Assembly: GCA_963816185.1 (NCBI GenBank)
Contig: CAWFJJ010000024.1
Location: forward strand, 384,001 to 448,000
From: Thermoanaerobaculia bacterium
GTDB lineage: Bacteria; Acidobacteriota; Thermoanaerobaculia; UBA5066
DNA: 64,000 nt
Direction: 5' to 3'
Shown here: in pieces, positions 1 through 64,000 of the stretch
Layout of the letters: every line of letters starts with the position of its first letter
Numbering within the stretch: position 1 is the stretch's first letter
Notes under the pieces: generated by a model
Database searches by the model: none
Told to the model about the DNA's origin: nothing
What the model saw: the letters and a program-made list of their open reading frames with translations, nothing else
Translations under genes and position numbers: made by a program

Positions 1-247
1 CTCTGGCGAGAGACGGGGAGGCGGGCCCCGGCGCGGCGGGTGACAGCTCGGGAACGGCGTCGATCGCCGGCGACTCCAGAAAACCCACGGAGGCCGTCTC
101 CAGCGAGGACAGAAGCGACTCGACTTCCTTCCTGAGTTCCGGATCACCCCGACAGGCTTCGTCGAGGAACGCGCTTCTCGACGCCGCCTCGAGCTCCGTA
201 GCCTCGGCGAGGACTTCCTGGACTTTTTGCCAGCGATCCGGAGTCAT
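1..247 (-). CDS. Ser/Thr protein kinase, N-terminal part (runs off window start)
   Basis: Manual translation MTPDRWQKVQEVLAEATELEAASRSAFLDEACRGDPELRKEVESLL is the typical N-terminal helix of kinases paired with ECF sigma factors. ATGA overlap with the sigma stop. The kinase domain itself lies outside the window. Confidence 0.75.
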   Translation of the reverse strand, partial: MTPDRWQKVQEVLAEATELEAASRSAFLDEACRGDPELRKEVESLLSSLETASVGFLESPAIDAVPELSPAAPGPASPSLAR

Positions 248-822
248 CGGGAACGATCGGCGAGCTCGCGGTGGAGATAGGCCTTGGCCGAAAGCCACTT
301 GCGATGAACGGTGGACGGTGAGATTTCGAGCGCGTCTGCGGTCTCACCCTCGGTCAGGCCTGCGAAGAAACGCAGCTCGACGACCCGGCCCTGTTCCGGG
401 TCGAGCGCCGCCAGCTTCTCCAGCGCATCGTCCATGGCGATCAGGTCGACCGCGCGCGGCTCCACCATGACGGCCGTGTCCAGCAAGGTCCGGGCCCCCC
501 GGCCGCCGCGCTTTTTCGCGTCCCTCGAGCGGGCATGGTCGACCAGGATGCGCCTCATCGACCGGGCGGCCGCCGCGAAGAAGTGAGCCCGGTTCTGCCA
601 GTCCCCTCCCTCGCTGCCGACGAGCCTCAGGTACGCCTCGTTGACGATCGCGGTCGGCTGGAGCGTATGGCCGGGCCGCTCTCGCCTGAGATGGCGCTCG
701 GCCATCCGATGCAGGTCGCCGTAGACGAGGGGAATCAGGCTCTCCAGCGCTTCTCGGTCCCCCTGCTTCCAGGCCAGGAGAAGGCGGGTCACTTCTCCGG
801 CTGGGGAAGGTGTTGTCGCCAT
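244..822 (-). CDS. ECF sigma-70 factor, TIGR02999 / kinase-associated type
   Basis: EVTRLLLAW..GDREAL, LVYGDLHRMA, HTLQPTAIVNEAYLRL, WQNRAHFFAAAARSMRRILVDHAR, VVELRFFAGL..ETADALEIS. Confidence 0.93.
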   Translation of the reverse strand: MATTPSPAGEVTRLLLAWKQGDREALESLIPLVYGDLHRMAERHLRRERPGHTLQPTAIVNEAYLRLVGSEGGDWQNRAHFFAAAARSMRRILVDHARSRDAKKRGGRGARTLLDTAVMVEPRAVDLIAMDDALEKLAALDPEQGRVVELRFFAGLTEGETADALEISPSTVHRKWLSAKAYLHRELADRSR

Positions 823-847
823 GCCGGCCCGATTCTCCTCCCGGCTG

Positions 848-945
848 CAGGCTGACGGCTTTTCTTGCCCGTTTCCGCCTTTATGAACCGGGCGAGAGGA
901 GGAGACAGAGTATGCGTCGCAACATCGTTCGATTCGCAGCCCTCC
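848..945 (+). repeat. Leader repeat copy 1: putative promoter, RBS and signal-peptide start
   Basis: GCTGACGGCTTTTCTTGCCCGTTTCCGCCTTTATGAACCGGGCGAGAGGAGGAGACAGAGTATGCGTCGCAACATCGTTCGATTCG. Near-identical copies at ~2456-2535 (partial) and ~6097-6214. Confidence 0.85.
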
Positions 946-2447
946 TGGTCGGCGCCCTGAGTGTCCTCGGCGCTCTTCCCGCACGGGGCTCGGACAAGCC
1001 GCTCCAGTACCACGGAGGGCCATTCCTTGAGTCGTTCGAGATCTGTCCGCTGTACTACGGCAACTGGAGTGAGGCGGAGATTCTCGCGCAGCAGACCTAC
1101 GTCACCGCTCTCGCGGCCTACATGTCCGGCGACAGCGCGCCGGCATCCCAGCAGCCGATGATGAAGCAGTACGGCGTGAGCGAGGTGAAGGTGGCACCGC
1201 CTGAGACCGCGGGCTCCGACGCGACGCCCGGCGGCCTGACGCGCAAGGACCTCGTCGACATCATCCGGACCAACCAGTCCGCCAACAACCTCAAGGGCTT
1301 CGATCCCAACAGGCTGATCGTCGTGTTCCCCGCGCACGGCTTCTGGACCCTTCTCCCGGATTCCACGGGAAAGGAGGTGCCGGCGGCGGCGTACCACTCG
1401 TCGGAGTCGACCTCGGCGTTCTGGGCGGTCGTCCCGAAGGACCTGAGCACGGATTTCGCCGTGATCGCCCACGAAGTGTTCGAGGCCGCGGCCGACCCTG
1501 CGGACGACACGTCCAACGGATGGGACGAGCCGATCGATCCTTGCGAGGACAACCTCATCAAGTTCTCCTTCGGGAAGATCCCGAGCGCGGCCGACGACAC
1601 GGACGGCGGCGCCTGCTCGACGTCCGGCTACACGAGCCAGGACGAGATCCGGCTTCACGACGTGACGTTCGCCGACTACAAGAAGAAATACGGCGAGATC
1701 TCCCCGGACGGCTGGCGTGTGTACATCCTCCAGCCATACGTTCTGGCGGACGGCGACGTCCGTTACAACGCGGTGTGGCGGCGGGCGGGCGACACGGGCG
1801 AGAAGAGACGCCACGGTCTCACCCGCGCGCAGCTCCAGAGCGACGACGACACGCTCTCCAAGAGCGGCTGGCGTCTGTACATCCTGCAGCCGACCGTCGG
1901 GTTCGGGGGTAACGTCCGTTACGACGCCGTCTGGAGGCACTGGAATCTCGACGACGAGAAGCGGCTCTTCGGAGTGACCTACGAGCGCTTCCGGAGCGAG
2001 TACGACGCGATCTTCTCGGCGCCGTCTTCCGAGAAAAAGCCGGGTTGGCGGCTGTCCATCCTCCAGACGTACGTTCTCCCCGGGGGCGACGTGCGGTACG
2101 ACGCCGTCTGGCGTCCGGGGACCGTCGCCGAGACCCAGGTTTACGGGTGGACGTACGCGGACTTCAGAGCCAAGTACGACACGCTGTTCCCGGACGGCTG
2201 GCGCCTCTACATTCTCGATTCGTACGTGATCGCGGACGGAACGGTGCGTTACAACGCGGTCTGGCGGTGGGGGACGCACGCCGAGACCCAGGTCTACGGA
2301 TGGACGTTCTCCGATTTCAAGACCAAGGACGAGGCGCTCATCGCGGACGGCTGGCGCCTCTACATCCTCAATGCGTATGTCCTGCCGGGTGGAGAGGTGC
2401 GGTACGACGCCGTCTGGCGGAAAGGCACGATCAACCGGCCTTTGTAG
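912..2447 (+). CDS. Secreted protein: Phi-1/EXORDIUM-like N-terminal domain plus five BTRD1-type (polyglycine-hydrolase-like) tandem repeats
   Basis: Signal peptide. LQYHGGP and AHEVFEAAADP..GWDE motifs. Five ~50-aa repeats GWRLYIL..YV...G.VRY(D/N)AVWR. GGAGGAG RBS. Confidence 0.75.
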   Translation: MRRNIVRFAALLVGALSVLGALPARGSDKPLQYHGGPFLESFEICPLYYGNWSEAEILAQQTYVTALAAYMSGDSAPASQQPMMKQYGVSEVKVAPPETAGSDATPGGLTRKDLVDIIRTNQSANNLKGFDPNRLIVVFPAHGFWTLLPDSTGKEVPAAAYHSSESTSAFWAVVPKDLSTDFAVIAHEVFEAAADPADDTSNGWDEPIDPCEDNLIKFSFGKIPSAADDTDGGACSTSGYTSQDEIRLHDVTFADYKKKYGEISPDGWRVYILQPYVLADGDVRYNAVWRRAGDTGEKRRHGLTRAQLQSDDDTLSKSGWRLYILQPTVGFGGNVRYDAVWRHWNLDDEKRLFGVTYERFRSEYDAIFSAPSSEKKPGWRLSILQTYVLPGGDVRYDAVWRPGTVAETQVYGWTYADFRAKYDTLFPDGWRLYILDSYVIADGTVRYNAVWRWGTHAETQVYGWTFSDFKTKDEALIADGWRLYILNAYVLPGGEVRYDAVWRKGTINRPL

Positions 2448-2455
2448 CCGGTTAA

Positions 2456-2535
2456 GGACCGGACGAGAGGAGGGACAGAGTATGCGTCGCAACATCCTTC
2501 GATTCGGTGGGTGGACGGCGCTCGGGATCCTGGCC
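2456..2535 (+). repeat. Leader repeat copy 2 (RBS and signal-peptide start)
   Basis: GGACCGGACGAGAGGAGGGACAGAGTATGCGTCGCAACATCCTTCGATTCGGTGGGTGGACGGCGCTCGGGATCCTGGCC. Confidence 0.85.
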
Positions 2536-4746
2536 TTCGGAGGTGTGTCTTGGCCCTCAACCGCCAGGGCGGAGGACAAGTGGATTCAGATCGGCAACGG
2601 GATCTTCAGCGCGGGCGACGAGAAACCTAACGGCCCGCATCACGCGTCCGGAAGACTCGCCCAGGTCTCGTGGGCGTGGGACAACGAGCAGGGCAAGAAC
2701 GTGCTCTGGGCCGGCGCATCGCACGGCGGGCTGTGGAAAACGATCATCGATGGCTCGGGCACCCTCACGAGCTGGGTCACGATCACCGACAATTTTCCCG
2801 GCTCACACCTGCTCGGCTCGTTTGCGATAAGAAAGGGCGATTCGAACTACATCGTCATCGGCACCGGGGCCCCGGGCTGGGGTAATGGAAACGGCATCTA
2901 TTACACAGTCAAGGCCGGCCAAGACGGCTGGCCTCTCGCGACTCTCTGTTCATCGACCTGGTCATGCGGGCCCGCCAAGCCGCAGCGTGTGAGCCGCCTC
3001 GTGGCGGACCGAGCGGACTCCACCGGCGCGACGCTGGTTGCCGCAACGTCAGACGGAATATGGCAGTCATACGACTTCGGCCAGACCTGGTTTTCACGGC
3101 TCGCCGGTGTGGACGCGACGGACGTAGTGCAGGATACGGGCGATCCAAGCCGCTGGTATGCCGGCGTCGTAAATGAAGGCATTTACTGCTCACCCCCCAC
3201 GAGCTACGCGACCTCGTGGGCGGCCTGTGGCAAAGGGATCAACGGGTCGATCAAGCGGATATCGCTCGCCGCATGCGATTTCGATGAACAATACCTGTAC
3301 GCGCTCGTCGTCGACACCAATGGCAAGCTGAATGGGGTCTATCGCTCGGCCAACCGCGGGGTTAAGTGGGTGAAGATCTATTCCGCTAATAAGATCCTCA
3401 ATGCCGATCACCAGGGTGGGCACGCATCCGCCATCGTCTGCGATCCCAAGGATCCGGCGCACGTGTTCTTCGGCATCACCAAGGCTGTGGAAATAACAAA
3501 TGCGACGGCCGTAAAGGAACCAAAGGACATAAACGGGACAGCGCCGTTCGATGGGGGCCATAGCGACTTCAACTTCATGCTCTTTCACGAAGACGGCAAG
3601 CACCTGCACATCGCGAACGACGGCGGCTACTACTTCTACGACATCGCCAGCGGCACACCCAATGCCGTCGGCAACCTTCTGGGAATCAATGCCCTGGAGC
3701 TGGGAGAAGCCAAGACAACCGCTTCGTATTCCACACTTCAGGGGGGCCTGGCATCGTCATGGTCGAGCCCGGATGTGTTCGTTGCAGGTCTTCAGGACAA
3801 CGGCGTGGTGCGCGGGGATATTTCGAAGGATCCCGCGATCACTCGCGTATCCGGAGGCGATGGCAGGCATGTCAGCATCAGCCCGGACGACGCCGAAGTC
3901 ATGGGCTTCGCCGGCAACGGCTCCAACATTCGTTACCTTTTTGACAAGGGAACATTTGAACCGATAGATTTCAAACTCAGCCCTGAGAAATCGGCTCCGG
4001 TCCTGATCGAGCCGGCGCCCGGACTTACGTTTCCGGTCGTCTACACAGCGGATCAAGACCACAGCCTACCTGCCCTCGCCTTCTATACCAACAACGTCTG
4101 GTACAGCGACGTACTTCAGGGGGTTAAGGCCTGGTTCCTCGTCAGTAACGATCCGATTACGGGTCCCGGCGTCATCAGCCACGTTGACGCGACGGTCAAC
4201 CTCAAGAGCTATCAAATCGTGGCGACAGTGGCCGGCGATACCCGGGTGTTCGCCTACATCGGAGATCTTCGCATCTTAGGGCTCGGACAACTTCCGCTGT
4301 CCGACATCACCCCGCCTTTGCCGTCGAGTCCGACGTATACCAAGCCGGATGCCCGCATCAATGTGGACCGGTCGACGTTTCAACCGAATACGCTCTATTA
4401 CACCAGCGGCATGGGAACGCCCCGGCTGGCCTACGTCAGCCGAAAAGGCGGAAAAGATTTCGGAAAGGATTGGAAAGACGTGACGGGCGATATCGTCTCT
4501 AAATCTGACAATGCCGATCTCCTGAAGCTCGTCGGGAATCCCGGCAACGAGAAACAGTACTTTCTGGCGACGAGCAAGGGTGTATTTCGCAGCGATGATG
4601 GCGGAGCGCACTGGAACGACTATTCGGACGGCCTGCGCTTTCACGAGCAGGTCGACGACATCGTGATCAATTTCGACACCGTGACGAAGCCGACGCTCTA
4701 CATCGCAACGCGCGGCCGCGGCTTCTGGCGGCGGACGATAGAGTGA
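2482..4746 (+). CDS. Secreted BNR/Asp-box beta-propeller protein (sortilin/GH74-like)
   Basis: Signal peptide. Asp-boxes SYDFGQTW, SANRGVKW, SDDGGAHW. C-terminal LYIATRGRGFWR. Lower GC than flanks. Confidence 0.8.
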   Translation: MRRNILRFGGWTALGILAFGGVSWPSTARAEDKWIQIGNGIFSAGDEKPNGPHHASGRLAQVSWAWDNEQGKNVLWAGASHGGLWKTIIDGSGTLTSWVTITDNFPGSHLLGSFAIRKGDSNYIVIGTGAPGWGNGNGIYYTVKAGQDGWPLATLCSSTWSCGPAKPQRVSRLVADRADSTGATLVAATSDGIWQSYDFGQTWFSRLAGVDATDVVQDTGDPSRWYAGVVNEGIYCSPPTSYATSWAACGKGINGSIKRISLAACDFDEQYLYALVVDTNGKLNGVYRSANRGVKWVKIYSANKILNADHQGGHASAIVCDPKDPAHVFFGITKAVEITNATAVKEPKDINGTAPFDGGHSDFNFMLFHEDGKHLHIANDGGYYFYDIASGTPNAVGNLLGINALELGEAKTTASYSTLQGGLASSWSSPDVFVAGLQDNGVVRGDISKDPAITRVSGGDGRHVSISPDDAEVMGFAGNGSNIRYLFDKGTFEPIDFKLSPEKSAPVLIEPAPGLTFPVVYTADQDHSLPALAFYTNNVWYSDVLQGVKAWFLVSNDPITGPGVISHVDATVNLKSYQIVATVAGDTRVFAYIGDLRILGLGQLPLSDITPPLPSSPTYTKPDARINVDRSTFQPNTLYYTSGMGTPRLAYVSRKGGKDFGKDWKDVTGDIVSKSDNADLLKLVGNPGNEKQYFLATSKGVFRSDDGGAHWNDYSDGLRFHEQVDDIVINFDTVTKPTLYIATRGRGFWRRTIE

Positions 4747-4760
4747 AAAGGAGAATCGCC

Positions 4761-6017
4761 ATGACCCTGAAGTTGTTCGGAACGGATCGGCAATTCGTTC
4801 GCGTCGTCCTCGCATGCGTCGCTCTCGTACTGGCCCCGGCTGCGCGCTCCGATGGGCCGGCCGTGATCAACTGCCCCTGGTACCCGCCGAACGGTGGCGA
4901 CGAGTTCGCGTTGCGCGGCTTCTACAGCGTCGGTTATGCCGGGACTTCGCTGAAGCAGGTGGTGCTGCCCCTCTCGTTCCCGGGACCCGGCACGTACCAG
5001 GTCTCCCTAACCGCCTCTAGCGGCACCTTCGACGGGACGGTGCTCGGAACGGCGACGACCACGTTCACCGCAGCGAGCACGGATTTCCAAAGCGTCATAT
5101 TCGACTTCGGGACGGTCCCGGTCACTCAGGGCACTGCCGTCGCGTTCCAGGGCGCAGTCGTCTCGCGGCCGGCTGGCGTCGCCGGAGCCGTCCGAATGCA
5201 GACTGCCACTGACCCGCTGTGCCGGCTCACCGAGACGACGGGGTTCGACGCGCCCCTCAGCTCCTTCAAGCGCGAGGGCATCGCCGCCTTGATCTACGGC
5301 GACGTGGCGACCACGTTCGGGCACAACGTCACGGTCGCGGCCGCGGCGTCGATCCACGGCGCAAACGGCACGTTCTTCCATACGGACGTCTGGATCAACA
5401 ACCCGCTCAATGAGGCGCTCAGCGTCACGGCGAACTACCACTGCTACGCAGGGCAGAACTGTGGCAGCGGGTCGGCGACCTTCAACATCGACGCCGGCAA
5501 GGCGATGACGCTCCCCGACATCGTTTCGAATCTCTTTGGGGCTCCGGAGACCGCCGGCGCGATCTCGTTCGTGTACTCATCCGACTCCTACGTCAGCACG
5601 CTCCGCGTCGTGACGCGGACGTACACGCCGTCGTTGCCGAATCCGACATCGGGCGCGGTTCTCGAGGGCCGACCCGCCATCGACGCCGTGGGTGCCGTGA
5701 CGTTCGTCGGCCTCGGCAACAACGGAGGAAATAGAAGCGCCGGGTTCCGAACGAATGCCGGACTCTACAATCCGTCCACGTTCCCGACGACTGTCACGTT
5801 CACTCTGACCGCGAAGGACGGCACGCCGATCGGCCAGCCGGTGACGCAGACCTGGGGACCGAAGGAGGCGCGGCAGATCAATGACATCTTCGCCGCGGCC
5901 GGAGCGGGAGGTACGGTGACGACCGACGCCGTCCTCCACGTCACCTCGACGCTTCCCGCTTTCCCCTACGTCACCGTGATCGACAACCAGACGGGCGATT
6001 CGATCATCGAGCAATGA
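4761..6017 (+). CDS. Secreted beta-rich protein with lineage-typical C-terminal domain
   Basis: AAGGAG RBS and signal peptide. Domain with AASIHGANGTFFHTDVWI.N, GFRTNAGLYN, YVTVIDNQTGD. Confidence 0.7.
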   Translation: MTLKLFGTDRQFVRVVLACVALVLAPAARSDGPAVINCPWYPPNGGDEFALRGFYSVGYAGTSLKQVVLPLSFPGPGTYQVSLTASSGTFDGTVLGTATTTFTAASTDFQSVIFDFGTVPVTQGTAVAFQGAVVSRPAGVAGAVRMQTATDPLCRLTETTGFDAPLSSFKREGIAALIYGDVATTFGHNVTVAAAASIHGANGTFFHTDVWINNPLNEALSVTANYHCYAGQNCGSGSATFNIDAGKAMTLPDIVSNLFGAPETAGAISFVYSSDSYVSTLRVVTRTYTPSLPNPTSGAVLEGRPAIDAVGAVTFVGLGNNGGNRSAGFRTNAGLYNPSTFPTTVTFTLTAKDGTPIGQPVTQTWGPKEARQINDIFAAAGAGGTVTTDAVLHVTSTLPAFPYVTVIDNQTGDSIIEQ

Positions 6018-6057
6018 CGTGGGCCGGCCTGGTTCGGTGGAAGCCCGCAGCGAACCC
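5857..6057 (+). repeat. 3'-tail repeat copy 1 (end of the 4761-6017 gene plus downstream DNA)
   Basis: Aligns codon by codon with 7049-7253. Confidence 0.85.
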
Positions 6058-6096
6058 GTCCTGACACGGTTCGTCGTCGCCTCCGCCCGCGCCGGA

Positions 6097-6214
6097 AGGC
6101 TGACAGCTTTTCTTTCCCGTTTCCGCCTTTATGAACCGGGGCGAAGGGAGGAGACAAAGTATGCGTCGCAGGAGGGTTCGATTCGGCGGATGGTTGGCGC
6201 TCGGGATCCTGGCC
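6097..6214 (+). repeat. Leader repeat copy 3: putative promoter, RBS and truncated signal peptide
   Basis: GCTGACAGCTTTTCTTTCCCGTTTCCGCCTTTATGAACCGGGGCGAAGGGAGGAGACAAAGTATGCGTCGC...TTCGATTCGGCGGATGGTTGGCGCTCGGGATCCTGGCC. Confidence 0.85.
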
Positions 6215-6238
6215 CGGGCAAGGAGCGAGGAATCATGA
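6161..6238 (+). pseudogene. 25-aa remnant or leader peptide homologous to the N-terminus of the 2482 gene
   Basis: MRRRRVRFGGWLALGILARARSEES* compared with MRRNILRFGGWTALGILA. Its TGA overlaps the ATG at 6235 (ATGA). Confidence 0.6.
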
Positions 6239-7056
6239 AGACGCCCGCGCGCGCGACCTTCCTCGCCCTTCTCGCTCTTCTCGCCTCCGCCGCGTCGGCG
6301 CAGCCCGTCATCTCCGTCAACGGCACACCGCCGTTCGACGCCGGCCCGGTGGCGCTCGGAACGTTCGGGAACGGGATCAACGTGACCGTGAACAACATCG
6401 GCACCTCCGACCTCGTGATCACGAACGTGCAGATAAGCGGCGCCCCGTTCACGTTCAGGACGACCTCGGGCTCGTGCGACCGCGGGCTCCCCGGGTCCCT
6501 GACGGTGGCCGCCAACTCCTCCTGCCAGATGAGCGTCACGTTCACACCGACTGTGGTCGGGGTGGCCAACGGCACGTACACGCTCACGGACAACGCGTCC
6601 GGGAGCCCGCAGACCTTCGCCCTGACCGGCACCGGCATGATCCCGTCGGCGTACGTCCCCTCGACGACGCTCCTCGTGTTCGGGGCCCAGCCGCTCGGCA
6701 CGACGAGCGCGCCCCAGACGGTCACGCTCTCGAACCCGGGGACGTTCTTCTCGATTGGCACGGGGGGCGGCCAGATCACGGGCGACTTCGCGGCGACGAA
6801 CGACTGCGGCGGTACCCTCGCGCCTCTCTCGTCCTGCCACTTCTTCGTGACGTTCACGCCCACAGCGCCCGGCCCTCGGACGGGCACGCTGAACTTCTGC
6901 GCCGACTGCAACTTCGCCACGACGGACGTGAGCCTTCAGGGAGGCGGGGGAGGCGGGGGAATCGCCGACGTGCCGGCCTTGTCCAAGTGGGCGCTCGCGG
7001 CTCTCGCCGCGCTCCTGACGGCGGGCGGCCTCTTCGCGCTCGCGCGGCGGACCTAA
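6235..7056 (+). CDS. Surface protein with two choice-of-anchor-D/ASH Ig-like domains and IPTL-CTERM sorting tail
   Basis: Signal peptide. Two C..L....SC...VTFTPT..G...GT repeats. Gly linker, then VPALSKWALAALAALL...ARRT. Confidence 0.82.
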   Translation: MKTPARATFLALLALLASAASAQPVISVNGTPPFDAGPVALGTFGNGINVTVNNIGTSDLVITNVQISGAPFTFRTTSGSCDRGLPGSLTVAANSSCQMSVTFTPTVVGVANGTYTLTDNASGSPQTFALTGTGMIPSAYVPSTTLLVFGAQPLGTTSAPQTVTLSNPGTFFSIGTGGGQITGDFAATNDCGGTLAPLSSCHFFVTFTPTAPGPRTGTLNFCADCNFATTDVSLQGGGGGGGIADVPALSKWALAALAALLTAGGLFALARRT

Positions 7057-7253
7057 GGAGCCGCGACAGATCAACGACATCTTCGCCACAGCCGGGGCGG
7101 GAAGCACGGTGACAAACGACGCCGTCCTTCCACGTCACGTCGACGCTCCCCGCGTTCCCCTACGTCACCGTGATCGACGACCAGACGGGCGACTCGATCA
7201 TCGAGCAGTGACGTCCGTCCGGCTCTTTCTCAGCACAAGCCCGCAGCGAACCG
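7049..7253 (+). pseudogene. Degenerate 3' fragment of a paralog of the 4761-6017 gene (tail repeat copy 2)
   Basis: Encodes GPKEPRQINDIFATAGAGSTVTNDAVL/HVTSTLPAFPYVTVIDDQTGDSIIEQ* with a 1-bp insertion. Most differences are synonymous. Confidence 0.8.
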
Positions 7254-7393
7254 ACTGGCACAACGAAAGGACGAGCCACACATGGTCACGGCAGCGTTTC
7301 CACGATCCAACAACCGACACCGTATGTGTCGCAAAGTCGTTCGCTCCAGCGGATGGATGGCGCCAGGAATATTGGCCTTCAGCGGAGTGCCGG

Positions 7394-7864
7394 ATGTCCG
7401 TTAAAAATCAGGTCTATGAAAGCGTCTGGTCCGACCGATGGTGCCTGGCGGGGACGCTCACTACTTCAGCACAGGTCATGCCGGCGAGCCGTTCTTTGAC
7501 TCTCATCCGCAGCTTCGACTCTCTATCGCCGGCGATCAGGTCGGCCATGAGCGCCAAGTCCGTCATCCCCATGGTAGAGATCAATACCCCGACCCACACG
7601 GTCACGCTTTTGAATGCGCAGGTCGTGAACATCGCACCTGCTGCGATAGAGGGGAACATCGTGTCTGCGGTTCCAAAGGGGTGGATTGACATCGATTCCT
7701 GGTCATTCGGGGCCAGCCGAAGCGGCTCAGTAGGCAATGCGAACGGGGGAAGCGGGGCGGGCAAGGTGAGCTTTGGCGACCTCGACGTCGGCAAGAACCG
7801 AAGCGTCGAGATCAGCTTCTCGTTCGAGAAGTTTCTTGCGGGTATCCAGCATCGCCCGCATTAA
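7394..7864 (+). CDS. Hcp (T6SS tube)-like protein with rearranged motif order, possibly degenerate; start uncertain
   Basis: IEG...KGWIDIDSWSFGASRSGS..GGSGAGKVSFGDLDVGK matches the Hcp N-terminal signature. Lower GC. Confidence 0.5.
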   Translation: MSVKNQVYESVWSDRWCLAGTLTTSAQVMPASRSLTLIRSFDSLSPAIRSAMSAKSVIPMVEINTPTHTVTLLNAQVVNIAPAAIEGNIVSAVPKGWIDIDSWSFGASRSGSVGNANGGSGAGKVSFGDLDVGKNRSVEISFSFEKFLAGIQHRPH

Positions 7865-7865
7865 T

Positions 7866-8756
7866 TCAGGAACGGTTCGCGCTGACGATCGAGAGGGGGC
7901 CGTTGGCCGTCGAGATCCTCACGGTCGCGTTCTCGGTCCCGATCTCGAAAAGCCGCGTGCGGTTCCCGTCCTGCCGTCGCGCGCCGTCGCAGGCCGCGCC
8001 CCGACAGGAGAAGGGGGCGTGCGAGGAGGTCTCGACCCTTACACCGGACGAGAAGCCGTCCGGAACCCTGAGGGTGAGCGGGCCGTTCTTCGCGCTGGCC
8101 TCGAGCCCCTTGCCCTCCCAGCGCGTGCCGAGGAGGGCGATCGTGAGAGGGCCGTTGACGGCGTGAATCCTGATGTCGCCCGAGGAGTTCTTCAGCGAGA
8201 CGGGGCCGTTCGCGGCGTCGACGTCGACCGAGCCGGTCAGGTTCGAGAGCGAGACGGGCCCGTTCTCCGCCTTCACGGAAAGCGTTCCCCCGAGTCCTGT
8301 CAGGGAGACGGGGCCGTTGGAGCCTTCGACGGAGAAATCGGCGTCCTTCGGGGCCGTCACGATCAGGAATCCGGTCCAGCGCTCGCCGTCCGGCCCTTCG
8401 ATCGCGACCCGGCCGCCCGACGAGCGGAGGACGACTCTTGCGAACACTGCGCGAGCGGAGGCGTCGTCGTCGCCGGCGGCGGCCGTGCAGGCAGTGACTT
8501 TGAACTCGCCTACGTCGGCGCCGCGGACGATGATGCCACCGTTCCTGGAGCCCTCGAGGACGAGGTCTTTCGCGTCCGGCCGGGAAAGCGTGATCGTCTC
8601 CTCGCCCCGGGCCGTGATCCGGTCCCCGAAGTTCATGTGCACGGCGGAACAGCCCGACCGGTCGCCCCCTTCGACCGTGACGGCGCGCTCGGCGGTGGCG
8701 GGAAAGGAGAACGCGAGAGAAAGACAAAGGGCGGAAAGGGTTGCGGCACGACACAT
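7866..8756 (-). CDS. DUF4097 family beta-strand repeat protein (putative adhesin)
   Basis: Signal peptide. Repeated ..NGP(V/L)SL..L.G.(V/L).V units. GGGAGG RBS. Confidence 0.8.
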   Translation of the reverse strand: MCRAATLSALCLSLAFSFPATAERAVTVEGGDRSGCSAVHMNFGDRITARGEETITLSRPDAKDLVLEGSRNGGIIVRGADVGEFKVTACTAAAGDDDASARAVFARVVLRSSGGRVAIEGPDGERWTGFLIVTAPKDADFSVEGSNGPVSLTGLGGTLSVKAENGPVSLSNLTGSVDVDAANGPVSLKNSSGDIRIHAVNGPLTIALLGTRWEGKGLEASAKNGPLTLRVPDGFSSGVRVETSSHAPFSCRGAACDGARRQDGNRTRLFEIGTENATVRISTANGPLSIVSANRS

Positions 8757-8796
8757 GGAGATCCTCCCTTGAACAGGAGACGACGAAGCGCGTCCG

Positions 8797-8897
8797 AGGT
8801 TCTGCAAAATTTCTTAGAATGGTGAGCGAGGCTAAAGCGCCGCCCGCCGCAGAGGCGTCGGGTACGGCCGCGACGCCTCAATACCTTCTAAGAAGCC
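8797..8897. repeat. Intergenic inverted pair of TTCTWAGAA motifs with internal GC hairpin
   Basis: TTCTTAGAA 8811-8819 and TTCTAAGAA 8886-8894. Hairpin GAGGCGTCG 8852-8860 / CGACGCCTC 8871-8879. Confidence 0.7.
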
Positions 8898-8932
8898 CTT
8901 CTTCGGCCCGTCCCCCGGGCGAGAGCGCCGAG

Positions 8933-9559
8933 TCAGGCCGGCCGTCGAAGCAGATCCAAGAACTCTTCTCTGACCGCCTTCTGGAGGAAGATCCCGCGGA
9001 GCGCGGACGTGACCGTCACGGCGCCCGGCTTCTTGACGCCGCGCATCTCCACGCAGAGGTGCCGGGCCTCGATGACGACCATGACGCCCTGGGGCTTCAG
9101 CTCCTCCTCGAGGACGCCCGCGACCTGCTCGGTCAGCCGCTCCTGGACCTGCGGCCTCCGCGCGTAGAACTCCAAGAGCCGCGGCAGCTTCGAGAGGCCG
9201 ACGATCGTGTCGTTCGGGATGTACGCGATGTGCCCGTGCCCGTAGAACGGCACAAAGTGGTGGGCGCACATGGAGTAGAAGGGGATCTCCTTTTCCATGA
9301 CCATCGACGTGTAATGCTCCTCGTTCGGGAACGTCGTGAGCTTCGGGCGGGTGCCCTCGTCCAGGCCGGAGAAGATGTCGAGGTACATCTTCGCGACGCG
9401 CCGGTCCGTGTCGATGAGGTTCGGGTCGCGGTCGGGACAAAGGCCGAGGATCCGGATGATCTCTTTCACATGGCCGGCGATCTGGTCGACGCGAGGATCG
9501 GCGATGTCGCCGTTCTCGAGGAGGGCGGTGTGGAGTGCTTCTGGGTCGAGCTGGCTCAT
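8933..9559 (-). CDS. folE: GTP cyclohydrolase I
   Basis: FYSMCAHHFVPFYG, VGLSKLPRL, RRPQVQERLT, EARHLCVEMRGV. Confidence 0.96.
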   Translation of the reverse strand: MSQLDPEALHTALLENGDIADPRVDQIAGHVKEIIRILGLCPDRDPNLIDTDRRVAKMYLDIFSGLDEGTRPKLTTFPNEEHYTSMVMEKEIPFYSMCAHHFVPFYGHGHIAYIPNDTIVGLSKLPRLLEFYARRPQVQERLTEQVAGVLEEELKPQGVMVVIEARHLCVEMRGVKKPGAVTVTSALRGIFLQKAVREEFLDLLRRPA

Positions 9560-9592
9560 GCGGGCATCATACGAGGGGGAGGGGGCGGGCGG

Positions 9593-11047
9593 ATGGCAGA
9601 TGAAAAGAGCCCCAGGGCGCGGGCGACGCGCATCGTCGCGACGATCGCCTCGAACGCGGAGAGGCCCGGCGCGCTCGCGGCCCTCCTCGACGCAGGCGTG
9701 GACGTCGTGCGCCTGAACGGGGCGCACTGCCGCCCCGGCGAGATCGCGCGCCGGGTGGCGCTCGTGCGCCGGCTCTCACGTTCGCGGCGCGCCCCGACGG
9801 GCGTGCTTCTCGACCTCGGCGGCCCGAAGCTCCGCCTCGGCACGCTTCCCGGCGGCGCCGTTTCTCTCGCGAAGGGCCGGACGGTCGAGCTCTTTCCCGG
9901 CGTCGCCTCCGCCCGCGAGTCGGGAGCCGCCGTATGTCTCGCGGTCACGTATCCGGCGCTCCTCGACGACATCGGAGAAGGCGCCGAGGTGCGGCTCGAC
10001 GACGGGCGGATCCGGCTGCTCGTCAGGAAGCGCACGAAGCGCACTCTCGTCGCGCGCGTCGAGGTCGGCGGACGCGTGAAGAGCGGGGCGGGCGTGAACT
10101 TCCCCAATTCGGCCCTCTCGGCGCCCGCGCTGACGGCGAAAGACCGGCGGGATCTCGCGGAGGGTCTCGCGGCCGGCGTGGATTTCGTGGGCCTTTCCTT
10201 CGTGCGCAGCCCGGCGCACGTTGCCGTGCTCCGGCGGCTCCTCGCGCGCGTCCCGCCCGAGCGCCGACCCTGGATCGTCTCCAAGATCGAGCGGAAGGAA
10301 GCTCTTGCCGCGCTCGACTCGCTCGCCGCCGCCTCGGATGCGCTCATGGTCGCCCGCGGCGACCTCGGCGTCGAGATCGGGCTCGCGAGCGTGCCCCGCG
10401 CCCAGCGGGAGATCCTCGCGGCGGGCCGGCGGCACGCGGTACCCGTCATCGTCGCCACGCAGATGCTCGAGTCCATGATCGAGAACCCGACGCCGACGCG
10501 CGCCGAGGTCTCGGACGTGGCCGGGGCGGTGCACGACGGCGCGGACGCCGTCATGCTTTCCGGCGAGACGGCGGTCGGAGCGTGGCCCGTCGAGGCCGTC
10601 GAGGCGATGGCCGAGATCGCGTGCGCCGCCGAGGTGCCGGAAGCGGGGACCGAGGCCGACGCGGCGTGTCTTCCCCCTCCGACCGGGGATTTCTCCGCCG
10701 TCGTGGCGCGCGCGGCTGCGGAGATGGCCCGCGACGCGCACGCGGCCGCGATGGTCGTCTACACGGAGTCGGGCAGGACGGCGCGCTTCGCCTCGAAGAA
10801 CCCGCTCTCCATCCCGGTCCTCGCATTCACGTCGCACGAATCCGTTCGGCAGAAGCTCGCGCTTCTCAGGGACGTCACGTCGTTTCGGGTTCGCGAAGCG
10901 CGCAGCGTCGAGGCGATGATTCGCGCCGGGGATGCCGTTCTGTCGCGCTTGCCGGGCCTGGCCGGGGCGGTCGTCGTCGAGATCTCGGGCGCGGCTCCGG
11001 CGGCGGGCGCCACGAACACGCTGCGCGTCCGGCGCGTGCCGAGCTGA
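9593..11047 (+). CDS. pyk: Pyruvate kinase (divergent)
   Basis: LLDLGGPKLR, LSFVR, SKIE, MVARGDLGVE, ATQMLESM, PTRAEVSDV, DAVMLSGETA. Confidence 0.93.
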   Translation: MADEKSPRARATRIVATIASNAERPGALAALLDAGVDVVRLNGAHCRPGEIARRVALVRRLSRSRRAPTGVLLDLGGPKLRLGTLPGGAVSLAKGRTVELFPGVASARESGAAVCLAVTYPALLDDIGEGAEVRLDDGRIRLLVRKRTKRTLVARVEVGGRVKSGAGVNFPNSALSAPALTAKDRRDLAEGLAAGVDFVGLSFVRSPAHVAVLRRLLARVPPERRPWIVSKIERKEALAALDSLAAASDALMVARGDLGVEIGLASVPRAQREILAAGRRHAVPVIVATQMLESMIENPTPTRAEVSDVAGAVHDGADAVMLSGETAVGAWPVEAVEAMAEIACAAEVPEAGTEADAACLPPPTGDFSAVVARAAAEMARDAHAAAMVVYTESGRTARFASKNPLSIPVLAFTSHESVRQKLALLRDVTSFRVREARSVEAMIRAGDAVLSRLPGLAGAVVVEISGAAPAAGATNTLRVRRVPS

Positions 11048-11053
11048 GCCCCC

Positions 11054-12760
11054 TCAGTCGTCGCTTTCGCCGGCTGGCGCCTCCGGGATCGGCGGCGCCT
11101 GCGGGACGCCGTGCGGCGCGATCTCGAGGTCCTCGCCGTCCATTTCGTCCGGGTCGTACTCCACGCCGAGATACGCGAGCAGGGTGGGGGCGAGGTCGAC
11201 CGTGCGTGCCGCGTGGACGACGCCGGGCGACACGCCGGGGCCCGAGAAGATCAAGGGGACGACCGTTTCGCTCCTCGAGAGTGAGCCGTGGCCGTCCACG
11301 TATCCCTTCGTGAAGCCGTAGCCGTCTTTCGGGGAGATGAAGACGTCGGGAGAGCGCGGCGAGTCGAAGAACTCGGGGAGCTGGAGGACGAGATCGGGAT
11401 ACTCCGTCTCCGCCGTCGCCTCGAGCCATTCGTCGGCCTCGTGCGCAGAGCCGACGAGCGGCGCGGCAGGCGACGAGGCGTAGCCGAGGGGGTCCTCTCC
11501 GTCCAGGACGCGATACAGATAGAGCGAATCGAGGTCGTCGCGATCCTCGCGCACGATCTCGGCCCGGCCGGCAGGACCGTAGAGCGCGACGGTTCCGGGA
11601 AAAGGGCCACGGGTCACGACGAGCCTGACCTCGGGCGCGCGGGCGAGCGTCGCGGCAAAGAGCGACGTTTCCGGCGTCTTCAGGGGAGAGCTCCTCGGGG
11701 GGCGGGCCTTCCTCTTGCGCCGCGGGCCACGAAACGCGCTCGGCACCTCCTCGGGCGGGCGGTTCGCGGGCAGCCAGATCATGACGCCCCGGTAGGCGCC
11801 GACGGTGATCATGGCGTCGCCCACGTCGTAGGTCTTGTCCTTTCGCCTGACCGGGACGAGAACGCAGTTCCCGAGGCTGCAGTCCGCCTCGGTCGGGTTC
11901 GCGCTCAGCGCGCGGTTCACGAGCTCGTTCGCGTCGACGTAGGTCCCGTACGTGCGGTTTCCGTGGTCGGCGACGAGGACGAAGAGGATCCGCTCGTCGA
12001 GATGGCGCCTCCTGAGGCGGCGCAGGAGACGCCCGAACGCGCGGTCGATCGCCACCATCTCGTCTCGGAACTCTGGACTGTCCGGGCCGCTCACGTGCGC
12101 GATCTCATCGGTGCCGACGAGGTGTCCCCAGACGAGGGGCGGCATCCGTCCCGCCTTCGCCGCGCCGAGGTACGCGTCCCCCACGTCGTCGATCGTCTTG
12201 CGGTCCAGGAACGACCAGTCGTTCCGGGCGTACGAGGCGACGATCGCGATCCGGTTCCGCGCGTGGATCGTGACGCCCCGCGCGAGCGGAGTCGTCACGG
12301 CGACCGTGTCGTTCGGAAGCCGCTCGAAGAGCGTGCGCGCCTCCGGCGCGAGGTAGTCCGTGTTGGAGAAGACCCCGAGGATGTTCGTGTGCGCCTCGCG
12401 AACCCGGAGCCTGCGGTCGAGCCAGATGTTCGCGGGTATCCCGTGGTGGCCGGGGAGAAGGCCGGTTTCGAGGGAGGCGAGATTGGGATACGTCTCGCTC
12501 GGGACCGAGGCGACGGCCGTCTGAACACGAAGGCCGGGATCAACGATGCGGGCCTTGAGGTTCGGCAGGGCTCCCGAGGTAACGAGGCGCGAGAAGGTCT
12601 CGTCGGGGAGCCCGTCGAAGAGAAGGACGCACACGGACGGCCCGGAATGCGCGGGGATCCGCTCGGCGGCCGTGTACGCGCGCCCGCGGATCGAACAGGC
12701 GGCCGCGAAGAGGCCGGCCCCGAAGAGGAGCGCTGCGGTTGCGGAACGCCGAGCCGTCAC
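11054..12760 (-). CDS. Alkaline phosphatase / nucleotide pyrophosphatase-phosphodiesterase family lipoprotein
   Basis: Lipobox AAAC. LLFDG, PSETYPN..LETG..PGHHGI.AN, DEIAH, ADHG, GHGS. Confidence 0.85.
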   Translation of the reverse strand: MTARRSATAALLFGAGLFAAACSIRGRAYTAAERIPAHSGPSVCVLLFDGLPDETFSRLVTSGALPNLKARIVDPGLRVQTAVASVPSETYPNLASLETGLLPGHHGIPANIWLDRRLRVREAHTNILGVFSNTDYLAPEARTLFERLPNDTVAVTTPLARGVTIHARNRIAIVASYARNDWSFLDRKTIDDVGDAYLGAAKAGRMPPLVWGHLVGTDEIAHVSGPDSPEFRDEMVAIDRAFGRLLRRLRRRHLDERILFVLVADHGNRTYGTYVDANELVNRALSANPTEADCSLGNCVLVPVRRKDKTYDVGDAMITVGAYRGVMIWLPANRPPEEVPSAFRGPRRKRKARPPRSSPLKTPETSLFAATLARAPEVRLVVTRGPFPGTVALYGPAGRAEIVREDRDDLDSLYLYRVLDGEDPLGYASSPAAPLVGSAHEADEWLEATAETEYPDLVLQLPEFFDSPRSPDVFISPKDGYGFTKGYVDGHGSLSRSETVVPLIFSGPGVSPGVVHAARTVDLAPTLLAYLGVEYDPDEMDGEDLEIAPHGVPQAPPIPEAPAGESDD

Positions 12761-12799
12761 GCGGCGAGGTTACAGGAGGTTCGCTGCTACCATCCGCGG

Positions 12800-13675
12800 A
12801 TGCCACCGTTCCGCGGAGCCGATCTGCACTGCCACTCCACGTTCTCGGACGGCCTGGAGCCCCCGGCGCAGCTCGTGTCCCGCGGCGTCGAGGCAGGCCT
12901 TTCCGTGCTCGCGCTCTCGGACCACGACGCCGTTCACGGCCTGCCCGAGTTCGAGGCCGCGGCAAAAGGAACGGGGCTCGTGACCGTGACCGCGAGCGAG
13001 CTCTCGACGCGGTGCGACGGCGACGACGTCCACGTGCTCGGCCTGTTTCTCGATCCGGAGGAGCCCGAGCTCAAGTCGCGCCTCTCGGCATTCCGCGAGA
13101 ACCGAAACACGCGTGGAGAGGCCATGGTGGAGAAGGTCGGCGCCCTGGGAATGCCGCTCGATATCGCCGAGATCCGGGCCGTCGTGGCAGGCGGCGCGTT
13201 CGGCCGCCCCCACATCGCGCGCGCGATGGTCGCGAAGGGTTACGTGAAGAGCCTCGAGGAGGCCTTCGAGCGCTTCCTGACGCGGGGAAAACCGGCGTAC
13301 GTGCCCAAGCCGAAGTGGACCCTCGAGGAGGCGATCGAAGCCATCCGCAAGGCGGGCGGTCTCTCGATCATCGCCCATCCGATCTGGTACCGCGACCCGG
13401 AGCGAGTCGTCAGCCTCGGAGTCGCGGCGGGGCTCGACGGCCTCGAGGTCGTCCATGCGGACCAGGACGGGCAGAAAGAGAATGCATTCGGCCAGCTCGC
13501 CGAGCGTGAGGGCCTTCTGAAGTCGGCCGGTTCTGACTACCACGGCCCGCCGGAAGGAAGGAAGCGCGTCGGCGGCTGCCGGCTCGACGAGGAGAACTGG
13601 AGCCGGATGGTCGCCGCCGCCGCGAAGCGCCGGGAGGAAGCCGGCCGCCCGCCGCTGGATCTTTCTCCGCGCTGA
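12800..13675 (+). CDS. PHP-domain metal-dependent phosphoesterase (YciV/TrpH-like)
   Basis: DLHCHSTFSDG, LSDHD, HVLG, GRPHIARA, IIAHP, GSDYHG. Confidence 0.92.
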   Translation: MPPFRGADLHCHSTFSDGLEPPAQLVSRGVEAGLSVLALSDHDAVHGLPEFEAAAKGTGLVTVTASELSTRCDGDDVHVLGLFLDPEEPELKSRLSAFRENRNTRGEAMVEKVGALGMPLDIAEIRAVVAGGAFGRPHIARAMVAKGYVKSLEEAFERFLTRGKPAYVPKPKWTLEEAIEAIRKAGGLSIIAHPIWYRDPERVVSLGVAAGLDGLEVVHADQDGQKENAFGQLAEREGLLKSAGSDYHGPPEGRKRVGGCRLDEENWSRMVAAAAKRREEAGRPPLDLSPR

Positions 13676-13691
13676 CGGCGGCCGGACCTCC

Positions 13692-14243
13692 TTAAATGTG
13701 GCGCCAGTGCCCCCCGAGATAACGCCACTCGTGTCCGTGCCGGGTCCAGTGCGCCGGAACCCAGACTTCCTCGGCCCGGCGCGTCTCCCACCTCCCCGGC
13801 GCCCAGACGTGCGTCCCGCCGTCCCAGCGCCAGTGGCCGGCGATCCAGAAGTTCTCCGGTCCCGGCGGCGGCGGCACCGTCTCCACCTTGTACGCGGGTG
13901 GAGCGGGCGCCACGACCTCGGTGACTCCGGGGTCGTTCCCGGCCGCCACCCAGTGGCCGCGGTGGAAGATCCACTCGCCGCCACGATTCTCCCAGTGATC
14001 GCGGAGCCAGACGTGGCCCGGGCGCGACGCCATCCAGCGGCCGCCGACCCACACGTGCCGGTGGCCGTTCCACCTCCAGTGGCCGGTGACCCAGAAGTGA
14101 GCGGGGGAGGGCGGGACGCCGATGACCTCGACGCGCGGCGGAGGCGGCGGTACGCCGATGCGCAAGGTGACGCCCGCGACAGCGGCGGATGCGGACAGGG
14201 TGAGAACGGCGACGATCAGAAACCGGGCGAAACCACGCGCCAT
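13692..14243 (-). CDS. Secreted YXWGXW/WXXGXW repeat protein
   Basis: Signal peptide. Two Pro-rich units, each followed by W..GHWRW.G..HVW..GRW repeats. GGAGG RBS. Confidence 0.85.
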   Translation of the reverse strand: MARGFARFLIVAVLTLSASAAVAGVTLRIGVPPPPPRVEVIGVPPSPAHFWVTGHWRWNGHRHVWVGGRWMASRPGHVWLRDHWENRGGEWIFHRGHWVAAGNDPGVTEVVAPAPPAYKVETVPPPPGPENFWIAGHWRWDGGTHVWAPGRWETRRAEEVWVPAHWTRHGHEWRYLGGHWRHI

Positions 14244-14396
14244 GTGTACCTCCTACAAGACGCATTCCCGCACCTCAGGACGCAAGGAACGGGCCCGAGG
14301 ATTACTTCCCGGCCGGTTGCCGCGAGGGAAATTGCCTGCCTTGCGGCCTTCGCCCTCGCTTGAAGGACCACTCTTGCGATAGAACAGGTGCCCCCG

Positions 14397-15752
14397 ATGT
14401 CCACCCTCGCCCCTGTCGATTCTGAAGTCCTTCCTGCGCGGCCGGATGCCGAGCGGAGTCTCCTGGGCGCGATTCTCATCGACGGGTCGCTCCTGTCGCG
14501 CGTCATGGAGTTCCTCGTGCCGGAGGACTTCGCGAGCGAGGCGCACCGGCTGGTCTACGAGGCGTGCCTCGCGCTCGCCGATCGGCGCGAGGGCGTGGAT
14601 CTCGTCACGGTGCAGAGCGAGCTCGAGAAGACCGGGCGCCTCGAGCGCGCGGGCGGCGCGGCGGTCCTCTCGTCGCTCGTGGACCGCGTGCCGGACGTCG
14701 AGAACGTCGAGAGCTATGCGCGCCTCGTGCGCGAGTCCTCGCTGAGGCGGCTCGTGATCTTCCAATCGCGGCGCGCGATCCGCGACGCCGTGACGGCCCC
14801 GGATGCCGAGACCGTGCTCGAGAACGCGCAGCGCGACCTCGTCGAGATCGCGAAGGGGTCGATCAAGGGCGGCTTCGTGAGGCTCTCGCGCATCGCGGAG
14901 AGGAACGAGGAGGAGATCCAGAAGATCCATGGGCGGGGCACGATGCTCACGGGCCTGCCCACGGGCTTCACGAGGCTGAACGCGCTGACGCAGGGCTTCC
15001 AGAAGACCGACCTGATCGTCGTTGCGGCCCGGCCGGGCATGGGCAAGACGGCGTTCGCCCTGAACATCGCGTCGTACCTGACGATCCACCAGAAGTTCGT
15101 CGTCGGCTTCTTCTCGCTCGAGATGTCCGCCCAGCAGCTCGGCTTCCGCATTCAGTGCGCCGAGTCGCGGGTCAACCTGCAGCGCCTGCGCGAGGGCCGC
15201 CTCTCGAAGGAGGAGAAGAAGGCTCTCTTCTTCTCGACGCAGCAGATGCGCGAGGCGCAGCTCTTCGTGGACGACTCTCCGGCCGCCACCCTCCTCGAGA
15301 TGCGGGCGCGGGCGCTCCAGCTCAAGCAACGGCACGGCCTCGACGCCCTGTTCGTCGACTACCTCCAGATCATGGGGTCGCGCGGCAAGGTCGAGAACCG
15401 CACGCAGGAGGTCAGCGCGTTCTCGCGCGGCCTCAAGGCCCTCGCCAAGGAGCTCGACGTTCCCGTCGTCGCGCTCTCGCAGCTTTCGCGGCGCACCGAG
15501 CAGCGCGGCTCCGAGAAGGAGCCCGTGCTCTCGGACCTCCGCGAGTCGGGCGCCATCGAGCAGGACGCCGACGTCGTGCTCTTCCTTTCGCGGCCCGAGT
15601 ACTACGACAAGGACACCGAGCAGAAGAACGTCTGCGACGTCATCATCGCCAAACAGCGCAACGGCCCGACCGACCGTTTCACGCTCGGCTGGTCGGGCGA
15701 GTACACGCGCTTCTCGGACCTCGCGATGATCAGCGAAGGTCCGGGGCTCTGA
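14397..15752 (+). CDS. dnaB: Replicative DNA helicase
   Basis: AARPGMGKT, FFSLEMS, VDYLQ, ALSQLSR, SDLRESGAIEQDAD, IAKQRNGPT. Confidence 0.97.
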   Translation: MSTLAPVDSEVLPARPDAERSLLGAILIDGSLLSRVMEFLVPEDFASEAHRLVYEACLALADRREGVDLVTVQSELEKTGRLERAGGAAVLSSLVDRVPDVENVESYARLVRESSLRRLVIFQSRRAIRDAVTAPDAETVLENAQRDLVEIAKGSIKGGFVRLSRIAERNEEEIQKIHGRGTMLTGLPTGFTRLNALTQGFQKTDLIVVAARPGMGKTAFALNIASYLTIHQKFVVGFFSLEMSAQQLGFRIQCAESRVNLQRLREGRLSKEEKKALFFSTQQMREAQLFVDDSPAATLLEMRARALQLKQRHGLDALFVDYLQIMGSRGKVENRTQEVSAFSRGLKALAKELDVPVVALSQLSRRTEQRGSEKEPVLSDLRESGAIEQDADVVLFLSRPEYYDKDTEQKNVCDVIIAKQRNGPTDRFTLGWSGEYTRFSDLAMISEGPGL

Positions 15753-16964
15753 GCCTCTCTTCACCCCTCCGACCCACGCACGCCGTCGTCGACCTCGACG
15801 CGCTCGCGTCGAACTACCGGGCGATCATGCGCGCGCTGCCCAAGGGCTGCGTGCTGATGCCCGTCGTCAAGGCGGACGCGTACGGCCATGGAGCCGGGCA
15901 CGTCGCGCGCCGCCTCGCGGAGGAGGGCGCGCCGATCTTCGCGGTCGCCGTCGTCGAGGAGGGACTCGAGCTGCGGCGCGCGGGCATCACGCAGCCGATC
16001 CTCGTCATGGGCTGGATCGGAGGAGATCAGATTGGCTCCCTCGTAAAGGGTGGTCTCACGCCCAATGTCCATTCGATGGAACAGGGTGAGGAATTGAAGA
16101 ACTTCCTAGAAGGGGAAGAGGGGAGAGGGGCGTCGCGCTTGCCCTTGCCCGTTCATCTGAAGCTCGACACGGGGATGACGCGGCTCGGGGTGCTTCCGTC
16201 CGACTTGCCGCGAGTTCTCGACCTTCTCGACGAATCGAAGGGGCGCATTTTCTTAGAAGGTGTATTTCAGAACTTCGCCTCGGCGGACGATCCCGGCGGT
16301 GCACAAACCGAGGCGCAGATCAGGATTTTCTTAGAAGGTCTAAAGGCAATTCGCGCGCGCGGGTCACCGGCCTTCCATCATCCACACCGACAACAGCGCG
16401 GCGACGCTGGCGCGGCTGGCTAATTCACCTTCTAAGAAATCTCTCTTCGAGGTCACTCATGTCCGCCCCGGCCTGGCTCTTTACGCACGGGTCCCCGGGC
16501 TCTCTTCCGAAGCAAATGATTCTCTCTCGGACGTCATGTCGTTCGTCTCCGTCGTCGACCAGGTGAAGACCGTCCCGCCCGGGACGCGCGTGGGTTACGG
16601 CGGGACGTTCGTCGCGGGGCGGACCACGACGCTCGCCATCGTCCCGGCCGGATTCGCGGACGGCGTGCCGCGGCATCTCTCCGGGCGCGGGCACGTCCTG
16701 ATCGGGGGCCGCCGCTGCCCGATCGCCGGGCGCGTCTCGATGGACCTCACGGCCGTCGACGTGACGGACCTTCCCGCACGGCCCGCGCGGAACGAAGAGG
16801 TGGTCTTCTTCGGACGCCAGGGAGGCGCCCGGCTTGGCGTCGACGAGGTGGCTGCGGCCGCGGGAACGGTCTCCTGGGAGCTCCTGTGCGGCGTCGGCCC
16901 GCGCGTGCCACGTATCATCGTGTCCGGAGGCCGGATCGTGGCACGGGAGACGAAATTCCTGTGA
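15749..16964 (+). CDS. alr: Alanine racemase, split by a +1 frameshift near 16362 (probable sequencing error); start codon uncertain (CTG overlapping dnaB stop)
   Basis: VVKADAYGHG and HLKLDTGMTRLG in the first frame. H.DNSAA, VRPGLALY, VGYGG, GRVSMD in the second frame. Confidence 0.9.
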
Positions 16965-17731
16965 GCGCTGTACTCGAGTTCCTCGGACGTGGCGTTCTGG
17001 GCGTCCTGGAGGGGGTCGGGCGCTTCTTCCAGCTGCTCGGAATGACGCTGCGCGGCCTCGTGGCACCCCCGTGGACACCCTCTGCGACCGCCCGGCAGGT
17101 CGTGCGCGTCGGCGTCGACTCCGTGCCGGTCGTGCTTCTGACCGCGTTCTTCACGGGCGGCGTTCTCGCCCTCCAGACGTTCAAGGGCTTCCAGCGCTTC
17201 CACGCCGAGGGCTACATCGGATCCGTCGTGGCGCTGTCGATGCTGCGTGAGCTCGGACCCGTTCTGACCGGGCTCATGGTGACGGGGCGCGCGGGCAGCG
17301 CGATGGCCGCCGAGCTCGGCTCGATGCGCGTGACCGAGCAGATCGACGCGCTCGTAGCTCTCGCGACCGACCCGGTGCAATACCTGTTCGTGCCGCGCGT
17401 CCTCGCGGCGATCATCGTGCTGCCGATGCTCGTCGTCCTCGCGGACGCGGTCGGCATCCTCGGCGGCTATCTCGTGGCCGTGTCGTACCTCGGCGCGAAC
17501 CCGGTCGTCTACGTCAACAACACATTCCAGTACCTCGACATGGAGGACCTGACATCGGGCCTCATCAAGTCCGCGGTCTTCGGGTTCCTCCTCGCTCTCG
17601 TGGGCTGCCAATGCGGGTTCGACACGAAGGGCGGGGCGGAGGGCGTGGGCCGGTCGACGACGACCGCGGTCGTCATGGGCTCTCTCACGATTCTCATCGC
17701 CGACTTCTTCCTGACGAAGGTGCTCTTTTGA
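16961..17731 (+). CDS. mlaE: MlaE family ABC permease
   Basis: RELGPVLTGLMVTGRAGSAMAAELGSMRVTEQIDAL, GGAEGVGRSTT. Confidence 0.93.
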   Translation: MSAVLEFLGRGVLGVLEGVGRFFQLLGMTLRGLVAPPWTPSATARQVVRVGVDSVPVVLLTAFFTGGVLALQTFKGFQRFHAEGYIGSVVALSMLRELGPVLTGLMVTGRAGSAMAAELGSMRVTEQIDALVALATDPVQYLFVPRVLAAIIVLPMLVVLADAVGILGGYLVAVSYLGANPVVYVNNTFQYLDMEDLTSGLIKSAVFGFLLALVGCQCGFDTKGGAEGVGRSTTTAVVMGSLTILIADFFLTKVLF

Positions 17732-18555
17732 GCGCGTCCGCCGAGGCCCCCGCGATCCGGCTCAAGGGAGTCTCGAAGAGCTTCGGAGAAAAGAAAGTCC
17801 TCATCGGCCTCGATCTCGAGGTGAAGAAGGGCGAGTCGCTCGTCCTCCTCGGACAGTCGGGGATCGGCAAGAGCGTTCTCTTGAAGCACGTCATCGGCCT
17901 CCTGAAGCCCGACTCCGGCACCGTCGAGATCGACGGAGTGGACCTGTGGGCCGCTCCCCCGCGCGAGCGCGACGCGCTCCGCCGCAAGTTCGGCATGTCG
18001 TTCCAGGAAGGGGCGCTCTTCGACTCCATGAGCGTCGGCGAAAACATCGCGTTTCCGCTCACGCGGCACACGAAGAAGTCGAAGAAGGAGATCGCCGAAC
18101 GGGTCGCCGAGTGCCTCGAGCTCGTGCGTCTGCCCGGCATCGAGGACAAGCGCCCTTCCGAGCTCTCGGGAGGGATGAAGCGCCGCGTGGGATTCGCGCG
18201 CGCGATCGCCCTTCAGCCGCAGGCCCTGCTCTTCGACGAGCCCACCACCGGCCTCGACCCGATCACGACGGACGTCGTCGTGAAGGTCATCTCGGAGATG
18301 CGTTCGCGGCTCAAGCCGTCGGCGATCACGATCACGCACGATCTCAGGGTCGCGTTCACGATCGCGGACCGCGTCGGGCTCCTGTCCGGAGGCAAGATCT
18401 ACGTCGACATGACCCCGAAGGAGTTCGAGCAATCGAAGGACAAGCGCGTCGCGGCCTTCGTGACCGGCAACAGCGAGCTCGCGCCTCCGGAGGCCGAGCC
18501 CGAGAGCCGCTCGGAGAAGGGACGGCGGGAAAAGGGCGGGGAAGCGCACGTATGA
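17728..18555 (+). CDS. mlaF: MlaF family ABC ATPase
   Basis: GQSGIGKS, FQEGALFDSM, LSGGMKRRV, FDEPTTGLDP. Confidence 0.92.
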   Translation: MSASAEAPAIRLKGVSKSFGEKKVLIGLDLEVKKGESLVLLGQSGIGKSVLLKHVIGLLKPDSGTVEIDGVDLWAAPPRERDALRRKFGMSFQEGALFDSMSVGENIAFPLTRHTKKSKKEIAERVAECLELVRLPGIEDKRPSELSGGMKRRVGFARAIALQPQALLFDEPTTGLDPITTDVVVKVISEMRSRLKPSAITITHDLRVAFTIADRVGLLSGGKIYVDMTPKEFEQSKDKRVAAFVTGNSELAPPEAEPESRSEKGRREKGGEAHV

Positions 18556-18565
18556 TGGACGCGCC

Positions 18566-20005
18566 ATGACGACCACCGCGAAAATCGGGGCGTTCTTCGT
18601 CGTCGTTCTCGTCGCCCTTGCGATCCTCATCCTGAAGATCGAGGACATCCACATCGGGAAGAAGAAGCGCACGAACACGGCTGACGCGCACTTCAAGGAC
18701 GTCGCGGGCCTCGACGACAAGTCGGCGGTGCGACTCGCCGGGGTGCGGGTCGGCAAGGTGGACAAGATCACTCTGCGGCCGGACGGCACCGCGGTCGTGC
18801 ACCTCGAACTCGACAAGGGCGTCGAGCTGCACGAAGGCGCGACCGCGCAGATTCGGGCCCTCGGCCTCCTCGGCGACAAGTACGTCGAGCTCGCGCCGGG
18901 GGACCTGTCCGCCCCACGCCTCCCAAACGGCGCCCTGCTCGAGGGGGTGTCGGGCACCGGCTTCGACGACATCACGAAGATGGCCGCGGACATCGGGAAG
19001 GACCTCAAGGAGGTCTCGGGCGCGCTCGCGAACTCCCTCGGCGGGCAGAGAGGCGAGGAGAGGCTCAATCGGATCGTCGACAACCTCGGCCGCCTCGCCG
19101 AGTCCCTGCGCGAGCTCGCCGATGCGAACCGAGGCAACGTCGACGCCATCGTCGCGAACCTGAAGCTGCTGTCGGCGCAGCTTCTCGAGACCACCGCGCG
19201 GGTAGACCGGATGCTCGACGAGAACCGGGCGGGCGTGAAGACGGCGGTCTCGAACGCGGACGACATCACGGCGAAGCTCAAAACGACCGCCGACACCCTG
19301 AACTCCATCACGGGCAAGATCGACACGGGGCAGGGCACGATCGGAAAGCTCCTGAACGACGACGAGACGCACAAGAACATCAACGACGCGCTCAAGTCGG
19401 TGAAGGAGGGCGTCGAGCAGCTCTCGGGAACCCTCGGGCGCATCAACCGCCTGCAGCTCGACATCGGATTCCGCGCGGAGTACGCGTCGCGGCTCCGCGA
19501 CAACAAGTACTACTTCACCCTTGACGCCATCCCCCGGGAGGGGAAGTTCTACCGGCTCGAGATCGGCTCGCTTCCCCACGGCAAGCGGGAGGACATCCTC
19601 GAGAATTCCACGGTGACCTTCCCGGACGGCAGTCAGCAGACGATCAATACCACCGGGCAGCGCTACATCGACCAGTTCGTCCTGTCGGCTCAGCTCGGCT
19701 ACAAGCTGAGCAACACGATTCTGCGCGCCGGAATTATCGAGTCGCGCGGCGGCGCCGCGATCGAACAGACTTTCAGGGGCGACACCTTCCGCATTGCGGG
19801 CGAGATCTGGGACTTCACGAGGCCGGACCTGAACGGGCATCTCAAGCTCTACACCCGCTGGAACGCGAGCCCGAACCTCTACGTGACGGGCGGCGTGGAC
19901 GACCTCCTGAATCCGGGACTGAGGTCGCCGTTCCTCGGCGCGGGCATCCGCTGGAAGGACGAAGACCTCAAGGCCCTGCTCGGCAGCATCCCGATCCCGA
20001 AGTAG
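18566..20005 (+). CDS. mlaD: Long MlaD/MCE protein with helical stalk and beta-rich C-terminus
   Basis: N-terminal TM helix. GL...SAVRLAGVRVGKV, GLLGDKYVEL.PG. Located in the mla operon. Confidence 0.88.
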   Translation: MTTTAKIGAFFVVVLVALAILILKIEDIHIGKKKRTNTADAHFKDVAGLDDKSAVRLAGVRVGKVDKITLRPDGTAVVHLELDKGVELHEGATAQIRALGLLGDKYVELAPGDLSAPRLPNGALLEGVSGTGFDDITKMAADIGKDLKEVSGALANSLGGQRGEERLNRIVDNLGRLAESLRELADANRGNVDAIVANLKLLSAQLLETTARVDRMLDENRAGVKTAVSNADDITAKLKTTADTLNSITGKIDTGQGTIGKLLNDDETHKNINDALKSVKEGVEQLSGTLGRINRLQLDIGFRAEYASRLRDNKYYFTLDAIPREGKFYRLEIGSLPHGKREDILENSTVTFPDGSQQTINTTGQRYIDQFVLSAQLGYKLSNTILRAGIIESRGGAAIEQTFRGDTFRIAGEIWDFTRPDLNGHLKLYTRWNASPNLYVTGGVDDLLNPGLRSPFLGAGIRWKDEDLKALLGSIPIPK

Positions 20006-20007
20006 CC

Positions 20008-21366
20008 GTGGTTCGAAAAGCCGCGACGGTCTTCTCGTGCACGGCCTGCGGGGCCCAGAGCCCGCAGTGGATGGGACGCTGCCCGGAGTGCGGGGCGTGG
20101 AGCACGCTCGTGGAGGAACGCGCGGCCGAGGCGCCTCCTCGCGGCGGAGCGATCGTGCCGTCCGGCTCCATGCCGGTCCGGCTGTCCGACGTGACGGCCG
20201 CGGCGGTCCCGCGCATCCCGACGGGCATCGGCGACATGGACCGCGTCCTGGGCGGCGGCCTCGTCCCGGGCTCGGTCGTCCTCGTGGGTGGAGAGCCGGG
20301 TATCGGCAAGTCCACGCTTCTGCTGCAGGTCGCCACCCGCCTCGCCGAACGAGTGGGGTCCGTCCTCTACGTCAGCGCGGAGGAGTCCGCGCGGCAGGTG
20401 AAAATGCGGGCCGATCGGCTCGGAGCCTCGGCGCCGGCACTGTTCCTGCTTCCCGAGACGTCTCTCGAGGCGATTCTCGAGGCGGCGAAGGCCGGAACGT
20501 TCGGGGCGATCGTCGTGGACTCGATCCAGACGATCGCCTCTGCGGACGCGCCCGCCGCCGCGGGCTCGGTCACGCAGGTGCGCGCCTGCGCGGGCCGCCT
20601 CCTGGCGCTCGCGAAGACGACCGGTGTGCCGGTCTTCCTCATCGGCCACGTCACGAAGGACGGGACGCTCGCGGGCCCGAAGACGCTCGAGCACCTCGTG
20701 GACGCGGTCCTGTCGTTCGAAGGCGAACGATTTCACGCGCACCGAGTCGTGCGCGCTCTGAAGAACCGGTTCGGCCCCGTGCACGAGCTGGGGCTCTTCG
20801 AGATGACGGGAGCCGGCCTCGTCGAGGTCGCGAACCCGTCCGCGCTCTACCTCGGCAGCGGCGCCGGAGGGCGGCCCGGCTCGGTGGTCCTCGCGGGCGT
20901 GGAGGGGACGCGGCCGCTGCTCCTGGAAGTCCAGGCCCTCACGGTCGAGGCGAAGTACGGAAGCCCGCGGCGCACCGCGATCGGGTTCGACGGCACGCGC
21001 CTCGCGCTCCTTCTTGCGGTTCTGGAGAGGCACGGCGGATTGTCGCTCTCCTCGCACGACGTGTTCCTGAACGTGGCAGGCGGTGCCGAGAGCGCCGAGC
21101 CGGCTGCCGACCTCGCCGTCTGCTCTGCCGTCGCGGGCAGCTTCCGCGGTCGGGCGCTGCCTCCGTTGACCGCCGTCTTCGGCGAAGTGGGCCTTCTCGG
21201 CGAGGTGCGGGCGGTGTCCGACGCTTCCCTGAGATTGAAGGAAGCCGTCTCGCTCGGCTTTCGCTCCGTTTTCGTTCCGGCGGGAAACGCCGCGGAGGCG
21301 GCGGCGTTCCCGGACCTCTCGGTCACGCCCCTCCGGAGCGTCGAGGAGCTGCTGGGGAGGACGTGA
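20008..21366 (+). CDS. radA: DNA repair protein RadA/Sms
   Basis: C..CG....WMGRCPECG zinc finger, GEPGIGKSTLL, KNRFG. Confidence 0.96.
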   Translation: MVRKAATVFSCTACGAQSPQWMGRCPECGAWSTLVEERAAEAPPRGGAIVPSGSMPVRLSDVTAAAVPRIPTGIGDMDRVLGGGLVPGSVVLVGGEPGIGKSTLLLQVATRLAERVGSVLYVSAEESARQVKMRADRLGASAPALFLLPETSLEAILEAAKAGTFGAIVVDSIQTIASADAPAAAGSVTQVRACAGRLLALAKTTGVPVFLIGHVTKDGTLAGPKTLEHLVDAVLSFEGERFHAHRVVRALKNRFGPVHELGLFEMTGAGLVEVANPSALYLGSGAGGRPGSVVLAGVEGTRPLLLEVQALTVEAKYGSPRRTAIGFDGTRLALLLAVLERHGGLSLSSHDVFLNVAGGAESAEPAADLAVCSAVAGSFRGRALPPLTAVFGEVGLLGEVRAVSDASLRLKEAVSLGFRSVFVPAGNAAEAAAFPDLSVTPLRSVEELLGRT

Positions 21367-21532
21367 CCTTCAGAAGTCGGTTACCGTGCGTTCAGATCAG
21401 GCGGTTCCCACGGGGTCAGCCGGTCCCGGCATCCTGACCGCGGTGTAGGGGTGCAGCGGCATCATGGACAAATCTTCAAGTCTCGCGTAACAGGATGTGC
21501 GCTCATTTACTGATCGATGCAGGAGGCTTTCA

Positions 21533-23521
21533 ATGAAGGGCATGCTCGGTCTCATTCTGCCTGTGGCTCTCCTTCCGGGCTCCGCCCTCGCCTCGTCCCC
21601 CGTGGACGCCCTTTCTGACGTACCTCAGAGCTGGTCGGCCCCGCCGTACTGGTCTGCGCCGGCGATCTCGCAGGGGGAGCAAAGCGGGCGCAGCGCACTC
21701 GCTTCGGGGCGGGACACCCTCGTGACCAGCCCTGTCCCCCTGCCCTTCGTCGCCTTGACGCCCTGCCGCTTGGTTGACACTCGCGGGCTTGTCGCGGCGT
21801 TGCCGGGTGACGGGTTCCTGCCGGCCGCCGTCGTCCGCAGTTACACGCTCGTCGGCGCCTGCAACGTGCCGGCGAACGCGCAGGCGATCTCTCTCAATGC
21901 CACCGTTACGAACCCCACAGGCCCTGGCTTCCTCGTCCTCTGGGCGAAAGGCGGCACCATCCCGCACGTCTCCACTCTCAACTACGTCGCGGGTCAGACG
22001 CTCGCGAACGCCGCCGTCGTTCCGCTGAGCTCCGACGGAAGCATCTCGCTCGTCCTGGGCGTCTCGGGAGGCGATGTCATCCTGGACACGAACGGCTACT
22101 ACGCGGCAACGCCGAGCGTCGCGAGTCTCAACGCGCTGACGGGTGACGTTCTTTTGCGGGCCGGCACGAACGTGACGATCACGCCCGGAAACGGCACGCT
22201 GTCGATCGACGCGGCGGGCGCGACGGGCCCTCAGGGTCCCACTGGTCCGACGGGCGCCACGGGTCCTCAAGGTCCGGCCGGCGCCACCGGCGCGACGGGT
22301 CCAACGGGCTCTCAGGGTCCGATCGGCCTGACCGGCGCCACGGGTCCTCAAGGCCCGACCGGCCCCCCCGGAGGCGGGGCGCCGTCCGGCTCGATGGTGC
22401 TCGGTGCACCGGGCGACACCACGCTGATCGGGGCAGGCTATACCGAGATCGCTCCCTGCCGCTTCGATTACTGGACCCCGACGGCTTCAACGGGCGCGCC
22501 GTTGGCACGCCACTTCCAAACGGCGATCTGGACCGGCACGAAGATGATCGTTTGGGGCGGGTGGAACGGCGACTACCTGAACGACGGCGGCCAGTACGAT
22601 CCGGTCGCGAACGCCTGGACGGCGACGCGACTGAAGAACGCACCTTCTGGACGCTACGGCCACACGGCGGTCTGGACCGGCTCGCAGATGATCGTCTGGG
22701 GCGGGTACGGCGGCTCTTTCCTGAACGACGGCGGCGAGTACGACCCTGCCGCGGACACCTGGACCGCGACGGCGGCAACGGGCGCGCCGGCGGAGCGCTA
22801 CACCCACACGGCGGTCTGGACGGGCTCGAAGATGATTGTCTGGGGCGGGGAAAACGGCAGCGCTGTCTTAAACACTGGCGGCCAGTTCGACCCGGTCGAC
22901 AGAGGCTGGACCCCAACGACGACAACGGGCGCTCCTTCGGTGCGCGCCGTCCACACGGCGATCTGGACCGGCTCGAGGATGATTGTCTGGGGCGGGTACT
23001 TCCCGGGCGTCGTGTACGGCGGCTCTTTCCTGAACGACGGCGGCCGATACGACCCGATCGCGGACACCTGGGCTACGACGAACACTTCGGGCGCGCCGTC
23101 GGCACGCTACGCCCACACGGCGGTCTGGACCGGCTCCGCGATGATCGTCTGGGGCGGATGGAACGGCAGCGCTTTTTTGAACGACGGCGGCGTGTACGAT
23201 CTGGCCGCGGACACTTGGACAGCGACGACGACGGCCCCGCTTTCGGCTCGCACTTATCACACGGCGGTCTGGACCGGCTCGAGGATGATCATTTGGGGCG
23301 GGTCAAGCCCCGGCCCCGCTTACGATAACGACGGCGGCTCGTACGACCCGGTCGCGAAAAACTGGACGCCAGCGACGACGGCGGTGGGCCCTTCGGGGCG
23401 CAACCGCCACACGGCGGTCTGGACCGGCTCCAGGATGATCGTCTGGGGGGGTGCGGGCGCCGCGGGCTACCTTAACGACGGCGGTCAGTGGGCTGGCGTG
23501 TCGCTCTACGTGAAGAACTGA
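21533..23521 (+). CDS. Secreted protein: N-terminal beta domain, collagen-like Gly-X-Y stalk, Kelch propeller
   Basis: Signal peptide and TPCRLVDTR domain. About 17 Gly-X-Y triplets. Seven repeats of [15 protein letters not shown]....LNDGG.YDP....W. Confidence 0.85.
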
Positions 23522-23527
23522 GAGGAG

Positions 23528-24340
23528 ATGTCGCTCGCTCTCGCGCTGGCCCTTCTCCTCGCGGCGCCGCCGCTGTCCTTTTCAGAGCGCGTGGACGGGG
23601 CGCGAGCGATCGAGCGGGCCCGGTACGCCTTCGTCATCGGCGCGACGAAGCCGTTCGACGACGTGTACCCGCGTTCGGTCTTCGAGAAGAAGGTAAAGCG
23701 CGAGCTGGCCGAGGAGCGTGTCCTCTCGAGCCAGTTCGGAATGCAGGTGACCGCTGAGGTGCTTTCGGCCGAGTACGACCGGATCGAGAAGGAGACCCGC
23801 GCCCCAGACCAGTGGGAGGCTATCCAGAAGGCGCTCGGAGGTTCCCGCCGAGAGATCGAGGAAGTCCTCTGCCGGCCGCTCCTCGTGGACCGCGCCCTCA
23901 GGGCCCGGTTCGCCTTCGACCAGAGGATCCACGAGGCGGAGCAAAAAAAAGCACGCGAGGCGCGCGAGGTGTTCCTCGCGGGAAGGACGCCGAAGGGCTC
24001 GAGCATGATCCGGCTCTCGCGAAAGGCGGAGCCGGGAGTGACAGACGAGCTGCTCGAAAAGGCGCGGAGCGAAGCCCCGGGCCCGAAGATCCTTTCGCCG
24101 GACGAACCGGTGAAGAAGAGCGATGCTCTCGTCCCCATCGATCCCGAGGTGGCGAACGTCCTCGAGAAAGAGCTGAAGACGAAGGGGGACGTTTCGACGA
24201 TCCTGGAGGAGCGAAACCGTTTCTCAGTCTTCCGTCTCGTGGCGTCGGATGCCGGCGAATGGCTTGTCGAGGCCGTCCAGATTCCGAAGCGCGACTTCGA
24301 CCGCTGGCTCGACGCCGCGGTGAGAATCCCGAGTCCCTAG
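23528..24340 (+). CDS. Secreted helical protein, possible SurA-N/parvulin-like chaperone
   Basis: GAGGAG RBS and signal peptide. VTAEVLSAEYDRI. GDVSTILEERNRFSVFRLV resembles a parvulin C-terminus. Confidence 0.55.
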   Translation: MSLALALALLLAAPPLSFSERVDGARAIERARYAFVIGATKPFDDVYPRSVFEKKVKRELAEERVLSSQFGMQVTAEVLSAEYDRIEKETRAPDQWEAIQKALGGSRREIEEVLCRPLLVDRALRARFAFDQRIHEAEQKKAREAREVFLAGRTPKGSSMIRLSRKAEPGVTDELLEKARSEAPGPKILSPDEPVKKSDALVPIDPEVANVLEKELKTKGDVSTILEERNRFSVFRLVASDAGEWLVEAVQIPKRDFDRWLDAAVRIPSP

Positions 24341-24342
24341 GT

Positions 24343-24540
24343 TCAGACCGGACGCCCGCCGAGCAGCCGCGCCGGGAGGAAGAGCAGCGCCTTGAGGAAC
24401 GCGAAGACGCCGCCGACGGCGATCCCGACGAGCTTGAAGGGAAGCAGGATCAGCCAGACGAACGGAAAGGCGACGAGCGCGATCAGGGCGACGGGCCAGC
24501 ACAGGATGAAGAGGATGACCCAGAGGAGGAACTTCACCAT
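24343..24540 (-). CDS. Small hydrophobic membrane protein
   Basis: MVKFLLWVILFILCWPVALIAL... with GGAGG RBS and upstream TATCAT. Confidence 0.75.
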   Translation of the reverse strand: MVKFLLWVILFILCWPVALIALVAFPFVWLILLPFKLVGIAVGGVFAFLKALLFLPARLLGGRPV

Positions 24541-24655
24541 AGGCGGCCTCCGGCGATGATACGGGGTGGCCCCGATGCGGGTTCTCGAGCGCTGATCCTG
24601 TTGCATCATGGTCGGGGGGCATGGCACGTGTGAACGTGTCGCCAGGGAGAGGCCG

Positions 24656-25177
24656 ATGACGAAGCAGCTGGACTTTACGAAGCTCGATCTCATGGACGCG
24701 CTCGATCTCGCCATCCTCATCGAGCAGGAGGCCATGGAGCGTTACGAAGAGCTGACGGCCGTGATGCGCGAGCATCGCACCGAGGAGGCCGCGTCCTTCT
24801 TTCACTTCATGGCGAAGGCCGAGGCGAAGCACGGCGCCGACCTGCTCATTCAGCGGACGAAGCTCTTCGGAAAGACCGCGCGCCGCATCGAGCGCGCGCT
24901 CCTCTGGGACGTCGAGGCACCCGGCTACGAGACCGTCCACGATTTCATGACTCTGCGCGAGGCCTTGAAAGTGGCGATGGACGCCGAGGTGAAGGCGTAC
25001 CACTATTTCAACGAGGCCCTGAAGCTCCCGCTGGCGCCCCCGGTGAAGAAGCTCTTCGAAGAGCTTCGGCAGGAGGAGATTGCCCACCAGGACATGGTCA
25101 AGAGGGAGTTCGCGAAGGCTCCACCGGAGGAAGGCGCCAACCCCGAGGACTTCGCCGACGAGCCGGTGGCCCAGTAG
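24656..25177 (+). CDS. Ferritin-like / rubrerythrin family protein
   Basis: Duplicated AI..E..A...Y / F..(M/L)...E..H diiron motifs. Confidence 0.88.
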   Translation: MTKQLDFTKLDLMDALDLAILIEQEAMERYEELTAVMREHRTEEAASFFHFMAKAEAKHGADLLIQRTKLFGKTARRIERALLWDVEAPGYETVHDFMTLREALKVAMDAEVKAYHYFNEALKLPLAPPVKKLFEELRQEEIAHQDMVKREFAKAPPEEGANPEDFADEPVAQ

Positions 25178-25181
25178 GGTC

Positions 25182-26078
25182 TCAGCCCTCGAACGTCGTT
25201 CCGGTCAGCTTCTCGAACGCCTCGACATAACGCGCGCGCGTGCCTTTGACGACGTCGGGGGGCAGGACGGGCGCCGGGGGCGTCTTGTTCCAGCCTGTCC
25301 TCTCGAGGAAGTCGCGCACGAACTGCTTGTCGAAGGACGGCGGCGAGCTTCCGCTCTTCCACGTGCCCTTCGGCCAGAAGCGCGAGGAGTCTGGGGTGAG
25401 CGCTTCGTCGATCCAGACGACCCCGCCCGCTTCGTCGAGGCCGAACTCGAACTTCGTATCGGCGACGAGGATGCCGCGCGACTCCGCGTAGGCCGCGGCT
25501 CCACGGTAGAGCGCGAGCGTGAGGTCGCGGAGGCGGCCCGCGAGGGCCGCACCCACGGCGGCCGCCACCGCCGAATACGGGACGTTCTCGTCGTGGCCCG
25601 TCTCGGCCTTCGTCGCCGGCGTGAAGATGGGCTCGGGGAGGCGGTCGGCCTCCTTCAGCCCGGCGGGCAGCCGCTGGCCGCAGACGGCGCCGCTCTTCCG
25701 ATAGTCCTTCCAGCCCGAGCCGGCGAGGTACCCGCGGGCGACGCACTCGAAAGGCACGACGCGGCACTTCTTCGCGAGCACGGCGCGCCCGGCGAGAAGA
25801 GAGCGCGAGGAGGCGAGAGGCTCGGGGAAGCGGGCGGCATCGGTCTCGAGGAGGTGGTTCGGGACGACGTCCGCGAATTTCCGAAACCAGAAATTCGAGA
25901 GCCTGGTCAGGATCTTTCCTTTCTCGGGAATTCCGGGGCTGAGGACGGCGTCGAAGGCGGAGATGCGGTCCGTCGCGACGAGGAGGACGCGGTCTTCGAG
26001 GTCGTACACGTCGCGCACCTTGCCGCGGCGCGGAGGCGGCAGGCCCGGCAGGAGGGTTTCGAGGACGGCATCGGCCAT
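25182..26078 (-). CDS. purC: SAICAR synthase
   Basis: RGKVRDVY, ATDRISAFD, ECVARGYLAGSGW, ADTKFEFG, TPDSSRFW, DKQFVRD. Confidence 0.97.
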   Translation of the reverse strand: MADAVLETLLPGLPPPRRGKVRDVYDLEDRVLLVATDRISAFDAVLSPGIPEKGKILTRLSNFWFRKFADVVPNHLLETDAARFPEPLASSRSLLAGRAVLAKKCRVVPFECVARGYLAGSGWKDYRKSGAVCGQRLPAGLKEADRLPEPIFTPATKAETGHDENVPYSAVAAAVGAALAGRLRDLTLALYRGAAAYAESRGILVADTKFEFGLDEAGGVVWIDEALTPDSSRFWPKGTWKSGSSPPSFDKQFVRDFLERTGWNKTPPAPVLPPDVVKGTRARYVEAFEKLTGTTFEG

Positions 26079-26149
26079 CGCGCGATTGTAGGGCACGCGC
26101 CGCGCTAGACTTCGCTCGCTTCCGGCCTTAGGCCCAATCGGAGGTTCTG

Positions 26150-27691
26150 TTGCTCAAGATCTCGATCCAAAGTGGTAAGGCGCACGCCCCGAGGGCGGAC
26201 GCGCTCGTTGTCTTCGCGGCCGGCAAGTCAAGGAAGGAAAGTCTTTCTTCGCTGCCGGCGGACCTGCGTGCCCTCGTGGCTGCGGCCGCGCCCGCCGAGC
26301 CCTCGGCGGACGGCGCCGTCTTCACGCTTCCTCTCCGTGGAGGCAAGGGGGCCGCGCGCCTCTACGTCCTTGGCGCGGGCAAGGAGACCGAAATCTCGCC
26401 GCGCAAGGCACGCGGCCTGCTGCGGGCCGCCGCGAAGACGCTGAACCGGAGCGGCGAATCGTCGGCCATCCTCGATTTCGCGCTCGGCATCAAGCGGATG
26501 GATGCGAAGGAGGCGCGAGAGTTCATCTTGCGCTCGCTCTTCCTCGCCGATTACGGCTTTCCTCGCTACAAGTCGAAAGACGCCGAGAAGACGCCGCTCG
26601 CCGCGATCGCCGTCGAGCCCCTCGGCGCGTTCCAGGGCATCGAGGCCCGTGAAATCGACGAGGCGCGCGCCGTCGCGCGTGTGGCCCGCCTCGTCCGCGA
26701 TCTCGGCAATACGCCGTCGAACGACATGCTTCCGCGCAATTTCGCGGACCGCGTCCGGAAGGAAGCGAAGACACGCGGCGTGAAGGTGACGGTCCTCGAC
26801 AAGAAGGCGATCCGGAAGGAGCGGATGGGCGGCCTCCTCGCGGTGAACCGCGGCGCTGCCGAGGAGCCGCGCGTCGTCGTCCTCGAGTACCGGGGAGGCC
26901 GGAAAGGCGAGGCGCCCGTGGCGCTCGTGGGAAAGGGCGTCACCTTCGATTCCGGCGGGATCTCGATCAAGCCCGCAGACAAGATGGGCGACATGAAGTG
27001 GGACATGATGGGCGCGGCCACGGCGATGGGCGCGGTCCTGGCCGCCGCGGACCTTCGCCTCGGCGTCAACCTCGTCGGGATCGCGGCCCTCACCGAGAAT
27101 CTGCCCTCGGGCTCCTCGTACAAACCGGGCGACATCGTGAGATTCCGCAACGGCAAGACGGCCGAGATCGACAACACGGATGCCGAGGGACGCGTCATCC
27201 TCGCGGACGCGCTCGACTATGCGGCCGAATGGAAGCCCGCGGTCATCCTGGATTACGCGACGCTCACGGGTGCGGCTCTCGTGGCGCTCGGTCTCGAGGC
27301 GGCGATCGTGTTCACGGACGACGACGCCCTCGCGAGGGAGCTCGTGAAGGCCGGGGAGCGGACGGACGAGCGCCTCTGGCGCCTCCCGATGTGGGAGGAG
27401 TACCGCGAGAACATCCGGTCCGACTGGGCCGACATGAAGAACACGGGCGGCCGGTGGGGCGGCTCGATCAACGGCGCGATGTTCCTCAAGGAATTCGTGG
27501 ATCCGAAGAGGCCTTGGGCGCACCTCGACATCGCGGGAACGGCCTTTTACGACCGCGAGTACGCGGGTTATCCCGTCGGAGCGACGTCCTTCGGGCTGGG
27601 CCTCACGCTGCGCTGGCTGAAGGACGGCTGGAGGGGAAGAAGAAAAGGAAATGACTTGAGGGAGAAAGAGAGAGAAGAAAGATTTGCTTAG
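26150..27691 (+). CDS. pepA: Leucyl aminopeptidase (M17)
   Basis: VGKGVTFDSGGISIK, MKWDM, NTDAEGR, ATLTGA, WAHLDIAG. Confidence 0.95.
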   Translation: MLKISIQSGKAHAPRADALVVFAAGKSRKESLSSLPADLRALVAAAAPAEPSADGAVFTLPLRGGKGAARLYVLGAGKETEISPRKARGLLRAAAKTLNRSGESSAILDFALGIKRMDAKEAREFILRSLFLADYGFPRYKSKDAEKTPLAAIAVEPLGAFQGIEAREIDEARAVARVARLVRDLGNTPSNDMLPRNFADRVRKEAKTRGVKVTVLDKKAIRKERMGGLLAVNRGAAEEPRVVVLEYRGGRKGEAPVALVGKGVTFDSGGISIKPADKMGDMKWDMMGAATAMGAVLAAADLRLGVNLVGIAALTENLPSGSSYKPGDIVRFRNGKTAEIDNTDAEGRVILADALDYAAEWKPAVILDYATLTGAALVALGLEAAIVFTDDDALARELVKAGERTDERLWRLPMWEEYRENIRSDWADMKNTGGRWGGSINGAMFLKEFVDPKRPWAHLDIAGTAFYDREYAGYPVGATSFGLGLTLRWLKDGWRGRRKGNDLREKEREERFA

Positions 27692-27742
27692 AAGGGAAAA
27701 AGAAAAAGAAGAAAGACATGGCAGCCGCCGAATAGCAGAAAG

Positions 27743-29536
27743 ATGTTGACGAGTCTCCGCGTCCGCGACCTCGCAGTCCTCGAGGACGTCGAGGTGGCGT
27801 TCGGCGAAGGCCTCACCGTCCTGACGGGAGAGACGGGAGCCGGCAAGTCGCTCGTCGTGGACGCCGTGATGCTGCTTGCCGGAGGGCGGGCTGATCCCGC
27901 GCTCGTGAGGGCCGGGTCCGAGAGACTCGTCGTCGAGGGCGCGTTCGACTGCGACGACGCCGAGGCGCGGCGCGCTCTCGTCGAGGCGGGTCTCCTCGAG
28001 GATGGAGGCACGGGCTCTTTCGAGGTCGTCGTGCGGCGCGAGGTCGCCGCGGGCGGCAAGGGGCGGCTCCTCGTGAACGGCTCTCCGGCGGCCCTGAGGA
28101 CTCTGCAGGAGATCGCGCCGCGTCTTCTCGTGCTCTACGGGCAGGCGGAGGCGCGCGACCTCCTCGATCCCGACGCGCCTCGCCACCTTCTGGATCGGTT
28201 CGCGGGCCTCGGAGAAGGGGCGGCAGCCGCGGCCGATCGCTTTCGCGAGTTCGTCGGCGCCGAGCGCGATCTCGCGCGCCTCCACGAGGCGGCCCGGGAC
28301 CGCGTTCAAAGGCTCGAGCTGCTCGAATTCCAGATTGCCGAGATCGACGGGGTGGGGCCGAAAGAGGGAGAAGACGAGGAGATTTCTTCTGAAAGGAAGA
28401 GACTGGCCAGCGTCGAGAAAGTGGGCCAGCTTCTCGCAACGGCGACGAGCGCGCTGGAATCCGACGAGAGCGGCGCGATCCCTGCGGCTTCGGCTGCCCG
28501 CCGAGCTCTTCAGCAACTCGAAGAAATCTCCTCCTCGTACACCACCCGGAGCGCCGCCCTCGCCGAGGCGATCGAGCGGCTCAAAGAGGTTGCGTTCGAG
28601 ACCTCCCGCGACCTCGGGAGTCTCGAGGCGGATCCCGCGCGTGCCGCGTTCGTGGCCGAAAGGCTCGACGCCCTCGCGAAGCTGAAGAGAAAATACGGCG
28701 CGACGCTCGCCGAGGTCCTCGAACGGCGCGCGTCGCTCGGCCGGGAGCGCGACGAGCTTCTCGATCTCGAAGGCGCGGTGAAGAAGGCCGAAGGTGCGTC
28801 GGAAAAGGCCTTCTCCTCCTATCGCCGCGCCGCGCTCGAGCTGTCGGCCGGCCGCGAGGCGGCCGCGCCGCGCCTCGGGCGCGCCGTGGAAGAGCACCTT
28901 CGAGACCTCGCGTTCCTCAAATCGTCGTTCTCGGTTCTCGTGACGCGCCGCGAGGAGGAAGGGAGTCGTTTCGCGGCGGGAGGCAGCCGCGTCTCCTTCG
29001 GGACGCACGGCATCGACCAGGTGGCATTCGCCTTCGCACCGAACCCCGGAGAGCCGGCGCGGCCTCTCCAGAAGATCGCCTCGGGCGGGGAGCTCTCCCG
29101 CGTCCAGCTCGCGCTGGCGGCCGCGCTTGCGGCCGAGGAGTCGGAGTCCGAGGCAAAGCCTGCAACGAGGCGCCGCGGCGGCCCCGTCCGGACCTTCGTC
29201 TTCGACGAGGTGGACGCGGGCGTCTCGGGCGCGACGGCGGAAGCCGTCGGCCGGAAGCTGCGCGGCCTCGCGGCGAAAGAGCAGATCCTCGTCGTCACGC
29301 ATCTCGCACAAGTCGCAGCGGCCGGCGACTGCCACCTTTCGGTCTCGAAGGAGGCGGCCAAGGGCCGGACGCGGACGCGCGTGGAGGCGCTCGACGGGGC
29401 CGGGCGGGTCGAGGCGATCGCCGCCCTTCTCGCTGGGGCGTCCGTCGGGGAAGCGGCGCGGGCCCAGGCGCGGCAGCTCCTCTCCGCGTTCACCCCAGGC
29501 GGGCGCCGTCCACGACTTTCCAGCCGCTCTTCTTGA
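27743..29536 (+). CDS. recN: DNA repair protein RecN
   Basis: LTGETGAGKS, IASGGELSR, FDEVDAGVSG, VTHLAQVA. Confidence 0.96.
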   Translation: MLTSLRVRDLAVLEDVEVAFGEGLTVLTGETGAGKSLVVDAVMLLAGGRADPALVRAGSERLVVEGAFDCDDAEARRALVEAGLLEDGGTGSFEVVVRREVAAGGKGRLLVNGSPAALRTLQEIAPRLLVLYGQAEARDLLDPDAPRHLLDRFAGLGEGAAAAADRFREFVGAERDLARLHEAARDRVQRLELLEFQIAEIDGVGPKEGEDEEISSERKRLASVEKVGQLLATATSALESDESGAIPAASAARRALQQLEEISSSYTTRSAALAEAIERLKEVAFETSRDLGSLEADPARAAFVAERLDALAKLKRKYGATLAEVLERRASLGRERDELLDLEGAVKKAEGASEKAFSSYRRAALELSAGREAAAPRLGRAVEEHLRDLAFLKSSFSVLVTRREEEGSRFAAGGSRVSFGTHGIDQVAFAFAPNPGEPARPLQKIASGGELSRVQLALAAALAAEESESEAKPATRRRGGPVRTFVFDEVDAGVSGATAEAVGRKLRGLAAKEQILVVTHLAQVAAAGDCHLSVSKEAAKGRTRTRVEALDGAGRVEAIAALLAGASVGEAARAQARQLLSAFTPGGRRPRLSSRSS

Positions 29537-29641
29537 ACGTGATTCTCAGATGTAAGGCGCGCGCGAAGAAACCCCAGTATTTCCCTGTCTCACGCCGTCG
29601 AAATCGTTTAGATCCATAGATTTGGGACATTTCAACGTATC

Positions 29642-29650
29642 TGTGGAAAA
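29642..29650 (-). promoter_or_regulatory. DnaA-box consensus match (TTTTCCACA) in an AT-richer intergenic region
   Basis: TGTGGAAAA on the + strand fits TTWTNCACA. Confidence 0.4.
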
Positions 29651-29776
29651 GCCTGTGTGTTGCGGTCGAAAAAGGGGCCCGAAGCGGCATTTTTGCTTGG
29701 GTTTTTCCGCCTCGCACATAGCTCTGTGCACCGGGCCGATTCGGGCTCGCCGGCGCTTTGATATCGTTCGATTTCG

Positions 29777-30334
29777 ATGACGATCCGTTCTTATCGCGGC
29801 CTCATGCCCCGGCTCGGCTCGGGCGTGTTCATCGCGGAGACAGCGGCCGTCATCGGAGACGTCGTCCTGGGCGACGACGTGTCGATCTGGTACTCGGCGG
29901 TCGTTCGTGGCGATTGCTGCTCGATAAGAATCGGCGCGCGGTCGAACGTGCAGGATAATTGTTCGCTCCACGTGACGAAGAGGACCGGGCCTCTCACTCT
30001 GGAGGAGGAGGTCACGCTCGGACACAACGCCGTCGTGCACGCGTGCACGGTCCGCCGTGGAGCTCTCATCGGCATGAACGCGACGGTTCTCGACAATGCC
30101 GATGTCGGCGCGAGCGCCCTCGTCGCCGCCGGCGCGGTCGTCCTGAACGGCACGGTGATCCCGCCCGCCACGCTCTGGGCCGGCAATCCCGCGAGGCACC
30201 GGCGCGACCTCACGCCCGACGAGGTCGAGAGCCTCAAGACCTACTGGCAGAACTACCTCGAGTACAAGACCGATTACCTCGACAGCGAGGCGAAGGGCCG
30301 GGCGGACATGAACACGGCCCTTCGCCGCGCGTGA
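29777..30334 (+). CDS. Gamma carbonic anhydrase family protein (YrdA-like)
   Basis: VIGDV.LG, SIW..AVVRGD, NVQDN..LH, GH.AVVHAC hexapeptide repeats. Confidence 0.92.
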   Translation: MTIRSYRGLMPRLGSGVFIAETAAVIGDVVLGDDVSIWYSAVVRGDCCSIRIGARSNVQDNCSLHVTKRTGPLTLEEEVTLGHNAVVHACTVRRGALIGMNATVLDNADVGASALVAAGAVVLNGTVIPPATLWAGNPARHRRDLTPDEVESLKTYWQNYLEYKTDYLDSEAKGRADMNTALRRA

Positions 30335-30359
30335 CGCCCACGGCCCGCGAGGGCCCGCG

Positions 30360-31622
30360 ATGATCGCGAGCGTCAAGGGGACGCGCGACCTCCTCCCGCC
30401 CGAGACGCGCGTGTGGAACCGCGTCGAGGCGGCTGCGCGCGAGGTCTTCGCGCTCTACGGCTTCGACGAGATCCGGACGCCGACGCTGGAGTCCACGGAG
30501 CTCTTCGTGCGGAGCGTGGGGGAGTCGACGGACATCGTCCACAAAGAGATGTACACGTTCACCGACCGCGGCGGCCGTTCCGTGACGCTGCGCCCCGAGA
30601 ACACGGCGGGAGTCGCGCGCGCCTACGTCGAGCACACGCTTGCGCAGGCAGGGCGGCCCTGGAAGCTGTACTACATCGGGCCGCAGTTCCGGTACGAGCG
30701 CCCTCAGAAGGGCCGCTATCGCGAGTTCCGGCAGATCGGAGCCGAGATTCTCGGCCCCTCGGACGCCGCGACGGACGCCGAGCTGCTCGTCATGCTCTTC
30801 GACTTCCTCGGGCGGCTCGGGTTCATGGGACTTTCTGTTTCGCTCAATTCGGTGGGGACGGAAGTCGAGAGACCAGGGTTCATCCAGGCGCTGCGCGCCT
30901 GGTTTTCTTCGAAGGAGAATTTGCTGGACGAGGACGACCGGCGACGCCTCGCGGAGAATCCCCTGCGCATCCTCGACTCGAAAAATCAGCGCCTTGCTGA
31001 ATGGCTCGCCGATCCCTCGCTGCCGCGCATGGTCGATTACCTTTCGAAGGAATCTTCCGAACATCACACGATGCTTCTCGGCTTTCTCGACGCAGCTCGC
31101 ATCCCCTATCGGATGGATCCTCTTCTGGTCCGTGGCCTCGACTACTACACGCGCACCGTTTTCGAGGTCACGGCAGCCGGCCTCGGAGCGCAGGACGCGA
31201 TCCTCGGCGGGGGCCGCTACGACAAGCTCGTCTCCGACCTCGGGGGACCGAGGACCGCCGGGATCGGCTTCGCCATCGGGACGGATCGTCTCGTCGGCAT
31301 CCTGCCCGAGGCGTTCCGCTCGGCGGCGATCGAGGCCGTTCGGCCTGTCGTGCTGATCCCGCTCGAGCGCGCCGACGTGGCGGAGGCTCTCTCCCTCGCG
31401 AAGGACCTTCGGAAGGAGGGGATTCCCGTCGACCTCGTCACGGCCGCGAAAGGACCGGGGCACGGCCTGAAGGTGGCCGAGAAAACGGGGGCCGTCCTCG
31501 CCGTTCTTCTCGGGCAGAAGGAGCGCGAAGGGGGAGTCGTGAACGTCAAGGATCTCGCGCGGCGGACGCAGGAGGCGCTCCCGCGGCTCGGCCTCGCGGC
31601 CGCTCTGCGCGCGCGTCTGTAA
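30360..31622 (+). CDS. hisS: Histidine--tRNA ligase
   Basis: KGTRDLLP, KEMYTF, LRPENTA, FRYERPQKGRYREF.Q, LVRGLDYY, GGGRYD. Confidence 0.97.
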   Translation: MIASVKGTRDLLPPETRVWNRVEAAAREVFALYGFDEIRTPTLESTELFVRSVGESTDIVHKEMYTFTDRGGRSVTLRPENTAGVARAYVEHTLAQAGRPWKLYYIGPQFRYERPQKGRYREFRQIGAEILGPSDAATDAELLVMLFDFLGRLGFMGLSVSLNSVGTEVERPGFIQALRAWFSSKENLLDEDDRRRLAENPLRILDSKNQRLAEWLADPSLPRMVDYLSKESSEHHTMLLGFLDAARIPYRMDPLLVRGLDYYTRTVFEVTAAGLGAQDAILGGGRYDKLVSDLGGPRTAGIGFAIGTDRLVGILPEAFRSAAIEAVRPVVLIPLERADVAEALSLAKDLRKEGIPVDLVTAAKGPGHGLKVAEKTGAVLAVLLGQKEREGGVVNVKDLARRTQEALPRLGLAAALRARL

Positions 31623-31633
31623 GATCCGCCACC

Positions 31634-33400
31634 ATGTCCTCAGTCGCACGCACCCCCGCCGGAACGCTCCGCAAGGCCGACGTCGGGCGGACCGTTCGCC
31701 TCCAGGGGTGGGTAAACCGCCGCCGCGACCACGGCGAGCTCGTGTTCATCGACCTGCGCGACCGCTCCGGGATCGCCCAGGTCGTGTTCGACGCCCGGTT
31801 CGTGCCGGCGCCCGATCTGCTCGAAAAAGCCAAGGAGCTTCGAAACGAGTTCGTCCTCGACGTGACAGGTACCGTCGTCGAGCGTGAGGGACTCAGCGTC
31901 AACCGCGAGCTCCCGACGGGTGAGATCGAGGTCCGCGCGACGGCGCTCTCGATCCTGAATCGGGCCGACACGCCGCCCTTCCCGATCGAGGACGGCATCA
32001 AGGCGTCGGAGGACTTGCGCCTCACGTATCGCTATCTCGACCTCAGGCGTCCCGAGATGACGAAGAAGTTCATGACGCGGAGCGCCGTGACGATGGCGAT
32101 CCGCGAGGTGATGCACGCCGAGGGTTTTCTCGACGTGGAGACGCCCATCCTCACGAAGTCGACGCCCGAAGGCGCGCGCGACTTCCTCGTCCCGTCGCGG
32201 ATTCACGAGGGCGAGTTCTACGCCCTCCCGCAGTCGCCGCAGCTCTTCAAGCAGCTCCTGATGGTCTCGGGGATGGAGCGTTACTACCAGATCGCCCGCT
32301 GCTTCCGCGACGAGGACCTCCGGGCCGACCGCCAGCCCGAGTTCACGCAGGTGGACATCGAGATGTCGTTTCCGAGCGAGGAGGCCGTCTTCACCCTCGT
32401 CGAGAGGATCTTCACGAAGGTGTTCCCCGCGTGGGGGATTCCGTGCGAGGCGCCTTTTCGGCGGATGACGTACGACGAGGCGATGGAGCGCTTCGGCATC
32501 GACCGGCCGGACACGCGCTTCGCCCTCGAGCTCGGAACGATATTGCGGCGCTTCGAAGAGAACCTTTCTTCGAAGGTGGAGAGAGTGAAGGGCCTGTGCG
32601 TGCCGGGAGGCGCGTCGTTTTCGCGCAAGCGCCTCGACGATCTCGAAAAGGGCGCGCGGGCGGCGGGCGTCGAGTGGTTCTTCTGGGTGAAGACGGCCGC
32701 CGCGGGAAGCTGGAATTCCAATTCGAAGAAAATCTTCAGCGACGCTTCGGTCGAGAAGATGCGTGCCGAGTTCGGCGCGGGAGATGGCGATCTCGTTCTT
32801 CTCGCGGCAGGGAAGGCCAAGTCCGTCTTCGACTTCCTCGGCGCCCTCCGCGTCCAGATCGCGCGCGAGGAGAAGCTCGTCCCTGAGGGGCGCTACGACT
32901 TCCTCTGGGTGACCGGGTTCCCGCTTCTCGAGTGGCACGAGGAGGACGCCCGCTGGTATTCGATGCACCATCCGTTCACGTCGCCGCGAGATGAGGACCT
33001 GCCGTTTCTCGAATCGGACCCCGGCCGCGTGAAGGCGCGCGCTTACGACGTCGTCTTGAACGGCATGGAGCTCGGCGGCGGGTCCGTCCGAATCCACCGG
33101 CCCGACGTGCAATCCCGCGTCTTCGAGCGGCTCGGCATCGGCCCCGAAGAAGCGCGCGCGAAGTTCGGATTCCTCCTCGATGCGTTTCGATTCGGCGCGC
33201 CGCCGCACGGGGGGATCGCGCTCGGCCTCGACCGCATCCTCATGATCCTGACGGGCTCGTCCTCGATTCGCGACGTCATCGCGTTCCCGAAGACCGCCTC
33301 CGGGTCGGATCTCATGACGCAGTGCCCGAACCCCGTGTCGCCCGAGCAGCTCGCCGAGCTGCACATCGCGCTCGCGAAGCCGCCGAAGTCCGAGGGCTGA
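31634..33400 (+). CDS. aspS: Aspartate--tRNA ligase
   Basis: RRDHG..FIDLRD, STPEGARDFLVPSR, LPQSPQLFKQ, FRDEDLRADRQPEFTQ, GAPPHGGIALGLDR. Confidence 0.97.
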   Translation: MSSVARTPAGTLRKADVGRTVRLQGWVNRRRDHGELVFIDLRDRSGIAQVVFDARFVPAPDLLEKAKELRNEFVLDVTGTVVEREGLSVNRELPTGEIEVRATALSILNRADTPPFPIEDGIKASEDLRLTYRYLDLRRPEMTKKFMTRSAVTMAIREVMHAEGFLDVETPILTKSTPEGARDFLVPSRIHEGEFYALPQSPQLFKQLLMVSGMERYYQIARCFRDEDLRADRQPEFTQVDIEMSFPSEEAVFTLVERIFTKVFPAWGIPCEAPFRRMTYDEAMERFGIDRPDTRFALELGTILRRFEENLSSKVERVKGLCVPGGASFSRKRLDDLEKGARAAGVEWFFWVKTAAAGSWNSNSKKIFSDASVEKMRAEFGAGDGDLVLLAAGKAKSVFDFLGALRVQIAREEKLVPEGRYDFLWVTGFPLLEWHEEDARWYSMHHPFTSPRDEDLPFLESDPGRVKARAYDVVLNGMELGGGSVRIHRPDVQSRVFERLGIGPEEARAKFGFLLDAFRFGAPPHGGIALGLDRILMILTGSSSIRDVIAFPKTASGSDLMTQCPNPVSPEQLAELHIALAKPPKSEG

Positions 33401-33471
33401 AGAGAATATTTCTTGTCTAAGAAGAGAAAAGAGAAGAGAAGATTTTCTTAGAAGGGGGAGAGGGGAAGGGC

Positions 33472-34614
33472 ATGCGATTGCGGAAAGCCCGGCATCTCTC
33501 CTCCTTTTCGTTTGTCGCGGGGGGCGTCCGCACGGACGTCGTCGTTGGGCCAGGCGCGCTGCGCGGCCTCGACGCGCGCCTCGGCCGCATCGCGCCGGGT
33601 CGCTGGTTTCTCATCTCTTCTAAGAAGGTCTTTCTCCTGCATGGCCACTTGCTGTCATCTGGAGGCGTTGAGCGGGTCCTCGATCCGAAGCCCCTCCTCG
33701 TCCCCGACGGCGAGGCCGCCAAGACCTGGGACGTCCTCGGGCGCCTCCTCGAAGAGCTCGCCCGGCGCGGGCTTCGGCGGGACGGTGGCATCGTCGCGCT
33801 CGGGGGCGGAACGGTGGGGGACGTCGCGGGCTTCGCGGCGGCGCTCGCTCTGCGCGGGGTGCCCGTCGTCCAGGCTCCCACGACGCTGCTCGCGGCCACC
33901 GACAGCGCCCTCGGCGGCAAGACCGCCGTGGATCTTCCTTCCGGAAAGAACCTCGCGGGCGCATTCCATGCGGCCCGCCTCATCGTCGTCGACACGTCCA
34001 CGCTCGAGACTCTTCCGCTTCGCGCGTATCGCTCCGGCCTTGCGGAGGTCGTGAAGACCTCGATGCTCGACGCGGGATTCCATCGTGCGATGGCGCGTCT
34101 CCTGGCGCCTCTCTCCTCCCGCGAACCGGTCGCCGTCTCCGAGGCCGTGCGCCGGTCTCTGGCCGTCAAGGCGCGCTCCGTGGCGCGCGATCCGTTCGAA
34201 CGGACCGGAGAGAGGGCGGCCCTGAACCTCGGACATACCGTGGGTCACGCCCTCGAGACGGCGTCCGGGCATCGCCTCGAGCATGGGGAGGCTGTCGCCT
34301 GGGGGCTGCTCGCGGCCTTGCGCCTTTCGGTTACGCGAGCGGGGCTCTCGACGCGGATGGCCGAAGCCCTCGCCGGGCGAGTTCTCCGCCTCGTGCAGCC
34401 GCCCGGGCCCTCGGTCGCAGCGTTGCGCGGGGTCCGGGCGCTTCTTCGCTCCGACAAGAAAGCCGACCGGCTCGGCCTCAAGGCGGTCGTCCTCGCGAGG
34501 CCCGGTCGGGCCATGCTCGTGAGCGCCGACGCGTCCGAGCTCATGGAGGCGTTCGAGGCCGTTCTTGCGCGGTACAATAGCGTTGGATGGGTGTTGCCCG
34601 GGTTCCGCGCCTGA
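33472..34614 (+). CDS. aroB: 3-dehydroquinate synthase
   Basis: PDGEAAK, ALGGGTVGDVAGF, PTTLLA..DSALGGKT, LNLGHTVGHALE, HGEAV. Confidence 0.92.
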   Translation: MRLRKARHLSSFSFVAGGVRTDVVVGPGALRGLDARLGRIAPGRWFLISSKKVFLLHGHLLSSGGVERVLDPKPLLVPDGEAAKTWDVLGRLLEELARRGLRRDGGIVALGGGTVGDVAGFAAALALRGVPVVQAPTTLLAATDSALGGKTAVDLPSGKNLAGAFHAARLIVVDTSTLETLPLRAYRSGLAEVVKTSMLDAGFHRAMARLLAPLSSREPVAVSEAVRRSLAVKARSVARDPFERTGERAALNLGHTVGHALETASGHRLEHGEAVAWGLLAALRLSVTRAGLSTRMAEALAGRVLRLVQPPGPSVAALRGVRALLRSDKKADRLGLKAVVLARPGRAMLVSADASELMEAFEAVLARYNSVGWVLPGFRA

Positions 34615-36314
34615 GGATCGTGACCGCTCTGCTCGCAGCGCTGATCCTCGTGTCGATCGTTCCCCTCGCCTTGCTGCATTTCAACCTCATCCGGATCAAT
34701 CGGGACGCTCTCGAAACAGCCGAGAAGAAGGACCTGAAGAACAGCTCGGTGATGCTCGCCGACAGCTTCGCCACCTACATCACGAACGCCCAGTCGCAGC
34801 TCAAGAAGATCGCGGACGGCATCCGTCTCGCGAGCTCGATGTCCACGGATCCTTTCTTCTATCTCTCGAAAAAGCAGCTCTTGCGTGAATATGCGGACAC
34901 CGAGTCGAGCTTCCCGGTCCTGCGCGCCCTCGATCGCGACGGCGTCGCGTCGTCCGATTCCACGCCGCCCGATCCGGACGTGGAACGCCCGCTCAGCCAG
35001 GCCTACAACGCCGCGATGCGCGGAGATACGTACGTCGCCGACCCGATCTTTCCCCGGTCCCTTCCGAACGGCGCGCTCGTTCTCGCGGTCCCCGTTCGGC
35101 CCTCGGAAGGCCAGGAGCCGATCGGCGTCGTCGAGGCCCTGCTGTCGCTCAAGTTCATCAAGGCGAAGCTCGACGAGGCGGGACAGAGCGGCGTCCTGGC
35201 GTATGTCGTCGACCGGTCGGGCACGCTCATCCTGTCGAGCGACGCCTCGGCCTTCCGTTCGAAGGACGTACACAATCTCGACCTCGTGAGCGAGTTCATC
35301 GCGCACCCCGTCCGAATCACGAAATCGTACATGCGGGGCGAGGGCAAGACGGCGCATCGCGTCCTCGGCACGCTCGCGACGATGCCGACGCCGGACTGGG
35401 GCGTCATCGTGGAGAAGGACGAGGCGCAGGCCTACGCGTCGGTCGCGCAGATGCAGAAGGCATCCTCTCTTCTCGCAGTGTTCTCGCTCCTGTTCGCCGG
35501 CGTCGTCGCGCTGGTGGCCGCGCGGCTGCTCGCACACCCGCTCGTCGAGCTCGTCGCGAAGGTGCGGTCGATCGCGGAGGGCAACTTCAAGCAGCGGGTC
35601 GAAGTCCGCGGCGCACGCGAGCTCGCGGAATTGTCCGAGACGTTCAACTCCATGTCCGACTCGATCGAAAAGTCGGTCGACAGGCTGAAACGCGCGGCGA
35701 AAGAGAACCAGGAGCTTTTCATCAACTCCGTGCGTACGCTCGCAGCCGCGATCGACGCGAAGGACCCGTATACGCGCGGCCACTCGGAGCGGGTCGCCCG
35801 GTATGCCGTCGTCCTCGCGCGCCACATGGACCTCTCCCCGGAGGAGGTGCGGGTGGTGCGCTTGTCCGCGCTTCTCCACGACGTGGGCAAGATCGGCATC
35901 GACGACCGCATCCTGAGGAAGCCCACGGCTCTCACGAGCGAGGAATTCGAGATCATGAAGACGCACCCGGCCAAGGGCGCGGTTATCATGGGCCAGATTC
36001 CGCAGCTCAAGGACGTCATCCCGGGCATCAAACATCATCACGAGAAGTGGGCGGGCGGGGGCTACCCGGACGGTTTGAAGGGGGAGGGCATCCCGCTCGT
36101 CGCGCGTGTCGTGGCCGTGGCGGACACGTTCGACGCCATGACGACGACGCGTCCCTATCAGAAGGCCATGCCGCTCACCTACGTCATCACCCAGATCATC
36201 TCCTTCGCGGGAAAATCGTTCGACCCGGCCGTGATCGCCGCCCTCGACAAGGCGTGGAATTCAGGCGACTTCGAGTTCCTCGGAGAAGAGGTACCGCTGA
36301 AGGCCTCGGCGTGA
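34587..36314 (+). CDS. Membrane-bound Cache/HAMP HD-GYP cyclic-dinucleotide phosphodiesterase
   Basis: Two TM segments and HAMP. DAKDPYTRGHSERV, LHDVGKIG, HHEKW.GGGYPDG, DTFDAM...RPY. Confidence 0.9.
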   Translation: MGVARVPRLRIVTALLAALILVSIVPLALLHFNLIRINRDALETAEKKDLKNSSVMLADSFATYITNAQSQLKKIADGIRLASSMSTDPFFYLSKKQLLREYADTESSFPVLRALDRDGVASSDSTPPDPDVERPLSQAYNAAMRGDTYVADPIFPRSLPNGALVLAVPVRPSEGQEPIGVVEALLSLKFIKAKLDEAGQSGVLAYVVDRSGTLILSSDASAFRSKDVHNLDLVSEFIAHPVRITKSYMRGEGKTAHRVLGTLATMPTPDWGVIVEKDEAQAYASVAQMQKASSLLAVFSLLFAGVVALVAARLLAHPLVELVAKVRSIAEGNFKQRVEVRGARELAELSETFNSMSDSIEKSVDRLKRAAKENQELFINSVRTLAAAIDAKDPYTRGHSERVARYAVVLARHMDLSPEEVRVVRLSALLHDVGKIGIDDRILRKPTALTSEEFEIMKTHPAKGAVIMGQIPQLKDVIPGIKHHHEKWAGGGYPDGLKGEGIPLVARVVAVADTFDAMTTTRPYQKAMPLTYVITQIISFAGKSFDPAVIAALDKAWNSGDFEFLGEEVPLKASA

Positions 36315-37114
36315 GGACGCGGAGCGTCCGGCCCGCCTGTCTCGCCGCGGCGGTTCTGCTCGCGCTCTTTGCCGGCCTCGGTGGATGCGGGAGCGCCTCT
36401 TCGCCTCCGAAGGAGAACCCCGGCCTCGCCGACCTCGTCGACTATCGGGCCGGGCTTTCCATGCTGCGGGAAGGCCGCGCGGACGAGGCCATTCAGATCC
36501 TCCTCAGGGCGCGTACGAGCTCGCCCCGGGATCCGCACGTTCCGAACGCGCTCGGGCTCGCCCTTCTTTTCAAGAAGGACTACCCGGGCGCGCTCAAGGC
36601 GTTCTCGGACGCGCTCTCCCTCGACGCCACGTTCGTCGAAGCGCGGAACAACCGGGGGGTCGCACAGATGGAGGCGGGCCACTACGCGGAAGCCGAGGTC
36701 GACTTTCAGGCGGTCCTCGACGGCCCTCCGACGCCGGAGAAAGCGAATGCGCACTACAACCTCGGCCTCCTGTACCGCAGGCGCGAGGCCTGGCGCGACG
36801 CCGAACGCGAATTCTCGCTTACTCTCGCCGACTCACCCGACAATGACCGGGCGTTTCGAGAACGGGGGCTCGCGCGCATGAAGCTCGACAAGCTCGATGG
36901 CGCGCTCGAGGATTTTCTCTCCGTCCTCAAGAACGAACCGCAGGATCCGGTCTCGAACTACCAGGCCGCGCTGTGTCTCTTGTCGAGCGGACGGCGCGAT
37001 CTCGCGATCCGCTACATGCAGCGCACGGTCAATGCCGCGCCCGAGAGTGACGAAGGACGGCGCGCACGCCGCTTCCTCGCAAACGAGCCAGCGACTCCGG
37101 AGACCAACCGATGA
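36311..37114 (+). CDS. TPR lipoprotein (PilF/PilW-like)
   Basis: Lipobox LGGC. TPR motifs NALG, ARNNRG, AHYNLG. Confidence 0.8.
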   Translation: MRTRSVRPACLAAAVLLALFAGLGGCGSASSPPKENPGLADLVDYRAGLSMLREGRADEAIQILLRARTSSPRDPHVPNALGLALLFKKDYPGALKAFSDALSLDATFVEARNNRGVAQMEAGHYAEAEVDFQAVLDGPPTPEKANAHYNLGLLYRRREAWRDAEREFSLTLADSPDNDRAFRERGLARMKLDKLDGALEDFLSVLKNEPQDPVSNYQAALCLLSSGRRDLAIRYMQRTVNAAPESDEGRRARRFLANEPATPETNR

Positions 37115-37461
37115 GGTTCGCAGATGCGCTCGAAGACCTTCTGGACGCTCCGGGCGCCTTGGGCGCCGCCTTCATCGATCCGCAGGGCGAGGTCATCGCA
37201 CGCGTGGGTGCCAAGAGCGCGACGGAAGTTCTCGGCGCCTACCAGTCCGTCTGGCTGGGTGAGCTCCGCCGCGCGGCCGAGCGCTCGGGCCTCGGCGAGA
37301 TTTCCAATCTCTCGTTCCGGTTCGCGAACCGACGGATTCTCACGAGTCACGTGAAAGCGGGCTACTTCGTCCTCGTCGTCTTCGACGAAGGCGGCCAGCC
37401 GCACGCGGCGCGCCCGCGGCTCGACGAGGCCGGCGCGCGTCTCGTCTCCGAGATCTCGTGA
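37111..37461 (+). CDS. Roadblock/LC7 domain protein
   Basis: L..L...PGALGAAFID..GEVI and GYFVLVVF. 116 aa. Confidence 0.75.
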   Translation: MRFADALEDLLDAPGALGAAFIDPQGEVIARVGAKSATEVLGAYQSVWLGELRRAAERSGLGEISNLSFRFANRRILTSHVKAGYFVLVVFDEGGQPHAARPRLDEAGARLVSEIS

Positions 37462-37490
37462 GCCGCGCGTCCTGCTAGTCTCGGAGGTCG

Positions 37491-38423
37491 ATGGCGAACG
37501 GCGAGCGCGACCCGTCCTCTGTCCTCGCCCGCCTGAAGCGCGGGCTCTTCATGACCCACACGGAGCTCCTCGCGAAGGTGGGGGGCGCGATCCGGGCGAC
37601 GTTCGAACCGGATCCCGCGGCGCTCCACGCGCTGGAAGAGGGGCTCCTTGCGGCCGACGTGGGTCCTCAGACGGCGGAGGAGCTCGTCGCGGCCGTGAAG
37701 GCCGAAGCCGGACGGCGCGACGCCGCCGAGGAGGACGTCGTCAGGCGCGTTCTGAGGGCCGAGGTGGAGAAGAGGCTCTCCATCCGCGGGCCCGATCTCG
37801 TGCCGGGATCGCCCCACGTGGTTCTCCTCGTCGGCGTGAACGGCACGGGCAAGACGACGACGGCCGCCAAGCTCGCCGCGCGCGCCGTGGCCGCGAAGAA
37901 GTCGGTCGTCCTCGCCGCGGCGGACACGTTCCGCGCCGCGGCGGTGGAGCAACTCGAGGTGTGGGCCTCGCGGCTGAACGTACCCCTCGTGAAGCACAAG
38001 GCCGGGTCCGATCCGGCCGCCGTCGTCCACGACGCGTGCGCGGTCGCGCTCGCGCGAAAGGCCGACTTGCTTCTCGTGGACACCGCCGGACGCCTCCACA
38101 CGAAGCACAACCTCATGGAGGAGCTCTCCAAGATCCGCCGCATCGCCGCGCGCAGCATTCCGGGGGCGCCGCACGAGGTTCTCCTCGTCCTCGACGCCGT
38201 GACGGGAATGAACGGGATCGCCCAGGCCCGCGAGTTCACGAGGTCGGTCGGCGTGACCGGTCTCGTGCTCACGAAGATGGACGGAACGGCGAAGGGCGGC
38301 GTGATCCTGGCGATCGTGCGCGAGCTCGCGTTGCCGGTCCGATACGTGGGCGTGGGCGAGACGGCGGACGACCTTCTCGACTTCGATGCGGCGGCGTTCG
38401 CCGGGGCGCTCGTGGATGATTGA
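37491..38423 (+). CDS. ftsY: SRP receptor FtsY
   Basis: GVNGTGKTTT, ADTFRAAA, DTAGR, TKMDGTAKGG. Confidence 0.96.
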   Translation: MANGERDPSSVLARLKRGLFMTHTELLAKVGGAIRATFEPDPAALHALEEGLLAADVGPQTAEELVAAVKAEAGRRDAAEEDVVRRVLRAEVEKRLSIRGPDLVPGSPHVVLLVGVNGTGKTTTAAKLAARAVAAKKSVVLAAADTFRAAAVEQLEVWASRLNVPLVKHKAGSDPAAVVHDACAVALARKADLLLVDTAGRLHTKHNLMEELSKIRRIAARSIPGAPHEVLLVLDAVTGMNGIAQAREFTRSVGVTGLVLTKMDGTAKGGVILAIVRELALPVRYVGVGETADDLLDFDAAAFAGALVDD

Positions 38424-39543
38424 AACGTCGCCTCTCGACGTTCTCTGGCGGCGCGTCTTCGAGCTCGCCGAACGCGGGCGGTTTTCGACGTCTCCGAATC
38501 CGCGCGTCGGGGCCGTCCTCGTCGACGCGAGCGGGACGGTGGTCGGGGAGGGCGCTCACGAGCGCGCCGGCGGCCCGCACGCCGAGGCCGTCGCTCTCGC
38601 GGCCGCGGGAGCGCGCGCGAAGGGCGCGACGCTGCTCGTCAACCTCGAGCCCTGCTCTCATTTCGGCCGCACGCCTCCCTGCACGGAGGCGCTGCTCGCC
38701 GCGGGGGTGTCGCGCGTCGTTTGCTCGATCGAGGATCCCGACTCGCGGACCGCGGGACGCGGAATCCGCCGCCTCAGAGAGCGGGGCGTCGACGTGCTGG
38801 TCGGAGCGTTCGCGGACGAAGCCGAGGCGCTGAACGAGGCGTTCCTGAAGTCCATTCGCGCCCGCCGTCCGTTCGTCCACCTGAAGTGGGCGGCGTCGCT
38901 GGACGGACGGACCGCGACGCGGAGCGGCGACTCGAAGTGGATCACCGGCCCGGCGGCGCGCGAGGATTCCTTGCGCCTCCGCGAGGAGTGCGATGCGATC
39001 CTCGTCGGCGCGCTCACGATCCTCGCGGACGACCCTCTCCTCACCCGCCGCCTGGCTCTTTCCTCGGCCATCTCTCCGCATCGCCGGCTCGTACTCGACG
39101 GCTCTCTCCGCGTGCCGGCCACGGCCCGCGTCTTCTCCGCGGCGGGAGGCGAGATCTGGCTGGTCACGGCGGTGCCCGCCGGCGATCCGCGCCTCGCGCC
39201 ATTCCTCGAGCGCGGCGTTCAGGTCTTCTCGAGGCCCGGGCCCGCGGGAGGCGTGGACTTGGGCGCTCTCCTGAGCGCGCTCCACGCCCTCGAGGTGCGC
39301 TCAGTGCTCGTCGAGGGCGGGGGTGTGACGGCCGCGTCGTTCCTGAAGGCGGGTCTCGTCGACCGCGTGACCGCCTACGTCGCGCCGCTTCTCGTGGGTG
39401 GCGCCGGCGCGCGCTCCCCCCTCGCGGGCGAGGGCGCGTACCGACTCGGAGACGCCTGCCGCCTCGCCAGCCTCGAAGCTGTCCGGATCGGATCCGACTT
39501 GCGCCTGTCGGCGCGAATCCTGCCGGGCTCGGCCGTCGGGTAG
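38416..39543 (+). CDS. ribD: Riboflavin biosynthesis deaminase/reductase
   Basis: PNPRVGAV, HAE, LEPCSHFGRTPPC, SLDGR.A, LVEGG. Confidence 0.95.
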   Translation: MIETSPLDVLWRRVFELAERGRFSTSPNPRVGAVLVDASGTVVGEGAHERAGGPHAEAVALAAAGARAKGATLLVNLEPCSHFGRTPPCTEALLAAGVSRVVCSIEDPDSRTAGRGIRRLRERGVDVLVGAFADEAEALNEAFLKSIRARRPFVHLKWAASLDGRTATRSGDSKWITGPAAREDSLRLREECDAILVGALTILADDPLLTRRLALSSAISPHRRLVLDGSLRVPATARVFSAAGGEIWLVTAVPAGDPRLAPFLERGVQVFSRPGPAGGVDLGALLSALHALEVRSVLVEGGGVTAASFLKAGLVDRVTAYVAPLLVGGAGARSPLAGEGAYRLGDACRLASLEAVRIGSDLRLSARILPGSAVG

Positions 39544-39552
39544 GATCGCGAA

Positions 39553-40224
39553 ATGTTCACCGGCCTCATTTCCGCCGTGACCCGCGTCGTGTCCCTCAGG
39601 GCCGGCGCGGAAGGCGCGATCCTCGCGGTCGAGCGCCCGACGGCCTTCGAAGACGTGGCCGTCGGTGAGAGCATCGCCGTCTCCGGGGTCTGCCTGACGG
39701 TCGTATCTCCGGCTCCCGGCCGGGTGCTCTTCTTCGACCTCTCGCCCGAGACGCTCGCACGCTCGGCTTTCGGGGACCTGGGCCCGGGCGTGGGCGTGAA
39801 CCTCGAGCGCTCGCTGGCCGCGGGCGACCGCCTCGGCGGCCACATCGTCGCGGGGCACGTGGACGGCACCGCCGAAGTGCTCGCTGTCGAGAAGTCCGGC
39901 GACTCGTGGACCTTCCGGTTTTCGCTCCCGGCCCCCCTCGCGCGTTACACCGTCGAAAAAGGCTCGATCGCCGTGGACGGGGTCTCGCTCACCGTGGCGA
40001 CGCTCGGAGAGGACTCGTTCGACGTAGCCGTCGTTCCGCACACGTTCAGGTCCACGACTCTCGGAGCGAAGAAACCCGGCGACCGCGTGAACATCGAGGT
40101 GGACGTCCTCGGAAAGTACGTCGAGCGACTCCTGGCGGCGCGGCTCGGCGAGACGCGCGATGCCGCTGAAGCGCAAGGCGCGCGGGACGAGCGCCTGCGC
40201 GGCCTCCTGACCGAAGGCTCGTGA
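39553..40224 (+). CDS. ribE: Riboflavin synthase alpha chain
   Basis: MFTGLI, GVCLTV, VNLER, GGHIVAGHVD, KGSIAVDGVSLT. Confidence 0.95.
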   Translation: MFTGLISAVTRVVSLRAGAEGAILAVERPTAFEDVAVGESIAVSGVCLTVVSPAPGRVLFFDLSPETLARSAFGDLGPGVGVNLERSLAAGDRLGGHIVAGHVDGTAEVLAVEKSGDSWTFRFSLPAPLARYTVEKGSIAVDGVSLTVATLGEDSFDVAVVPHTFRSTTLGAKKPGDRVNIEVDVLGKYVERLLAARLGETRDAAEAQGARDERLRGLLTEGS

Positions 40225-41466
40225 CGGCAGACGGCCTCCCGCGGGGCGCAACCGGTGCGCCCGGCGCGTACGTCCACGTGCCTTTCTGCGCGCATCGCTG
40301 CGCGTACTGCTCGTTCGTCGCGCTCGAGGGGAGAAGAGAAGAAGAAGATTTCTTCGAAGGCCTGGAGAGGGAAATTCGCGCGAGGGCGGGCGAGGCCGTG
40401 CGTGGCGCCGCCCGCGCGATTCGCGGTTTTGATTCCGTTTACTTCGGCGGCGGCACCCCTTCGTACGTCGACGCGCGTCGGCTCGGCCGCCTGCTCGGGA
40501 CCTTCGAAGAAATCTTCGGATCTCTCTTCGGACGTCGAAATCACGGCCGAGGCCAACCCGGACGACCTCGACGCGGACAAGCTTTCCGCTCTTTCGTCGA
40601 TCGGCGTGAACCGCCTTTCCATCGGTGTGCAGTCGCTCGTGGACGCGGAGCTTCTTCCGCTCGAGCGGCGGCACGATGCCGCCGCCGCGCGCCGCGCCGT
40701 GTCGGAGGCCGCACGCGCTTTCGGGAACGTCTCGGCCGACCTGATGATCGGCATTCCGGGGCAGACGAAGGAGACTCTGCTTGCGAGCGTCGACGGGCTC
40801 CTCGAAGCTGGCGTGACGCACCTTTCCGCCTATCTTCTCGAGATCGAGAAGGCGCCGAAGCTCGTGGCGCTGAAGAAGGAGCGGCCGGAGCTCTTCGCCG
40901 GCGACGACGAAATGGCGGACGGGTGGGAAGCCGTGGACGAGCGCGTGACGGCGGCCGGCCTGCAACGCTACGAGATGTCGAACTGGGCGAAGCCGGGCTT
41001 CGAGAGCCGGCACAACCTCAAGTACTGGACGCTCGTCCCCGTCCTGGGCTTCGGCGTCGCGGCACATTCGTTCGACGGCATGAAGCGGTACGCGAACACG
41101 GGGATGCTGGCCGAATACCTCCGGCGCACGCGAGAAGGCGTCTCGCCCGTCGCGACCTCCGAAGAGCACCAGGAAGATCTTCTTAGAAGGGAAGAGGGGC
41201 CTGCGTTCGGCCGGAGCCTTATGAGCAAGGTCCCCGCTGGCCACGATCTTCCCAGAAGGAAAGAGGAACTCATGCTGGGGCTTCGGCTCGCATGCGGCGT
41301 CCCCTCTTCCTCATTCGAAGAAATTTGCAGAACCTTGCCCAGAGCATCGGCCTCACGGATGGAGGACGCGCTCTTCGCCGGACTCCTCGAAAAACACTCT
41401 GGCTGCGTCCGCTTCACGCGCCGCGGCGTGATGTTGTCGAACGAGGTGTTTTCGCTCCTCGTCTAG
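40221..41466 (+). CDS. hemW: Radical SAM heme chaperone HemW (HemN-like), split by a +1 frameshift near 40518 (probable sequencing error)
   Basis: YVHVPFCAHRCAYCSF and YFGGGTPS in the first frame. EITAEANP, RLSIGVQS, YEMSNWA, HNLKYW in the second frame. Confidence 0.88.
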
Positions 41467-41483
41467 CGGCGTTTCGCCGAACG

Positions 41484-42893
41484 TCATGTCGCCCTCTTCC
41501 TCCGGAACAGGAAGAACGCCGGGATGCCGAGGGCCACGATGACGAGGCCGCGCACGGTGAACGTCGGCTTGAAGATCACGAGGGCGATCGTCACGTAGAC
41601 GGTCGCGATGACGTAGAGGACGGGGATGACGCGGTCTCCGAGGGAGCGCGGCGCGAGGGCGGGATTCGTCCGTGCGAGCTTCCAGCGTCCGACGATCGTC
41701 GCGATGTAGAACATCAGGACCGTCGGAATGACGTAGTCCAGGAGGTCGCTGTACTTGCCCGAGAGGCACAGAAGAGCGGACCAGAGAAACTGCGCGGCGA
41801 GGGCGTTCACCGGGATCATCGTCTTCGGCGCGACCTCGCCGAAGGCCGGCAGGAAGAGGCCGTCGCGGGACATGGCATAGAGCACGCGCGAGCCGGACAG
41901 GATGAGGCCGTTGAGACAGCCGAACGTCGAGACGAGGATCACGCAGGCCATGATGAGCGCCGGCGTGCCGGTCTCCGCCGTACCGGAGACCGCGCCGATG
42001 GCGGCCGTGGCGACGCGGTCCTCGGGAGCGCCCGCGATGCCGGAGAGAGGGAGCGCGCTCAGGTATCCCACGTTCGCGAGGACGTAGAGGAGCGTCACGA
42101 GCCCGGTCCCGTACACGAGGGCTCTCGGGACGTTCGTCTCGGCGTCGCGCACCTCCTCTCCGAGGAACGTCACGTTGTTCCACGCGTCGGCCGAAAACAG
42201 AGATCCCACGGTCGCGACGGCGAAAGCCCAGAGGAGGGGAATCTTGAGGTCCCCTGCCGCGGGAAGCGCCCAGGAGACTCCCATGAGGTTTCCGCCGGCG
42301 ATGAAGCACACCGACAGGAGGCCGATGAGCGAGAGCACCTTGGCCGTCGTGAAGACGTTCTGCAGCCGCGCGCCGTTCTGGACGCTCGTCGTGTTCCACC
42401 AGGTGAGAAACGCGACCAGGAGAATCGCGATGATCTCCAGGGGCGTGATGCTGAGATACGCGGCCTTGAAGAAGACGTGCTTGCTCGAGATGGCCGGGAT
42501 GAGCACGCCGAGGTATTTCGCGAAGGCGACGGCCACGGCCGCGATCGTGCCCGTCTGGATGACGAGGAGGGCCGCCCAGCCGTAAAGAAATCCGCCGAGG
42601 TCGCCCCACGCCTCGCGCAGGTAGACGTACTGCCCGCCGGCTTTCGGGAAGGCCATGGCGAGCTTCCCGTAGCTCCAGGCGCCGGCCACCGTGACGAGCG
42701 CCGTGAAGACCCAGACGAGGAGGAGGAGGCTCGCGCTCTTGACCTGCCGCGCGATGTCGGCCGAGGTGATGAAGATGCCGGAGCCGATCATCGACCCCGC
42801 GACGATCGTCGTCGCGTCGACGAGGCCGAGCCTCCTGGGAAGCGTTTTGGGGAACGCCGGCTGCGTCGAGCCCGACTTCGTCATCGTTCCCAC
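41484..42893 (-). CDS. APC family amino acid permease
   Basis: GSMIGSGIF, P.AGGQYVYLREAWG, EEVRD...NVPRAL, SRVLYAMSRDG. Confidence 0.92.
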   Translation of the reverse strand: MGTMTKSGSTQPAFPKTLPRRLGLVDATTIVAGSMIGSGIFITSADIARQVKSASLLLLVWVFTALVTVAGAWSYGKLAMAFPKAGGQYVYLREAWGDLGGFLYGWAALLVIQTGTIAAVAVAFAKYLGVLIPAISSKHVFFKAAYLSITPLEIIAILLVAFLTWWNTTSVQNGARLQNVFTTAKVLSLIGLLSVCFIAGGNLMGVSWALPAAGDLKIPLLWAFAVATVGSLFSADAWNNVTFLGEEVRDAETNVPRALVYGTGLVTLLYVLANVGYLSALPLSGIAGAPEDRVATAAIGAVSGTAETGTPALIMACVILVSTFGCLNGLILSGSRVLYAMSRDGLFLPAFGEVAPKTMIPVNALAAQFLWSALLCLSGKYSDLLDYVIPTVLMFYIATIVGRWKLARTNPALAPRSLGDRVIPVLYVIATVYVTIALVIFKPTFTVRGLVIVALGIPAFFLFRRKRAT

Positions 42894-43016
42894 GGGTCCC
42901 TCCTCAGGACTCGGTCGGGGAGATCGTCATGCGCGGGAGGCTCAGGAAGGCAACGTCCCCGGTGTGACCGGGGACGTCGAGGCTCGCGGAAAAGGAGGGC
43001 GCTCGGGATCTCAAGC

Positions 43017-43466
43017 TCAGGGTGCCGCCGGCCCGGCCGGGTTGACCCAGTCCATGACGATGCCGATGTTCACTTTTTTGTCGCCGCTCCCGCTGTTCCG
43101 GACGACGTCCATGAGTTTCATCGCGTCGTCGTACTTGACGGAATCCTCGGCCGAGAAGAAGACGACCTTCGAGCTGCGGTTCCGCAGGATTTCCTGGAGG
43201 CGGACCGCGATGTTCGCCGGGTCGACCTTCTCCTTGTTCAGGTAGTACTCCCGGTTCGCGGTGAGCGACACGATGATCTGGTCCGTCGGCGGCGGAGTGT
43301 TCGGCGGCGTCGCGGGCGCGTTCGGAGGGACCTGCACGTCGTAGCCGCGCTGCAGCAGCGGCTGGACGACCATGAAGATGATGAGAAGGACGAGAACGAC
43401 GTCCACAAGCGGGGTGACGTTGATCTCCGACTTGGGTCCGTCCCCGCTTCCGACTCCCATGCTCAT
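43017..43466 (-). CDS. exbD: ExbD/TolR family protein (copy 2)
   Basis: EINVTPLVDVVLVLLIIFMV. Confidence 0.9.
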   Translation of the reverse strand: MSMGVGSGDGPKSEINVTPLVDVVLVLLIIFMVVQPLLQRGYDVQVPPNAPATPPNTPPPTDQIIVSLTANREYYLNKEKVDPANIAVRLQEILRNRSSKVVFFSAEDSVKYDDAMKLMDVVRNSGSGDKKVNIGIVMDWVNPAGPAAP

Positions 43467-43477
43467 GGCTTGACTCC

Positions 43478-43900
43478 TTACTTGCTGTCCGGTTTCTTCT
43501 CGGTGATGAGGCCGACGCGCTCGAACCCGCCGTCTTTGATCATCCTCATGACGCTCTTGACGTCGCCGAAGTTCAGCGTCCGGTCGGCCTTGATGAGGAT
43601 GTCCTTGTTCGCCGAACGTTCTCCGATCTCTTTCATCTTCGCTTCGAAGTCCTTCGGGGGAAACCACTTCGTGTCGATGAAGATGGTTTTGTCGGACTGC
43701 ACGGAGACGATGAGCTCCTTGTCGGACTCGGGCTTCTTGTCGGGCCGGTCGGTCTGGGGGAGCGTCACGGCCTTGCCCTTCTGGAGCATCGGCGTCACGA
43801 CCATGAAAATGATGAGAAGGACGAGACACACGTCGACGAGCGGCGTCACGTTGATGTCGCTCTTCATGCTCTGGCGGCCGCCGTACTGATCCATGCCCAT
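43478..43900 (-). CDS. exbD: ExbD/TolR family protein (copy 1)
   Basis: DINVTPLVDVCLVLLIIFMV, IKAD. Confidence 0.9.
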   Translation of the reverse strand: MGMDQYGGRQSMKSDINVTPLVDVCLVLLIIFMVVTPMLQKGKAVTLPQTDRPDKKPESDKELIVSVQSDKTIFIDTKWFPPKDFEAKMKEIGERSANKDILIKADRTLNFGDVKSVMRMIKDGGFERVGLITEKKPDSK

Positions 43901-43940
43901 GGGTGAACTCCTCGCTACCGAGACGAAAGGACGTCGGTCC

Positions 43941-44621
43941 TCACGCGGCCTTCGCCGCCTGGCGCTTCATGAAGTAATCGATGAGCTCGGAGGACGAGTT
44001 CGACATCTCGACCTGGAAGCGCTCGATCTTGTTGAGGAACAAGTTGTAGAGCCACACCGCCGGAATGGCGACGAAGAGGCCGAGAGCGGTCGTGACGAGT
44101 GCTTCCGCGATGCCGGCCGACACGGACCCGAGGCCGCCGGCGCCGGACGCGGCCATGCCCCGGAAGGCGTTGATGATGCCGATGACGGTGCCGAGAAGGC
44201 CGATGAACGGCGCCGTCGTCGCGATCGTGGCGAGACCGCCGAGGCCCTTCTTGAGGTCCGCCGTGGTCATCATGGAAGCGCGTTCGATCGCGCGCTCCGC
44301 GGCTGCGACGGTGTCGTGCCCCTGTGCGCCCGCGCCGTGCGCCTCGTAGGCGAACTCCAGGAGCCCCGCGGACACGACCTTCGCCACGTGGCTGTTCTTG
44401 TATTTCTTGGCGAGGTCGATCGCCTCCCTGAGCTTGTCCTGCTTCAGGAGCTGGCCAACCTCGAGGGCGAACTTGACCGACTGCGTCTTCGCCTTCTGGA
44501 AGGTCAGCCACCGCTCGACCGACACGGCGAGCGAGTAGACGGAAAGCAGGCAGAGCAGGATGAAGATCGCCATTGCAGGCGGCGACATCGTCTTGATCAG
44601 CCCCATCAGACTCATATCCAT
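43941..44621 (-). CDS. exbB: MotA/TolQ/ExbB proton channel
   Basis: APFIGLLGTVIGII.AF, GIAEALVTTALGLFVAIPAV. Confidence 0.92.
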   Translation of the reverse strand: MDMSLMGLIKTMSPPAMAIFILLCLLSVYSLAVSVERWLTFQKAKTQSVKFALEVGQLLKQDKLREAIDLAKKYKNSHVAKVVSAGLLEFAYEAHGAGAQGHDTVAAAERAIERASMMTTADLKKGLGGLATIATTAPFIGLLGTVIGIINAFRGMAASGAGGLGSVSAGIAEALVTTALGLFVAIPAVWLYNLFLNKIERFQVEMSNSSSELIDYFMKRQAAKAA

Positions 44622-44701
44622 TTGAAATGTCCTCCTTGCGTTACCGAGCGGAGCTCGTGATTTCTCGCGTTTCTATTCTATTTCGAGGGGCCTCCGCCGC
44701 C

Positions 44702-45436
44702 TTACTGGAGCGTAAAGGTGACGGTGACCGTCAGATAGACCGGAACCGGCCGTCCGTTGAAAGTGGCCGGCTTGTATTTCCATTGCGAGACCGCGCGAAT
44801 CGCCGCGCTGTCGAGGAGCGGGTTCAGACCCCGGAGCACGCGGACGGACTCGACGTCGCCAGTTTTCGTGATGATGGCCTCGAGGATGCAGACGCCCTGC
44901 ATCCGGGCCTTGCGGGCCGCCTCGGGATACGACGGCTTCACGCGCGAGATCTCGATCGGCTCCTTGACCTCGCCGCCGACGCGGAGAGGCTCTTCCCCGA
45001 CCCCGCCGAGCATTCCGCCTTTGACGCCCCCGAGGACGCCGCCCATGACGCCGCCCGCGACGCCTCCCTCGACTCCGCCTTCCACGCCGCCTTCCACGCC
45101 GGTGTTCTCAGGCTCCGGGGCGCTCGTCGGCGGCGGAAGCGTATCCGGAACGACGACGGGCGATGTCACTTGGGACGGCTTGACGGGCTCGACCTTCTGC
45201 GTCGGCTTCACGGCTGCGGCCTTCGGGGGTGGCGGCGGGGGCGGCGGCGGGGGAGCCTGCTGGGAATAGAACTGCACCGGGATCGGCGGCTCGGGAATGT
45301 CCTCGATGAACCACATCGAGGCGCCGACCGCGGTCCCGATGACGATCACGTGGATGAGCACCGAGAGCGGCAGCGTGTACCAGCGCTGGGCGCTACCCTT
45401 GTGCTTCCCGGATTCGATGAGCGAGGCTTCGAACAT
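44702..45436 (-). CDS. tonB: Energy transducer TonB
   Basis: S..IH TM motif, Pro-rich linker, GGVEGGV repeats, YPEAARKAR.QG, W.YKPA. Confidence 0.9.
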   Translation of the reverse strand: MFEASLIESGKHKGSAQRWYTLPLSVLIHVIVIGTAVGASMWFIEDIPEPPIPVQFYSQQAPPPPPPPPPPKAAAVKPTQKVEPVKPSQVTSPVVVPDTLPPPTSAPEPENTGVEGGVEGGVEGGVAGGVMGGVLGGVKGGMLGGVGEEPLRVGGEVKEPIEISRVKPSYPEAARKARMQGVCILEAIITKTGDVESVRVLRGLNPLLDSAAIRAVSQWKYKPATFNGRPVPVYLTVTVTFTLQ

Positions 45437-45454
45437 GCGTGCTCTCCTGGCTCC

Positions 45455-46351
45455 CTACATCGCCTCGAGCGGATTCTTCTTGGCCTGCTCGACGCGCTGC
45501 TTCTCCTGGATCTTCTTCCTGATCTCGAGCGCCTTCTGCTGCCATTCGGTCGCCTTCGCGTTCAGCTCCGCGACTTTCGCGGGGTCCGATTCGATGCGCG
45601 CGTACTGCCGGTAGAGCAGGTTCTTGTAGAGCATGGCCTCGAAATAGTCCGGGTTGAGCTGGATCGCCCTGTCGAGCTGAGCCATGCCGAAATCGAGGAT
45701 CTCCTTCCGCTTCTCGGGCGTCAGGCCCTTGTCGGGGGAGATGTCGACGCCCACGGTGTTGTAGGACTTGTCCCACGCCGTGACGCCCATCGTGTAGAAG
45801 ACCTCGGCGTTGTTCGGCTCCATCTCGCCTCGTTTCTTCTGCCACAGGATGGAGTTCTCGTAATCGCCCTGCTTTGCGTAGAGCATCGCGATCGTCTGAA
45901 CGGCCTGCGAATCCTGGGGGTGCTTCTCCAGGAGCTCCTTGAAGTACTTGATCGCCTCGTCGTACTTCTGGGCGTTCATGTACGTCGTGACGAGGAAGCG
46001 CGCGGCCTTCTCGTCATCGGGCTTGGCGGCGAGGTATTTCTTGAAGTGCTCGATCGACCGGTTCAGGGCCTCGATGTCTTTCGGGTGCGTGGAGCCGGGG
46101 TTATAGAGGGCCATGTAGCCCATCGCGACGAACTTGTCGAGGCGAACTTCGGTGGGATCGAGGGCCTGGGCCGCTTCGTACTTCTTCAGGGCGTCTTCGT
46201 AGAGCTGCTCCTTGAAGTACGCGTTTCCCTCCCGGATGAGCTGTTTGCTCTTGAACTTGTCGCAGCCCGCGACGGAGAGCGACAGCACGGCGAGACCGGC
46301 CGCGGCGATTCGCCGGACCGTTCGTCCCCTGCCGGTCAGATTTCCCGTCAT
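45455..46351 (-). CDS. TPR lipoprotein upstream of tonB
   Basis: Lipobox VAGC, TPR helices, AAGGAG RBS. Confidence 0.8.
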   Translation of the reverse strand: MTGNLTGRGRTVRRIAAAGLAVLSLSVAGCDKFKSKQLIREGNAYFKEQLYEDALKKYEAAQALDPTEVRLDKFVAMGYMALYNPGSTHPKDIEALNRSIEHFKKYLAAKPDDEKAARFLVTTYMNAQKYDEAIKYFKELLEKHPQDSQAVQTIAMLYAKQGDYENSILWQKKRGEMEPNNAEVFYTMGVTAWDKSYNTVGVDISPDKGLTPEKRKEILDFGMAQLDRAIQLNPDYFEAMLYKNLLYRQYARIESDPAKVAELNAKATEWQQKALEIRKKIQEKQRVEQAKKNPLEAM

Positions 46352-46428
46352 CGCCCGTTCACTCCTTTCGGTCTCACGCCGCCTCGCGTTCGTCTCACGC
46401 CGCTCCCTTGGACCGCCTGGCAACGCAT

Positions 46429-47007
46429 CTAGTTCCCGTGCGGCCTGACGACTCCCCCCGAAACGACGAGCTTGATCCCCTCCTCCACCGTGAGGCGGGG
46501 GTCGAGAATATCGCTTTCCTTCGCGAATATCAGGAAACCGCTCGTCGGGTTCAGCGCGGTCGGAACGTAGATCGAAAGCGTGCTCGCGTCGAGTGAGCCG
46601 ATTCCGCTTCCCGTCACGAATCCCAACGCAAAGGTCCCTTTCTGAGGAAATTCGACAAGAACGACTCGCTGGAAGGCACGACGGCCGCCCGGCGACACAG
46701 CCTCGACCAGTTGCTTCGAGGCGGTATAGACCGTCTTGACGAGGGGGAGATTCTCCAAGAGGCGGCCGAAAAGTTCAAGGACTTTCTTCCCGATGAGATT
46801 CGAGGAGAGAAGGCCGGTCAGCCAGATGACGACGATCGTGAGAATGAGCCCCAGGCCAGGGATGGCCCGGCCCACGAGGCGCTCGGCCAGGGGCTGGCTG
46901 AAGCCGTCGATCACGTTGAAGACGAAGCGGATGACGACCGCGGTCACGACGAGCGGAACGAGCACGAGAAGCCCGGCAGTGAGGTGGCGACGGACCCGGA
47001 AAGGCAT
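46429..47007 (-). CDS. DUF502 family membrane protein
   Basis: GLLVLVPL..T, PLVKTVY, VVLVEFP, YVPTALNPTSG, VSGG. Confidence 0.9.
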   Translation of the reverse strand: MPFRVRRHLTAGLLVLVPLVVTAVVIRFVFNVIDGFSQPLAERLVGRAIPGLGLILTIVVIWLTGLLSSNLIGKKVLELFGRLLENLPLVKTVYTASKQLVEAVSPGGRRAFQRVVLVEFPQKGTFALGFVTGSGIGSLDASTLSIYVPTALNPTSGFLIFAKESDILDPRLTVEEGIKLVVSGGVVRPHGN

Positions 47008-47047
47008 CGGAGCGGGATTCTATCCGTGCGCCCCTTACAATCCGGTC

Positions 47048-48771
47048 ATGTCGATTCGCCCCTCTTCTCTCCTTCGGGTCTCGCTCCTCCTCTTCGTCGC
47101 CGCGCTCGTCGGGCCGTCCGCCCCGTCCCAGGTTCCGACCGGCAAGCCCGAGACGCCGGCGGGAGGATTCGTCGCCCGCGAGGCGATCACCGTGACGAGC
47201 CTCGACGTCGTCGTGACCGACTCGAAGGGAAATCGGGTCACGGGCCTGAAGAAAGAGGATTTCGTCGTCGTCGAGGACAACCTCGAGCAGACGATCACGA
47301 ACTTCTCTCCGGTGGAGCAGGGCCGATTCGTCCTGCCCGCCGAGGAGACTCCGCCGGCGCCCGCGCCGCTGCTCCGGCTCCCACCCCGGCCCCGGCACCC
47401 GAGAAGACGCTCAGGACGCGGATCGTCATCTTCGTGGACAACCTTCACCTCTCGCCGGGTGACCGGAACCGCGTCCTGAGAAGCGTCGAGACCTTCGTCC
47501 GCGAGAACGTCAAGGGCAACGTCGAGGGCATGATCGTCGCCTGGAACCGGTCGTTGAAGATCCGGAGAAAGTTCACGAACGACGGCCGCGACCTGTCCGA
47601 CGTCCTCAGGCAGCTCGAGGACGAGAGCGCTCTCGGTCAGCAGGCCATCTCCGACCGGCGGGACGTGATCCAGGCGATCGACGACTCGACGAGCGCGGAC
47701 CAGGCGGAGGGCCGCGTGCGGTCGTACTGCCAGTCGCTAGACAACGACCTGAACTTCACGATCGACGCGATGAAGACGACGATCAACCAGCTCGCCGGCG
47801 TCGAAGGCCGCAAGATCCTCATCCACGTGTCCGGCGGCCTGCCGCAGTCCCCGGGGGCGGAGCTGTGGAAATACGTCTCCGACAAGTACAGCGGTGCCGC
47901 GACCCAGGGCATGTCGCAGTTCGAGTTCGATCGGACCACGAAGTACCTTTCCGTCGTGCAGGCGGCGAACGCCTCGGGCGTGTCGATCTACACGATCGAC
48001 GCGTCGGGCCTCACGGTGGATTCGAACATCTCGGCCGAGAACCGCACCACGTCCCAGCGCCTCGACACGTTCACCGAGAAGAACAACCTCCAGTCGATGC
48101 TCAGCCTCATGGCCGAGGAGACGGGCGGTGAGGCCATCCTGAACAAGAACGACGTCATCGGCGCCCTCAAGAACATCGAGAAGGACTACACGTCGTATTA
48201 CTGGATCGGCTACCGAAGTCTCAGGACCGGGCTCGACCGCCCGCACAAGGTCGAGGTCAAGGTGAAGAAGAAGGGCCTGATCGTGCGCGCGCGCCGCAGC
48301 TATCTCGAGAAGGGCATCGAGACGAAGGTGCGCGAGGCCGTCACCTCGGCGCTGTTCTTCCCCCGCGACGACAATCCCCTTGCGGTTGGCCTCGAAATCG
48401 GCAAGCCCGTGCCGGCCGACCGCGAGAACTTCGCGGTCCCGGTGGAAATCCGGATTCCCTACTCGCGCCTTGCCATGCTGCCGGAGGGCTCGAAGGTGCG
48501 CGGCCGCGTCGTCTTCTACTTCGTCGTCATCGATTCGTCGGAAAAGCAGTCGGAGCTCACGACGCAGCCCGTCCCGATCGACGTCGATGCGAAGAAATTC
48601 GACGCCCTCGCCCGCAAGGACTTCATCTACGACGTGAAGCTCATCATGATTCCCGGCGGCCAGAAGCTCTCGATCGCGGTTCGCGACGACATCACGAACC
48701 AAACGAGCTATATCCAGAGGTCCATCTTCGTCTCGGCCTTCTCCGGCGAGGAAGCCGCACCCCGGAAGTGA
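47048..48771 (+). CDS. Acidobacterial VWFA-related secreted protein, split by a 1-base frameshift near 47365 (probable sequencing error)
   Basis: LDVVVTD.KG..VTGL...DF.V.ED in the first frame. IVIFVD, GRKILI.VS.G, MAEETGG, YYWIGY, RARRSY in the second frame. Confidence 0.82.
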
Positions 48772-49469
48772 GGCCAAGCCAGGCCGTGAACGCACCGGTC
48801 AAGCGCTTCGTTCTGTTCGCGCGCGAGCCCGTACGAGGACGCGTGAAGACACGCCTCGCCCGCGAGATCGGGGCCGATGCCGCCGCGTCGCTCTACGAAG
48901 CGTTCCTTTCCGACCTGGCCGCCTCGCTGACGGCGCCTGAACGGTGGGAAGCGGTGCTCGCGCACGCGGAGCCGGAGGCGGGGCCGTTCCTCAGAAAGAC
49001 GTTTCCCGATCCGTGGTCACTCGTCCCGCAGGGCGACGGGTGTCTCGGAGAGCGTCTGTTTCACGCCTTCGGGAGAGGCCGAGATGGGGACGACGTCCTC
49101 GTCGCGGGAAGCGACGCCCCGACGCTTTCCCGCGCGAACCTCGAGGCCGCATTCCGGGCTCTACGGGAGGGCGCGGACGTCGTCTTCGCCCCCGCGCCGG
49201 ACGGTGGGTTCTCGCTCGTGGGTCGACGCGGCGACTCGGGTGCCGGGGATTTCTTCGAAGGTGTTCGATGGTCCACCGCCTACGCGCTCGAGGATTGCCG
49301 GAGCGCCGCGGAGGTACGCGGGTTCCGGGTCCGGCTCGTCGAAGAAATCTCCGACGTCGACACGAGCGCGGACCTCGAGGCTCTGGAGGCGGCCCTCGCG
49401 GCCGACCCGGATCTCGCCCCCGCGACGCGCCGGGCGCTCCTCGCGCTGTTCGGGCGGAGCGTCGGGTGA
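48768..49469 (+). CDS. TIGR04282/DUF2064 family glycosyltransferase-like protein
   Basis: FAREP..GRVKTRLA, Q..G.LGERL, GSDAP, PAPDGG, DVDT..DL. Confidence 0.88.
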   Translation: MRPSQAVNAPVKRFVLFAREPVRGRVKTRLAREIGADAAASLYEAFLSDLAASLTAPERWEAVLAHAEPEAGPFLRKTFPDPWSLVPQGDGCLGERLFHAFGRGRDGDDVLVAGSDAPTLSRANLEAAFRALREGADVVFAPAPDGGFSLVGRRGDSGAGDFFEGVRWSTAYALEDCRSAAEVRGFRVRLVEEISDVDTSADLEALEAALAADPDLAPATRRALLALFGRSVG

Positions 49470-50971
49470 AGGTCCTCACGTCGGAGGCTGCTCGGGCCCT
49501 GGACGCGCGGACGATCGCAGCCGGCACGCCCGGACTCGTTCTCATGAAGCGAGCCGCCGCGGCGCTCCTGCGGGAGATCGCGGGCGTCGTCGCGCGCCGC
49601 ACCTCTCGCGGCGCACGCGTCGTCGTTCTGGCGGGCCCCGGCAACAACGGAGGGGATGGTTTCGAGGCCGCGCGCCTTCTCCAGGCCGCGCACGTCGGGG
49701 GAAACGTCGAGACGCTGCTTTTCGGGGCGCCTGCGCATCTGAGCCTGGACGCCCGCAAGACCCATCAACGCCTCGAGAAGGCGGGAGGGGCGATCCGCGA
49801 GGTGACGAAGGAACCCGACCTCGAGCCTCTCAGAACGGCGACGCTCGTCGTGGACGCGCTCTTCGGCACGGGCCTGAAGAGGCCCATCTCGCCGGACGGA
49901 CTTCCGGCGCGCGCCGTGCGTCTCGTCGCGGAGGGGCGGGCGTTCGTGGTCGCGGTCGACGTGCCCTCGGGCCTCTCGGCGGATGAGTCGCTCCCGTGGT
50001 CTCCGGCCGTACGCGCCGACCTCACCGTCACGTTCGGATACCCGAAGCCGTGTCACGTGCGCCTGCCGGCCGCGGCGCTGTGCGGGCGGATGTCCGTCGC
50101 CGGCCTCGGCTTTCTTCCCCTCGAGGAGGAAAGCGGGTCCGCAGGTGACGCCGTCTGTGCTCAGGACGTCGCGAGACTCTTCCCGCGGCGCGAGGCGGCG
50201 GCGCACAAGGGCACGTTCGGGCGTCTGCTCGTGGTGGGGGGCTCGGAGGGCATGGCGGGGGCGCCCGCCCTCGCCGCGCGCGGAGCGCACCGGTCAGGCG
50301 TCGGCCTCGTCAGCGTTTTCGCCCCGGATTCCGTGCGCGCCGTCGTGCACGCGCTCAGCCCCGAGACGACGACGGCTGGCGCCGATGTCGACGTGGGGCG
50401 CTTCGACGCCCTCGCGGTCGGGCCCGGGCTCGGCGCGTCGACGGCCGCGCGCGCGCTCCTTCAGCGCACGGCGGCGGCCCGCCTCCCGGCGGTCTTCGAC
50501 GCGGACGCGCTCAACCTTGCCGGAGAGGCCGCGTACTTCGCCTCGCGCGCCGCACCGACGATTCTCACGCCCCACGCCGGGGAGGCCGGTCGCCTCCTCG
50601 GCCTCGACGCCGCGCGCGTGAACGCGGATCGCGAGGCCGCGGTGCGCGAGATTGCCTCGCGTGCGAGGGCGGTCGTCATCCTGAAGGGGTTCCGGCCGCT
50701 CGTGGCCTCGCCGACGGGCCAGATCGTGACCGTCCTCGCGGGAAACCCCGCGCTCGCCTCCGGGGGGACGGGCGACGTTCTGACCGGCGTCGTCGGGGCA
50801 TGTCTCGCGCGAGGCCTCGACGCCTTCGACGCGGCCTGCGCAGCCGCGTGGCTTCACGGGACGGCAGGTGACTTCGTGCGGGAGGTCAGAGGGGAGGAGT
50901 CTCTTTCGGCGTCCGACGTCGTGGAAGCGCTCCCGGAGGCTTTCTTCGAGGCGCAAGAGAGCGTCGGGTGA
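49466..50971 (+). CDS. nnr: Bifunctional NAD(P)H-hydrate epimerase/dehydratase
   Basis: GPGNNGGDG, DALFGTG, VDVPSG, HKGTFG, DADAL, TPHAGE, GGTGDVL. Confidence 0.93.
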   Translation: MKVLTSEAARALDARTIAAGTPGLVLMKRAAAALLREIAGVVARRTSRGARVVVLAGPGNNGGDGFEAARLLQAAHVGGNVETLLFGAPAHLSLDARKTHQRLEKAGGAIREVTKEPDLEPLRTATLVVDALFGTGLKRPISPDGLPARAVRLVAEGRAFVVAVDVPSGLSADESLPWSPAVRADLTVTFGYPKPCHVRLPAAALCGRMSVAGLGFLPLEEESGSAGDAVCAQDVARLFPRREAAAHKGTFGRLLVVGGSEGMAGAPALAARGAHRSGVGLVSVFAPDSVRAVVHALSPETTTAGADVDVGRFDALAVGPGLGASTAARALLQRTAAARLPAVFDADALNLAGEAAYFASRAAPTILTPHAGEAGRLLGLDAARVNADREAAVREIASRARAVVILKGFRPLVASPTGQIVTVLAGNPALASGGTGDVLTGVVGACLARGLDAFDAACAAAWLHGTAGDFVREVRGEESLSASDVVEALPEAFFEAQESVG

Positions 50972-51405
50972 CGTCGCAGGTCTCTTCCAGCGAAGAGGAG
51001 ACGAGGCGCCTCGGGGAAGGTCTCGCGCACCGTCTCGCCCCGGGCGACGTCGTGCTCGTCGAAGGAGACCTCGGGGCCGGCAAGACCGCTTTCGTCAAAG
51101 GGATCGCGGCAGGGCTCGGCCTCGACCCGGAAGACGTGTCGTCTCCGAGCTTCGCGCTCGTGCACGAGTACGGGCCGGCGGGGAAGCCTCCCGTCCTCGT
51201 TCACGGCGACCTCTACCGCGTCCTTCCGGGGGCGTCGATCGCGGATCTCGACCTCGAAGGGCGGGAGAACGCGATTCTCGCGGTCGAATGGCCGCGCCCG
51301 CCGCTCTCCGAGCAGCGGGCGTGGCGCGTCGTGCTGCGCATCGAGCCCGACGGGTCGCGCACGGTCCACGTCGAGCCTCCGGGGAGGCTGTCCCCCTCTC
51401 CGTGA
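50968..51405 (+). CDS. tsaE: tRNA threonylcarbamoyladenosine biosynthesis ATPase
   Basis: GDLGAGKT, VSSPSF.LV.EY, H.DLYR, VEW. Confidence 0.94.
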   Translation: MTSQVSSSEEETRRLGEGLAHRLAPGDVVLVEGDLGAGKTAFVKGIAAGLGLDPEDVSSPSFALVHEYGPAGKPPVLVHGDLYRVLPGASIADLDLEGRENAILAVEWPRPPLSEQRAWRVVLRIEPDGSRTVHVEPPGRLSPSP

Positions 51406-51408
51406 GAC

Positions 51409-52089
51409 TCAGAAGGCGAAGACGAGCCCTCCGGTGACCTCTCCGTTGTACGACCAGTTTCTCCCGCGCCGGTCGCTGCAGAAGTCGTCGTGGCCGCAGG
51501 AGAAGTCGTTGCGGTCGTCGGTCAGGTTGATGGCCCTGTAGCGGCCGTCGATCCGGAGCCCGACGCGTGGCACGAAGAAGAACTTCCCTCCGACCGAGAC
51601 GTTCGCCGTGAAACGACCCGTTTGGGACGGATCTATCCCCGGGACGTCGCGCTTCAGGACCGCGGAGCCGGCCCCGATGCCGAAGTAGCCGACGGCGCGC
51701 CGCCGCCCGAAATTGAAGAGGGCGTTCCCCTCGTAGACGTTCTGTCGCAAAGTGCCGACCTTGAGATTTCGCGGAACGGAGCCGAAGAAGTCGGGGGAGC
51801 GGAGGTCGGCGCGCGAAGAGGTCCAGTCGACTTCGAAAGCGAAGTGGCGCGTGATGTTGTACGCGAGGCGCGCGCCATACGCGAAATCGTCGTCCGGCTC
51901 GAGGAAACGGACGTTGGATACCGTGCCGGACGTGAAGGGAACCGTGTAATTACCGTAAAGGCGCCCGCCAAAGTAGCCGCCCGCGAACGGCGAGATCTCC
52001 CACGTGCCGGTGCGGTCCTGGGCGGCCGCCGGCGGCGCGGCCATCCAACAAATACCGATGAACGCGGCGAAGACGAGAAAGCGACGCAT
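51409..52089 (-). CDS. Outer-membrane beta-barrel protein (OmpA/Ail-like 8-strand)
   Basis: Signal peptide, amphipathic strands, C-terminal GLVFAF, GGAGG RBS. Confidence 0.8.
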   Translation of the reverse strand: MRRFLVFAAFIGICWMAAPPAAAQDRTGTWEISPFAGGYFGGRLYGNYTVPFTSGTVSNVRFLEPDDDFAYGARLAYNITRHFAFEVDWTSSRADLRSPDFFGSVPRNLKVGTLRQNVYEGNALFNFGRRRAVGYFGIGAGSAVLKRDVPGIDPSQTGRFTANVSVGGKFFFVPRVGLRIDGRYRAINLTDDRNDFSCGHDDFCSDRRGRNWSYNGEVTGGLVFAF

Positions 52090-52199
52090 GGATCCTCCTG
52101 CCAGCTCGGAGTTTGGAGCCAAACGCATGGGTGTTCCCGCAATGAGACGCACGCCCCACACATCAGGTTGGCAAGCAACGGGCGTACCCGTCCGAATCC

Positions 52200-53492
52200 C
52201 TACGGGCTGGCCGGGAACAGCCCGGGCCAGATCGACGTGACGACGAGGACCAGCGTCAGGCCGATCATGACGAGGCAGGTTCCCCAGGCCACCCAGTTCC
52301 AGACGCGGCCGTTCACGTGCTCGCCCATGAGGTCCTCGCGGTTGATGAGAAGACACATGAAGACCAGGACGAACGGAAGGAGCAGACCGTTCAGCACCTG
52401 GGACAGGAAGAGGACCGGGAAGAGCGGGACACCGGGAATCAGGATGATGCCGGCGCCGATCACGATCATGCCTGTGTAAAGCGTGTTGAACTGGGGCGCC
52501 TCGCTCCAGGTCTTGTTCACGCCGGCCTCGAAGCCGAGCCCCTCGCAGATGGAGTAGGCCGTGGCGAGCGGCAGGATGGAGGCCGCGAAGAGCGAGGCGT
52601 TCGCGAGTCCGAAGGCGAACAGCGTGCCGGCCCATTTTCCGGCGAGCGGCTTCAAGGCGAGCGCCGCCTGCTCGGCGCCTTCGATGCGGATCCCCTTCGG
52701 GAAAAGCGTGGCCGCGCAAGCGACGATGATGAAGAACGCGACGACGTCCGTCAGGATGCACCCGACGATCACGTCCCAGCGCGACAGCTTGTACTCCTCC
52801 GGGCCGATTCGCTTCTCCACGATCGAGGACTGGAGGTAGAACTGCATCCACGGCGCGATCGTCGTGCCGACGATCCCGATGATCATCAGGATCCACGCGG
52901 CGCTCGACTCGATCCGGGGCGCGAACGTCTGCTTGAGGACGTCCTTCCAGACGGGTTTCGCGAAGAGGGCCGACAGGATGTACGTCAGGTAGACCGTGCA
53001 GGCGATCAGGAAGACTTTCTCGACCGATTTGTAGTTCCCTTTTACGACGATCCACCACACGACGAACGCGCCGATGGGGACCGATACCCAGCGCGGGATC
53101 CCGAAGATCTCCAGCGAAGCGGCCCAGCCCGCGAACTCGGCGACCGTGTTCCCGATGTCCGTCACGAGGAGGGCGACGAGCAGGTAGAACGTGGCTCTCA
53201 GGCCGTAGTTCTCGCGGATGAGCTCGCCGAGGCCCTTCCCCGTCACGGCCCCGAGGCGCGCGGACATCTCCTGGATCACGATGAGGGCGAGCGTGATGGG
53301 GACGAGCGTCCAGAGCAGCGAATAGCCGAAGTGTGCGCCCGCGATGGAGTACGTCGCGATGCCGCCCGCGTCGTTGTCCACGTTCGCCGTGATGATCCCC
53401 GGCCCGAGGACCGCGAGAAAAAGCATCGCCCGCCGCTTCCAATCGCGGACGTCGAAGCGCGAAGAGGCGGTATCGGCTGCCGGCGCGATCAC
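52200..53492 (-). CDS. NRAMP family divalent metal transporter (Mg2+-type motif)
   Basis: GPGIITANVDNDAGGIATYS, QEMSARLG.VTGKG, GTTIAPWMQF. Confidence 0.9.
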   Translation of the reverse strand: MIAPAADTASSRFDVRDWKRRAMLFLAVLGPGIITANVDNDAGGIATYSIAGAHFGYSLLWTLVPITLALIVIQEMSARLGAVTGKGLGELIRENYGLRATFYLLVALLVTDIGNTVAEFAGWAASLEIFGIPRWVSVPIGAFVVWWIVVKGNYKSVEKVFLIACTVYLTYILSALFAKPVWKDVLKQTFAPRIESSAAWILMIIGIVGTTIAPWMQFYLQSSIVEKRIGPEEYKLSRWDVIVGCILTDVVAFFIIVACAATLFPKGIRIEGAEQAALALKPLAGKWAGTLFAFGLANASLFAASILPLATAYSICEGLGFEAGVNKTWSEAPQFNTLYTGMIVIGAGIILIPGVPLFPVLFLSQVLNGLLLPFVLVFMCLLINREDLMGEHVNGRVWNWVAWGTCLVMIGLTLVLVVTSIWPGLFPASP

Positions 53493-54799
53493 CGCAGCCT
53501 CCGCCGGTGGCGGCGAGGCTGGGGCTGGAGCCGGTCGACGACGTCGTCGATCGTGATGATGCCGACGAGAACGCCTTCGGGATCGGTCACGGGGAGGGCG
53601 AGGAGGTCGTACTTGGACATCGTCTCGGCGACCTCGTCCGCCGAGACGTCCGGCGTGACGCTGCGCACGGGCGTCGCCATGGCGTTCTCGAGAAGCGTGT
53701 CGTCGTCGGCGGCGAGAATGTCGCGCACGGAGAGCGCGCCCAGGACTCGGTCCTTGTCGTCGACGACGTAGAAGTAGAAGAGAGCCTCGGCGTCGCGGGC
53801 CAGGGGCCTGAGGCGCTGAAGCGTCTCGCGCACGGTCAGATTCGGCGGGAACGTGACGAAGTCGGTTCCCATGAGGCCGCCCGCGGTGTTCTCGTCGTGG
53901 ACGAGCAGCTCGGTGACCTCTTCGGCCGCGCCCTTCTCCATGAGCTGGACGAGGTCGCGGGCGTGCTCGCCCTCGATCTCGCCCAGGACGTCGGCCGCCT
54001 CGTCCGCGGGCATCTGCTCGAGAATCTCCGAGGCGCGCCGTTCGGGCAGGTCCTCGATGATCTCCGCCTGGATCTCGGGCTCGAGCTCGTGGAGCGTTTC
54101 GGCAGCCGTCTCGACGTTCAGCCTCTGGAACATGCCGGATCGCTCGGTGCCCGAAACCTGACTCAGGATGTCGGCGATGTCGGCCGGATGGAGCCGCTGG
54201 AGCTTCTCCTGGGGGAGCGTGGTCTCGAGACGCTCGAGGCGTCCGTGGAGCGGCTGCATCGAATCCCAGGGAATGAGCCGCGCCGGAAGGGATGCGTCGG
54301 AAAGCCTTCCTCCTCGTGGCGTGACACCCGCGCCGAAGACCCGTCTCACGAGGCCGCGCACGCCCACGTCGGCGGCGGTGAGCACGAGGTCGCCCGACAG
54401 CACGTCGAGCTTGAGGTCGTTCACGCGCACGACCTTCACGCCGTTGATGTCCACGATCTGCTTGTCGAGGAGATGGCGCGCGAGAAAGATCTCGTCCTCC
54501 CGCGCAGGACGGTGCAGGAGATCCTCCCTCACGAGCCGGGTGCGCACGGCGCCACGCTGGAAGATGGCGACGTCCTCCCAGGGCAGGACGAACGTCTCGA
54601 AGCGGTCGCGGATCAGAAGGCCCGTCACGCGGGGAAACGGGGCGCCCGTGCTCGTGGCGACGGCGAAATCCGAGATCCTTCCGACGGGGCGCCGCGCCAC
54701 GTCGCGCACCGTCTCGCCGAGAAACTCCGAGACGAAGAAGCCCTCGTGCGCCGGGACCGCGCTCGTGCGCGCGGGCGAAGGCGGCGCGTGCGTCGTCAT
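53489..54799 (-). CDS. Soluble PRC-barrel / MgtE-N / CBS-pair protein lacking the MgtE TM domain
   Basis: LLDKQIVDING.KVVRVND, LHPADIADIL, TAGGLM, KYDLLALPV, GIITIDDV. Confidence 0.88.
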   Translation of the reverse strand: MTTHAPPSPARTSAVPAHEGFFVSEFLGETVRDVARRPVGRISDFAVATSTGAPFPRVTGLLIRDRFETFVLPWEDVAIFQRGAVRTRLVREDLLHRPAREDEIFLARHLLDKQIVDINGVKVVRVNDLKLDVLSGDLVLTAADVGVRGLVRRVFGAGVTPRGGRLSDASLPARLIPWDSMQPLHGRLERLETTLPQEKLQRLHPADIADILSQVSGTERSGMFQRLNVETAAETLHELEPEIQAEIIEDLPERRASEILEQMPADEAADVLGEIEGEHARDLVQLMEKGAAEEVTELLVHDENTAGGLMGTDFVTFPPNLTVRETLQRLRPLARDAEALFYFYVVDDKDRVLGALSVRDILAADDDTLLENAMATPVRSVTPDVSADEVAETMSKYDLLALPVTDPEGVLVGIITIDDVVDRLQPQPRRHRRRLR

Positions 54800-54805
54800 G
54801 GAGGC

Positions 54806-54834
54806 ATTGTCAGGAGGAGGCGAGGCCCCGTCAA
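54806..54834 (-). promoter_or_regulatory. Putative sigma70 promoter giving a leaderless transcript
   Basis: TTGACG-N17-GACAAT-N6-ATG(54799). Confidence 0.55.
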
Positions 54835-54897
54835 CGCCTGTTCAGGTAATCTGCGCCGCATGGCTCCCAGATTGGCTCTCGCGGGCGAGCCCCCGGG

Positions 54898-55377
54898 GTG
54901 ACGGGGTACGCCGTGCGCACGATCCGCGTCGGCAAGGGCGTTCAGGGTGCGCTGCTGGCCTCGTATTCGTGCCTGCTGCTCACCGTGACGCTCCTCGTGC
55001 AGGGAGGCGGAGCCGTGAGGACGAATTTCGCGCCGTTCGACGACATCCAGCGCCTCATCCTCCGCGCGGGACGCGGCCGCTACCTCTCGAACGCGTTCTT
55101 CTACGCGATCGTCGGAATCGTCGGAAACCTCTCGATGTTCGCGGTGTGGGCGTTCCTGTTGTGGAAGTTCCTCGACGGACACGGCCGCTCCGCCGCCCGG
55201 AACCACGGGGACGTTCTCCTCGCGGGGACGTTGTTCAGCGTGGGCATCGAGACGGTCCAGCTTTTTCTGCCGACCCGCGCCACCGACGTGAACGACATCT
55301 TCTGGAACGTCCTCGGGACGATCGCCGGCTGCGCCGCCGCGCACCTCCACCGTAACCTCCGGCTCGACTGGCAGTAG
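54898..55377 (+). CDS. VanZ family membrane protein
   Basis: NFAPF, GNLSMF, S..IE.VQLFLPTRATDVNDIFWNVLG. Confidence 0.85.
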   Translation: MTGYAVRTIRVGKGVQGALLASYSCLLLTVTLLVQGGGAVRTNFAPFDDIQRLILRAGRGRYLSNAFFYAIVGIVGNLSMFAVWAFLLWKFLDGHGRSAARNHGDVLLAGTLFSVGIETVQLFLPTRATDVNDIFWNVLGTIAGCAAAHLHRNLRLDWQ

Positions 55378-55392
55378 ACTTCTCCCCGGCGC

Positions 55393-55479
55393 GCCGGAGT
55401 GGCGGAATGGCAGACGCAGGGGACTCAAAATCCCCCGGTCCACAAGGCCGTGAGGGTTCGACTCCCTCCTCCGGCACCA
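55393..55479 (+). tRNA. tRNA-Leu(CAA)
   Basis: Acceptor GCCGGAG/CTCCGGC-A-CCA. D-arm TGGCGGAATGGCAGACGC. Anticodon stem GGGGA/TCCCC with loop CTCAAAA. Long variable arm and GGTTCGACTCC T-arm. Confidence 0.96.
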
Positions 55480-55515
55480 GTCATTGAATCGGATCGTTCC
55501 GACGGGAGCCGAGCC

Positions 55516-57042
55516 CTAGCCCTTCCCGCCCTTCCCGGCCGCGGCCTTCGCCTTGACTCGAATGAAGGCGTAGTTGACCTGGGGGAGCGAGTTGAAGTTC
55601 GCGGCCTTGTCGCAAGACTCCTTTGCTTTTTCCGCGTCGCCCTTTCCCTTGTAGGCCTCGTAAAGGCGATAGAGGTCCTGGGGATTCTGCTGGTTCGCCT
55701 GCAGGAGCTCGGTGATCGCCCGGTCGTAGTCCTTCTCCTGGAGGGCGATGATTCCATCGAGCTCGTGGGCATTTTTCACCTGGGCCGGGTTCTTCTTGGC
55801 TTCGGCGCCCGCCCGGAACGTATCCGCCTCGCTCTTTGCCGCCTTGAAGTCCCTCTTCGCCGCCGCGATGCGAGCGAGGTTGTAATGGCTGACGAGCGCG
55901 GCATTGGCCTTGATCTCCGGCGAGAGGCTCGAGCCCTCGACGAGCTTCAGGCCGCGCTCGTACTCGCTTCGGGCTTGATCGGGTTTCCCCATCTCGAGGA
56001 GGATGTTCCCCTTTAACCCGTCGTCGAAAGACATCGCCGGGACGTCGTGAGTCTTTTCTCCCAGGACGTACTGTTTATCCACGTCCTCGAGCGCCTTGGC
56101 CGTCTTTCCGCCGTCGATGTGAACGACCGTGAGGGCGAAGAGGGCCGTCCGCCGCTCGCCGTCCGTCCTGGCCTTCTTCGTGATGTTCGCGAGCTCCGCC
56201 TCGGCCTCGGCCGCCTTGCCGGAATACAGGAGGTCCATGGCGATCCCCTGGTGGGCGTTCACGAAGTTGGAGTCGATCGCCAACGCCTTGCGGTACTGGG
56301 CGATGGAATCGTCGAATCGGCCCATCTTCAGGAGCAGCTCGGCATAGGAGTCGTAGGGGTTGGGATCCTTGGGGATCAGCTCAATGTACTTTTGGAATGC
56401 CTTCTCGGCGTTCGCGAAGTCGCTGGTCTGCCGGTAGGAGTAGCCGAGCAGGTTGTAGGCCGTCGAGTAGCTCGGCTCGAGCTCCGTCGCCTTCCTGTAC
56501 TGCTCGATGGCCTGAGGGTATTGCTGCTGGCCGAAGTAGAAGCCGCCCAGGTTGAAGTGGGCCCGCTCGTCGTTCGGATACGCGGCAACGAGCGCGTCCA
56601 GGTATTCCTTCTGCTTCGCCGGATCGGCGTTCGCGCCCGCCTCGGCGGCCAGGATCAGGAGCCTCTCTCCATTCGAAGCCTTGTCGGCCAGGCTGACGGC
56701 TTTGTGGAGGTGCTCGAAGAACTCCTTGCCGGTCGGCGCCGAGTTGGCGAGGGAGAGCTCGGCCCAGGCGAACCCCGGATCGAGCGAGACCGCCTTCTGG
56801 AAGTGCGCCATCGAGTCAGTGATCAGGAGCTTCTCGAAATCGTCGCGGCCTTTCAGGAACTCGGCTTTGGCTTCGGCCGACGAGGTCGTCACCGGGATCT
56901 TTCCGCCGCCTGCCGGCGTCGCCTCGGGAGCTCGGGTGGTCTGAGCGGGAGCCGGGGTCTCCCTCTTCGCGCAGCCGGCCTGAGACCATGCGGCGATAAG
57001 TCCAAGAACGAGCAAGGGCTCGAGAAATCGGTTCCGGCGCAT
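55516..57042 (-). CDS. TPR lipoprotein
   Basis: Lipobox QAGC and multiple TPRs (AHFNLG, AYNLLGY, PNPYDSYAE). GGAGG RBS. Confidence 0.85.
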   Translation of the reverse strand: MRRNRFLEPLLVLGLIAAWSQAGCAKRETPAPAQTTRAPEATPAGGGKIPVTTSSAEAKAEFLKGRDDFEKLLITDSMAHFQKAVSLDPGFAWAELSLANSAPTGKEFFEHLHKAVSLADKASNGERLLILAAEAGANADPAKQKEYLDALVAAYPNDERAHFNLGGFYFGQQQYPQAIEQYRKATELEPSYSTAYNLLGYSYRQTSDFANAEKAFQKYIELIPKDPNPYDSYAELLLKMGRFDDSIAQYRKALAIDSNFVNAHQGIAMDLLYSGKAAEAEAELANITKKARTDGERRTALFALTVVHIDGGKTAKALEDVDKQYVLGEKTHDVPAMSFDDGLKGNILLEMGKPDQARSEYERGLKLVEGSSLSPEIKANAALVSHYNLARIAAAKRDFKAAKSEADTFRAGAEAKKNPAQVKNAHELDGIIALQEKDYDRAITELLQANQQNPQDLYRLYEAYKGKGDAEKAKESCDKAANFNSLPQVNYAFIRVKAKAAAGKGGKG

Positions 57043-57206
57043 GGGTCCTCCTTGCGAGTTGGGCCGCGGAAGGCGGATCGACCGTTCTACGGAGGCGACG
57101 GAGGAAGGTTGCGAGGAGATCCCTTACGGCCAGGCCACGAGGACGGAGCTTCACGCCTAAGCTCTGAATGGCCCGCATCTTGCGGCACGAGCCGCGGGAG
57201 GTTCCC

Positions 57207-57542
57207 ATGGAAGGAATTCTCAAATCTTCCACTGTCCAGGACGCCCGGAGGGCCGCGAAGGAAGCGCAAAAGATCGGCAGTGACTTCAGAAGCGACTTCG
57301 ATCGCGCGGTCGATCGGAGCAAGGACGTCGCGAAGGAGCTCGGCGAGAAGGTCCGCGGCGCGGCCGAGGACGCGGCGTCGTCGGGGCGGGACATCGCGCG
57401 TGATTACATGAAGCGCGGGAGGCGACGCCTGTCCCACGCGACCGAGCGCGTCAGCGCGTACGCCGACGCCAACACGGCCGTCGTGGCAATCGGAGCCTTT
57501 GCCGCCGGCATCCTCGTCGGGCATTTCGCGAGGCGGCGCTAA
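57207..57542 (+). CDS. DUF883/ElaB-YqjD-like tail-anchored protein
   Basis: Charged helical body and C-terminal AVVAIGAFAAGILVG.FARRR. GGAGG RBS. Confidence 0.8.
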   Translation: MEGILKSSTVQDARRAAKEAQKIGSDFRSDFDRAVDRSKDVAKELGEKVRGAAEDAASSGRDIARDYMKRGRRRLSHATERVSAYADANTAVVAIGAFAAGILVGHFARRR

Positions 57543-57592
57543 GGGGTAGCTGTGGGTCTTTTCTTCAATGGCGTGCAACTTGCGACGCCGAG

Positions 57593-58006
57593 GTGGTGCA
57601 GGTTTTGCGGAACCGGCCATCACGACCCGACATCCTCGTCATCGATGACGACGCCGCGCTGCGCGAGGGCCTCATCGGGTTCTTCCGGATCGAGGGTCGG
57701 AGCGCCGTCGGCGCATCGAACGGGGCCGAGGCGCTTTTCTTGCTGGGCAAGGATGTCCGGCCGGGAGTGATCCTGCTCGACCTCAACATGCCCCTGATGA
57801 ACGGCTGGGATTTCGTGACGGCGCTGGGGCGGATTCCCGAGCTTCCCAGAATTCCAATCGCCATCATGTCCGGCGTGACGTCGGAGCGCGAGATCCCTTC
57901 CTGCGAGACCGACGCCGGCTTCTTCAAGAAGCCCGTCAACTTCGATGCGCTTCTCGCGGCCGTGAACCTGCACCTGCCTCCCCGAGACCCTACTCGCCGC
58001 CGGTGA
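57593..58006 (+). CDS. Single-domain response regulator
   Basis: ILVIDDD, LLDLNMP.MNG, MS, KP. Confidence 0.9.
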   Translation: MVQVLRNRPSRPDILVIDDDAALREGLIGFFRIEGRSAVGASNGAEALFLLGKDVRPGVILLDLNMPLMNGWDFVTALGRIPELPRIPIAIMSGVTSEREIPSCETDAGFFKKPVNFDALLAAVNLHLPPRDPTRRR

Positions 58007-58054
58007 GGCGCCGGCCGCCCCACGCGCGTCAAACTGGTGCGCGACGACGAAGAA

Positions 58055-59197
58055 TTACGACGAACCTGTCGAAGACGGCGCGGAGCTGACGGCGGCACGC
58101 GGCAGCCTCACCGAGAAGGTCGCGCCTCCGCGAGGAGCGGAATGCACCGTGATCTCGCCGTGATGCGCGTGCACGATTTGCTGTGCGATGTAGAGGCCGA
58201 GCCCGACCCCTTTGACCCCTCGCTGCTGCTCGGCCGGTCCGCGGCGGAACGGGTCGAAGATCACGTCCCGGAGAGGCGCCGGGATTTCCTGGCCCTGGTT
58301 CGTCACGTCGACGACGACCACATCTCCGTCGCCGGAGCGGCCGGCGATCGTGACGGGCGCGTCCGGGTCGCCGTACTTGAAGGCATTGGAGACCAGGTTG
58401 GAAAGGACCTCGGCGAGCCGGTCGCCGTCCCAGGTGCCCTTCAGGTCCCCTTCCATCGACACATGGATTCGCCCGGGATTCAGGGCCTCCTGCTCCTCGG
58501 CGACGATCCGGCAGATCTCGGCGAGATCCGCCCTTTCCGGATGAATCGAAATTCCGCCCCCCAGCCGGCTCATCGTGAAATCGAGAAGCTGTTCGATCAT
58601 CCGCGACATGCGGTCCGTGCTGTTCGAGATCCGCGCGAGCACCTTCTGATCTGACTCGGACGCGCGAGCCTTGAGAGTGTGAACCGACACCTTGATCGTG
58701 CTGAGCGGAACTCTGAGATCGTGGCCCAGCACGCCGAGGAACAGCTCCCGAGTCTTCTCCTTCTCGTTCCGGACTGCTTGCTCGGCCGTGATGTCGCGGA
58801 CGATCTTGGCGGCGCCGACGATCCGTCCTTCATTGTCTCGCACCGGGGAGACCGTCAGAGACACGTCCAGGATCCGTCCGTCGCGGGCACGACGCCTCGT
58901 TTCGAAGTGCTCGACATGCTCTCCGCTCACGACGCGCTTCAGGATCCGCCGCCAGTCGTCGGCGCGGTCGGGCGGCATCAGGAGCTCGATGGAGCGCCCG
59001 ATGACCTCGTCCCGGCAATAGCCGAAGAGCCGCTCGGCCGAGTGATTCCATTCGACGATGCGGCCCTCGAGGTCCATCGCGATGATCGCGTCTCCGCTCG
59101 ACTCCACGATTGAGGCGAGCCGGCGGATTCTGCTGTCGCCCTCGGGTGCTTCGCCGGCGGCGCGCTCGGGAGGACTCGGAGGATCGGCTTCTGCCAT
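58055..59197 (-). CDS. Cytoplasmic PAS sensor histidine kinase
   Basis: IVESSGDAII..WN.SAERLFGY PAS domain. GHDLR.PL, NLVSNA.KY, G.GLGL.I. Confidence 0.9.
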   Translation of the reverse strand: MAEADPPSPPERAAGEAPEGDSRIRRLASIVESSGDAIIAMDLEGRIVEWNHSAERLFGYCRDEVIGRSIELLMPPDRADDWRRILKRVVSGEHVEHFETRRRARDGRILDVSLTVSPVRDNEGRIVGAAKIVRDITAEQAVRNEKEKTRELFLGVLGHDLRVPLSTIKVSVHTLKARASESDQKVLARISNSTDRMSRMIEQLLDFTMSRLGGGISIHPERADLAEICRIVAEEQEALNPGRIHVSMEGDLKGTWDGDRLAEVLSNLVSNAFKYGDPDAPVTIAGRSGDGDVVVVDVTNQGQEIPAPLRDVIFDPFRRGPAEQQRGVKGVGLGLYIAQQIVHAHHGEITVHSAPRGGATFSVRLPRAAVSSAPSSTGSS

Positions 59198-59488
59198 ATC
59201 TGTTTCCGACTCGCTCACTTCGCCCGTAACGATTCGAATCGTCTTCGGCAGTCGCTGCGCTTCGGGAGGCCGAAGAGCCCGGAGTTCCGCTTTGCGTGCG
59301 GGAGCATACGCTTCAGGGCGCCGTCTCACCGCGACCTCGCCGAGGAAACGATGACGTTGGCGGCGCCGGGCACCGGAGTTGCTCCGTGATACATCAGAGG
59401 GGGATCCCTGATGAAGAATCTTCAACGTCTTGCGGCAATCGTGACCCTTTAGGAGGGGATTGCGGCGTATTACGGCGTCGTCTCAGGC

Positions 59489-60607
59489 ATGAAGCCCTCC
59501 GCGAGGCACCAGGACATGCACCTCCCATGGGCCACGCTCGTGAAGGTGTTCGCCGCCGTCCTCGCCGGCTGGGCGCTCGTTCGCCTCTGGCCTTCCTTCC
59601 AGCTTTTCCTGATCGCGGTTCTCCTCGCCGTCGCGCTCAGTCCGATCGTCGACGGCCTCGAGACGCGTGGAATGTCGCGTGGACGAGCCGTGTCCATCCT
59701 GGCGCTCGCCATCGTCCTGTTCGTCTCGGCGTTCTCCTTCTTCGTCGTTCCGTCTCTGACGGAGCAGGTATCCGACCTCTGGAAGAGCCTGCCGCACTTC
59801 AAGAACGCGCTCGCGAAACAGCTGGAAGGGAGGAACCTGACCTCGCGCATCCTCTTACCGCTTCTGGATCTCCCGCGCTCCCCGGAATTCGATGCAACGC
59901 TGGCGAAGCCTCTGACGTGGGGCCCTAAGGCTCTCGAGGTGGTCGCGGGACTGCTGATCGTGGCGGTCCTCGGCCTCTATCTCCTCTTCGACGGCAAAAA
60001 GGTCGTTGCCTGGCTCCTCGCCTACGTGCCACGCGCACACCGTCGCCGCATGGGAGACATGATCCCCGAAGTCTTCGAGGTCGTGCAGGCGTTCACGACG
60101 GGTCAGATGCTCATTTCGACGCTCTTTTCGATCTTCACCTTCGTCGTCCTGACGACACTCAACGTCCCCGCCACCCTTCCGCTGGCGCTCTTCGCCGGCC
60201 TTTGCGACGTGATTCCGGTCGCGGGGATCTCCGTGGCGACGGCCGCGGCGACGCTCTGCGCCCTGACGGTGAGCCCTTCGACCGCGCTGATCGTCCTCGG
60301 CCTCTACGTGTGCTACCACCTCTTCGAGGCGTACATCCTCGTTCCGCGCCTCTACGGAAACCGCCTGCGGCTCTCGACGCTGACCGTGCTCCTTGCGATC
60401 CTCGCGGGCGGAACCCTCGGCGGGGTGATCGGAGCGGTTCTCGCGCTGCCGATCGTCGCGGCCTATCCCGTATTCGAGAAGCACTGGCTCGACGACTATC
60501 TGCACCCCGACGCCGTGGAAGACCACCGGGCCCTCCGCGACACCAGCGGCAAGGAGAGCGAAGCCGTTGTGGACGCGGTCTTGCAGGGGGCGGCGCCGCG
60601 CAAATGA
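59489..60607 (+). CDS. AI-2E (PerM) family transporter
   Basis: LA..LSP.V, IPVAG, E.YILVPRL, GG.LGGVIGAVLALP. Confidence 0.9.
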   Translation: MKPSARHQDMHLPWATLVKVFAAVLAGWALVRLWPSFQLFLIAVLLAVALSPIVDGLETRGMSRGRAVSILALAIVLFVSAFSFFVVPSLTEQVSDLWKSLPHFKNALAKQLEGRNLTSRILLPLLDLPRSPEFDATLAKPLTWGPKALEVVAGLLIVAVLGLYLLFDGKKVVAWLLAYVPRAHRRRMGDMIPEVFEVVQAFTTGQMLISTLFSIFTFVVLTTLNVPATLPLALFAGLCDVIPVAGISVATAAATLCALTVSPSTALIVLGLYVCYHLFEAYILVPRLYGNRLRLSTLTVLLAILAGGTLGGVIGAVLALPIVAAYPVFEKHWLDDYLHPDAVEDHRALRDTSGKESEAVVDAVLQGAAPRK

Positions 60608-60648
60608 GGCGAACGTCGCGGCTGCGCCCGTTCCGTCGTCACACTCCA

Positions 60649-60677
60649 TTGACGGGTGAAGAGTGGGGGAGTAGTCT
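60649..60677 (+). promoter_or_regulatory. Putative sigma70 promoter of carD
   Basis: TTGACG-N17-TAGTCT, followed by AAGGAGG RBS. Confidence 0.55.
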
Positions 60678-60705
60678 CCTATTTCCGTTCCCGAAGGAGG
60701 CGTCC

Positions 60706-61242
60706 GTGGCTTTCAAGATCGGAGACAGGCTTGTCTACCCGAATCACGGCGTCGGGGTCGTGGAGACGATCCAGGAGTCCCTTCTCGAAGGTTCCCCCGC
60801 ACCCTGCTATCAGCTTCGCCTCATCGGGAACAACTCGCGCGTGATGGTCCCGGTCGGGAACTCGGACCGCATCGGCCTCCGCCCGCTCACGCGGCGCAAG
60901 GACGTCGGCTCGGTGTTCCGCGTCCTCGAGAATGCGACGCCGCCGCCGAGCGGCGACTGGAAGGGTCGGTACAAGCAGAACCTCGACAAGATGCGCTCCG
61001 GCCGCCTCACGGACATTGCGGACGTCCTCAAGAACCTGACGTGGGTGCAGAAACAGAAGGCGCTCTCTTTCCGCGAGAAGAAGATGTACGAGCGCGCCCG
61101 CTATCTGATCGTCTCTGAGATCGCGCAGATCAACGGGCTGCCGGAGCTCGAGGTTGCGACCGAGGTCGAGAAAGCCCTCGACCGGGCGATTCTCAAGCGG
61201 CGTCCCGTCATGGCCGCGTCCGGAAACAACCGCGACCACTGA
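60706..61242 (+). CDS. carD: CarD family transcriptional regulator
   Basis: FKIGD.LVYP.HGVG, VMVPV, IGLR, W..RY, LS..EKKM..RAR..IVSE. Confidence 0.92.
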   Translation: MAFKIGDRLVYPNHGVGVVETIQESLLEGSPAPCYQLRLIGNNSRVMVPVGNSDRIGLRPLTRRKDVGSVFRVLENATPPPSGDWKGRYKQNLDKMRSGRLTDIADVLKNLTWVQKQKALSFREKKMYERARYLIVSEIAQINGLPELEVATEVEKALDRAILKRRPVMAASGNNRDH

Positions 61243-61283
61243 CCCGCACGCAGATCTCCGACGGTTCTGGGAGGAGCGCCGAG

Positions 61284-61376
61284 AGATTTCTTAGAAGGGG
61301 AGAGAACACCGGCCGCCGCCGCGGCGCGCCGCGCGAGGCATGCAAAGGCCGTCCACGCGCCTTCTCAGAAGATCTT
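61284..61376. repeat. Intergenic inverted pair of the TTCTNAGAA motif
   Basis: AGATTTCTTAGAAGG (61284-61298) and CCTTCTCAGAAGATCT (61360-61375). Confidence 0.65.
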
Positions 61377-61436
61377 CTTCCTAGGCGAGATTGACCGCCG
61401 CGATGGGGCGGCGGCAACTTCCGTATAGTGGCGAGG

Positions 61437-62219
61437 ATGAATTCGCGCCCGATGCTCGCCGGACCCGCGGTCGGGCTTCTCCTGACGCTCGTGCTCCCGG
61501 CCGGCGCCGCGACGGTCCCGACTCGGACGGGTGACGTCGTGCTCGACGTCCTCCTGGTCTCGGTCGACATGGAGAAGCGACGCGTGACGGAGGATCTCGA
61601 GGAGTTCGACCGGATCTCTGGGCAGGCGTCGCGTGCGGAGGCCGACCTCACCGCGGCCCTGAATCAAATCGCCCATCTCGCGCGCGAGGGGACGTTGGAT
61701 CGCAGCGCTCTGGAGCTGGCCGAGCAGGCCGCGGCCGACGCGCGCGCGCGCGTGGAAGCTGGCCAGGACAGACGCCGAGCCTTGTCCGAGCGGCTCGCCG
61801 AGCACGTGCGTCGTCTCGCCGCGTTCCGGGAGGAGATCGCGCGCCGTCGCGAGACCTTGAGAAGCGTTCTTTCCGACCCCCTGACGGGGCGTTGGGAGGT
61901 CTTCATCAACCCGGGAGCGCAGCACGGCTTTTACCGCCTTTCTCTCGACGGCACGATCCTCTCGGGGGACTATGTTCTCGACGGCGGGTTTCATGGGTCT
62001 CTGAGGGGCACGTTCGTGGGCGACCGCGTCACGTTCGAGAGGATCGATTCCGAACGCGGACTCGATGCCAAGTTCTATGGCCGCTTGACGATCGGCGCCG
62101 CGCGCCGCATCGCAGGCACCTGGGACGGGACGCAGATCGCGCCGCCCCCGGCCTCGGGTCCGGTGGCGGGCACGTGGTCGGCCAAACCGGTGCGTGATGA
62201 GGAGAGTGAATCGAGATGA
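61437..62219 (+). CDS. Hypothetical secreted protein (coiled coil plus beta domain)
   Basis: Signal peptide, heptad-rich segment, Gly-rich beta C-terminus, host-like codon usage. Confidence 0.65.
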   Translation: MNSRPMLAGPAVGLLLTLVLPAGAATVPTRTGDVVLDVLLVSVDMEKRRVTEDLEEFDRISGQASRAEADLTAALNQIAHLAREGTLDRSALELAEQAAADARARVEAGQDRRRALSERLAEHVRRLAAFREEIARRRETLRSVLSDPLTGRWEVFINPGAQHGFYRLSLDGTILSGDYVLDGGFHGSLRGTFVGDRVTFERIDSERGLDAKFYGRLTIGAARRIAGTWDGTQIAPPPASGPVAGTWSAKPVRDEESESR

Positions 62220-62953
62220 CGGCTGAAGAGATGGATGATCACCTGCCTCCGCCCGTGCCTGCCGGAAAGCCCGTCCGAGAGAAGAAAGCCCGAACCCCGG
62301 AGGCGCCCCGCCGCACATCCCCCTGGGCGGATCGGGGCCTGTTCCTCGCGTTGGGCCTTCTCGCGGGCTTTTCGGCCGCGTATCTGTACCTGGACAAGAA
62401 CCCGTCGGCGGTGCCGCAGGCTTCCCCGGCCGATCCGCATGCCGGCCTTGCCGGCGTCGGCCCGGGAGCGACACGGGATCTACCCGGCAGCGGCGGCGGG
62501 CAGCCCTCTCTGGCTTCCGACCCGGTCGCCCGGCAGAAGCTGAGCGACCTCGAGGCGGCGGTCGCGAAGGAGCCGAAGAACGCGGACCTTCTCGTGCAGC
62601 TCGGGAACGCGGCGTACGACGTCGAGGACTGGCAGAAGGCGGTCGACTCTTACGAGAGGGCTCTCAAGCTGCGCAGCGCCGATCCCAACGTCCTGACCGA
62701 TCTCGGAGTCGCGTACCGGAATGTCGGCAACGTCGACAAGGCGCTCGCGATGTTCACGCAGGCGTCGGCGCTCGATCCGAACCACTGGCCGGCGCAGTTC
62801 AATCTCGCGATCGTCTACGGCATCGACAAAGGCGACCCGAAGAGAGCTCTCGAGATCCTCGCGAAGCTCAAGAAGGAGCATCCCGAGATCCCCTCGCTCG
62901 ACCGCCTCACGAACGACCTCGAGCAGCGAGCGAAAGGACGCCCAGGGGCGTGA
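62216..62953 (+). CDS. Membrane-anchored TPR protein
   Basis: TM helix. LGNAAYD, VLTDLGVAYR, AQFNLAIV. Confidence 0.82.
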   Translation: MTAEEMDDHLPPPVPAGKPVREKKARTPEAPRRTSPWADRGLFLALGLLAGFSAAYLYLDKNPSAVPQASPADPHAGLAGVGPGATRDLPGSGGGQPSLASDPVARQKLSDLEAAVAKEPKNADLLVQLGNAAYDVEDWQKAVDSYERALKLRSADPNVLTDLGVAYRNVGNVDKALAMFTQASALDPNHWPAQFNLAIVYGIDKGDPKRALEILAKLKKEHPEIPSLDRLTNDLEQRAKGRPGA

Positions 62954-64000
62954 CGCCGTCGCCGGGCGACCTCTTCGAGGACGAGAGCCCGGCTGAAGAG
63001 TCGTCCGCCCACGTGAACGTCGTCCCGCCGGACGCTCCGCTCGCGGAGCGGATGCGCCCACGCGACCTCTCCGAGGTGGAAGGGCCGCCGGACCTCGTCG
63101 GCCCCGGCTCGTTTCTCGCGAAGGCGCTCGCGGCCGACACCGTTCCGTCGATCGTCTTCTGGGGTCCCCCCGGAAGCGGCAAGACGACGCTCGCGAGGAT
63201 CATCGCGGCGAAGACCCAGGCCCGCTTCATCGGCTTCTCGGCTGTCGTCTCGGGCATCAAGGAGATCCGGAGCGTGATGGAGGAAGCGGCCCGCGCCAAG
63301 CGCCGGGGCCGCCGAACGCTGCTGTTCGTGGACGAGATCCACCGTTTCAACCGGGCGCAGCAGGACGCATTCCTGCCGTTCGTCGAGGCCGGGGACATCG
63401 TTCTCGTGGGCGCCACGACCGAGAATCCCTCGTTCGAGCTGAACGGCGCGCTCCTGTCGCGCCTGAGGGTCGTCATTCTGCCTTCTCTGAAAGAAGAGGA
63501 TTTGATTCACCTGATGAAGAGAGCGCTGCAGGATCCCACGAGAGGACTCTCGGCGGCGGTGACGGTGAGTGAAGATGCCTTCGAATGGTTAGGACGCTTT
63601 GCCGACGGCGATGCCCGACGAGCATTGACCGCGCTCGAAGCGGCTTCCTCCCATCTCCTTTCAGAAGAAAACTCTTCGGATTCTTCGAAGGGTTCGATCG
63701 GCGAGGTTACGGCCGCAGCTGATTTGCGGGAGCCCGTGCTCACGGTCCCCGTCCTCGAGGACCTCTTCAGGCGGAAAGTCCTCCTCTACGACAAGTCGGG
63801 CGAGGAGCATTTCAACCTCATCTCGGCGCTCCACAAGTCGCTCCGCGACTCGGACGTGGACGCGTCGCTCTACTGGCTCGCGCGGATGCTCGAAGCGGGG
63901 GAGGACCCGCTTTACATCGCCCGGCGCCTCGTGCGCTTCGCCTCCGAGGACGTCGGTCTCGCCGACTCGTCCTCGCTGACTCTCGCCCTGGCGGCAAAAG
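62950..64000 (+). CDS. rarA: Replication-associated recombination protein A (partial, runs off window end)
   Basis: Manual translation: APLAERMRP, WGPPGSGKTT, FVDEIHRFNRAQQD, GATTENPSF, ISALHKSLRDSD, ASEDVG. Confidence 0.95.
   Translation, partial: MTPSPGDLFEDESPAEESSAHVNVVPPDAPLAERMRPRDLSEVEGPPDLVGPGSFLAKALAADTVPSIVFWGPPGSGKTTLARIIAAKTQARFIGFSAVVSGIKEIRSVMEEAARAKRRGRRTLLFVDEIHRFNRAQQDAFLPFVEAGDIVLVGATTENPSFELNGALLSRLRVVILPSLKEEDLIHLMKRALQDPTRGLSAAVTVSEDAFEWLGRFADGDARRALTALEAASSHLLSEENSSDSSKGSIGEVTAAADLREPVLTVPVLEDLFRRKVLLYDKSGEEHFNLISALHKSLRDSDVDASLYWLARMLEAGEDPLYIARRLVRFASEDVGLADSSSLTLALAAK

Follow-up and report, generated by a model that had tools for sequence, protein, structure and literature searches.

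Why should one short word, TTCTWAGAA, be written again and again into a stretch of an acidobacterial chromosome, between genes as well as inside alr, hemW and aroB? The window (the whole stretch of 64,000 nt that was analysed) belongs to the metagenome-assembled genome of an uncultured soil member of the Acidobacteria (Thermoanaerobaculia), here called G000. A preliminary description of this DNA had listed nine exact copies, and all of them are present, at 8811, 8886, 16250, 16328, 16430, 33445, 33618, 41180 and 61288; its estimate that fewer than one would be expected by chance also holds (mean 0.05, maximum 1 in 100 dinucleotide shuffles). Genome-wide we counted 337 copies against 5.6 expected from an order-3 Markov model, which makes TTCTWAGAA the most enriched 9-mer save one poly-T artefact. 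With a codon-aware null, as had been suggested, the enrichment persists: about 159 of the 337 cores lie in ORF spans, which derive from crude ORF calls, compared to 2.6±1.8 (maximum 8) in 30 synonymous shuffles. The density amounts to 337 cores or 660 sites of a position weight matrix (PWM), derived from the motif sites themselves, per 5.09 Mb, i.e. about one core per 15 kb and one PWM site per 7.7 kb. Copies are present on all large contigs of G000 and scarce on low-GC contigs.

The motif had been described as quasi-palindromic. The repeated core is real, but it does not form a true palindrome, since neither its flanks nor its central base is symmetric. The full unit is an oriented arm of about 25 nt, RGAWT-TTCTTAGAAGG-KGAAKGGGG, whose purine-rich flanks bear out the purine-rich patches reported around the copies. 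Of the 337 cores, 77 read T-TTCTTAGAA-G and 86 its reverse complement, while these flanks enclose the other central base in only 10 and 12 copies. The information content of the arm is confined to about -5 to +19. A search with ATTTCTTAGAAGG, allowing up to 3 mismatches, yielded 27 matches in the window (4.05 expected) and retrieved 13 of 18 sites that had been put forward as close variants (16103, 27685, 30905, 31043, 32566, 40344/40350, 40501, 41314, 49251, 49338, 61362, 63483 and 63681), of which 63483 and 63681 are weak, with 3 mismatches each and an atypical -/+ order. The other five are identified by reading only: 32722 (PWM score 15.4), 33415, which is interrupted, 41249, which reads GATCTTCCCAGAAGG, and the degenerate sites 28381 and 28518. 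What the preliminary description had overlooked is the anatomy, the oriented arm of about 25 nt and its arrangement in convergent inverted pairs with a modal spacing of 75 bp. The sites in the window are the following.

8806..8830, plus strand: intergenic (+) arm flanked by two minus-strand genes, left member of a convergent pair at 75 bp
8875..8899, minus strand: (-) arm, partner of 8811
16098..16122, plus strand: decayed (+) arm in alr, canonical in 4/6 relatives
16245..16269, plus strand: (+) arm in alr, translated I-F-L-E-G
16323..16347, plus strand: (+) arm in alr, in opposite orientation at the same position in G008 and G003
16419..16443, minus strand: (-) arm in alr, translated S-P-S-K-K-S, in 7/7 species compared
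27680..27704, plus strand: (+) arm within a purine-rich insertion of about 75 bp, G000 only; its TAG terminates the M17 aminopeptidase ORF
28376..28402, plus strand: degenerate (+) arm in a recN-like gene
28508..28534, minus strand: degenerate (-) arm in the recN-like gene, about 137 bp from 28381
30900..30924, plus strand: (+) arm, C variant (TTCTTCGAAGG)
31032..31056, minus strand: weak (-) arm, 3 mismatches
32561..32585, plus strand: (+) arm, C variant, in aspS
32711..32735, minus strand: weak (-) arm in aspS
33440..33464, plus strand: (+) arm, 21 nt upstream of the aroB ATG, in 5/7 species (not G017 and G003)
33607..33631, minus strand: (-) arm within aroB (TCT TCT AAG AAG), 173 bp from 33445
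40345..40369, plus strand: (+) arm in hemW (E-D-F-F-E-G), kept in 20/20 orthologues of the genus
40492..40516, minus strand: (-) arm in hemW (F-E-E-I), conserved, 153 bp from 40350
41175..41199, plus strand: (+) arm heading an in-frame 69-bp insertion in hemW, G000 only
41244..41268, plus strand: ancestral (+) arm in hemW, decayed in G000, canonical in most relatives
41303..41327, minus strand: (-) arm in hemW (S-F-E-E-I), 65 bp from 41249
49246..49270, plus strand: (+) arm, C variant
49327..49351, minus strand: weak (-) arm, 87 bp from 49251
61283..61307, plus strand: intergenic (+) arm with the exact 13-mer, left member of a pair at 74 bp that is missing from G017
61351..61375, minus strand: (-) arm, partner of 61288
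63472..63496, minus strand: weak match, 3 mismatches, possibly chance
63676..63700, plus strand: weak match, 3 mismatches, possibly chance

Across the genome 255 of 402 strong arms have an inverted partner facing inward (PWM score at least 16, distance 40–300 bp) and only 9 have one facing outward. Neighbouring sites no more than 400 bp apart are likewise arranged +/- in 177 of 243 cases and -/+ in 13, and 449 kb of other species gave 34 +/- against a single -/+ arrangement, many of these being orthologous copies. The spacing of the pairs shows a sharp mode at 74–76 bp (19 of 88 strong pairs), few values below 65 bp and a second cluster at 149–156 bp; neighbours in the same orientation cluster similarly, at 72–90 bp. 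A periodicity near 20 bp was noted, at 19.75 bp when the main peak is included (reached by none of 2000 nulls) and at 21.25 bp when it is left out (P=0.0185), where it is modestly supported. The DNA enclosed by the arms is unique and unstructured: 153 of 169 pair centres have no other copy, an all-against-all comparison of centres scored like shuffles, and their structure showed no excess over shuffles (mean z = -0.01, n=91). Folded whole, arms and centre together, the elements likewise did not surpass shuffles (z = 0.40 and -1.41). The two arms of a pair behave independently, as they resemble each other no more closely than arms taken from different pairs do (z from -2.4 to 0.5) and no compensatory change between partners was detected. 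Stretches common to unrelated loci are arms identical over up to 36 nt and no longer, an identity that suggests recent copying or gene conversion. The sites show neither association with promoters nor preference for gene starts over gene ends, which weakens the case for a regulatory role.

Translated arms were found in hemW, alr, aroB, aspS and RNase R, and many arms are spelled out by native codons, with nothing inserted. Pfam confirmed the names alr, aroB and hemW, and the unusual codons reported for these genes were recovered, TTC TTA GAA twice in alr (IFLEG), CTT CTT AGA in hemW (DLLRR) and TCT TCT AAG in aroB; TTA is used at 0.29 per 1000 codons. Arms in hemW, alr, aroB and RNase R occupy orthologous positions in related genomes, where their rare A/T-ending codons are conserved. 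For the four arms of hemW in 20 species, third-position conservation is 0.84 inside compared to 0.72 outside the arms (Mann-Whitney p=7.6e-5, a significance that is overstated as the species are kin), and the modal third base is A or T at 18 of 32 positions inside but only 21 of 333 outside. In RNase R an older F-L-E-G, encoded by TTC CTG GAG GGG, has turned into TTC TTA GAA GG in this genus only, with a variable insert between the arms. The conservation in hemW and the synonymous recoding in RNase R support the earlier statement that selection acts on the DNA and not on the protein. At the third site in alr the arm is found in either orientation, depending on the species. The reading frame runs open through half of the pairs flanked on the same strand (34/68), which then form low-complexity inserts, and hemW carries private in-frame insertions bearing a new arm, of 69 bp in G000 and 54 bp in G006.

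The word is restricted to one genus. TTCTTAGAAGG is present in all 18 other genomes of the genus with 51–267 copies each (1–10 for the reversed control), and this recurrence refutes an assembly or polishing artefact, whereas twelve genomes from two other families and five genomes from four sister genera contain 0–1 copies. Within the genus the intergenic arms of the window are mostly missing from the nearest relatives, with indel differences, having been gained and lost between species, and elements are present or absent in related soil contigs as well. As judged from these comparisons, the turnover looks like that of a mobile or unstable element rather than of a conserved operator.

We tentatively favour the explanation that the arms are paired recognition sites of a putative genus-specific DNA-binding protein, although other readings taken together keep considerable weight. 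A sequence-specific protein, derived from a transposase or recombinase or else nucleoid-associated, would bind each arm independently and join two inverted arms by a short loop or wrap that spans about 75 bp, or longer spacings by steps of about 20 bp. A candidate for this protein was not found, so that we infer the central actor; the synapsis of two arms would follow from its action, and the cell might benefit from it. The arms would persist by maintenance of the site at the DNA level, through selection or protein-dependent drive, and new ones could arise by point substitution at near-matching sequence, for example F-x-E codons, or by slippage or insertion in the purine-rich flanks. Three functions had been proposed earlier, a site for a chromosome-organising protein, an uptake sequence and the footprint of a mobile element. 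None is demonstrated, and pairing and spacing favour a complex of a protein with two sites; they argue against a single palindrome like those of parS, matS, SlmA or Noc and against a simple uptake word, while the mobile footprint is kept alive by the presence/absence indels between species. The sites parS, Noc NBS, matS and SlmA are single palindromes of 14–16 bp, in tens of copies clustered by chromosome region. The arms are like them in being AT-rich words with dyad symmetry of the kind bound by chromosome-organising proteins, but differ in being oriented, paired and present in hundreds over all large contigs, and a site of this type was rejected.

The word fits no described repeat family, and it fails as a member of the REPIN, MITE, RPE, USS/DUS and HIP1 classes. 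It is nevertheless conceivable, if rather doubtful, that it belongs to a non-autonomous selfish repeat, either an element of about 110 bp with inverted repeats or a single arm, moved by a transposase encoded elsewhere and inserting between genes and in frame within genes. Presence and absence between species and in soil contigs, the new arms on the private hemW insertions and the identity of up to 36 nt between loci are in line with this, and the inverted doublets with their sharp 75-bp mode resemble GI REPINs, for which part of PMC3116915 describes 71 bp between invariant 16-mers with a less conserved spacer. Both consist of hundreds of short repeats in inverted doublets at fixed spacing, are lineage-specific and persist vertically (PMC3116915, in part). 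The centres here, however, are unrelated between copies, so that the pair is not the copied unit, and they are unstructured, with neither hairpin signal nor compensatory change in the partner arms; REPINs are extragenic, while about 158 of the 337 cores fall within crude ORF spans. The Y1/RAYT transposase (PF01797) gave 0 matches in G000 and is present in 3 but missing from 23 of the 26 genus genomes searched. Lack of hairpin and compensation, lack of RAYT in G000 and intragenic copies thus rule out REP-RAYT membership, and the unrelated interiors, in spite of the TIR-like arms, argue against a MITE. Strong convergent pairs at 240–4000 bp number only 14, and the five examined enclose PrmA, a symporter, FG-GAP and unknown ORFs but no transposase. 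In-frame presence in unrelated ORFs, including the read-through pairs, recalls RPEs, which in part of PMC10969869 are described as repeat DNA in frame within unrelated housekeeping genes, adding short peptides. RPEs are conserved over their full length of 100–150 bp (~150 bp), whereas here arms of about 25 nt are common and sharing between loci does not exceed 36 nt; many arms moreover replace native codons without added length, and conservation at synonymous sites is unexpected for neutral selfish DNA.

A signal like USS, DUS or HIP1, promoting uptake or recombination and spread by molecular drive from mutation through preferential uptake or repair to homologous recombination, appears improbable. 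Like such signals the word is lineage-specific and over-represented, has entered coding DNA through substitutions where these are tolerated and is scarce on low-GC contigs, and ComEC, DprA and a ComEA-like protein are encoded; competence genes are, however, nearly universal (10–11 of 14 control genomes). USS of Pasteurellaceae and DUS of Neisseriaceae occur about once per kb, more densely than the 337 cores or 660 PWM sites counted over 5.09 Mb here, and although inverted pairs of both occur, these are adjacent terminator-like hairpins. An uptake word does not account for strict convergent pairing at 75 bp, and the indel differences among intergenic copies are a further argument against it. 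Conservation of orthologous sites beyond codon constraint, as in hemW, is shared with HIP1 (GCGATCGC) of cyanobacteria, a word in 15- to 300-fold excess that is conserved both inside ORFs and between them and whose function is debated (PMC5861425, in part). HIP1 is associated with methyltransferases and forms a perfect palindrome of 8 bp, found about once per gene and with no pairing rule, while the present word has an orientation, measures about 25 nt with its flanks, is some 10-fold rarer and is paired at 75 bp; its asymmetric flanks and central base exclude a HIP1-like palindrome. We give very little credence to an RNA-level element, in which the purine-rich arm would pair with the pyrimidine-rich arm in any transcript across a pair, giving a long stem that RNase III would process or that would mask a Shine-Dalgarno-like sequence. 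The arms do base-pair in minimum-energy folds, the (-) arm is similar to the 16S tail GGATCACCTCCTTTCTAAGG and the (+) arm to the complement of this 3' end, and one arm lies 21 nt 5' of the aroB start, but whole elements fold like shuffles, partner arms do not covary, Rfam gave no match, arms are not enriched at gene starts, and stem formation would not require the sequence to be fixed. Least probable of all are invertons, with the arms as inverted repeats of many small invertible segments, some intragenic, served by one master recombinase. Unique DNA between inverted arms, the lower spacing bound of about 65 bp (compatible with a looping limit), independent recognition of the arms and a single consensus at all loci would suit them, but the pairs enclose conserved essential coding segments (hemW, alr, protein kinases) in which inversion would destroy the gene, and strand-changing joints were absent among the contigs of four soil runs, a weak argument since contigs hide rare variants.

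Few features of bacterial genomes are as poorly understood as over-represented short words, of which HIP1, USS/DUS and REP/REPIN are examples. New here is a genus of uncultured soil Acidobacteria with an oriented word, strict pairing at fixed distance and maintenance at synonymous sites of essential genes. We consider it a long shot that this amounts to a new cis/trans system, in which a lineage-specific protein or templated writer would install and maintain hundreds of two-arm sites with a fixed ruler of about 75 bp around arbitrary native DNA, essential genes included, so as to create micro-loops or wraps held by protein, or segments that can switch, while the arms spread by recoding of near-matching codons. 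In this view the arrangement behaves unlike a transposon, whose centre would be copied, and unlike a simple binding word, for which strict convergent pairing is not expected. In practical terms the arms break assemblies, cross-link contigs and add low-complexity inserts to many proteins of these metagenome-assembled genomes. The spacing of 75 bp, possibly with steps of about 20 bp, sets a geometric constraint for any mechanism, and the word being switched on in one genus, with 0–1 copies in sister genera, provides a clean contrast for finding the trans-acting factor.

All nine exact copies of TTCTWAGAA (the core) that the preliminary description had picked out by eye were found at their places, with 0.05 expected from dinucleotide shuffles of the window. 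Of its 18 close variants, 13 were recovered by a search for ATTTCTTAGAAGG at ≤3 mismatches, which yielded 27 matches in the window vs 4.05 expected, and the remaining five were seen by reading. Over-representation extends over the whole source assembly G000 (5.09 Mb, 30 contigs, 67% GC; the window is G000:C24:384001-448000), where we counted 337 cores (an order-3 Markov model predicts 5.6) and where the core is, one poly-T run aside, the most enriched 9-mer. ORF calls contain 159 cores, compared with 2.6±1.8 (maximum 8) when synonymous codons were shuffled 30 times inside each call; these calls are crude (stop-to-stop with a GC3 filter, 74% of the genome, at least one gene strand near 8950 mis-called), and coding classes were assigned from site flanks and are noisy. 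Per 10 kb, ORF spans contain 0.42 cores and the remaining sequence 1.36. For copies within genes, the gene names and codon readings proposed earlier were correct, and the codon TTA is used at 0.29 per 1000 codons in G000. Low-GC contigs carry few or no cores; in one of them (62% GC, 15.6 kb) poly-T/A runs of 1028 and 65 bases (G000:C10:1146-2240) probably stem from misassembly or are foreign DNA.

The motif had been called quasi-palindromic; the word is oriented and no true palindrome. T-TTCTTAGAA-G occurs in 77 copies and its reverse complement in 86; when the central base is the alternative one, these flanks are found in just 10 and 12 copies. Information content spans about -5 to +19, RGAWT-TTCTTAGAAGG-KGAAKGGGG, and we refer to this oriented unit of ~25 nt as an arm, (+) or (-) according to strand. 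Arms are embedded in purine-rich tracts of variable length. At a PWM score ≥16 there are 660 sites in G000 vs about 95 in the reversed sequence, counts that are approximate because the matrix was built from those very sites and is therefore circular. In the window Rfam matched a tRNA gene (55393-55476) and nothing else, the arms included. The 3’ end of the 16S gene with the start of the spacer (G000:C1:445510-445560) reads GGATCACCTCCTTTCTAAGGGATCTC, which is similar to the (-) arm CACCTTCTAAGAAATC, and its complement is similar to the (+) arm; this likeness could be coincidence or a likeness to Shine-Dalgarno sequences. An origin of the arms from rRNA flanks was rejected, as no arm is present in the sequences flanking the rRNA operon.

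Pairing of the arms is the chief new result. Among 243 neighbouring sites ≤400 bp apart, 177 are convergent, with a (+) arm followed by a (-) arm, and 13 are divergent; likewise, 255 of 402 strong arms have an inverted partner 40-300 bp inward and only 9 have one outward. In arm clusters every (+) arm lies ahead of every (-) arm. Pair spacings peak sharply at 74-76 bp, seldom fall below 65 bp and form a second cluster at 149-156 bp, and neighbours of the same orientation also cluster at 72-90 bp. A period near 20 bp is strong with the main peak included and modest without it (P=0.0185). Small ORFs between the partners were considered and rejected, since the listed pair distances, judged by eye, show no 3-bp preference.

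The DNA between partners, here called the centre, is not copied from elsewhere in the genome: 153 of 169 centres are single-copy, and the others belong to paralogous genes. Alignment scores of all centres against each other resemble those of shuffled sequences. What different loci share is confined to the arms, up to 36 identical nt, and partner arms are no more similar to each other than arms of different pairs, their central A/C variants also being independent. Centres show no excess of structure over shuffled sequence (mean z = -0.01, n=91), which led us to reject terminator hairpins, and two whole elements tested gave z = 0.40 and -1.41; that the pairs act as an RNA stem is highly improbable. 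Centres within genes are often native conserved coding sequence, such as the kinase motif RFEREAKLLASLNHPNI, the HemN_C segment of hemW, and alr. In a family of Ser/Thr protein kinase paralogues, an arm pair with a spacing of 93 bp occupies a common position in the kinase domain (FFEGEE ... SFEEI):

G000:C24:605666, 616381 and 620204; C23:5304; C28:51683: arm pairs in kinase paralogues

Within the uncultured soil Thermoanaerobaculia genus of G000, TTCTTAGAAGG is present in 51-267 copies in each of 18 other genomes (reversed control 1-10). Counts outside the genus are 0-1, both in five genomes representing four sister genera within the family and in 12 genomes from two other families of the order; the outgroup genomes G019 and G024 are unpublished, and the result is unchanged without both. 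An assembly or polishing artefact is ruled out by the enrichment in 18/18 other assemblies of the genus. In the sister-genus genome G039 (stretch C1:1700001-2100000, L154-L173) we noted the word TGCTGCTTGCGTACG with 8-14 copies per 400 kb, 15-20x expected; being weaker and unrelated to the arm, it was rejected as a dialect motif. Viral contigs gave no match to the pair pattern. Among the literature matches listed, supplements aside, we found no description of the word in bacteria, and none of those listed for Thermoanaerobaculia in connection with repetitive or palindromic DNA refers to Thermoanaerobaculia.

Sequence comparison indicates that arms in coding regions are old, unlike the intergenic and private ones. 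In hemW four arms occupy identical positions in 20/20 orthologues, which further contradicts an artefact, and in alr four arms are common to most of 7 species. Third codon positions of hemW show a conservation of 0.84 inside arms vs 0.72 outside (p=7.6e-5, a significance that is overstated because the species are kin), and are modally A/T at 18/32 inside vs 21/333 elsewhere. At the arm site of RNase R outgroups have L-L-E, a sister genus encodes F-L-E-G as TTC CTG GAG GGG, and this genus encodes the same residues as TTC TTA GAA GG; depending on the species, 0 to about 25 residues separate the two arms. Arm orientation at alr site 3 is reversed in two species, and indels gave rise to a tandem arm in alr of the related genome G003 and to a 54-bp insert in hemW of another, G006. 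We infer from such cases that arms arise by substitution at near matches and by indels beside purine tracts. In G000 itself hemW is frame-shifted (window 40517-40521) by one base more than in all 19 relatives, a base also missing from one related soil contig, and alr changes frame at about 16350-16375 in a GCGCGCGCGGG run that is one base shorter in 6 relatives; both frameshifts are probably assembly indels.

Synteny is kept with six relatives, and the intergenic elements are precisely where BLAST alignments are interrupted. The pair at 8811, the arm at 27685, the pair at 61288 and a 69-bp insert in hemW are private to G000 among comparable genomes; the arm at 33445 is common to 5/7 species. 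The 27685 element is also missing or replaced in related soil contigs (Logan contigs of four soil runs, interpreted where they give cover, a comparison blind to rare inversions, RNA ends and depth), and the joints 33445->40343 and 33445->41304 seen in such contigs are cross-links via the repeated arm. The TAG in the arm at 27685-27691 is the stop codon of an M17 aminopeptidase ORF, whose C-terminal tail is encoded by a purine-rich insert found only in G000.

REPINs are the nearest match in architecture: they too are inverted doublets, with 71 bp between them and a spacer that is less conserved (PMC3116915). RPEs are closest for presence inside genes (PMC10969869) and HIP1 for conserved over-representation inside ORFs (PMC5861425); for each of the three, the arm system lacks one or more of the features that define the family. 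A selfish repeat of the REPIN/MITE/RPE kind would account for indel polymorphism and in-frame inserts, but leaves the uncopied centres, the missing transposase and the synonymous-site conservation unexplained, and we regard it as unlikely, if a serious contender. No Y1/RAYT transposase was found in G000, just 3/26 genus genomes searched have one, and none of the longer-spaced pairs examined encloses a transposase. A reverse transcriptase as writer of the arms was discarded as unsupported; the single RT of G000 is a retron type XI RT fused to a trypsin-like protease (PADLOC RT-Protease_XI, E-value 3.6e-162):

G000:C30:283778-284398 (L177:616-2328), minus strand, retron type XI RT-protease (PADLOC)

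An uptake or recombination signal would explain the writing of arms by substitution but not their pairing, and is decidedly doubtful; ComEC and DprA are encoded in G000, as in most bacteria. Invertons rank last, and like the RNA stem they are weaker than either the selfish repeat or the uptake signal.

Best, though held tentatively and at rather less than an even chance, is the reading of arms as paired recognition sites of a putative lineage-specific DNA-binding protein, because pairing is strictly convergent with a fixed preferred spacing and mutually independent arms, centres are unique and unstructured, synonymous sites are conserved, and the system is restricted to one genus. We class the arm system with the short repeats and iterated words that are dispersed through genomes, and its two-arm geometry, clearly defined, is uncommon among them; the putative protein would act by bringing two arms together.

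Follow-up and report, generated by a model that had tools for sequence, protein, structure and literature searches.

Why should a GC-rich soil bacterium of the class Thermoanaerobaculia carry one AT-rich word over and over in its housekeeping genes, and why should the copies so often stand face to face? The word is a GA-rich flank followed by TTTCTTMGAAGG. We followed it through a 64-kb stretch of DNA (the window) and five relative loci of 17 to 21 kb (L001–L005). Allowing one mismatch, the 12-mer TTTCTTMGAAGG has 17 matches in the window against 0.46 expected, an excess of about 37-fold, and none of 100 shuffles reached 17; the 17-mer, at up to three mismatches, has 10 against 0.24. A position weight matrix, trained on the window's own sites, gives 27 sites scoring at least 14, with 16 on the plus strand and 11 on the minus strand. 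Its information tapers off to either side, and nowhere is there an abrupt element boundary. Exact cores number 10 in the 80.7 kb of L001–L004 and 0 in 1.21 Mb of 76 other loci; the word is clade-limited. A tally of open reading frame lengths against site positions leaves about 14.5 kb of minus-strand genes without a site. Rfam had no match to the pairs, and our search of the literature found nothing similar. The sites are these, in window coordinates, with matrix scores in parentheses.

8810–8821, plus: intergenic arm between folE and a DUF4097 gene (both minus strand), core TTTCTTAGAATG (28.1)
8884–8895, minus: partner of 8810, 74 bp off, core CTTCTTAGAAGG (27.0); paired with it in the minimum-energy RNA fold
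16102–16113, plus: additional copy in alr, reads NFLEGE (30.4)
16249–16260, plus: additional copy in alr, reads RIFLEGV (24.7); 18 nt are 94% complementary to the arm at 16422–16439
16327–16338, plus: alr pair arm, reads RIFLEGL and uses the rare TTA codon (34.1)
16428–16439, minus: alr pair arm, 101 bp from 16327 (35.9)
27684–27695, plus: unpaired copy in the purine-rich pepA–recN spacer, 47 nt upstream of the recN start (36.4)
28383–28394, plus: recN arm, variant TTTCTTCTGAAA (26.1); 17 of 17 bases identical in L001–L004
28515–28526, minus: recN arm (25.4); the window and L001–L004 share a spacing of 132 bp
30904–30915, plus: hisS arm in native residues WFSSKEN (23.4)
31041–31052, minus: hisS arm, in the window and L001 only (26.0)
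32550–32561, minus: aspS near-copy adjoining the plus arm (21.3)
32565–32576, plus: aspS arm, GAD domain region (30.7)
32720–32731, minus: aspS arm, spacing 155 bp (27.6); the sole pair also found in L005 (149 bp)
33444–33455, plus: aroB leader arm, 17 nt upstream of the ATG at 33472 (35.7)
33616–33627, minus: arm within aroB (29.4); spacing 172 (window, L001), 178 (L002) or 134 (L003, L004)
40344–40360, plus: hemW arm, perfect 17-mer GAAGATTTCTTCGAAGG, reads EDFFEG (32.0; matrix position 40349)
40501–40517, minus: hemW arm, perfect 17-mer, reads TFEEIF (24.5); the pair encloses the conserved FGGGTPS
41179–41190, plus: new arm at the hemW 3' end, on a stretch of about 69 bp missing from all five relatives (30.9)
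41248–41259, plus: older hemW 3' arm, decayed in the window (10.3); good in L001–L004, spacing 64
41312–41323, minus: hemW 3' end arm (23.3)
49250–49261, plus: arm in a TIGR04282-family gene, reads GDFFEG (21.3)
49336–49347, minus: weak arm in the TIGR04282-family gene, 86 bp off (9.9); forms a 15-bp stem with 49250 in the RNA fold
50941–50952, plus: unpaired copy near the end of a YjeF-type (Nnr) gene (21.8)
61287–61298, plus: intergenic pair arm, 45 nt past the carD stop (32.9)
61360–61371, minus: partner of 61287, 73 bp off (24.2); overlaps a local palindrome at 61358–61387
63576–63587, plus: weak rarA arm, of a pair beyond the ten listed earlier (19.8)
63659–63670, minus: weak rarA arm (21.5); variant TTCTTCTGAAAGG, the same as in the recN plus arm

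An earlier, sequence-only reading had picked ten facing pairs by eye, among them a perfect 17-bp inverted repeat in hemW. The hemW repeat is as described, the arm at 40501–40517 being the exact reverse complement of that at 40344–40360, and the matrix scan recovered all ten pairs, one (49250/49336) with a weak second arm. Among the scored sites, 20 of the 27 form 10 convergent pairs, plus then minus, 73 to 172 bp apart, and not one divergent pair exists. Neighbouring sites 40 to 200 bp apart are plus–minus 10 times, plus–plus twice, and never minus–plus or minus–minus. Orientation and spacing depart widely from chance: neither 20,000 random placements nor 20,000 strand shuffles once gave 10 convergent pairs. 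A simple consensus at up to two mismatches, which owes nothing to the trained matrix, still yields 9 among 32 matches. The observation of convergent pairs is confirmed. The word comes almost always as two facing copies, which lie 60 to 270 bases apart, mostly within ordinary housekeeping genes, at about one pair per 5 to 6 kb. Eight of 11 pairs are entirely coding, the exceptions being 8810–8895, 61287–61371 and the pair whose plus arm is at 33444, and the interiors of different pairs are mutually unrelated. Two suggested regularities were not borne out. The proposed spacing classes near 75–100 and 135–175 bp come down to a gap between 101 and 132 bp that has no significance (P = 0.32), and a periodicity of about 10.5 bp is absent (Rayleigh test: P = 0.82 on the 11 spacings of the window, P = 0.99 on 19 distinct ones).

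The relatives told us what is being kept. In four related genomes of the class (L001–L004), at 76 to 87% DNA identity, the pairs occupy matching positions. Of the A/T third-codon positions, 16 of 30 inside arms are invariant, against 30 of 516 outside (P = 2.8e-11), and GC3 is 0.51 within arms versus 0.86 outside. By arm, the invariant positions are 11 of 14 in plus arms and 5 of 16 in minus arms. The arms are under purifying selection at synonymous sites, and that selection acts on the nucleotides. The EFFEG peptide of hemW is also encoded in L005, there by codons that end in G. Over the stretches that hold their pairs, AspRS and HisRS can be aligned with solved structures colinearly and without insertion. 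Because they are located in native codons, the arms are not insertions; they originated in place by point substitution. The window and L001 have the minus arm of hisS at 31041, L004 at the equivalent of 31105–31116, and no fewer than five substitutions within one lineage went into building the hisS minus arm. In the 3' part of hemW the old plus arm has decayed and a new one has arisen. Since lost partners are replaced nearby, the pair, not the single site, is supported as the selected unit. To that extent the earlier idea of a higher-order unit holds, on orientation and spacing, orthologous retention, synonymous selection and arm replacement. The two mechanisms proposed then, a protein-bridged loop or wrap and long-range mRNA pairing, are still the lead candidates, a simple RNA helix being weakened by the lack of pair-specific complementarity past the consensus.

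Do partners know each other, or only the word? Over the 12 core bases, partners agree at 9.7 and non-partners at 9.19 (P = 0.11), outer-flank identity does not distinguish them (P = 0.47), and a longest-run signal (P = 0.006) vanishes within the A-type (P = 0.16) and C-type (P = 0.875) classes. Partner arms resemble the common consensus, with no extra complementarity to each other. The odd variant TTCTTCTGAAAGG sits in two unrelated arms whose partners both lack it, and in six genomes the middle position M of the aspS minus arm is C, G, A, A, G and C in turn, that of the plus arm C throughout.

The reading we tentatively favour is that each arm, as duplex DNA, is recognised by a common factor, which brings two facing copies together. 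Each arm would be a separate instance of one word: GA-rich flank, GAT(T)TTCTT-M-GAAGG, then G-rich bases. Its reader would be a trans-acting factor, most likely a sequence-specific protein. Two facing copies, GAAGG ends inward, would be used together as a single unit with two-fold symmetry. The factor would either bridge the 60 to 270 bp between arms or coat the stretch inward from both ends, with the plus (sense-strand) copy as the stronger, primary site and the minus copy weaker and auxiliary. We infer a reader that is a protein, acts on DNA and joins both arms; its role in the cell, be it to structure the chromosome locally or to slow transcription of these genes, is a guess. We favour this reading because of the pair rule (10 convergent, 0 divergent), because arms match the consensus rather than their partners, because of the behaviour of TTCTTCTGAAAGG and of M in aspS, and because of the nucleotide-level selection, the native residues, the upkeep of pairs and the clade limit.

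It comes at some cost. Pfam scans of 94 window open reading frames made no candidate binding protein evident and gave no pointer to the histone-like protein that had been suggested as worth seeking. Orthologous spacings shift by 6 bp (aroB 172 versus 178; aspS 155 versus 149), and because a stiff loop of less than 200 bp would be intolerant of such shifts and there is no phasing, a flexible bridge or coating must be assumed. Nor would a purely symmetric DNA complex predict that plus arms outdo minus arms. The window has 8 exact cores on plus and 2 on minus, the relatives 9 and 1; the four strong copies that lack a partner are all sense; and the invariant positions given above favour the plus arm. 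Uptake sequences, which act as duplex DNA, are likewise described as orientation-biased within genes (PMC2346458). Finally, the DNA reading suffers because any plus arm can form an RNA duplex with any minus arm (computed at about −20 kcal/mol).

That last point belongs to a long-range mRNA helix, doubtful on its own terms and nearly as likely as the factor on DNA. Here the sense copy, GAUUUCUUMGAAGG with purine-rich flanks, would be a functional RNA element, for instance one where a nuclease enters or a protein binds, masked by its downstream complement; the fixed order, element then mask, would make a co-transcriptional timer. Every pair lies within a single transcription unit, the sense arm is the better conserved and nearer to consensus, extra and unpaired copies are all sense, and helical phasing would not be required. 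Duplex energies average −22.5 kcal/mol, and the arms pair in the minimum-energy folds of 8795–8910, 16312–16454 and 49235–49362 (z −1.9 to −2.7). Complementarity reaches past the consensus in hemW (24 nt, 88%), alr (18 nt, 94%) and recN (17 nt, 94%), and the middle position of hemW passes from C/C (window) through T/C (L001, L003) to T/T (L004), as compensation via a U·G pair would have it. Set against this is the lack of complementarity peculiar to partners. Uncompensated changes are frequent (M in aspS, the aroB minus arm). Over 372 core positions, arm-to-arm mismatches are sense-compatible 26 times, antisense-compatible 20 times and transversions 47 times, so there is no sense-strand wobble bias, and sense and antisense duplex energies are alike (P = 0.29 in the window; P = 0.07 for all, which are not independent). 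The rarA pair reaches only −11.7 kcal/mol, the folds of 61272–61386 and 63561–63685 are no better than shuffles, and Rfam is silent here too.

We think it unlikely that the word merely propagates itself, as an uptake signal or a target of biased repair or conversion accumulating by molecular drive wherever the protein tolerates it. To our knowledge no uptake signal requires a facing partner 60 to 270 bp away, and here most sites have a partner, with a new one arising where the old is lost. The distribution is patchy, given the 14.5 kb or so of minus-strand genes that hold no site; competence genes were not seen in the window, and the literature on the class yielded no competence. Yet the resemblance to USS and DUS is real, in excess, occurrence in and between genes, origin by point change, orthologous conservation, clade limit and orientation bias (PMC2346458). 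The substitutions that built the hisS minus arm would suit drive or templated conversion, and the genome-maintenance genes recN and rarA hold pairs. The inverted uptake-signal pairs that the same source describes are intergenic hairpins, proposed as terminators (PMC2346458).

A single master invertase is very unlikely. Pairs would bound small intragenic invertons, by which some cells of a population would reversibly turn off or recode these genes. Such invertons have been described with repeats of about 11 nt, one of them truncating thiC (10.1101/2023.03.11.532203), and repeats that are strictly inverted, intragenic and of one common word would fit one enzyme serving many sites. The inverted form stays open in four of nine cases tested, a count of little weight at 67% GC, where antisense open frames are common. 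The only two frame errors found in the window are in or beside a pair, and reads of mixed orientation might cause such errors. But flipping would wreck conserved parts of the essential hisS and aspS and the FGGGTPS of hemW, orthologous segments in the five relatives are colinear and none is inverted, spacings as low as 64 bp leave very little DNA for synapsis, and no recombinase was found among the 94 scanned window frames.

Relics of MITE-like inverted-repeat elements, inserted in frame in the manner of Rickettsia palindromic elements, would have a typical size (85 to 200 bp with arms) and in-frame insertions do occur in hemW (114 bp and hairpin-rich in L002; about 69 extra bases with an additional plus copy in L001; about 69 in the window, at the 3' end of the gene), but the idea is barely credible given unrelated interiors and matrix information that fades without a sharp end, and at aspS, hisS and the first hemW pair it is contradicted by the insertion-free alignments and by an enclosed core motif conserved in all relatives.

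How, then, does the word sit among known systems? REP, BIME and REPIN sequences are short and shared and form inverted doublets on transcripts; they are extragenic and bring their own interior. The pairs at 8810–8895 and 61287–61371 and the one with the 33444 arm resemble them in size, but most pairs here are wholly coding, with native, unrelated interiors. Paired operators of the lac and gal type have a primary and a weaker auxiliary site within a few hundred base pairs, one possibly coding, as proposed here; they serve one or a few loci per regulator, near promoters and helically phased, and our pairs are frequent, mid-gene and unphased. Intragenic invertons share inverted repeats in genes flanking tens to hundreds of base pairs; those described in 10.1101/2023.03.11.532203 do not have one word across loci, and here flipping would ruin essential enzymes and no flipped orthologue was found. 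USS of the Pasteurellaceae and DUS of Neisseria are clade-specific, orientation-biased words of 10 to 12 bp in many-fold excess within coding regions, with hairpin-capable inverted repeats between genes (PMC2346458); they work singly, and here the partner is obligatory, distant and intragenic. HIP1, GCGATCGC, of cyanobacteria is also comparable: hyper-abundant, clade-limited, in and between genes, and maintained by selection (PMC5861425). That source describes it as conserved past neutral expectation, reports no peptide or RNA role found for it and proposes a link to chromosome structure (PMC5861425). HIP1 is an 8-bp perfect palindrome, linked to DNA methylases and acting as single sites with kilobase-scale periodicity; the word here is an asymmetric 12- to 17-mer, held in facing pairs 60 to 270 bp apart.

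Words rich in A and T are conspicuous in a window that is 64-70% GC throughout, and when words were counted without prompting, one family of them headed the most over-represented 10- and 11-mers. Its consensus order is a purine-rich flank (commonly GAAGA), TTTCTT, a variable middle base M, GAAGG and a run of G-rich bases; most coding copies have C as M, and those in alr and between genes have A. One copy in hemW, GAAGATTTCTTCGAAGG at 40344-40360, has its exact reverse complement at 40501-40517. Allowing at most one mismatch, TTTCTTMGAAGG matches 17 times in the window against 0.46 expected from shuffles. TTCGAA by itself is not enriched there (58 against 61 expected), so the excess of the word is no restriction-site effect. 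The position weight matrix is asymmetric and, at a score of at least 14, finds 27 sites in the window, 16 on the + strand and 11 on the -. Its training sites came from this same window, and a plain consensus search gives the same picture. Beyond the window our data were five loci of 17-21 kb covering the same region in related Thermoanaerobaculia genomes (L001-L004, which are close, and L005, more distant); being relatives, they are non-independent samples. The exact 12-mer core occurs 10 times in the 80.7 kb of L001-L004 and not once in the 1.21 Mb of the other 76 loci. A literature search with 11-mer strings of the motif returned, among the matches listed, only unrelated primer-type ones; Thermoanaerobaculia together with inverted repeat returned no papers, and there was otherwise nothing relevant on the word.

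What gives the word its interest is how its copies, which we call arms, are arranged. Neighbours 40-200 bp apart run + then - in 10 cases, with the GAAGG ends facing inward, - then + in none and + then + in two, each of them within alr. None of 20,000 random placements and none of 20,000 strand shuffles yielded ten convergent pairs, and such pairs take in 20 of the 27 sites. The sequence-only reading had picked its pairs by eye. The matrix scan recovered every one of them, although the partner arm in the TIGR04282-family gene is weak (score 9.9), and added a weak pair in rarA. The convergent excess against random position and orientation, together with the excess of the word, rules out chance and selection by eye. 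The pairs fall as follows.

Location of the convergent pairs in the window
Wholly coding, 8 of 11: alr, recN, hisS, aspS, hemW (two pairs), the TIGR04282-family gene and rarA
aroB, 1 of 11: + arm in the leader, - arm in the early part of the gene
Intergenic, 2 of 11: the spacer between folE and the DUF4097 gene; 45 nt after carD

The same early reading had suspected two spacing classes, near 75-100 and 135-175 bp, and had proposed looking for a helical period; neither idea held up. The gap at 101-132 bp is not significant, and there is no periodicity near 10.5 bp (Rayleigh P=0.82, n=11; 0.99, n=19). The best period within 9.5-12 bp gave P=0.038, uncorrected for the roughly 25 periods tried. 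Spacings run from 73 to 172 bp in the window and from 64 to 266 bp with the relatives added. Where - precedes + at 14-15 bp (32550/32565 and 61360/61374), the two sites overlap, an effect of near-palindromes within the word. Seven of the 11 spacings equal 2 modulo 3, which by hand reckoning is the share expected if each arm may use two reading frames; a rule that both arms keep the same codon phase was dropped, since the two frames account for it. The distribution along the window is uneven. The - strand genes, by hand tally roughly 14.5 kb and lying notably at 41487-47019 and 53489-59482, hold no site scoring at least 14, against about 0.6 sites per kb in + strand genes; the kind of gene (membrane proteins are frequent among them), chance, or some tie to the direction of transcription or replication could each explain this.

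The pairs can be compared between species. In the genome collection the nearest genomes come from uncultured Thermoanaerobaculia (Acidobacteriota) whose AroB is at most 83% identical; all five relatives share gene order with the window for about 21-43 kb, with DNA identities of 70-87%. Pairs stand at orthologous places in L001-L004.

Pairs in the close relatives (L001-L004)
recN pair: spacing 132 in four of four
aspS pair: spacing 155; + arm lost in L001
aroB pair: spacings 172, 178, 134 and 134, in order from L001 to L004
hemW: both pairs present in all four
hisS pair: present in L001, and in L004 in altered form

The more distant L005, with AroB 67% identical, keeps the aspS pair only. Finding the same pairs in four independent assemblies, whose contigs are named in differing styles, rules out an assembly artefact. 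Within the arms GC3 falls to 0.51, against 0.86 in the same genes, and A/T third-codon positions are invariant over five genomes at 16 of 30 positions in arms but 30 of 516 outside (P=2.8e-11). Low GC3 and invariant A/T third positions together mean that the arm nucleotides themselves are under selection.

The arms have not arrived from elsewhere. AspRS is colinear with the solved structure 1efw over residues about 308-363, and HisRS with 1htt over residues about 181-231, in each case straight through the stretch that the pair bounds. The hemW pair encloses the conserved stretch FGGGTPS in all six genomes, and its arms encode native residues, EDFFEG and TFEEIF, common to all five relatives; in L005 the EFFEG of hemW is written with G-ending codons. 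The colinear alignments and the native residues show that the arms were built in place by point substitutions. Among the substitutions that built them are the rare codon TTA in alr and amino-acid changes in the - arm of hisS. Judged by reading the printed sequences, 10 pairs have native interiors that bear no relation to one another. The bounded segments are thus neither insertions nor homologous, and an insertion of the MITE kind, or an in-frame palindromic element of the Rickettsia RPE type, was rejected. A protein-level motif is ruled out as well: with three reading frames among the + arms (FFEG/FLEG, SSK, LLRR) and two among the - arms (FEEI, SKK), the word cannot be put down to a peptide.

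The unit under selection is the pair. The - arm of hisS lies at 31041 in the window and has its counterpart in L001; L004 instead carries a good - arm (score 27.5) 64 nt further on, at a place that is motif-free in the window. At the 3' end of hemW the ancestral + arm is intact in L001-L004 and decayed in the window, where about 69 bp that none of the relatives has bring in a new + arm. The hemW of L001 (17382-17470) has about 69 extra in-frame bases that add another + copy, 75 bp downstream of the first and with an identical 10-nt upstream flank; its sequence suggests a tandem duplication followed by divergence.

What, then, reads the arms? Partner arms share 9.7 of 12 core bases and non-partner arms 9.19 of 12 (P=0.11); identity in the outer flanks does not distinguish them either (P=0.47), and a longest-run signal (P=0.006) is lost when A-type and C-type pairs are tested apart. 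In aspS, M drifts in one arm with no compensating change in the other, and the odd variant TTCTTCTGAAAGG is common to two unrelated arms whose partners lack it. Each arm matches the common word, not its own partner, which points to a shared trans-acting reader; that the word lies on both strands points to duplex DNA. Our best explanation, which we hold tentatively and at less than even odds, is a putative DNA-level reader that would join two facing copies of the word. Several observations weigh against a simple symmetric DNA complex. The spacing is unphased, with 6-bp differences tolerated between orthologous pairs, and the arms are unequal. The motif-bearing genes in the data are all on the + strand. 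The + (sense) arms lie nearer the consensus (exact cores 8 against 2 in the window, 9 against 1 in the relatives) and are better conserved (11 of 14 against 5 of 16), and all four strong unpaired copies are on the sense strand. This asymmetry is not decisive, because uptake sequences are likewise biased in orientation within genes, according to the accessible part of one account (PMC2346458).

The main rival is a long-range helix in mRNA between the two arms, which we rank only a little lower. An RNA duplex of any + arm with any - arm would be worth about -20 kcal/mol, the complementarity of some pairs runs past the consensus, and the M series in hemW (C/C, T/C, T/T across genomes) is one compensatory path. 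Against these, sense and antisense duplex energies do not differ, arm mismatches carry no wobble bias, and partner-specific complementarity is absent overall. At gathering score Rfam matched a tRNA alone in the window; with E up to 5 no row overlapped the arms convincingly, the one overlapping row being a snoRNA model at 28370-28421 (E=4). An uptake-type drive spreading the word would suit arms that originate in place, but not an obligatory distant partner, with 20 of 27 sites paired and lost partners replaced. A master invertase working on intragenic invertons fits the geometry, since inverted repeats flank segments inside genes; inversion would, however, wreck essential enzymes, no orthologous segment is inverted in the five relatives (majority state only), and no recombinase was found among the window's ORFs. 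The remaining candidates found no general support: an origin of one partner from the other by local inverted duplication or by template switching (nothing is shared beyond the consensus); a promoter or terminator role (no sigma-70-like sites in 26-42 kb, and 16 terminator-like sites against 10.5 expected, coinciding only with the hisS + arm and the hemW - arm); and, as readers encoded beside the intergenic pairs, the DUF4097 protein and the product of the ORF at 61395-62219, whose hydrophobic N-terminal stretches are signal-peptide-like by eye and which match no Pfam DNA-binding family.

Several other features caught our eye. The hisS + arm lies directly 3' of an 8-bp GC-rich hairpin (30884-30912) which, with TTTTCTT, has the look of an intrinsic terminator inside a gene, a look not seen at other arms. 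The pepA-recN (27640-27742) and aspS-aroB (33401-33471) spacers have an extremely purine-rich sense strand around the motif, and the other intergenic regions that we read do not; a short local hairpin, TTTCTT-GTCT-AAGAAG (33409-33424), lies in the aroB leader as well, and a five-codon ORF, ATG GCA GCC GCC GAA TAG, stands just before recN. Both frame errors found in the window (surveyed systematically within 27.7-41.5 kb) lie in or beside a motif pair. At 40518-40522 hemW has one extra base, GGATCTC against GG-TCTC or its equivalent in all five relatives, which, a few bases beyond the - arm on its 3' side, moves the frame of 40221 to that of 40255. Over about 14 kb no other isolated indel shifts the frame relative to all four close relatives; this one could be a sequencing error or the mark of a recent pseudogene. 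In alr a +1 frame change at 16350-16385 falls in a CGCGCGCGCGGG run between the arms at 16327 and 16428; the frame of 15791-16369 encodes Ala_racemase_N positions 2-185, and that of 16344-16961 the remainder together with the C-terminal domain. The hemW of L002 (16900-17075) carries a 114-bp in-frame insertion between its two arms with two hairpin-forming inverted repeats (one with ~23-nt arms and a GC-rich centre, the other a perfect stem of 9 bp); from its sequence it looks like a small palindromic element put into coding sequence. Further off, 2371-7864 has lower GC (0.64), many AT-rich patches and large ORFs without a Pfam match, adjoining an Ig-like (ASH/HYDIN-type) protein and a weak Hcp-like match, and may be acquired DNA or a secretion-related island.

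Uptake signals, HIP1, Chi and KOPS have each exposed a piece of chromosome biology; to our knowledge such over-represented words under selection are few, and HIP1 is, as far as we know, still unexplained after decades. None of the four is known to require a facing partner at a distance within conserved genes, with lost partners replaced in evolution, as the word described here does. It is possible, though we would not wager on it, that this group of Thermoanaerobaculia writes sequence-programmed micro-units into its chromosome, a putative lineage-specific factor reading the 12-17-bp word and acting only on facing copies. The convergent rule would then operate at a 60-270 bp scale, perhaps recurring about every 5-6 kb, inside essential genes; and rare codons and amino-acid changes might be its cost, with evolution rebuilding partners that are lost. 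With a factor acting on DNA, the pairs would amount to a bacterial chromatin element of a new kind; with one acting on RNA, to a genome-wide family of identical long-range clamps in coding regions. Coding sequence of uncultured soil bacteria carries strong non-protein constraints that codon-based analyses would misread. The word can serve as a direct bait for its own reader, synonymous mutations can part word from complementarity, and the clade boundary (the word is in relatives with 73-83% AroB identity and nearly absent at 67%) suits phylogenetic profiling for the gene responsible.

Among known systems, several part company with the pairs. REP, BIME and REPIN elements are extragenic, whereas eight of the 11 pairs are wholly coding, and a Pfam scan of the 94 window ORFs found no RAYT-type transposase. 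MITEs and Rickettsia RPEs are inserted and have homologous interiors, where these pairs bound native, unrelated ones. Looping operators follow the helical repeat in their spacing and these pairs do not, and among the 94 ORFs no candidate emerged for a protein that binds both arms; Chi and KOPS are strongly one-stranded, a skew absent from a word split 16 to 11 and arranged as facing pairs. Intragenic invertons, described in the part of 10.1101/2023.03.11.532203 available to us, are alike in having inverted repeats flank a segment inside a gene. The closest kinds are HIP1 and the uptake sequences. HIP1 of cyanobacteria is, in the accessible part of PMC5861425, hyper-abundant, maintained by selection, of unknown function and proposed to be linked to chromosome structure. 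Our word likewise is conserved beyond neutral expectation (the 16 of 30 against 30 of 516), but HIP1 is a perfect palindrome recognised by DNA methylases and our word is asymmetric. With USS and DUS it shares a many-fold excess, in and between genes and on both strands (17 against 0.46; 16 + and 11 -); uptake sites, however, function singly, and these sites lie mostly in convergent pairs. What is new with respect to both is a convergent, distant and evolutionarily maintained partner inside genes.
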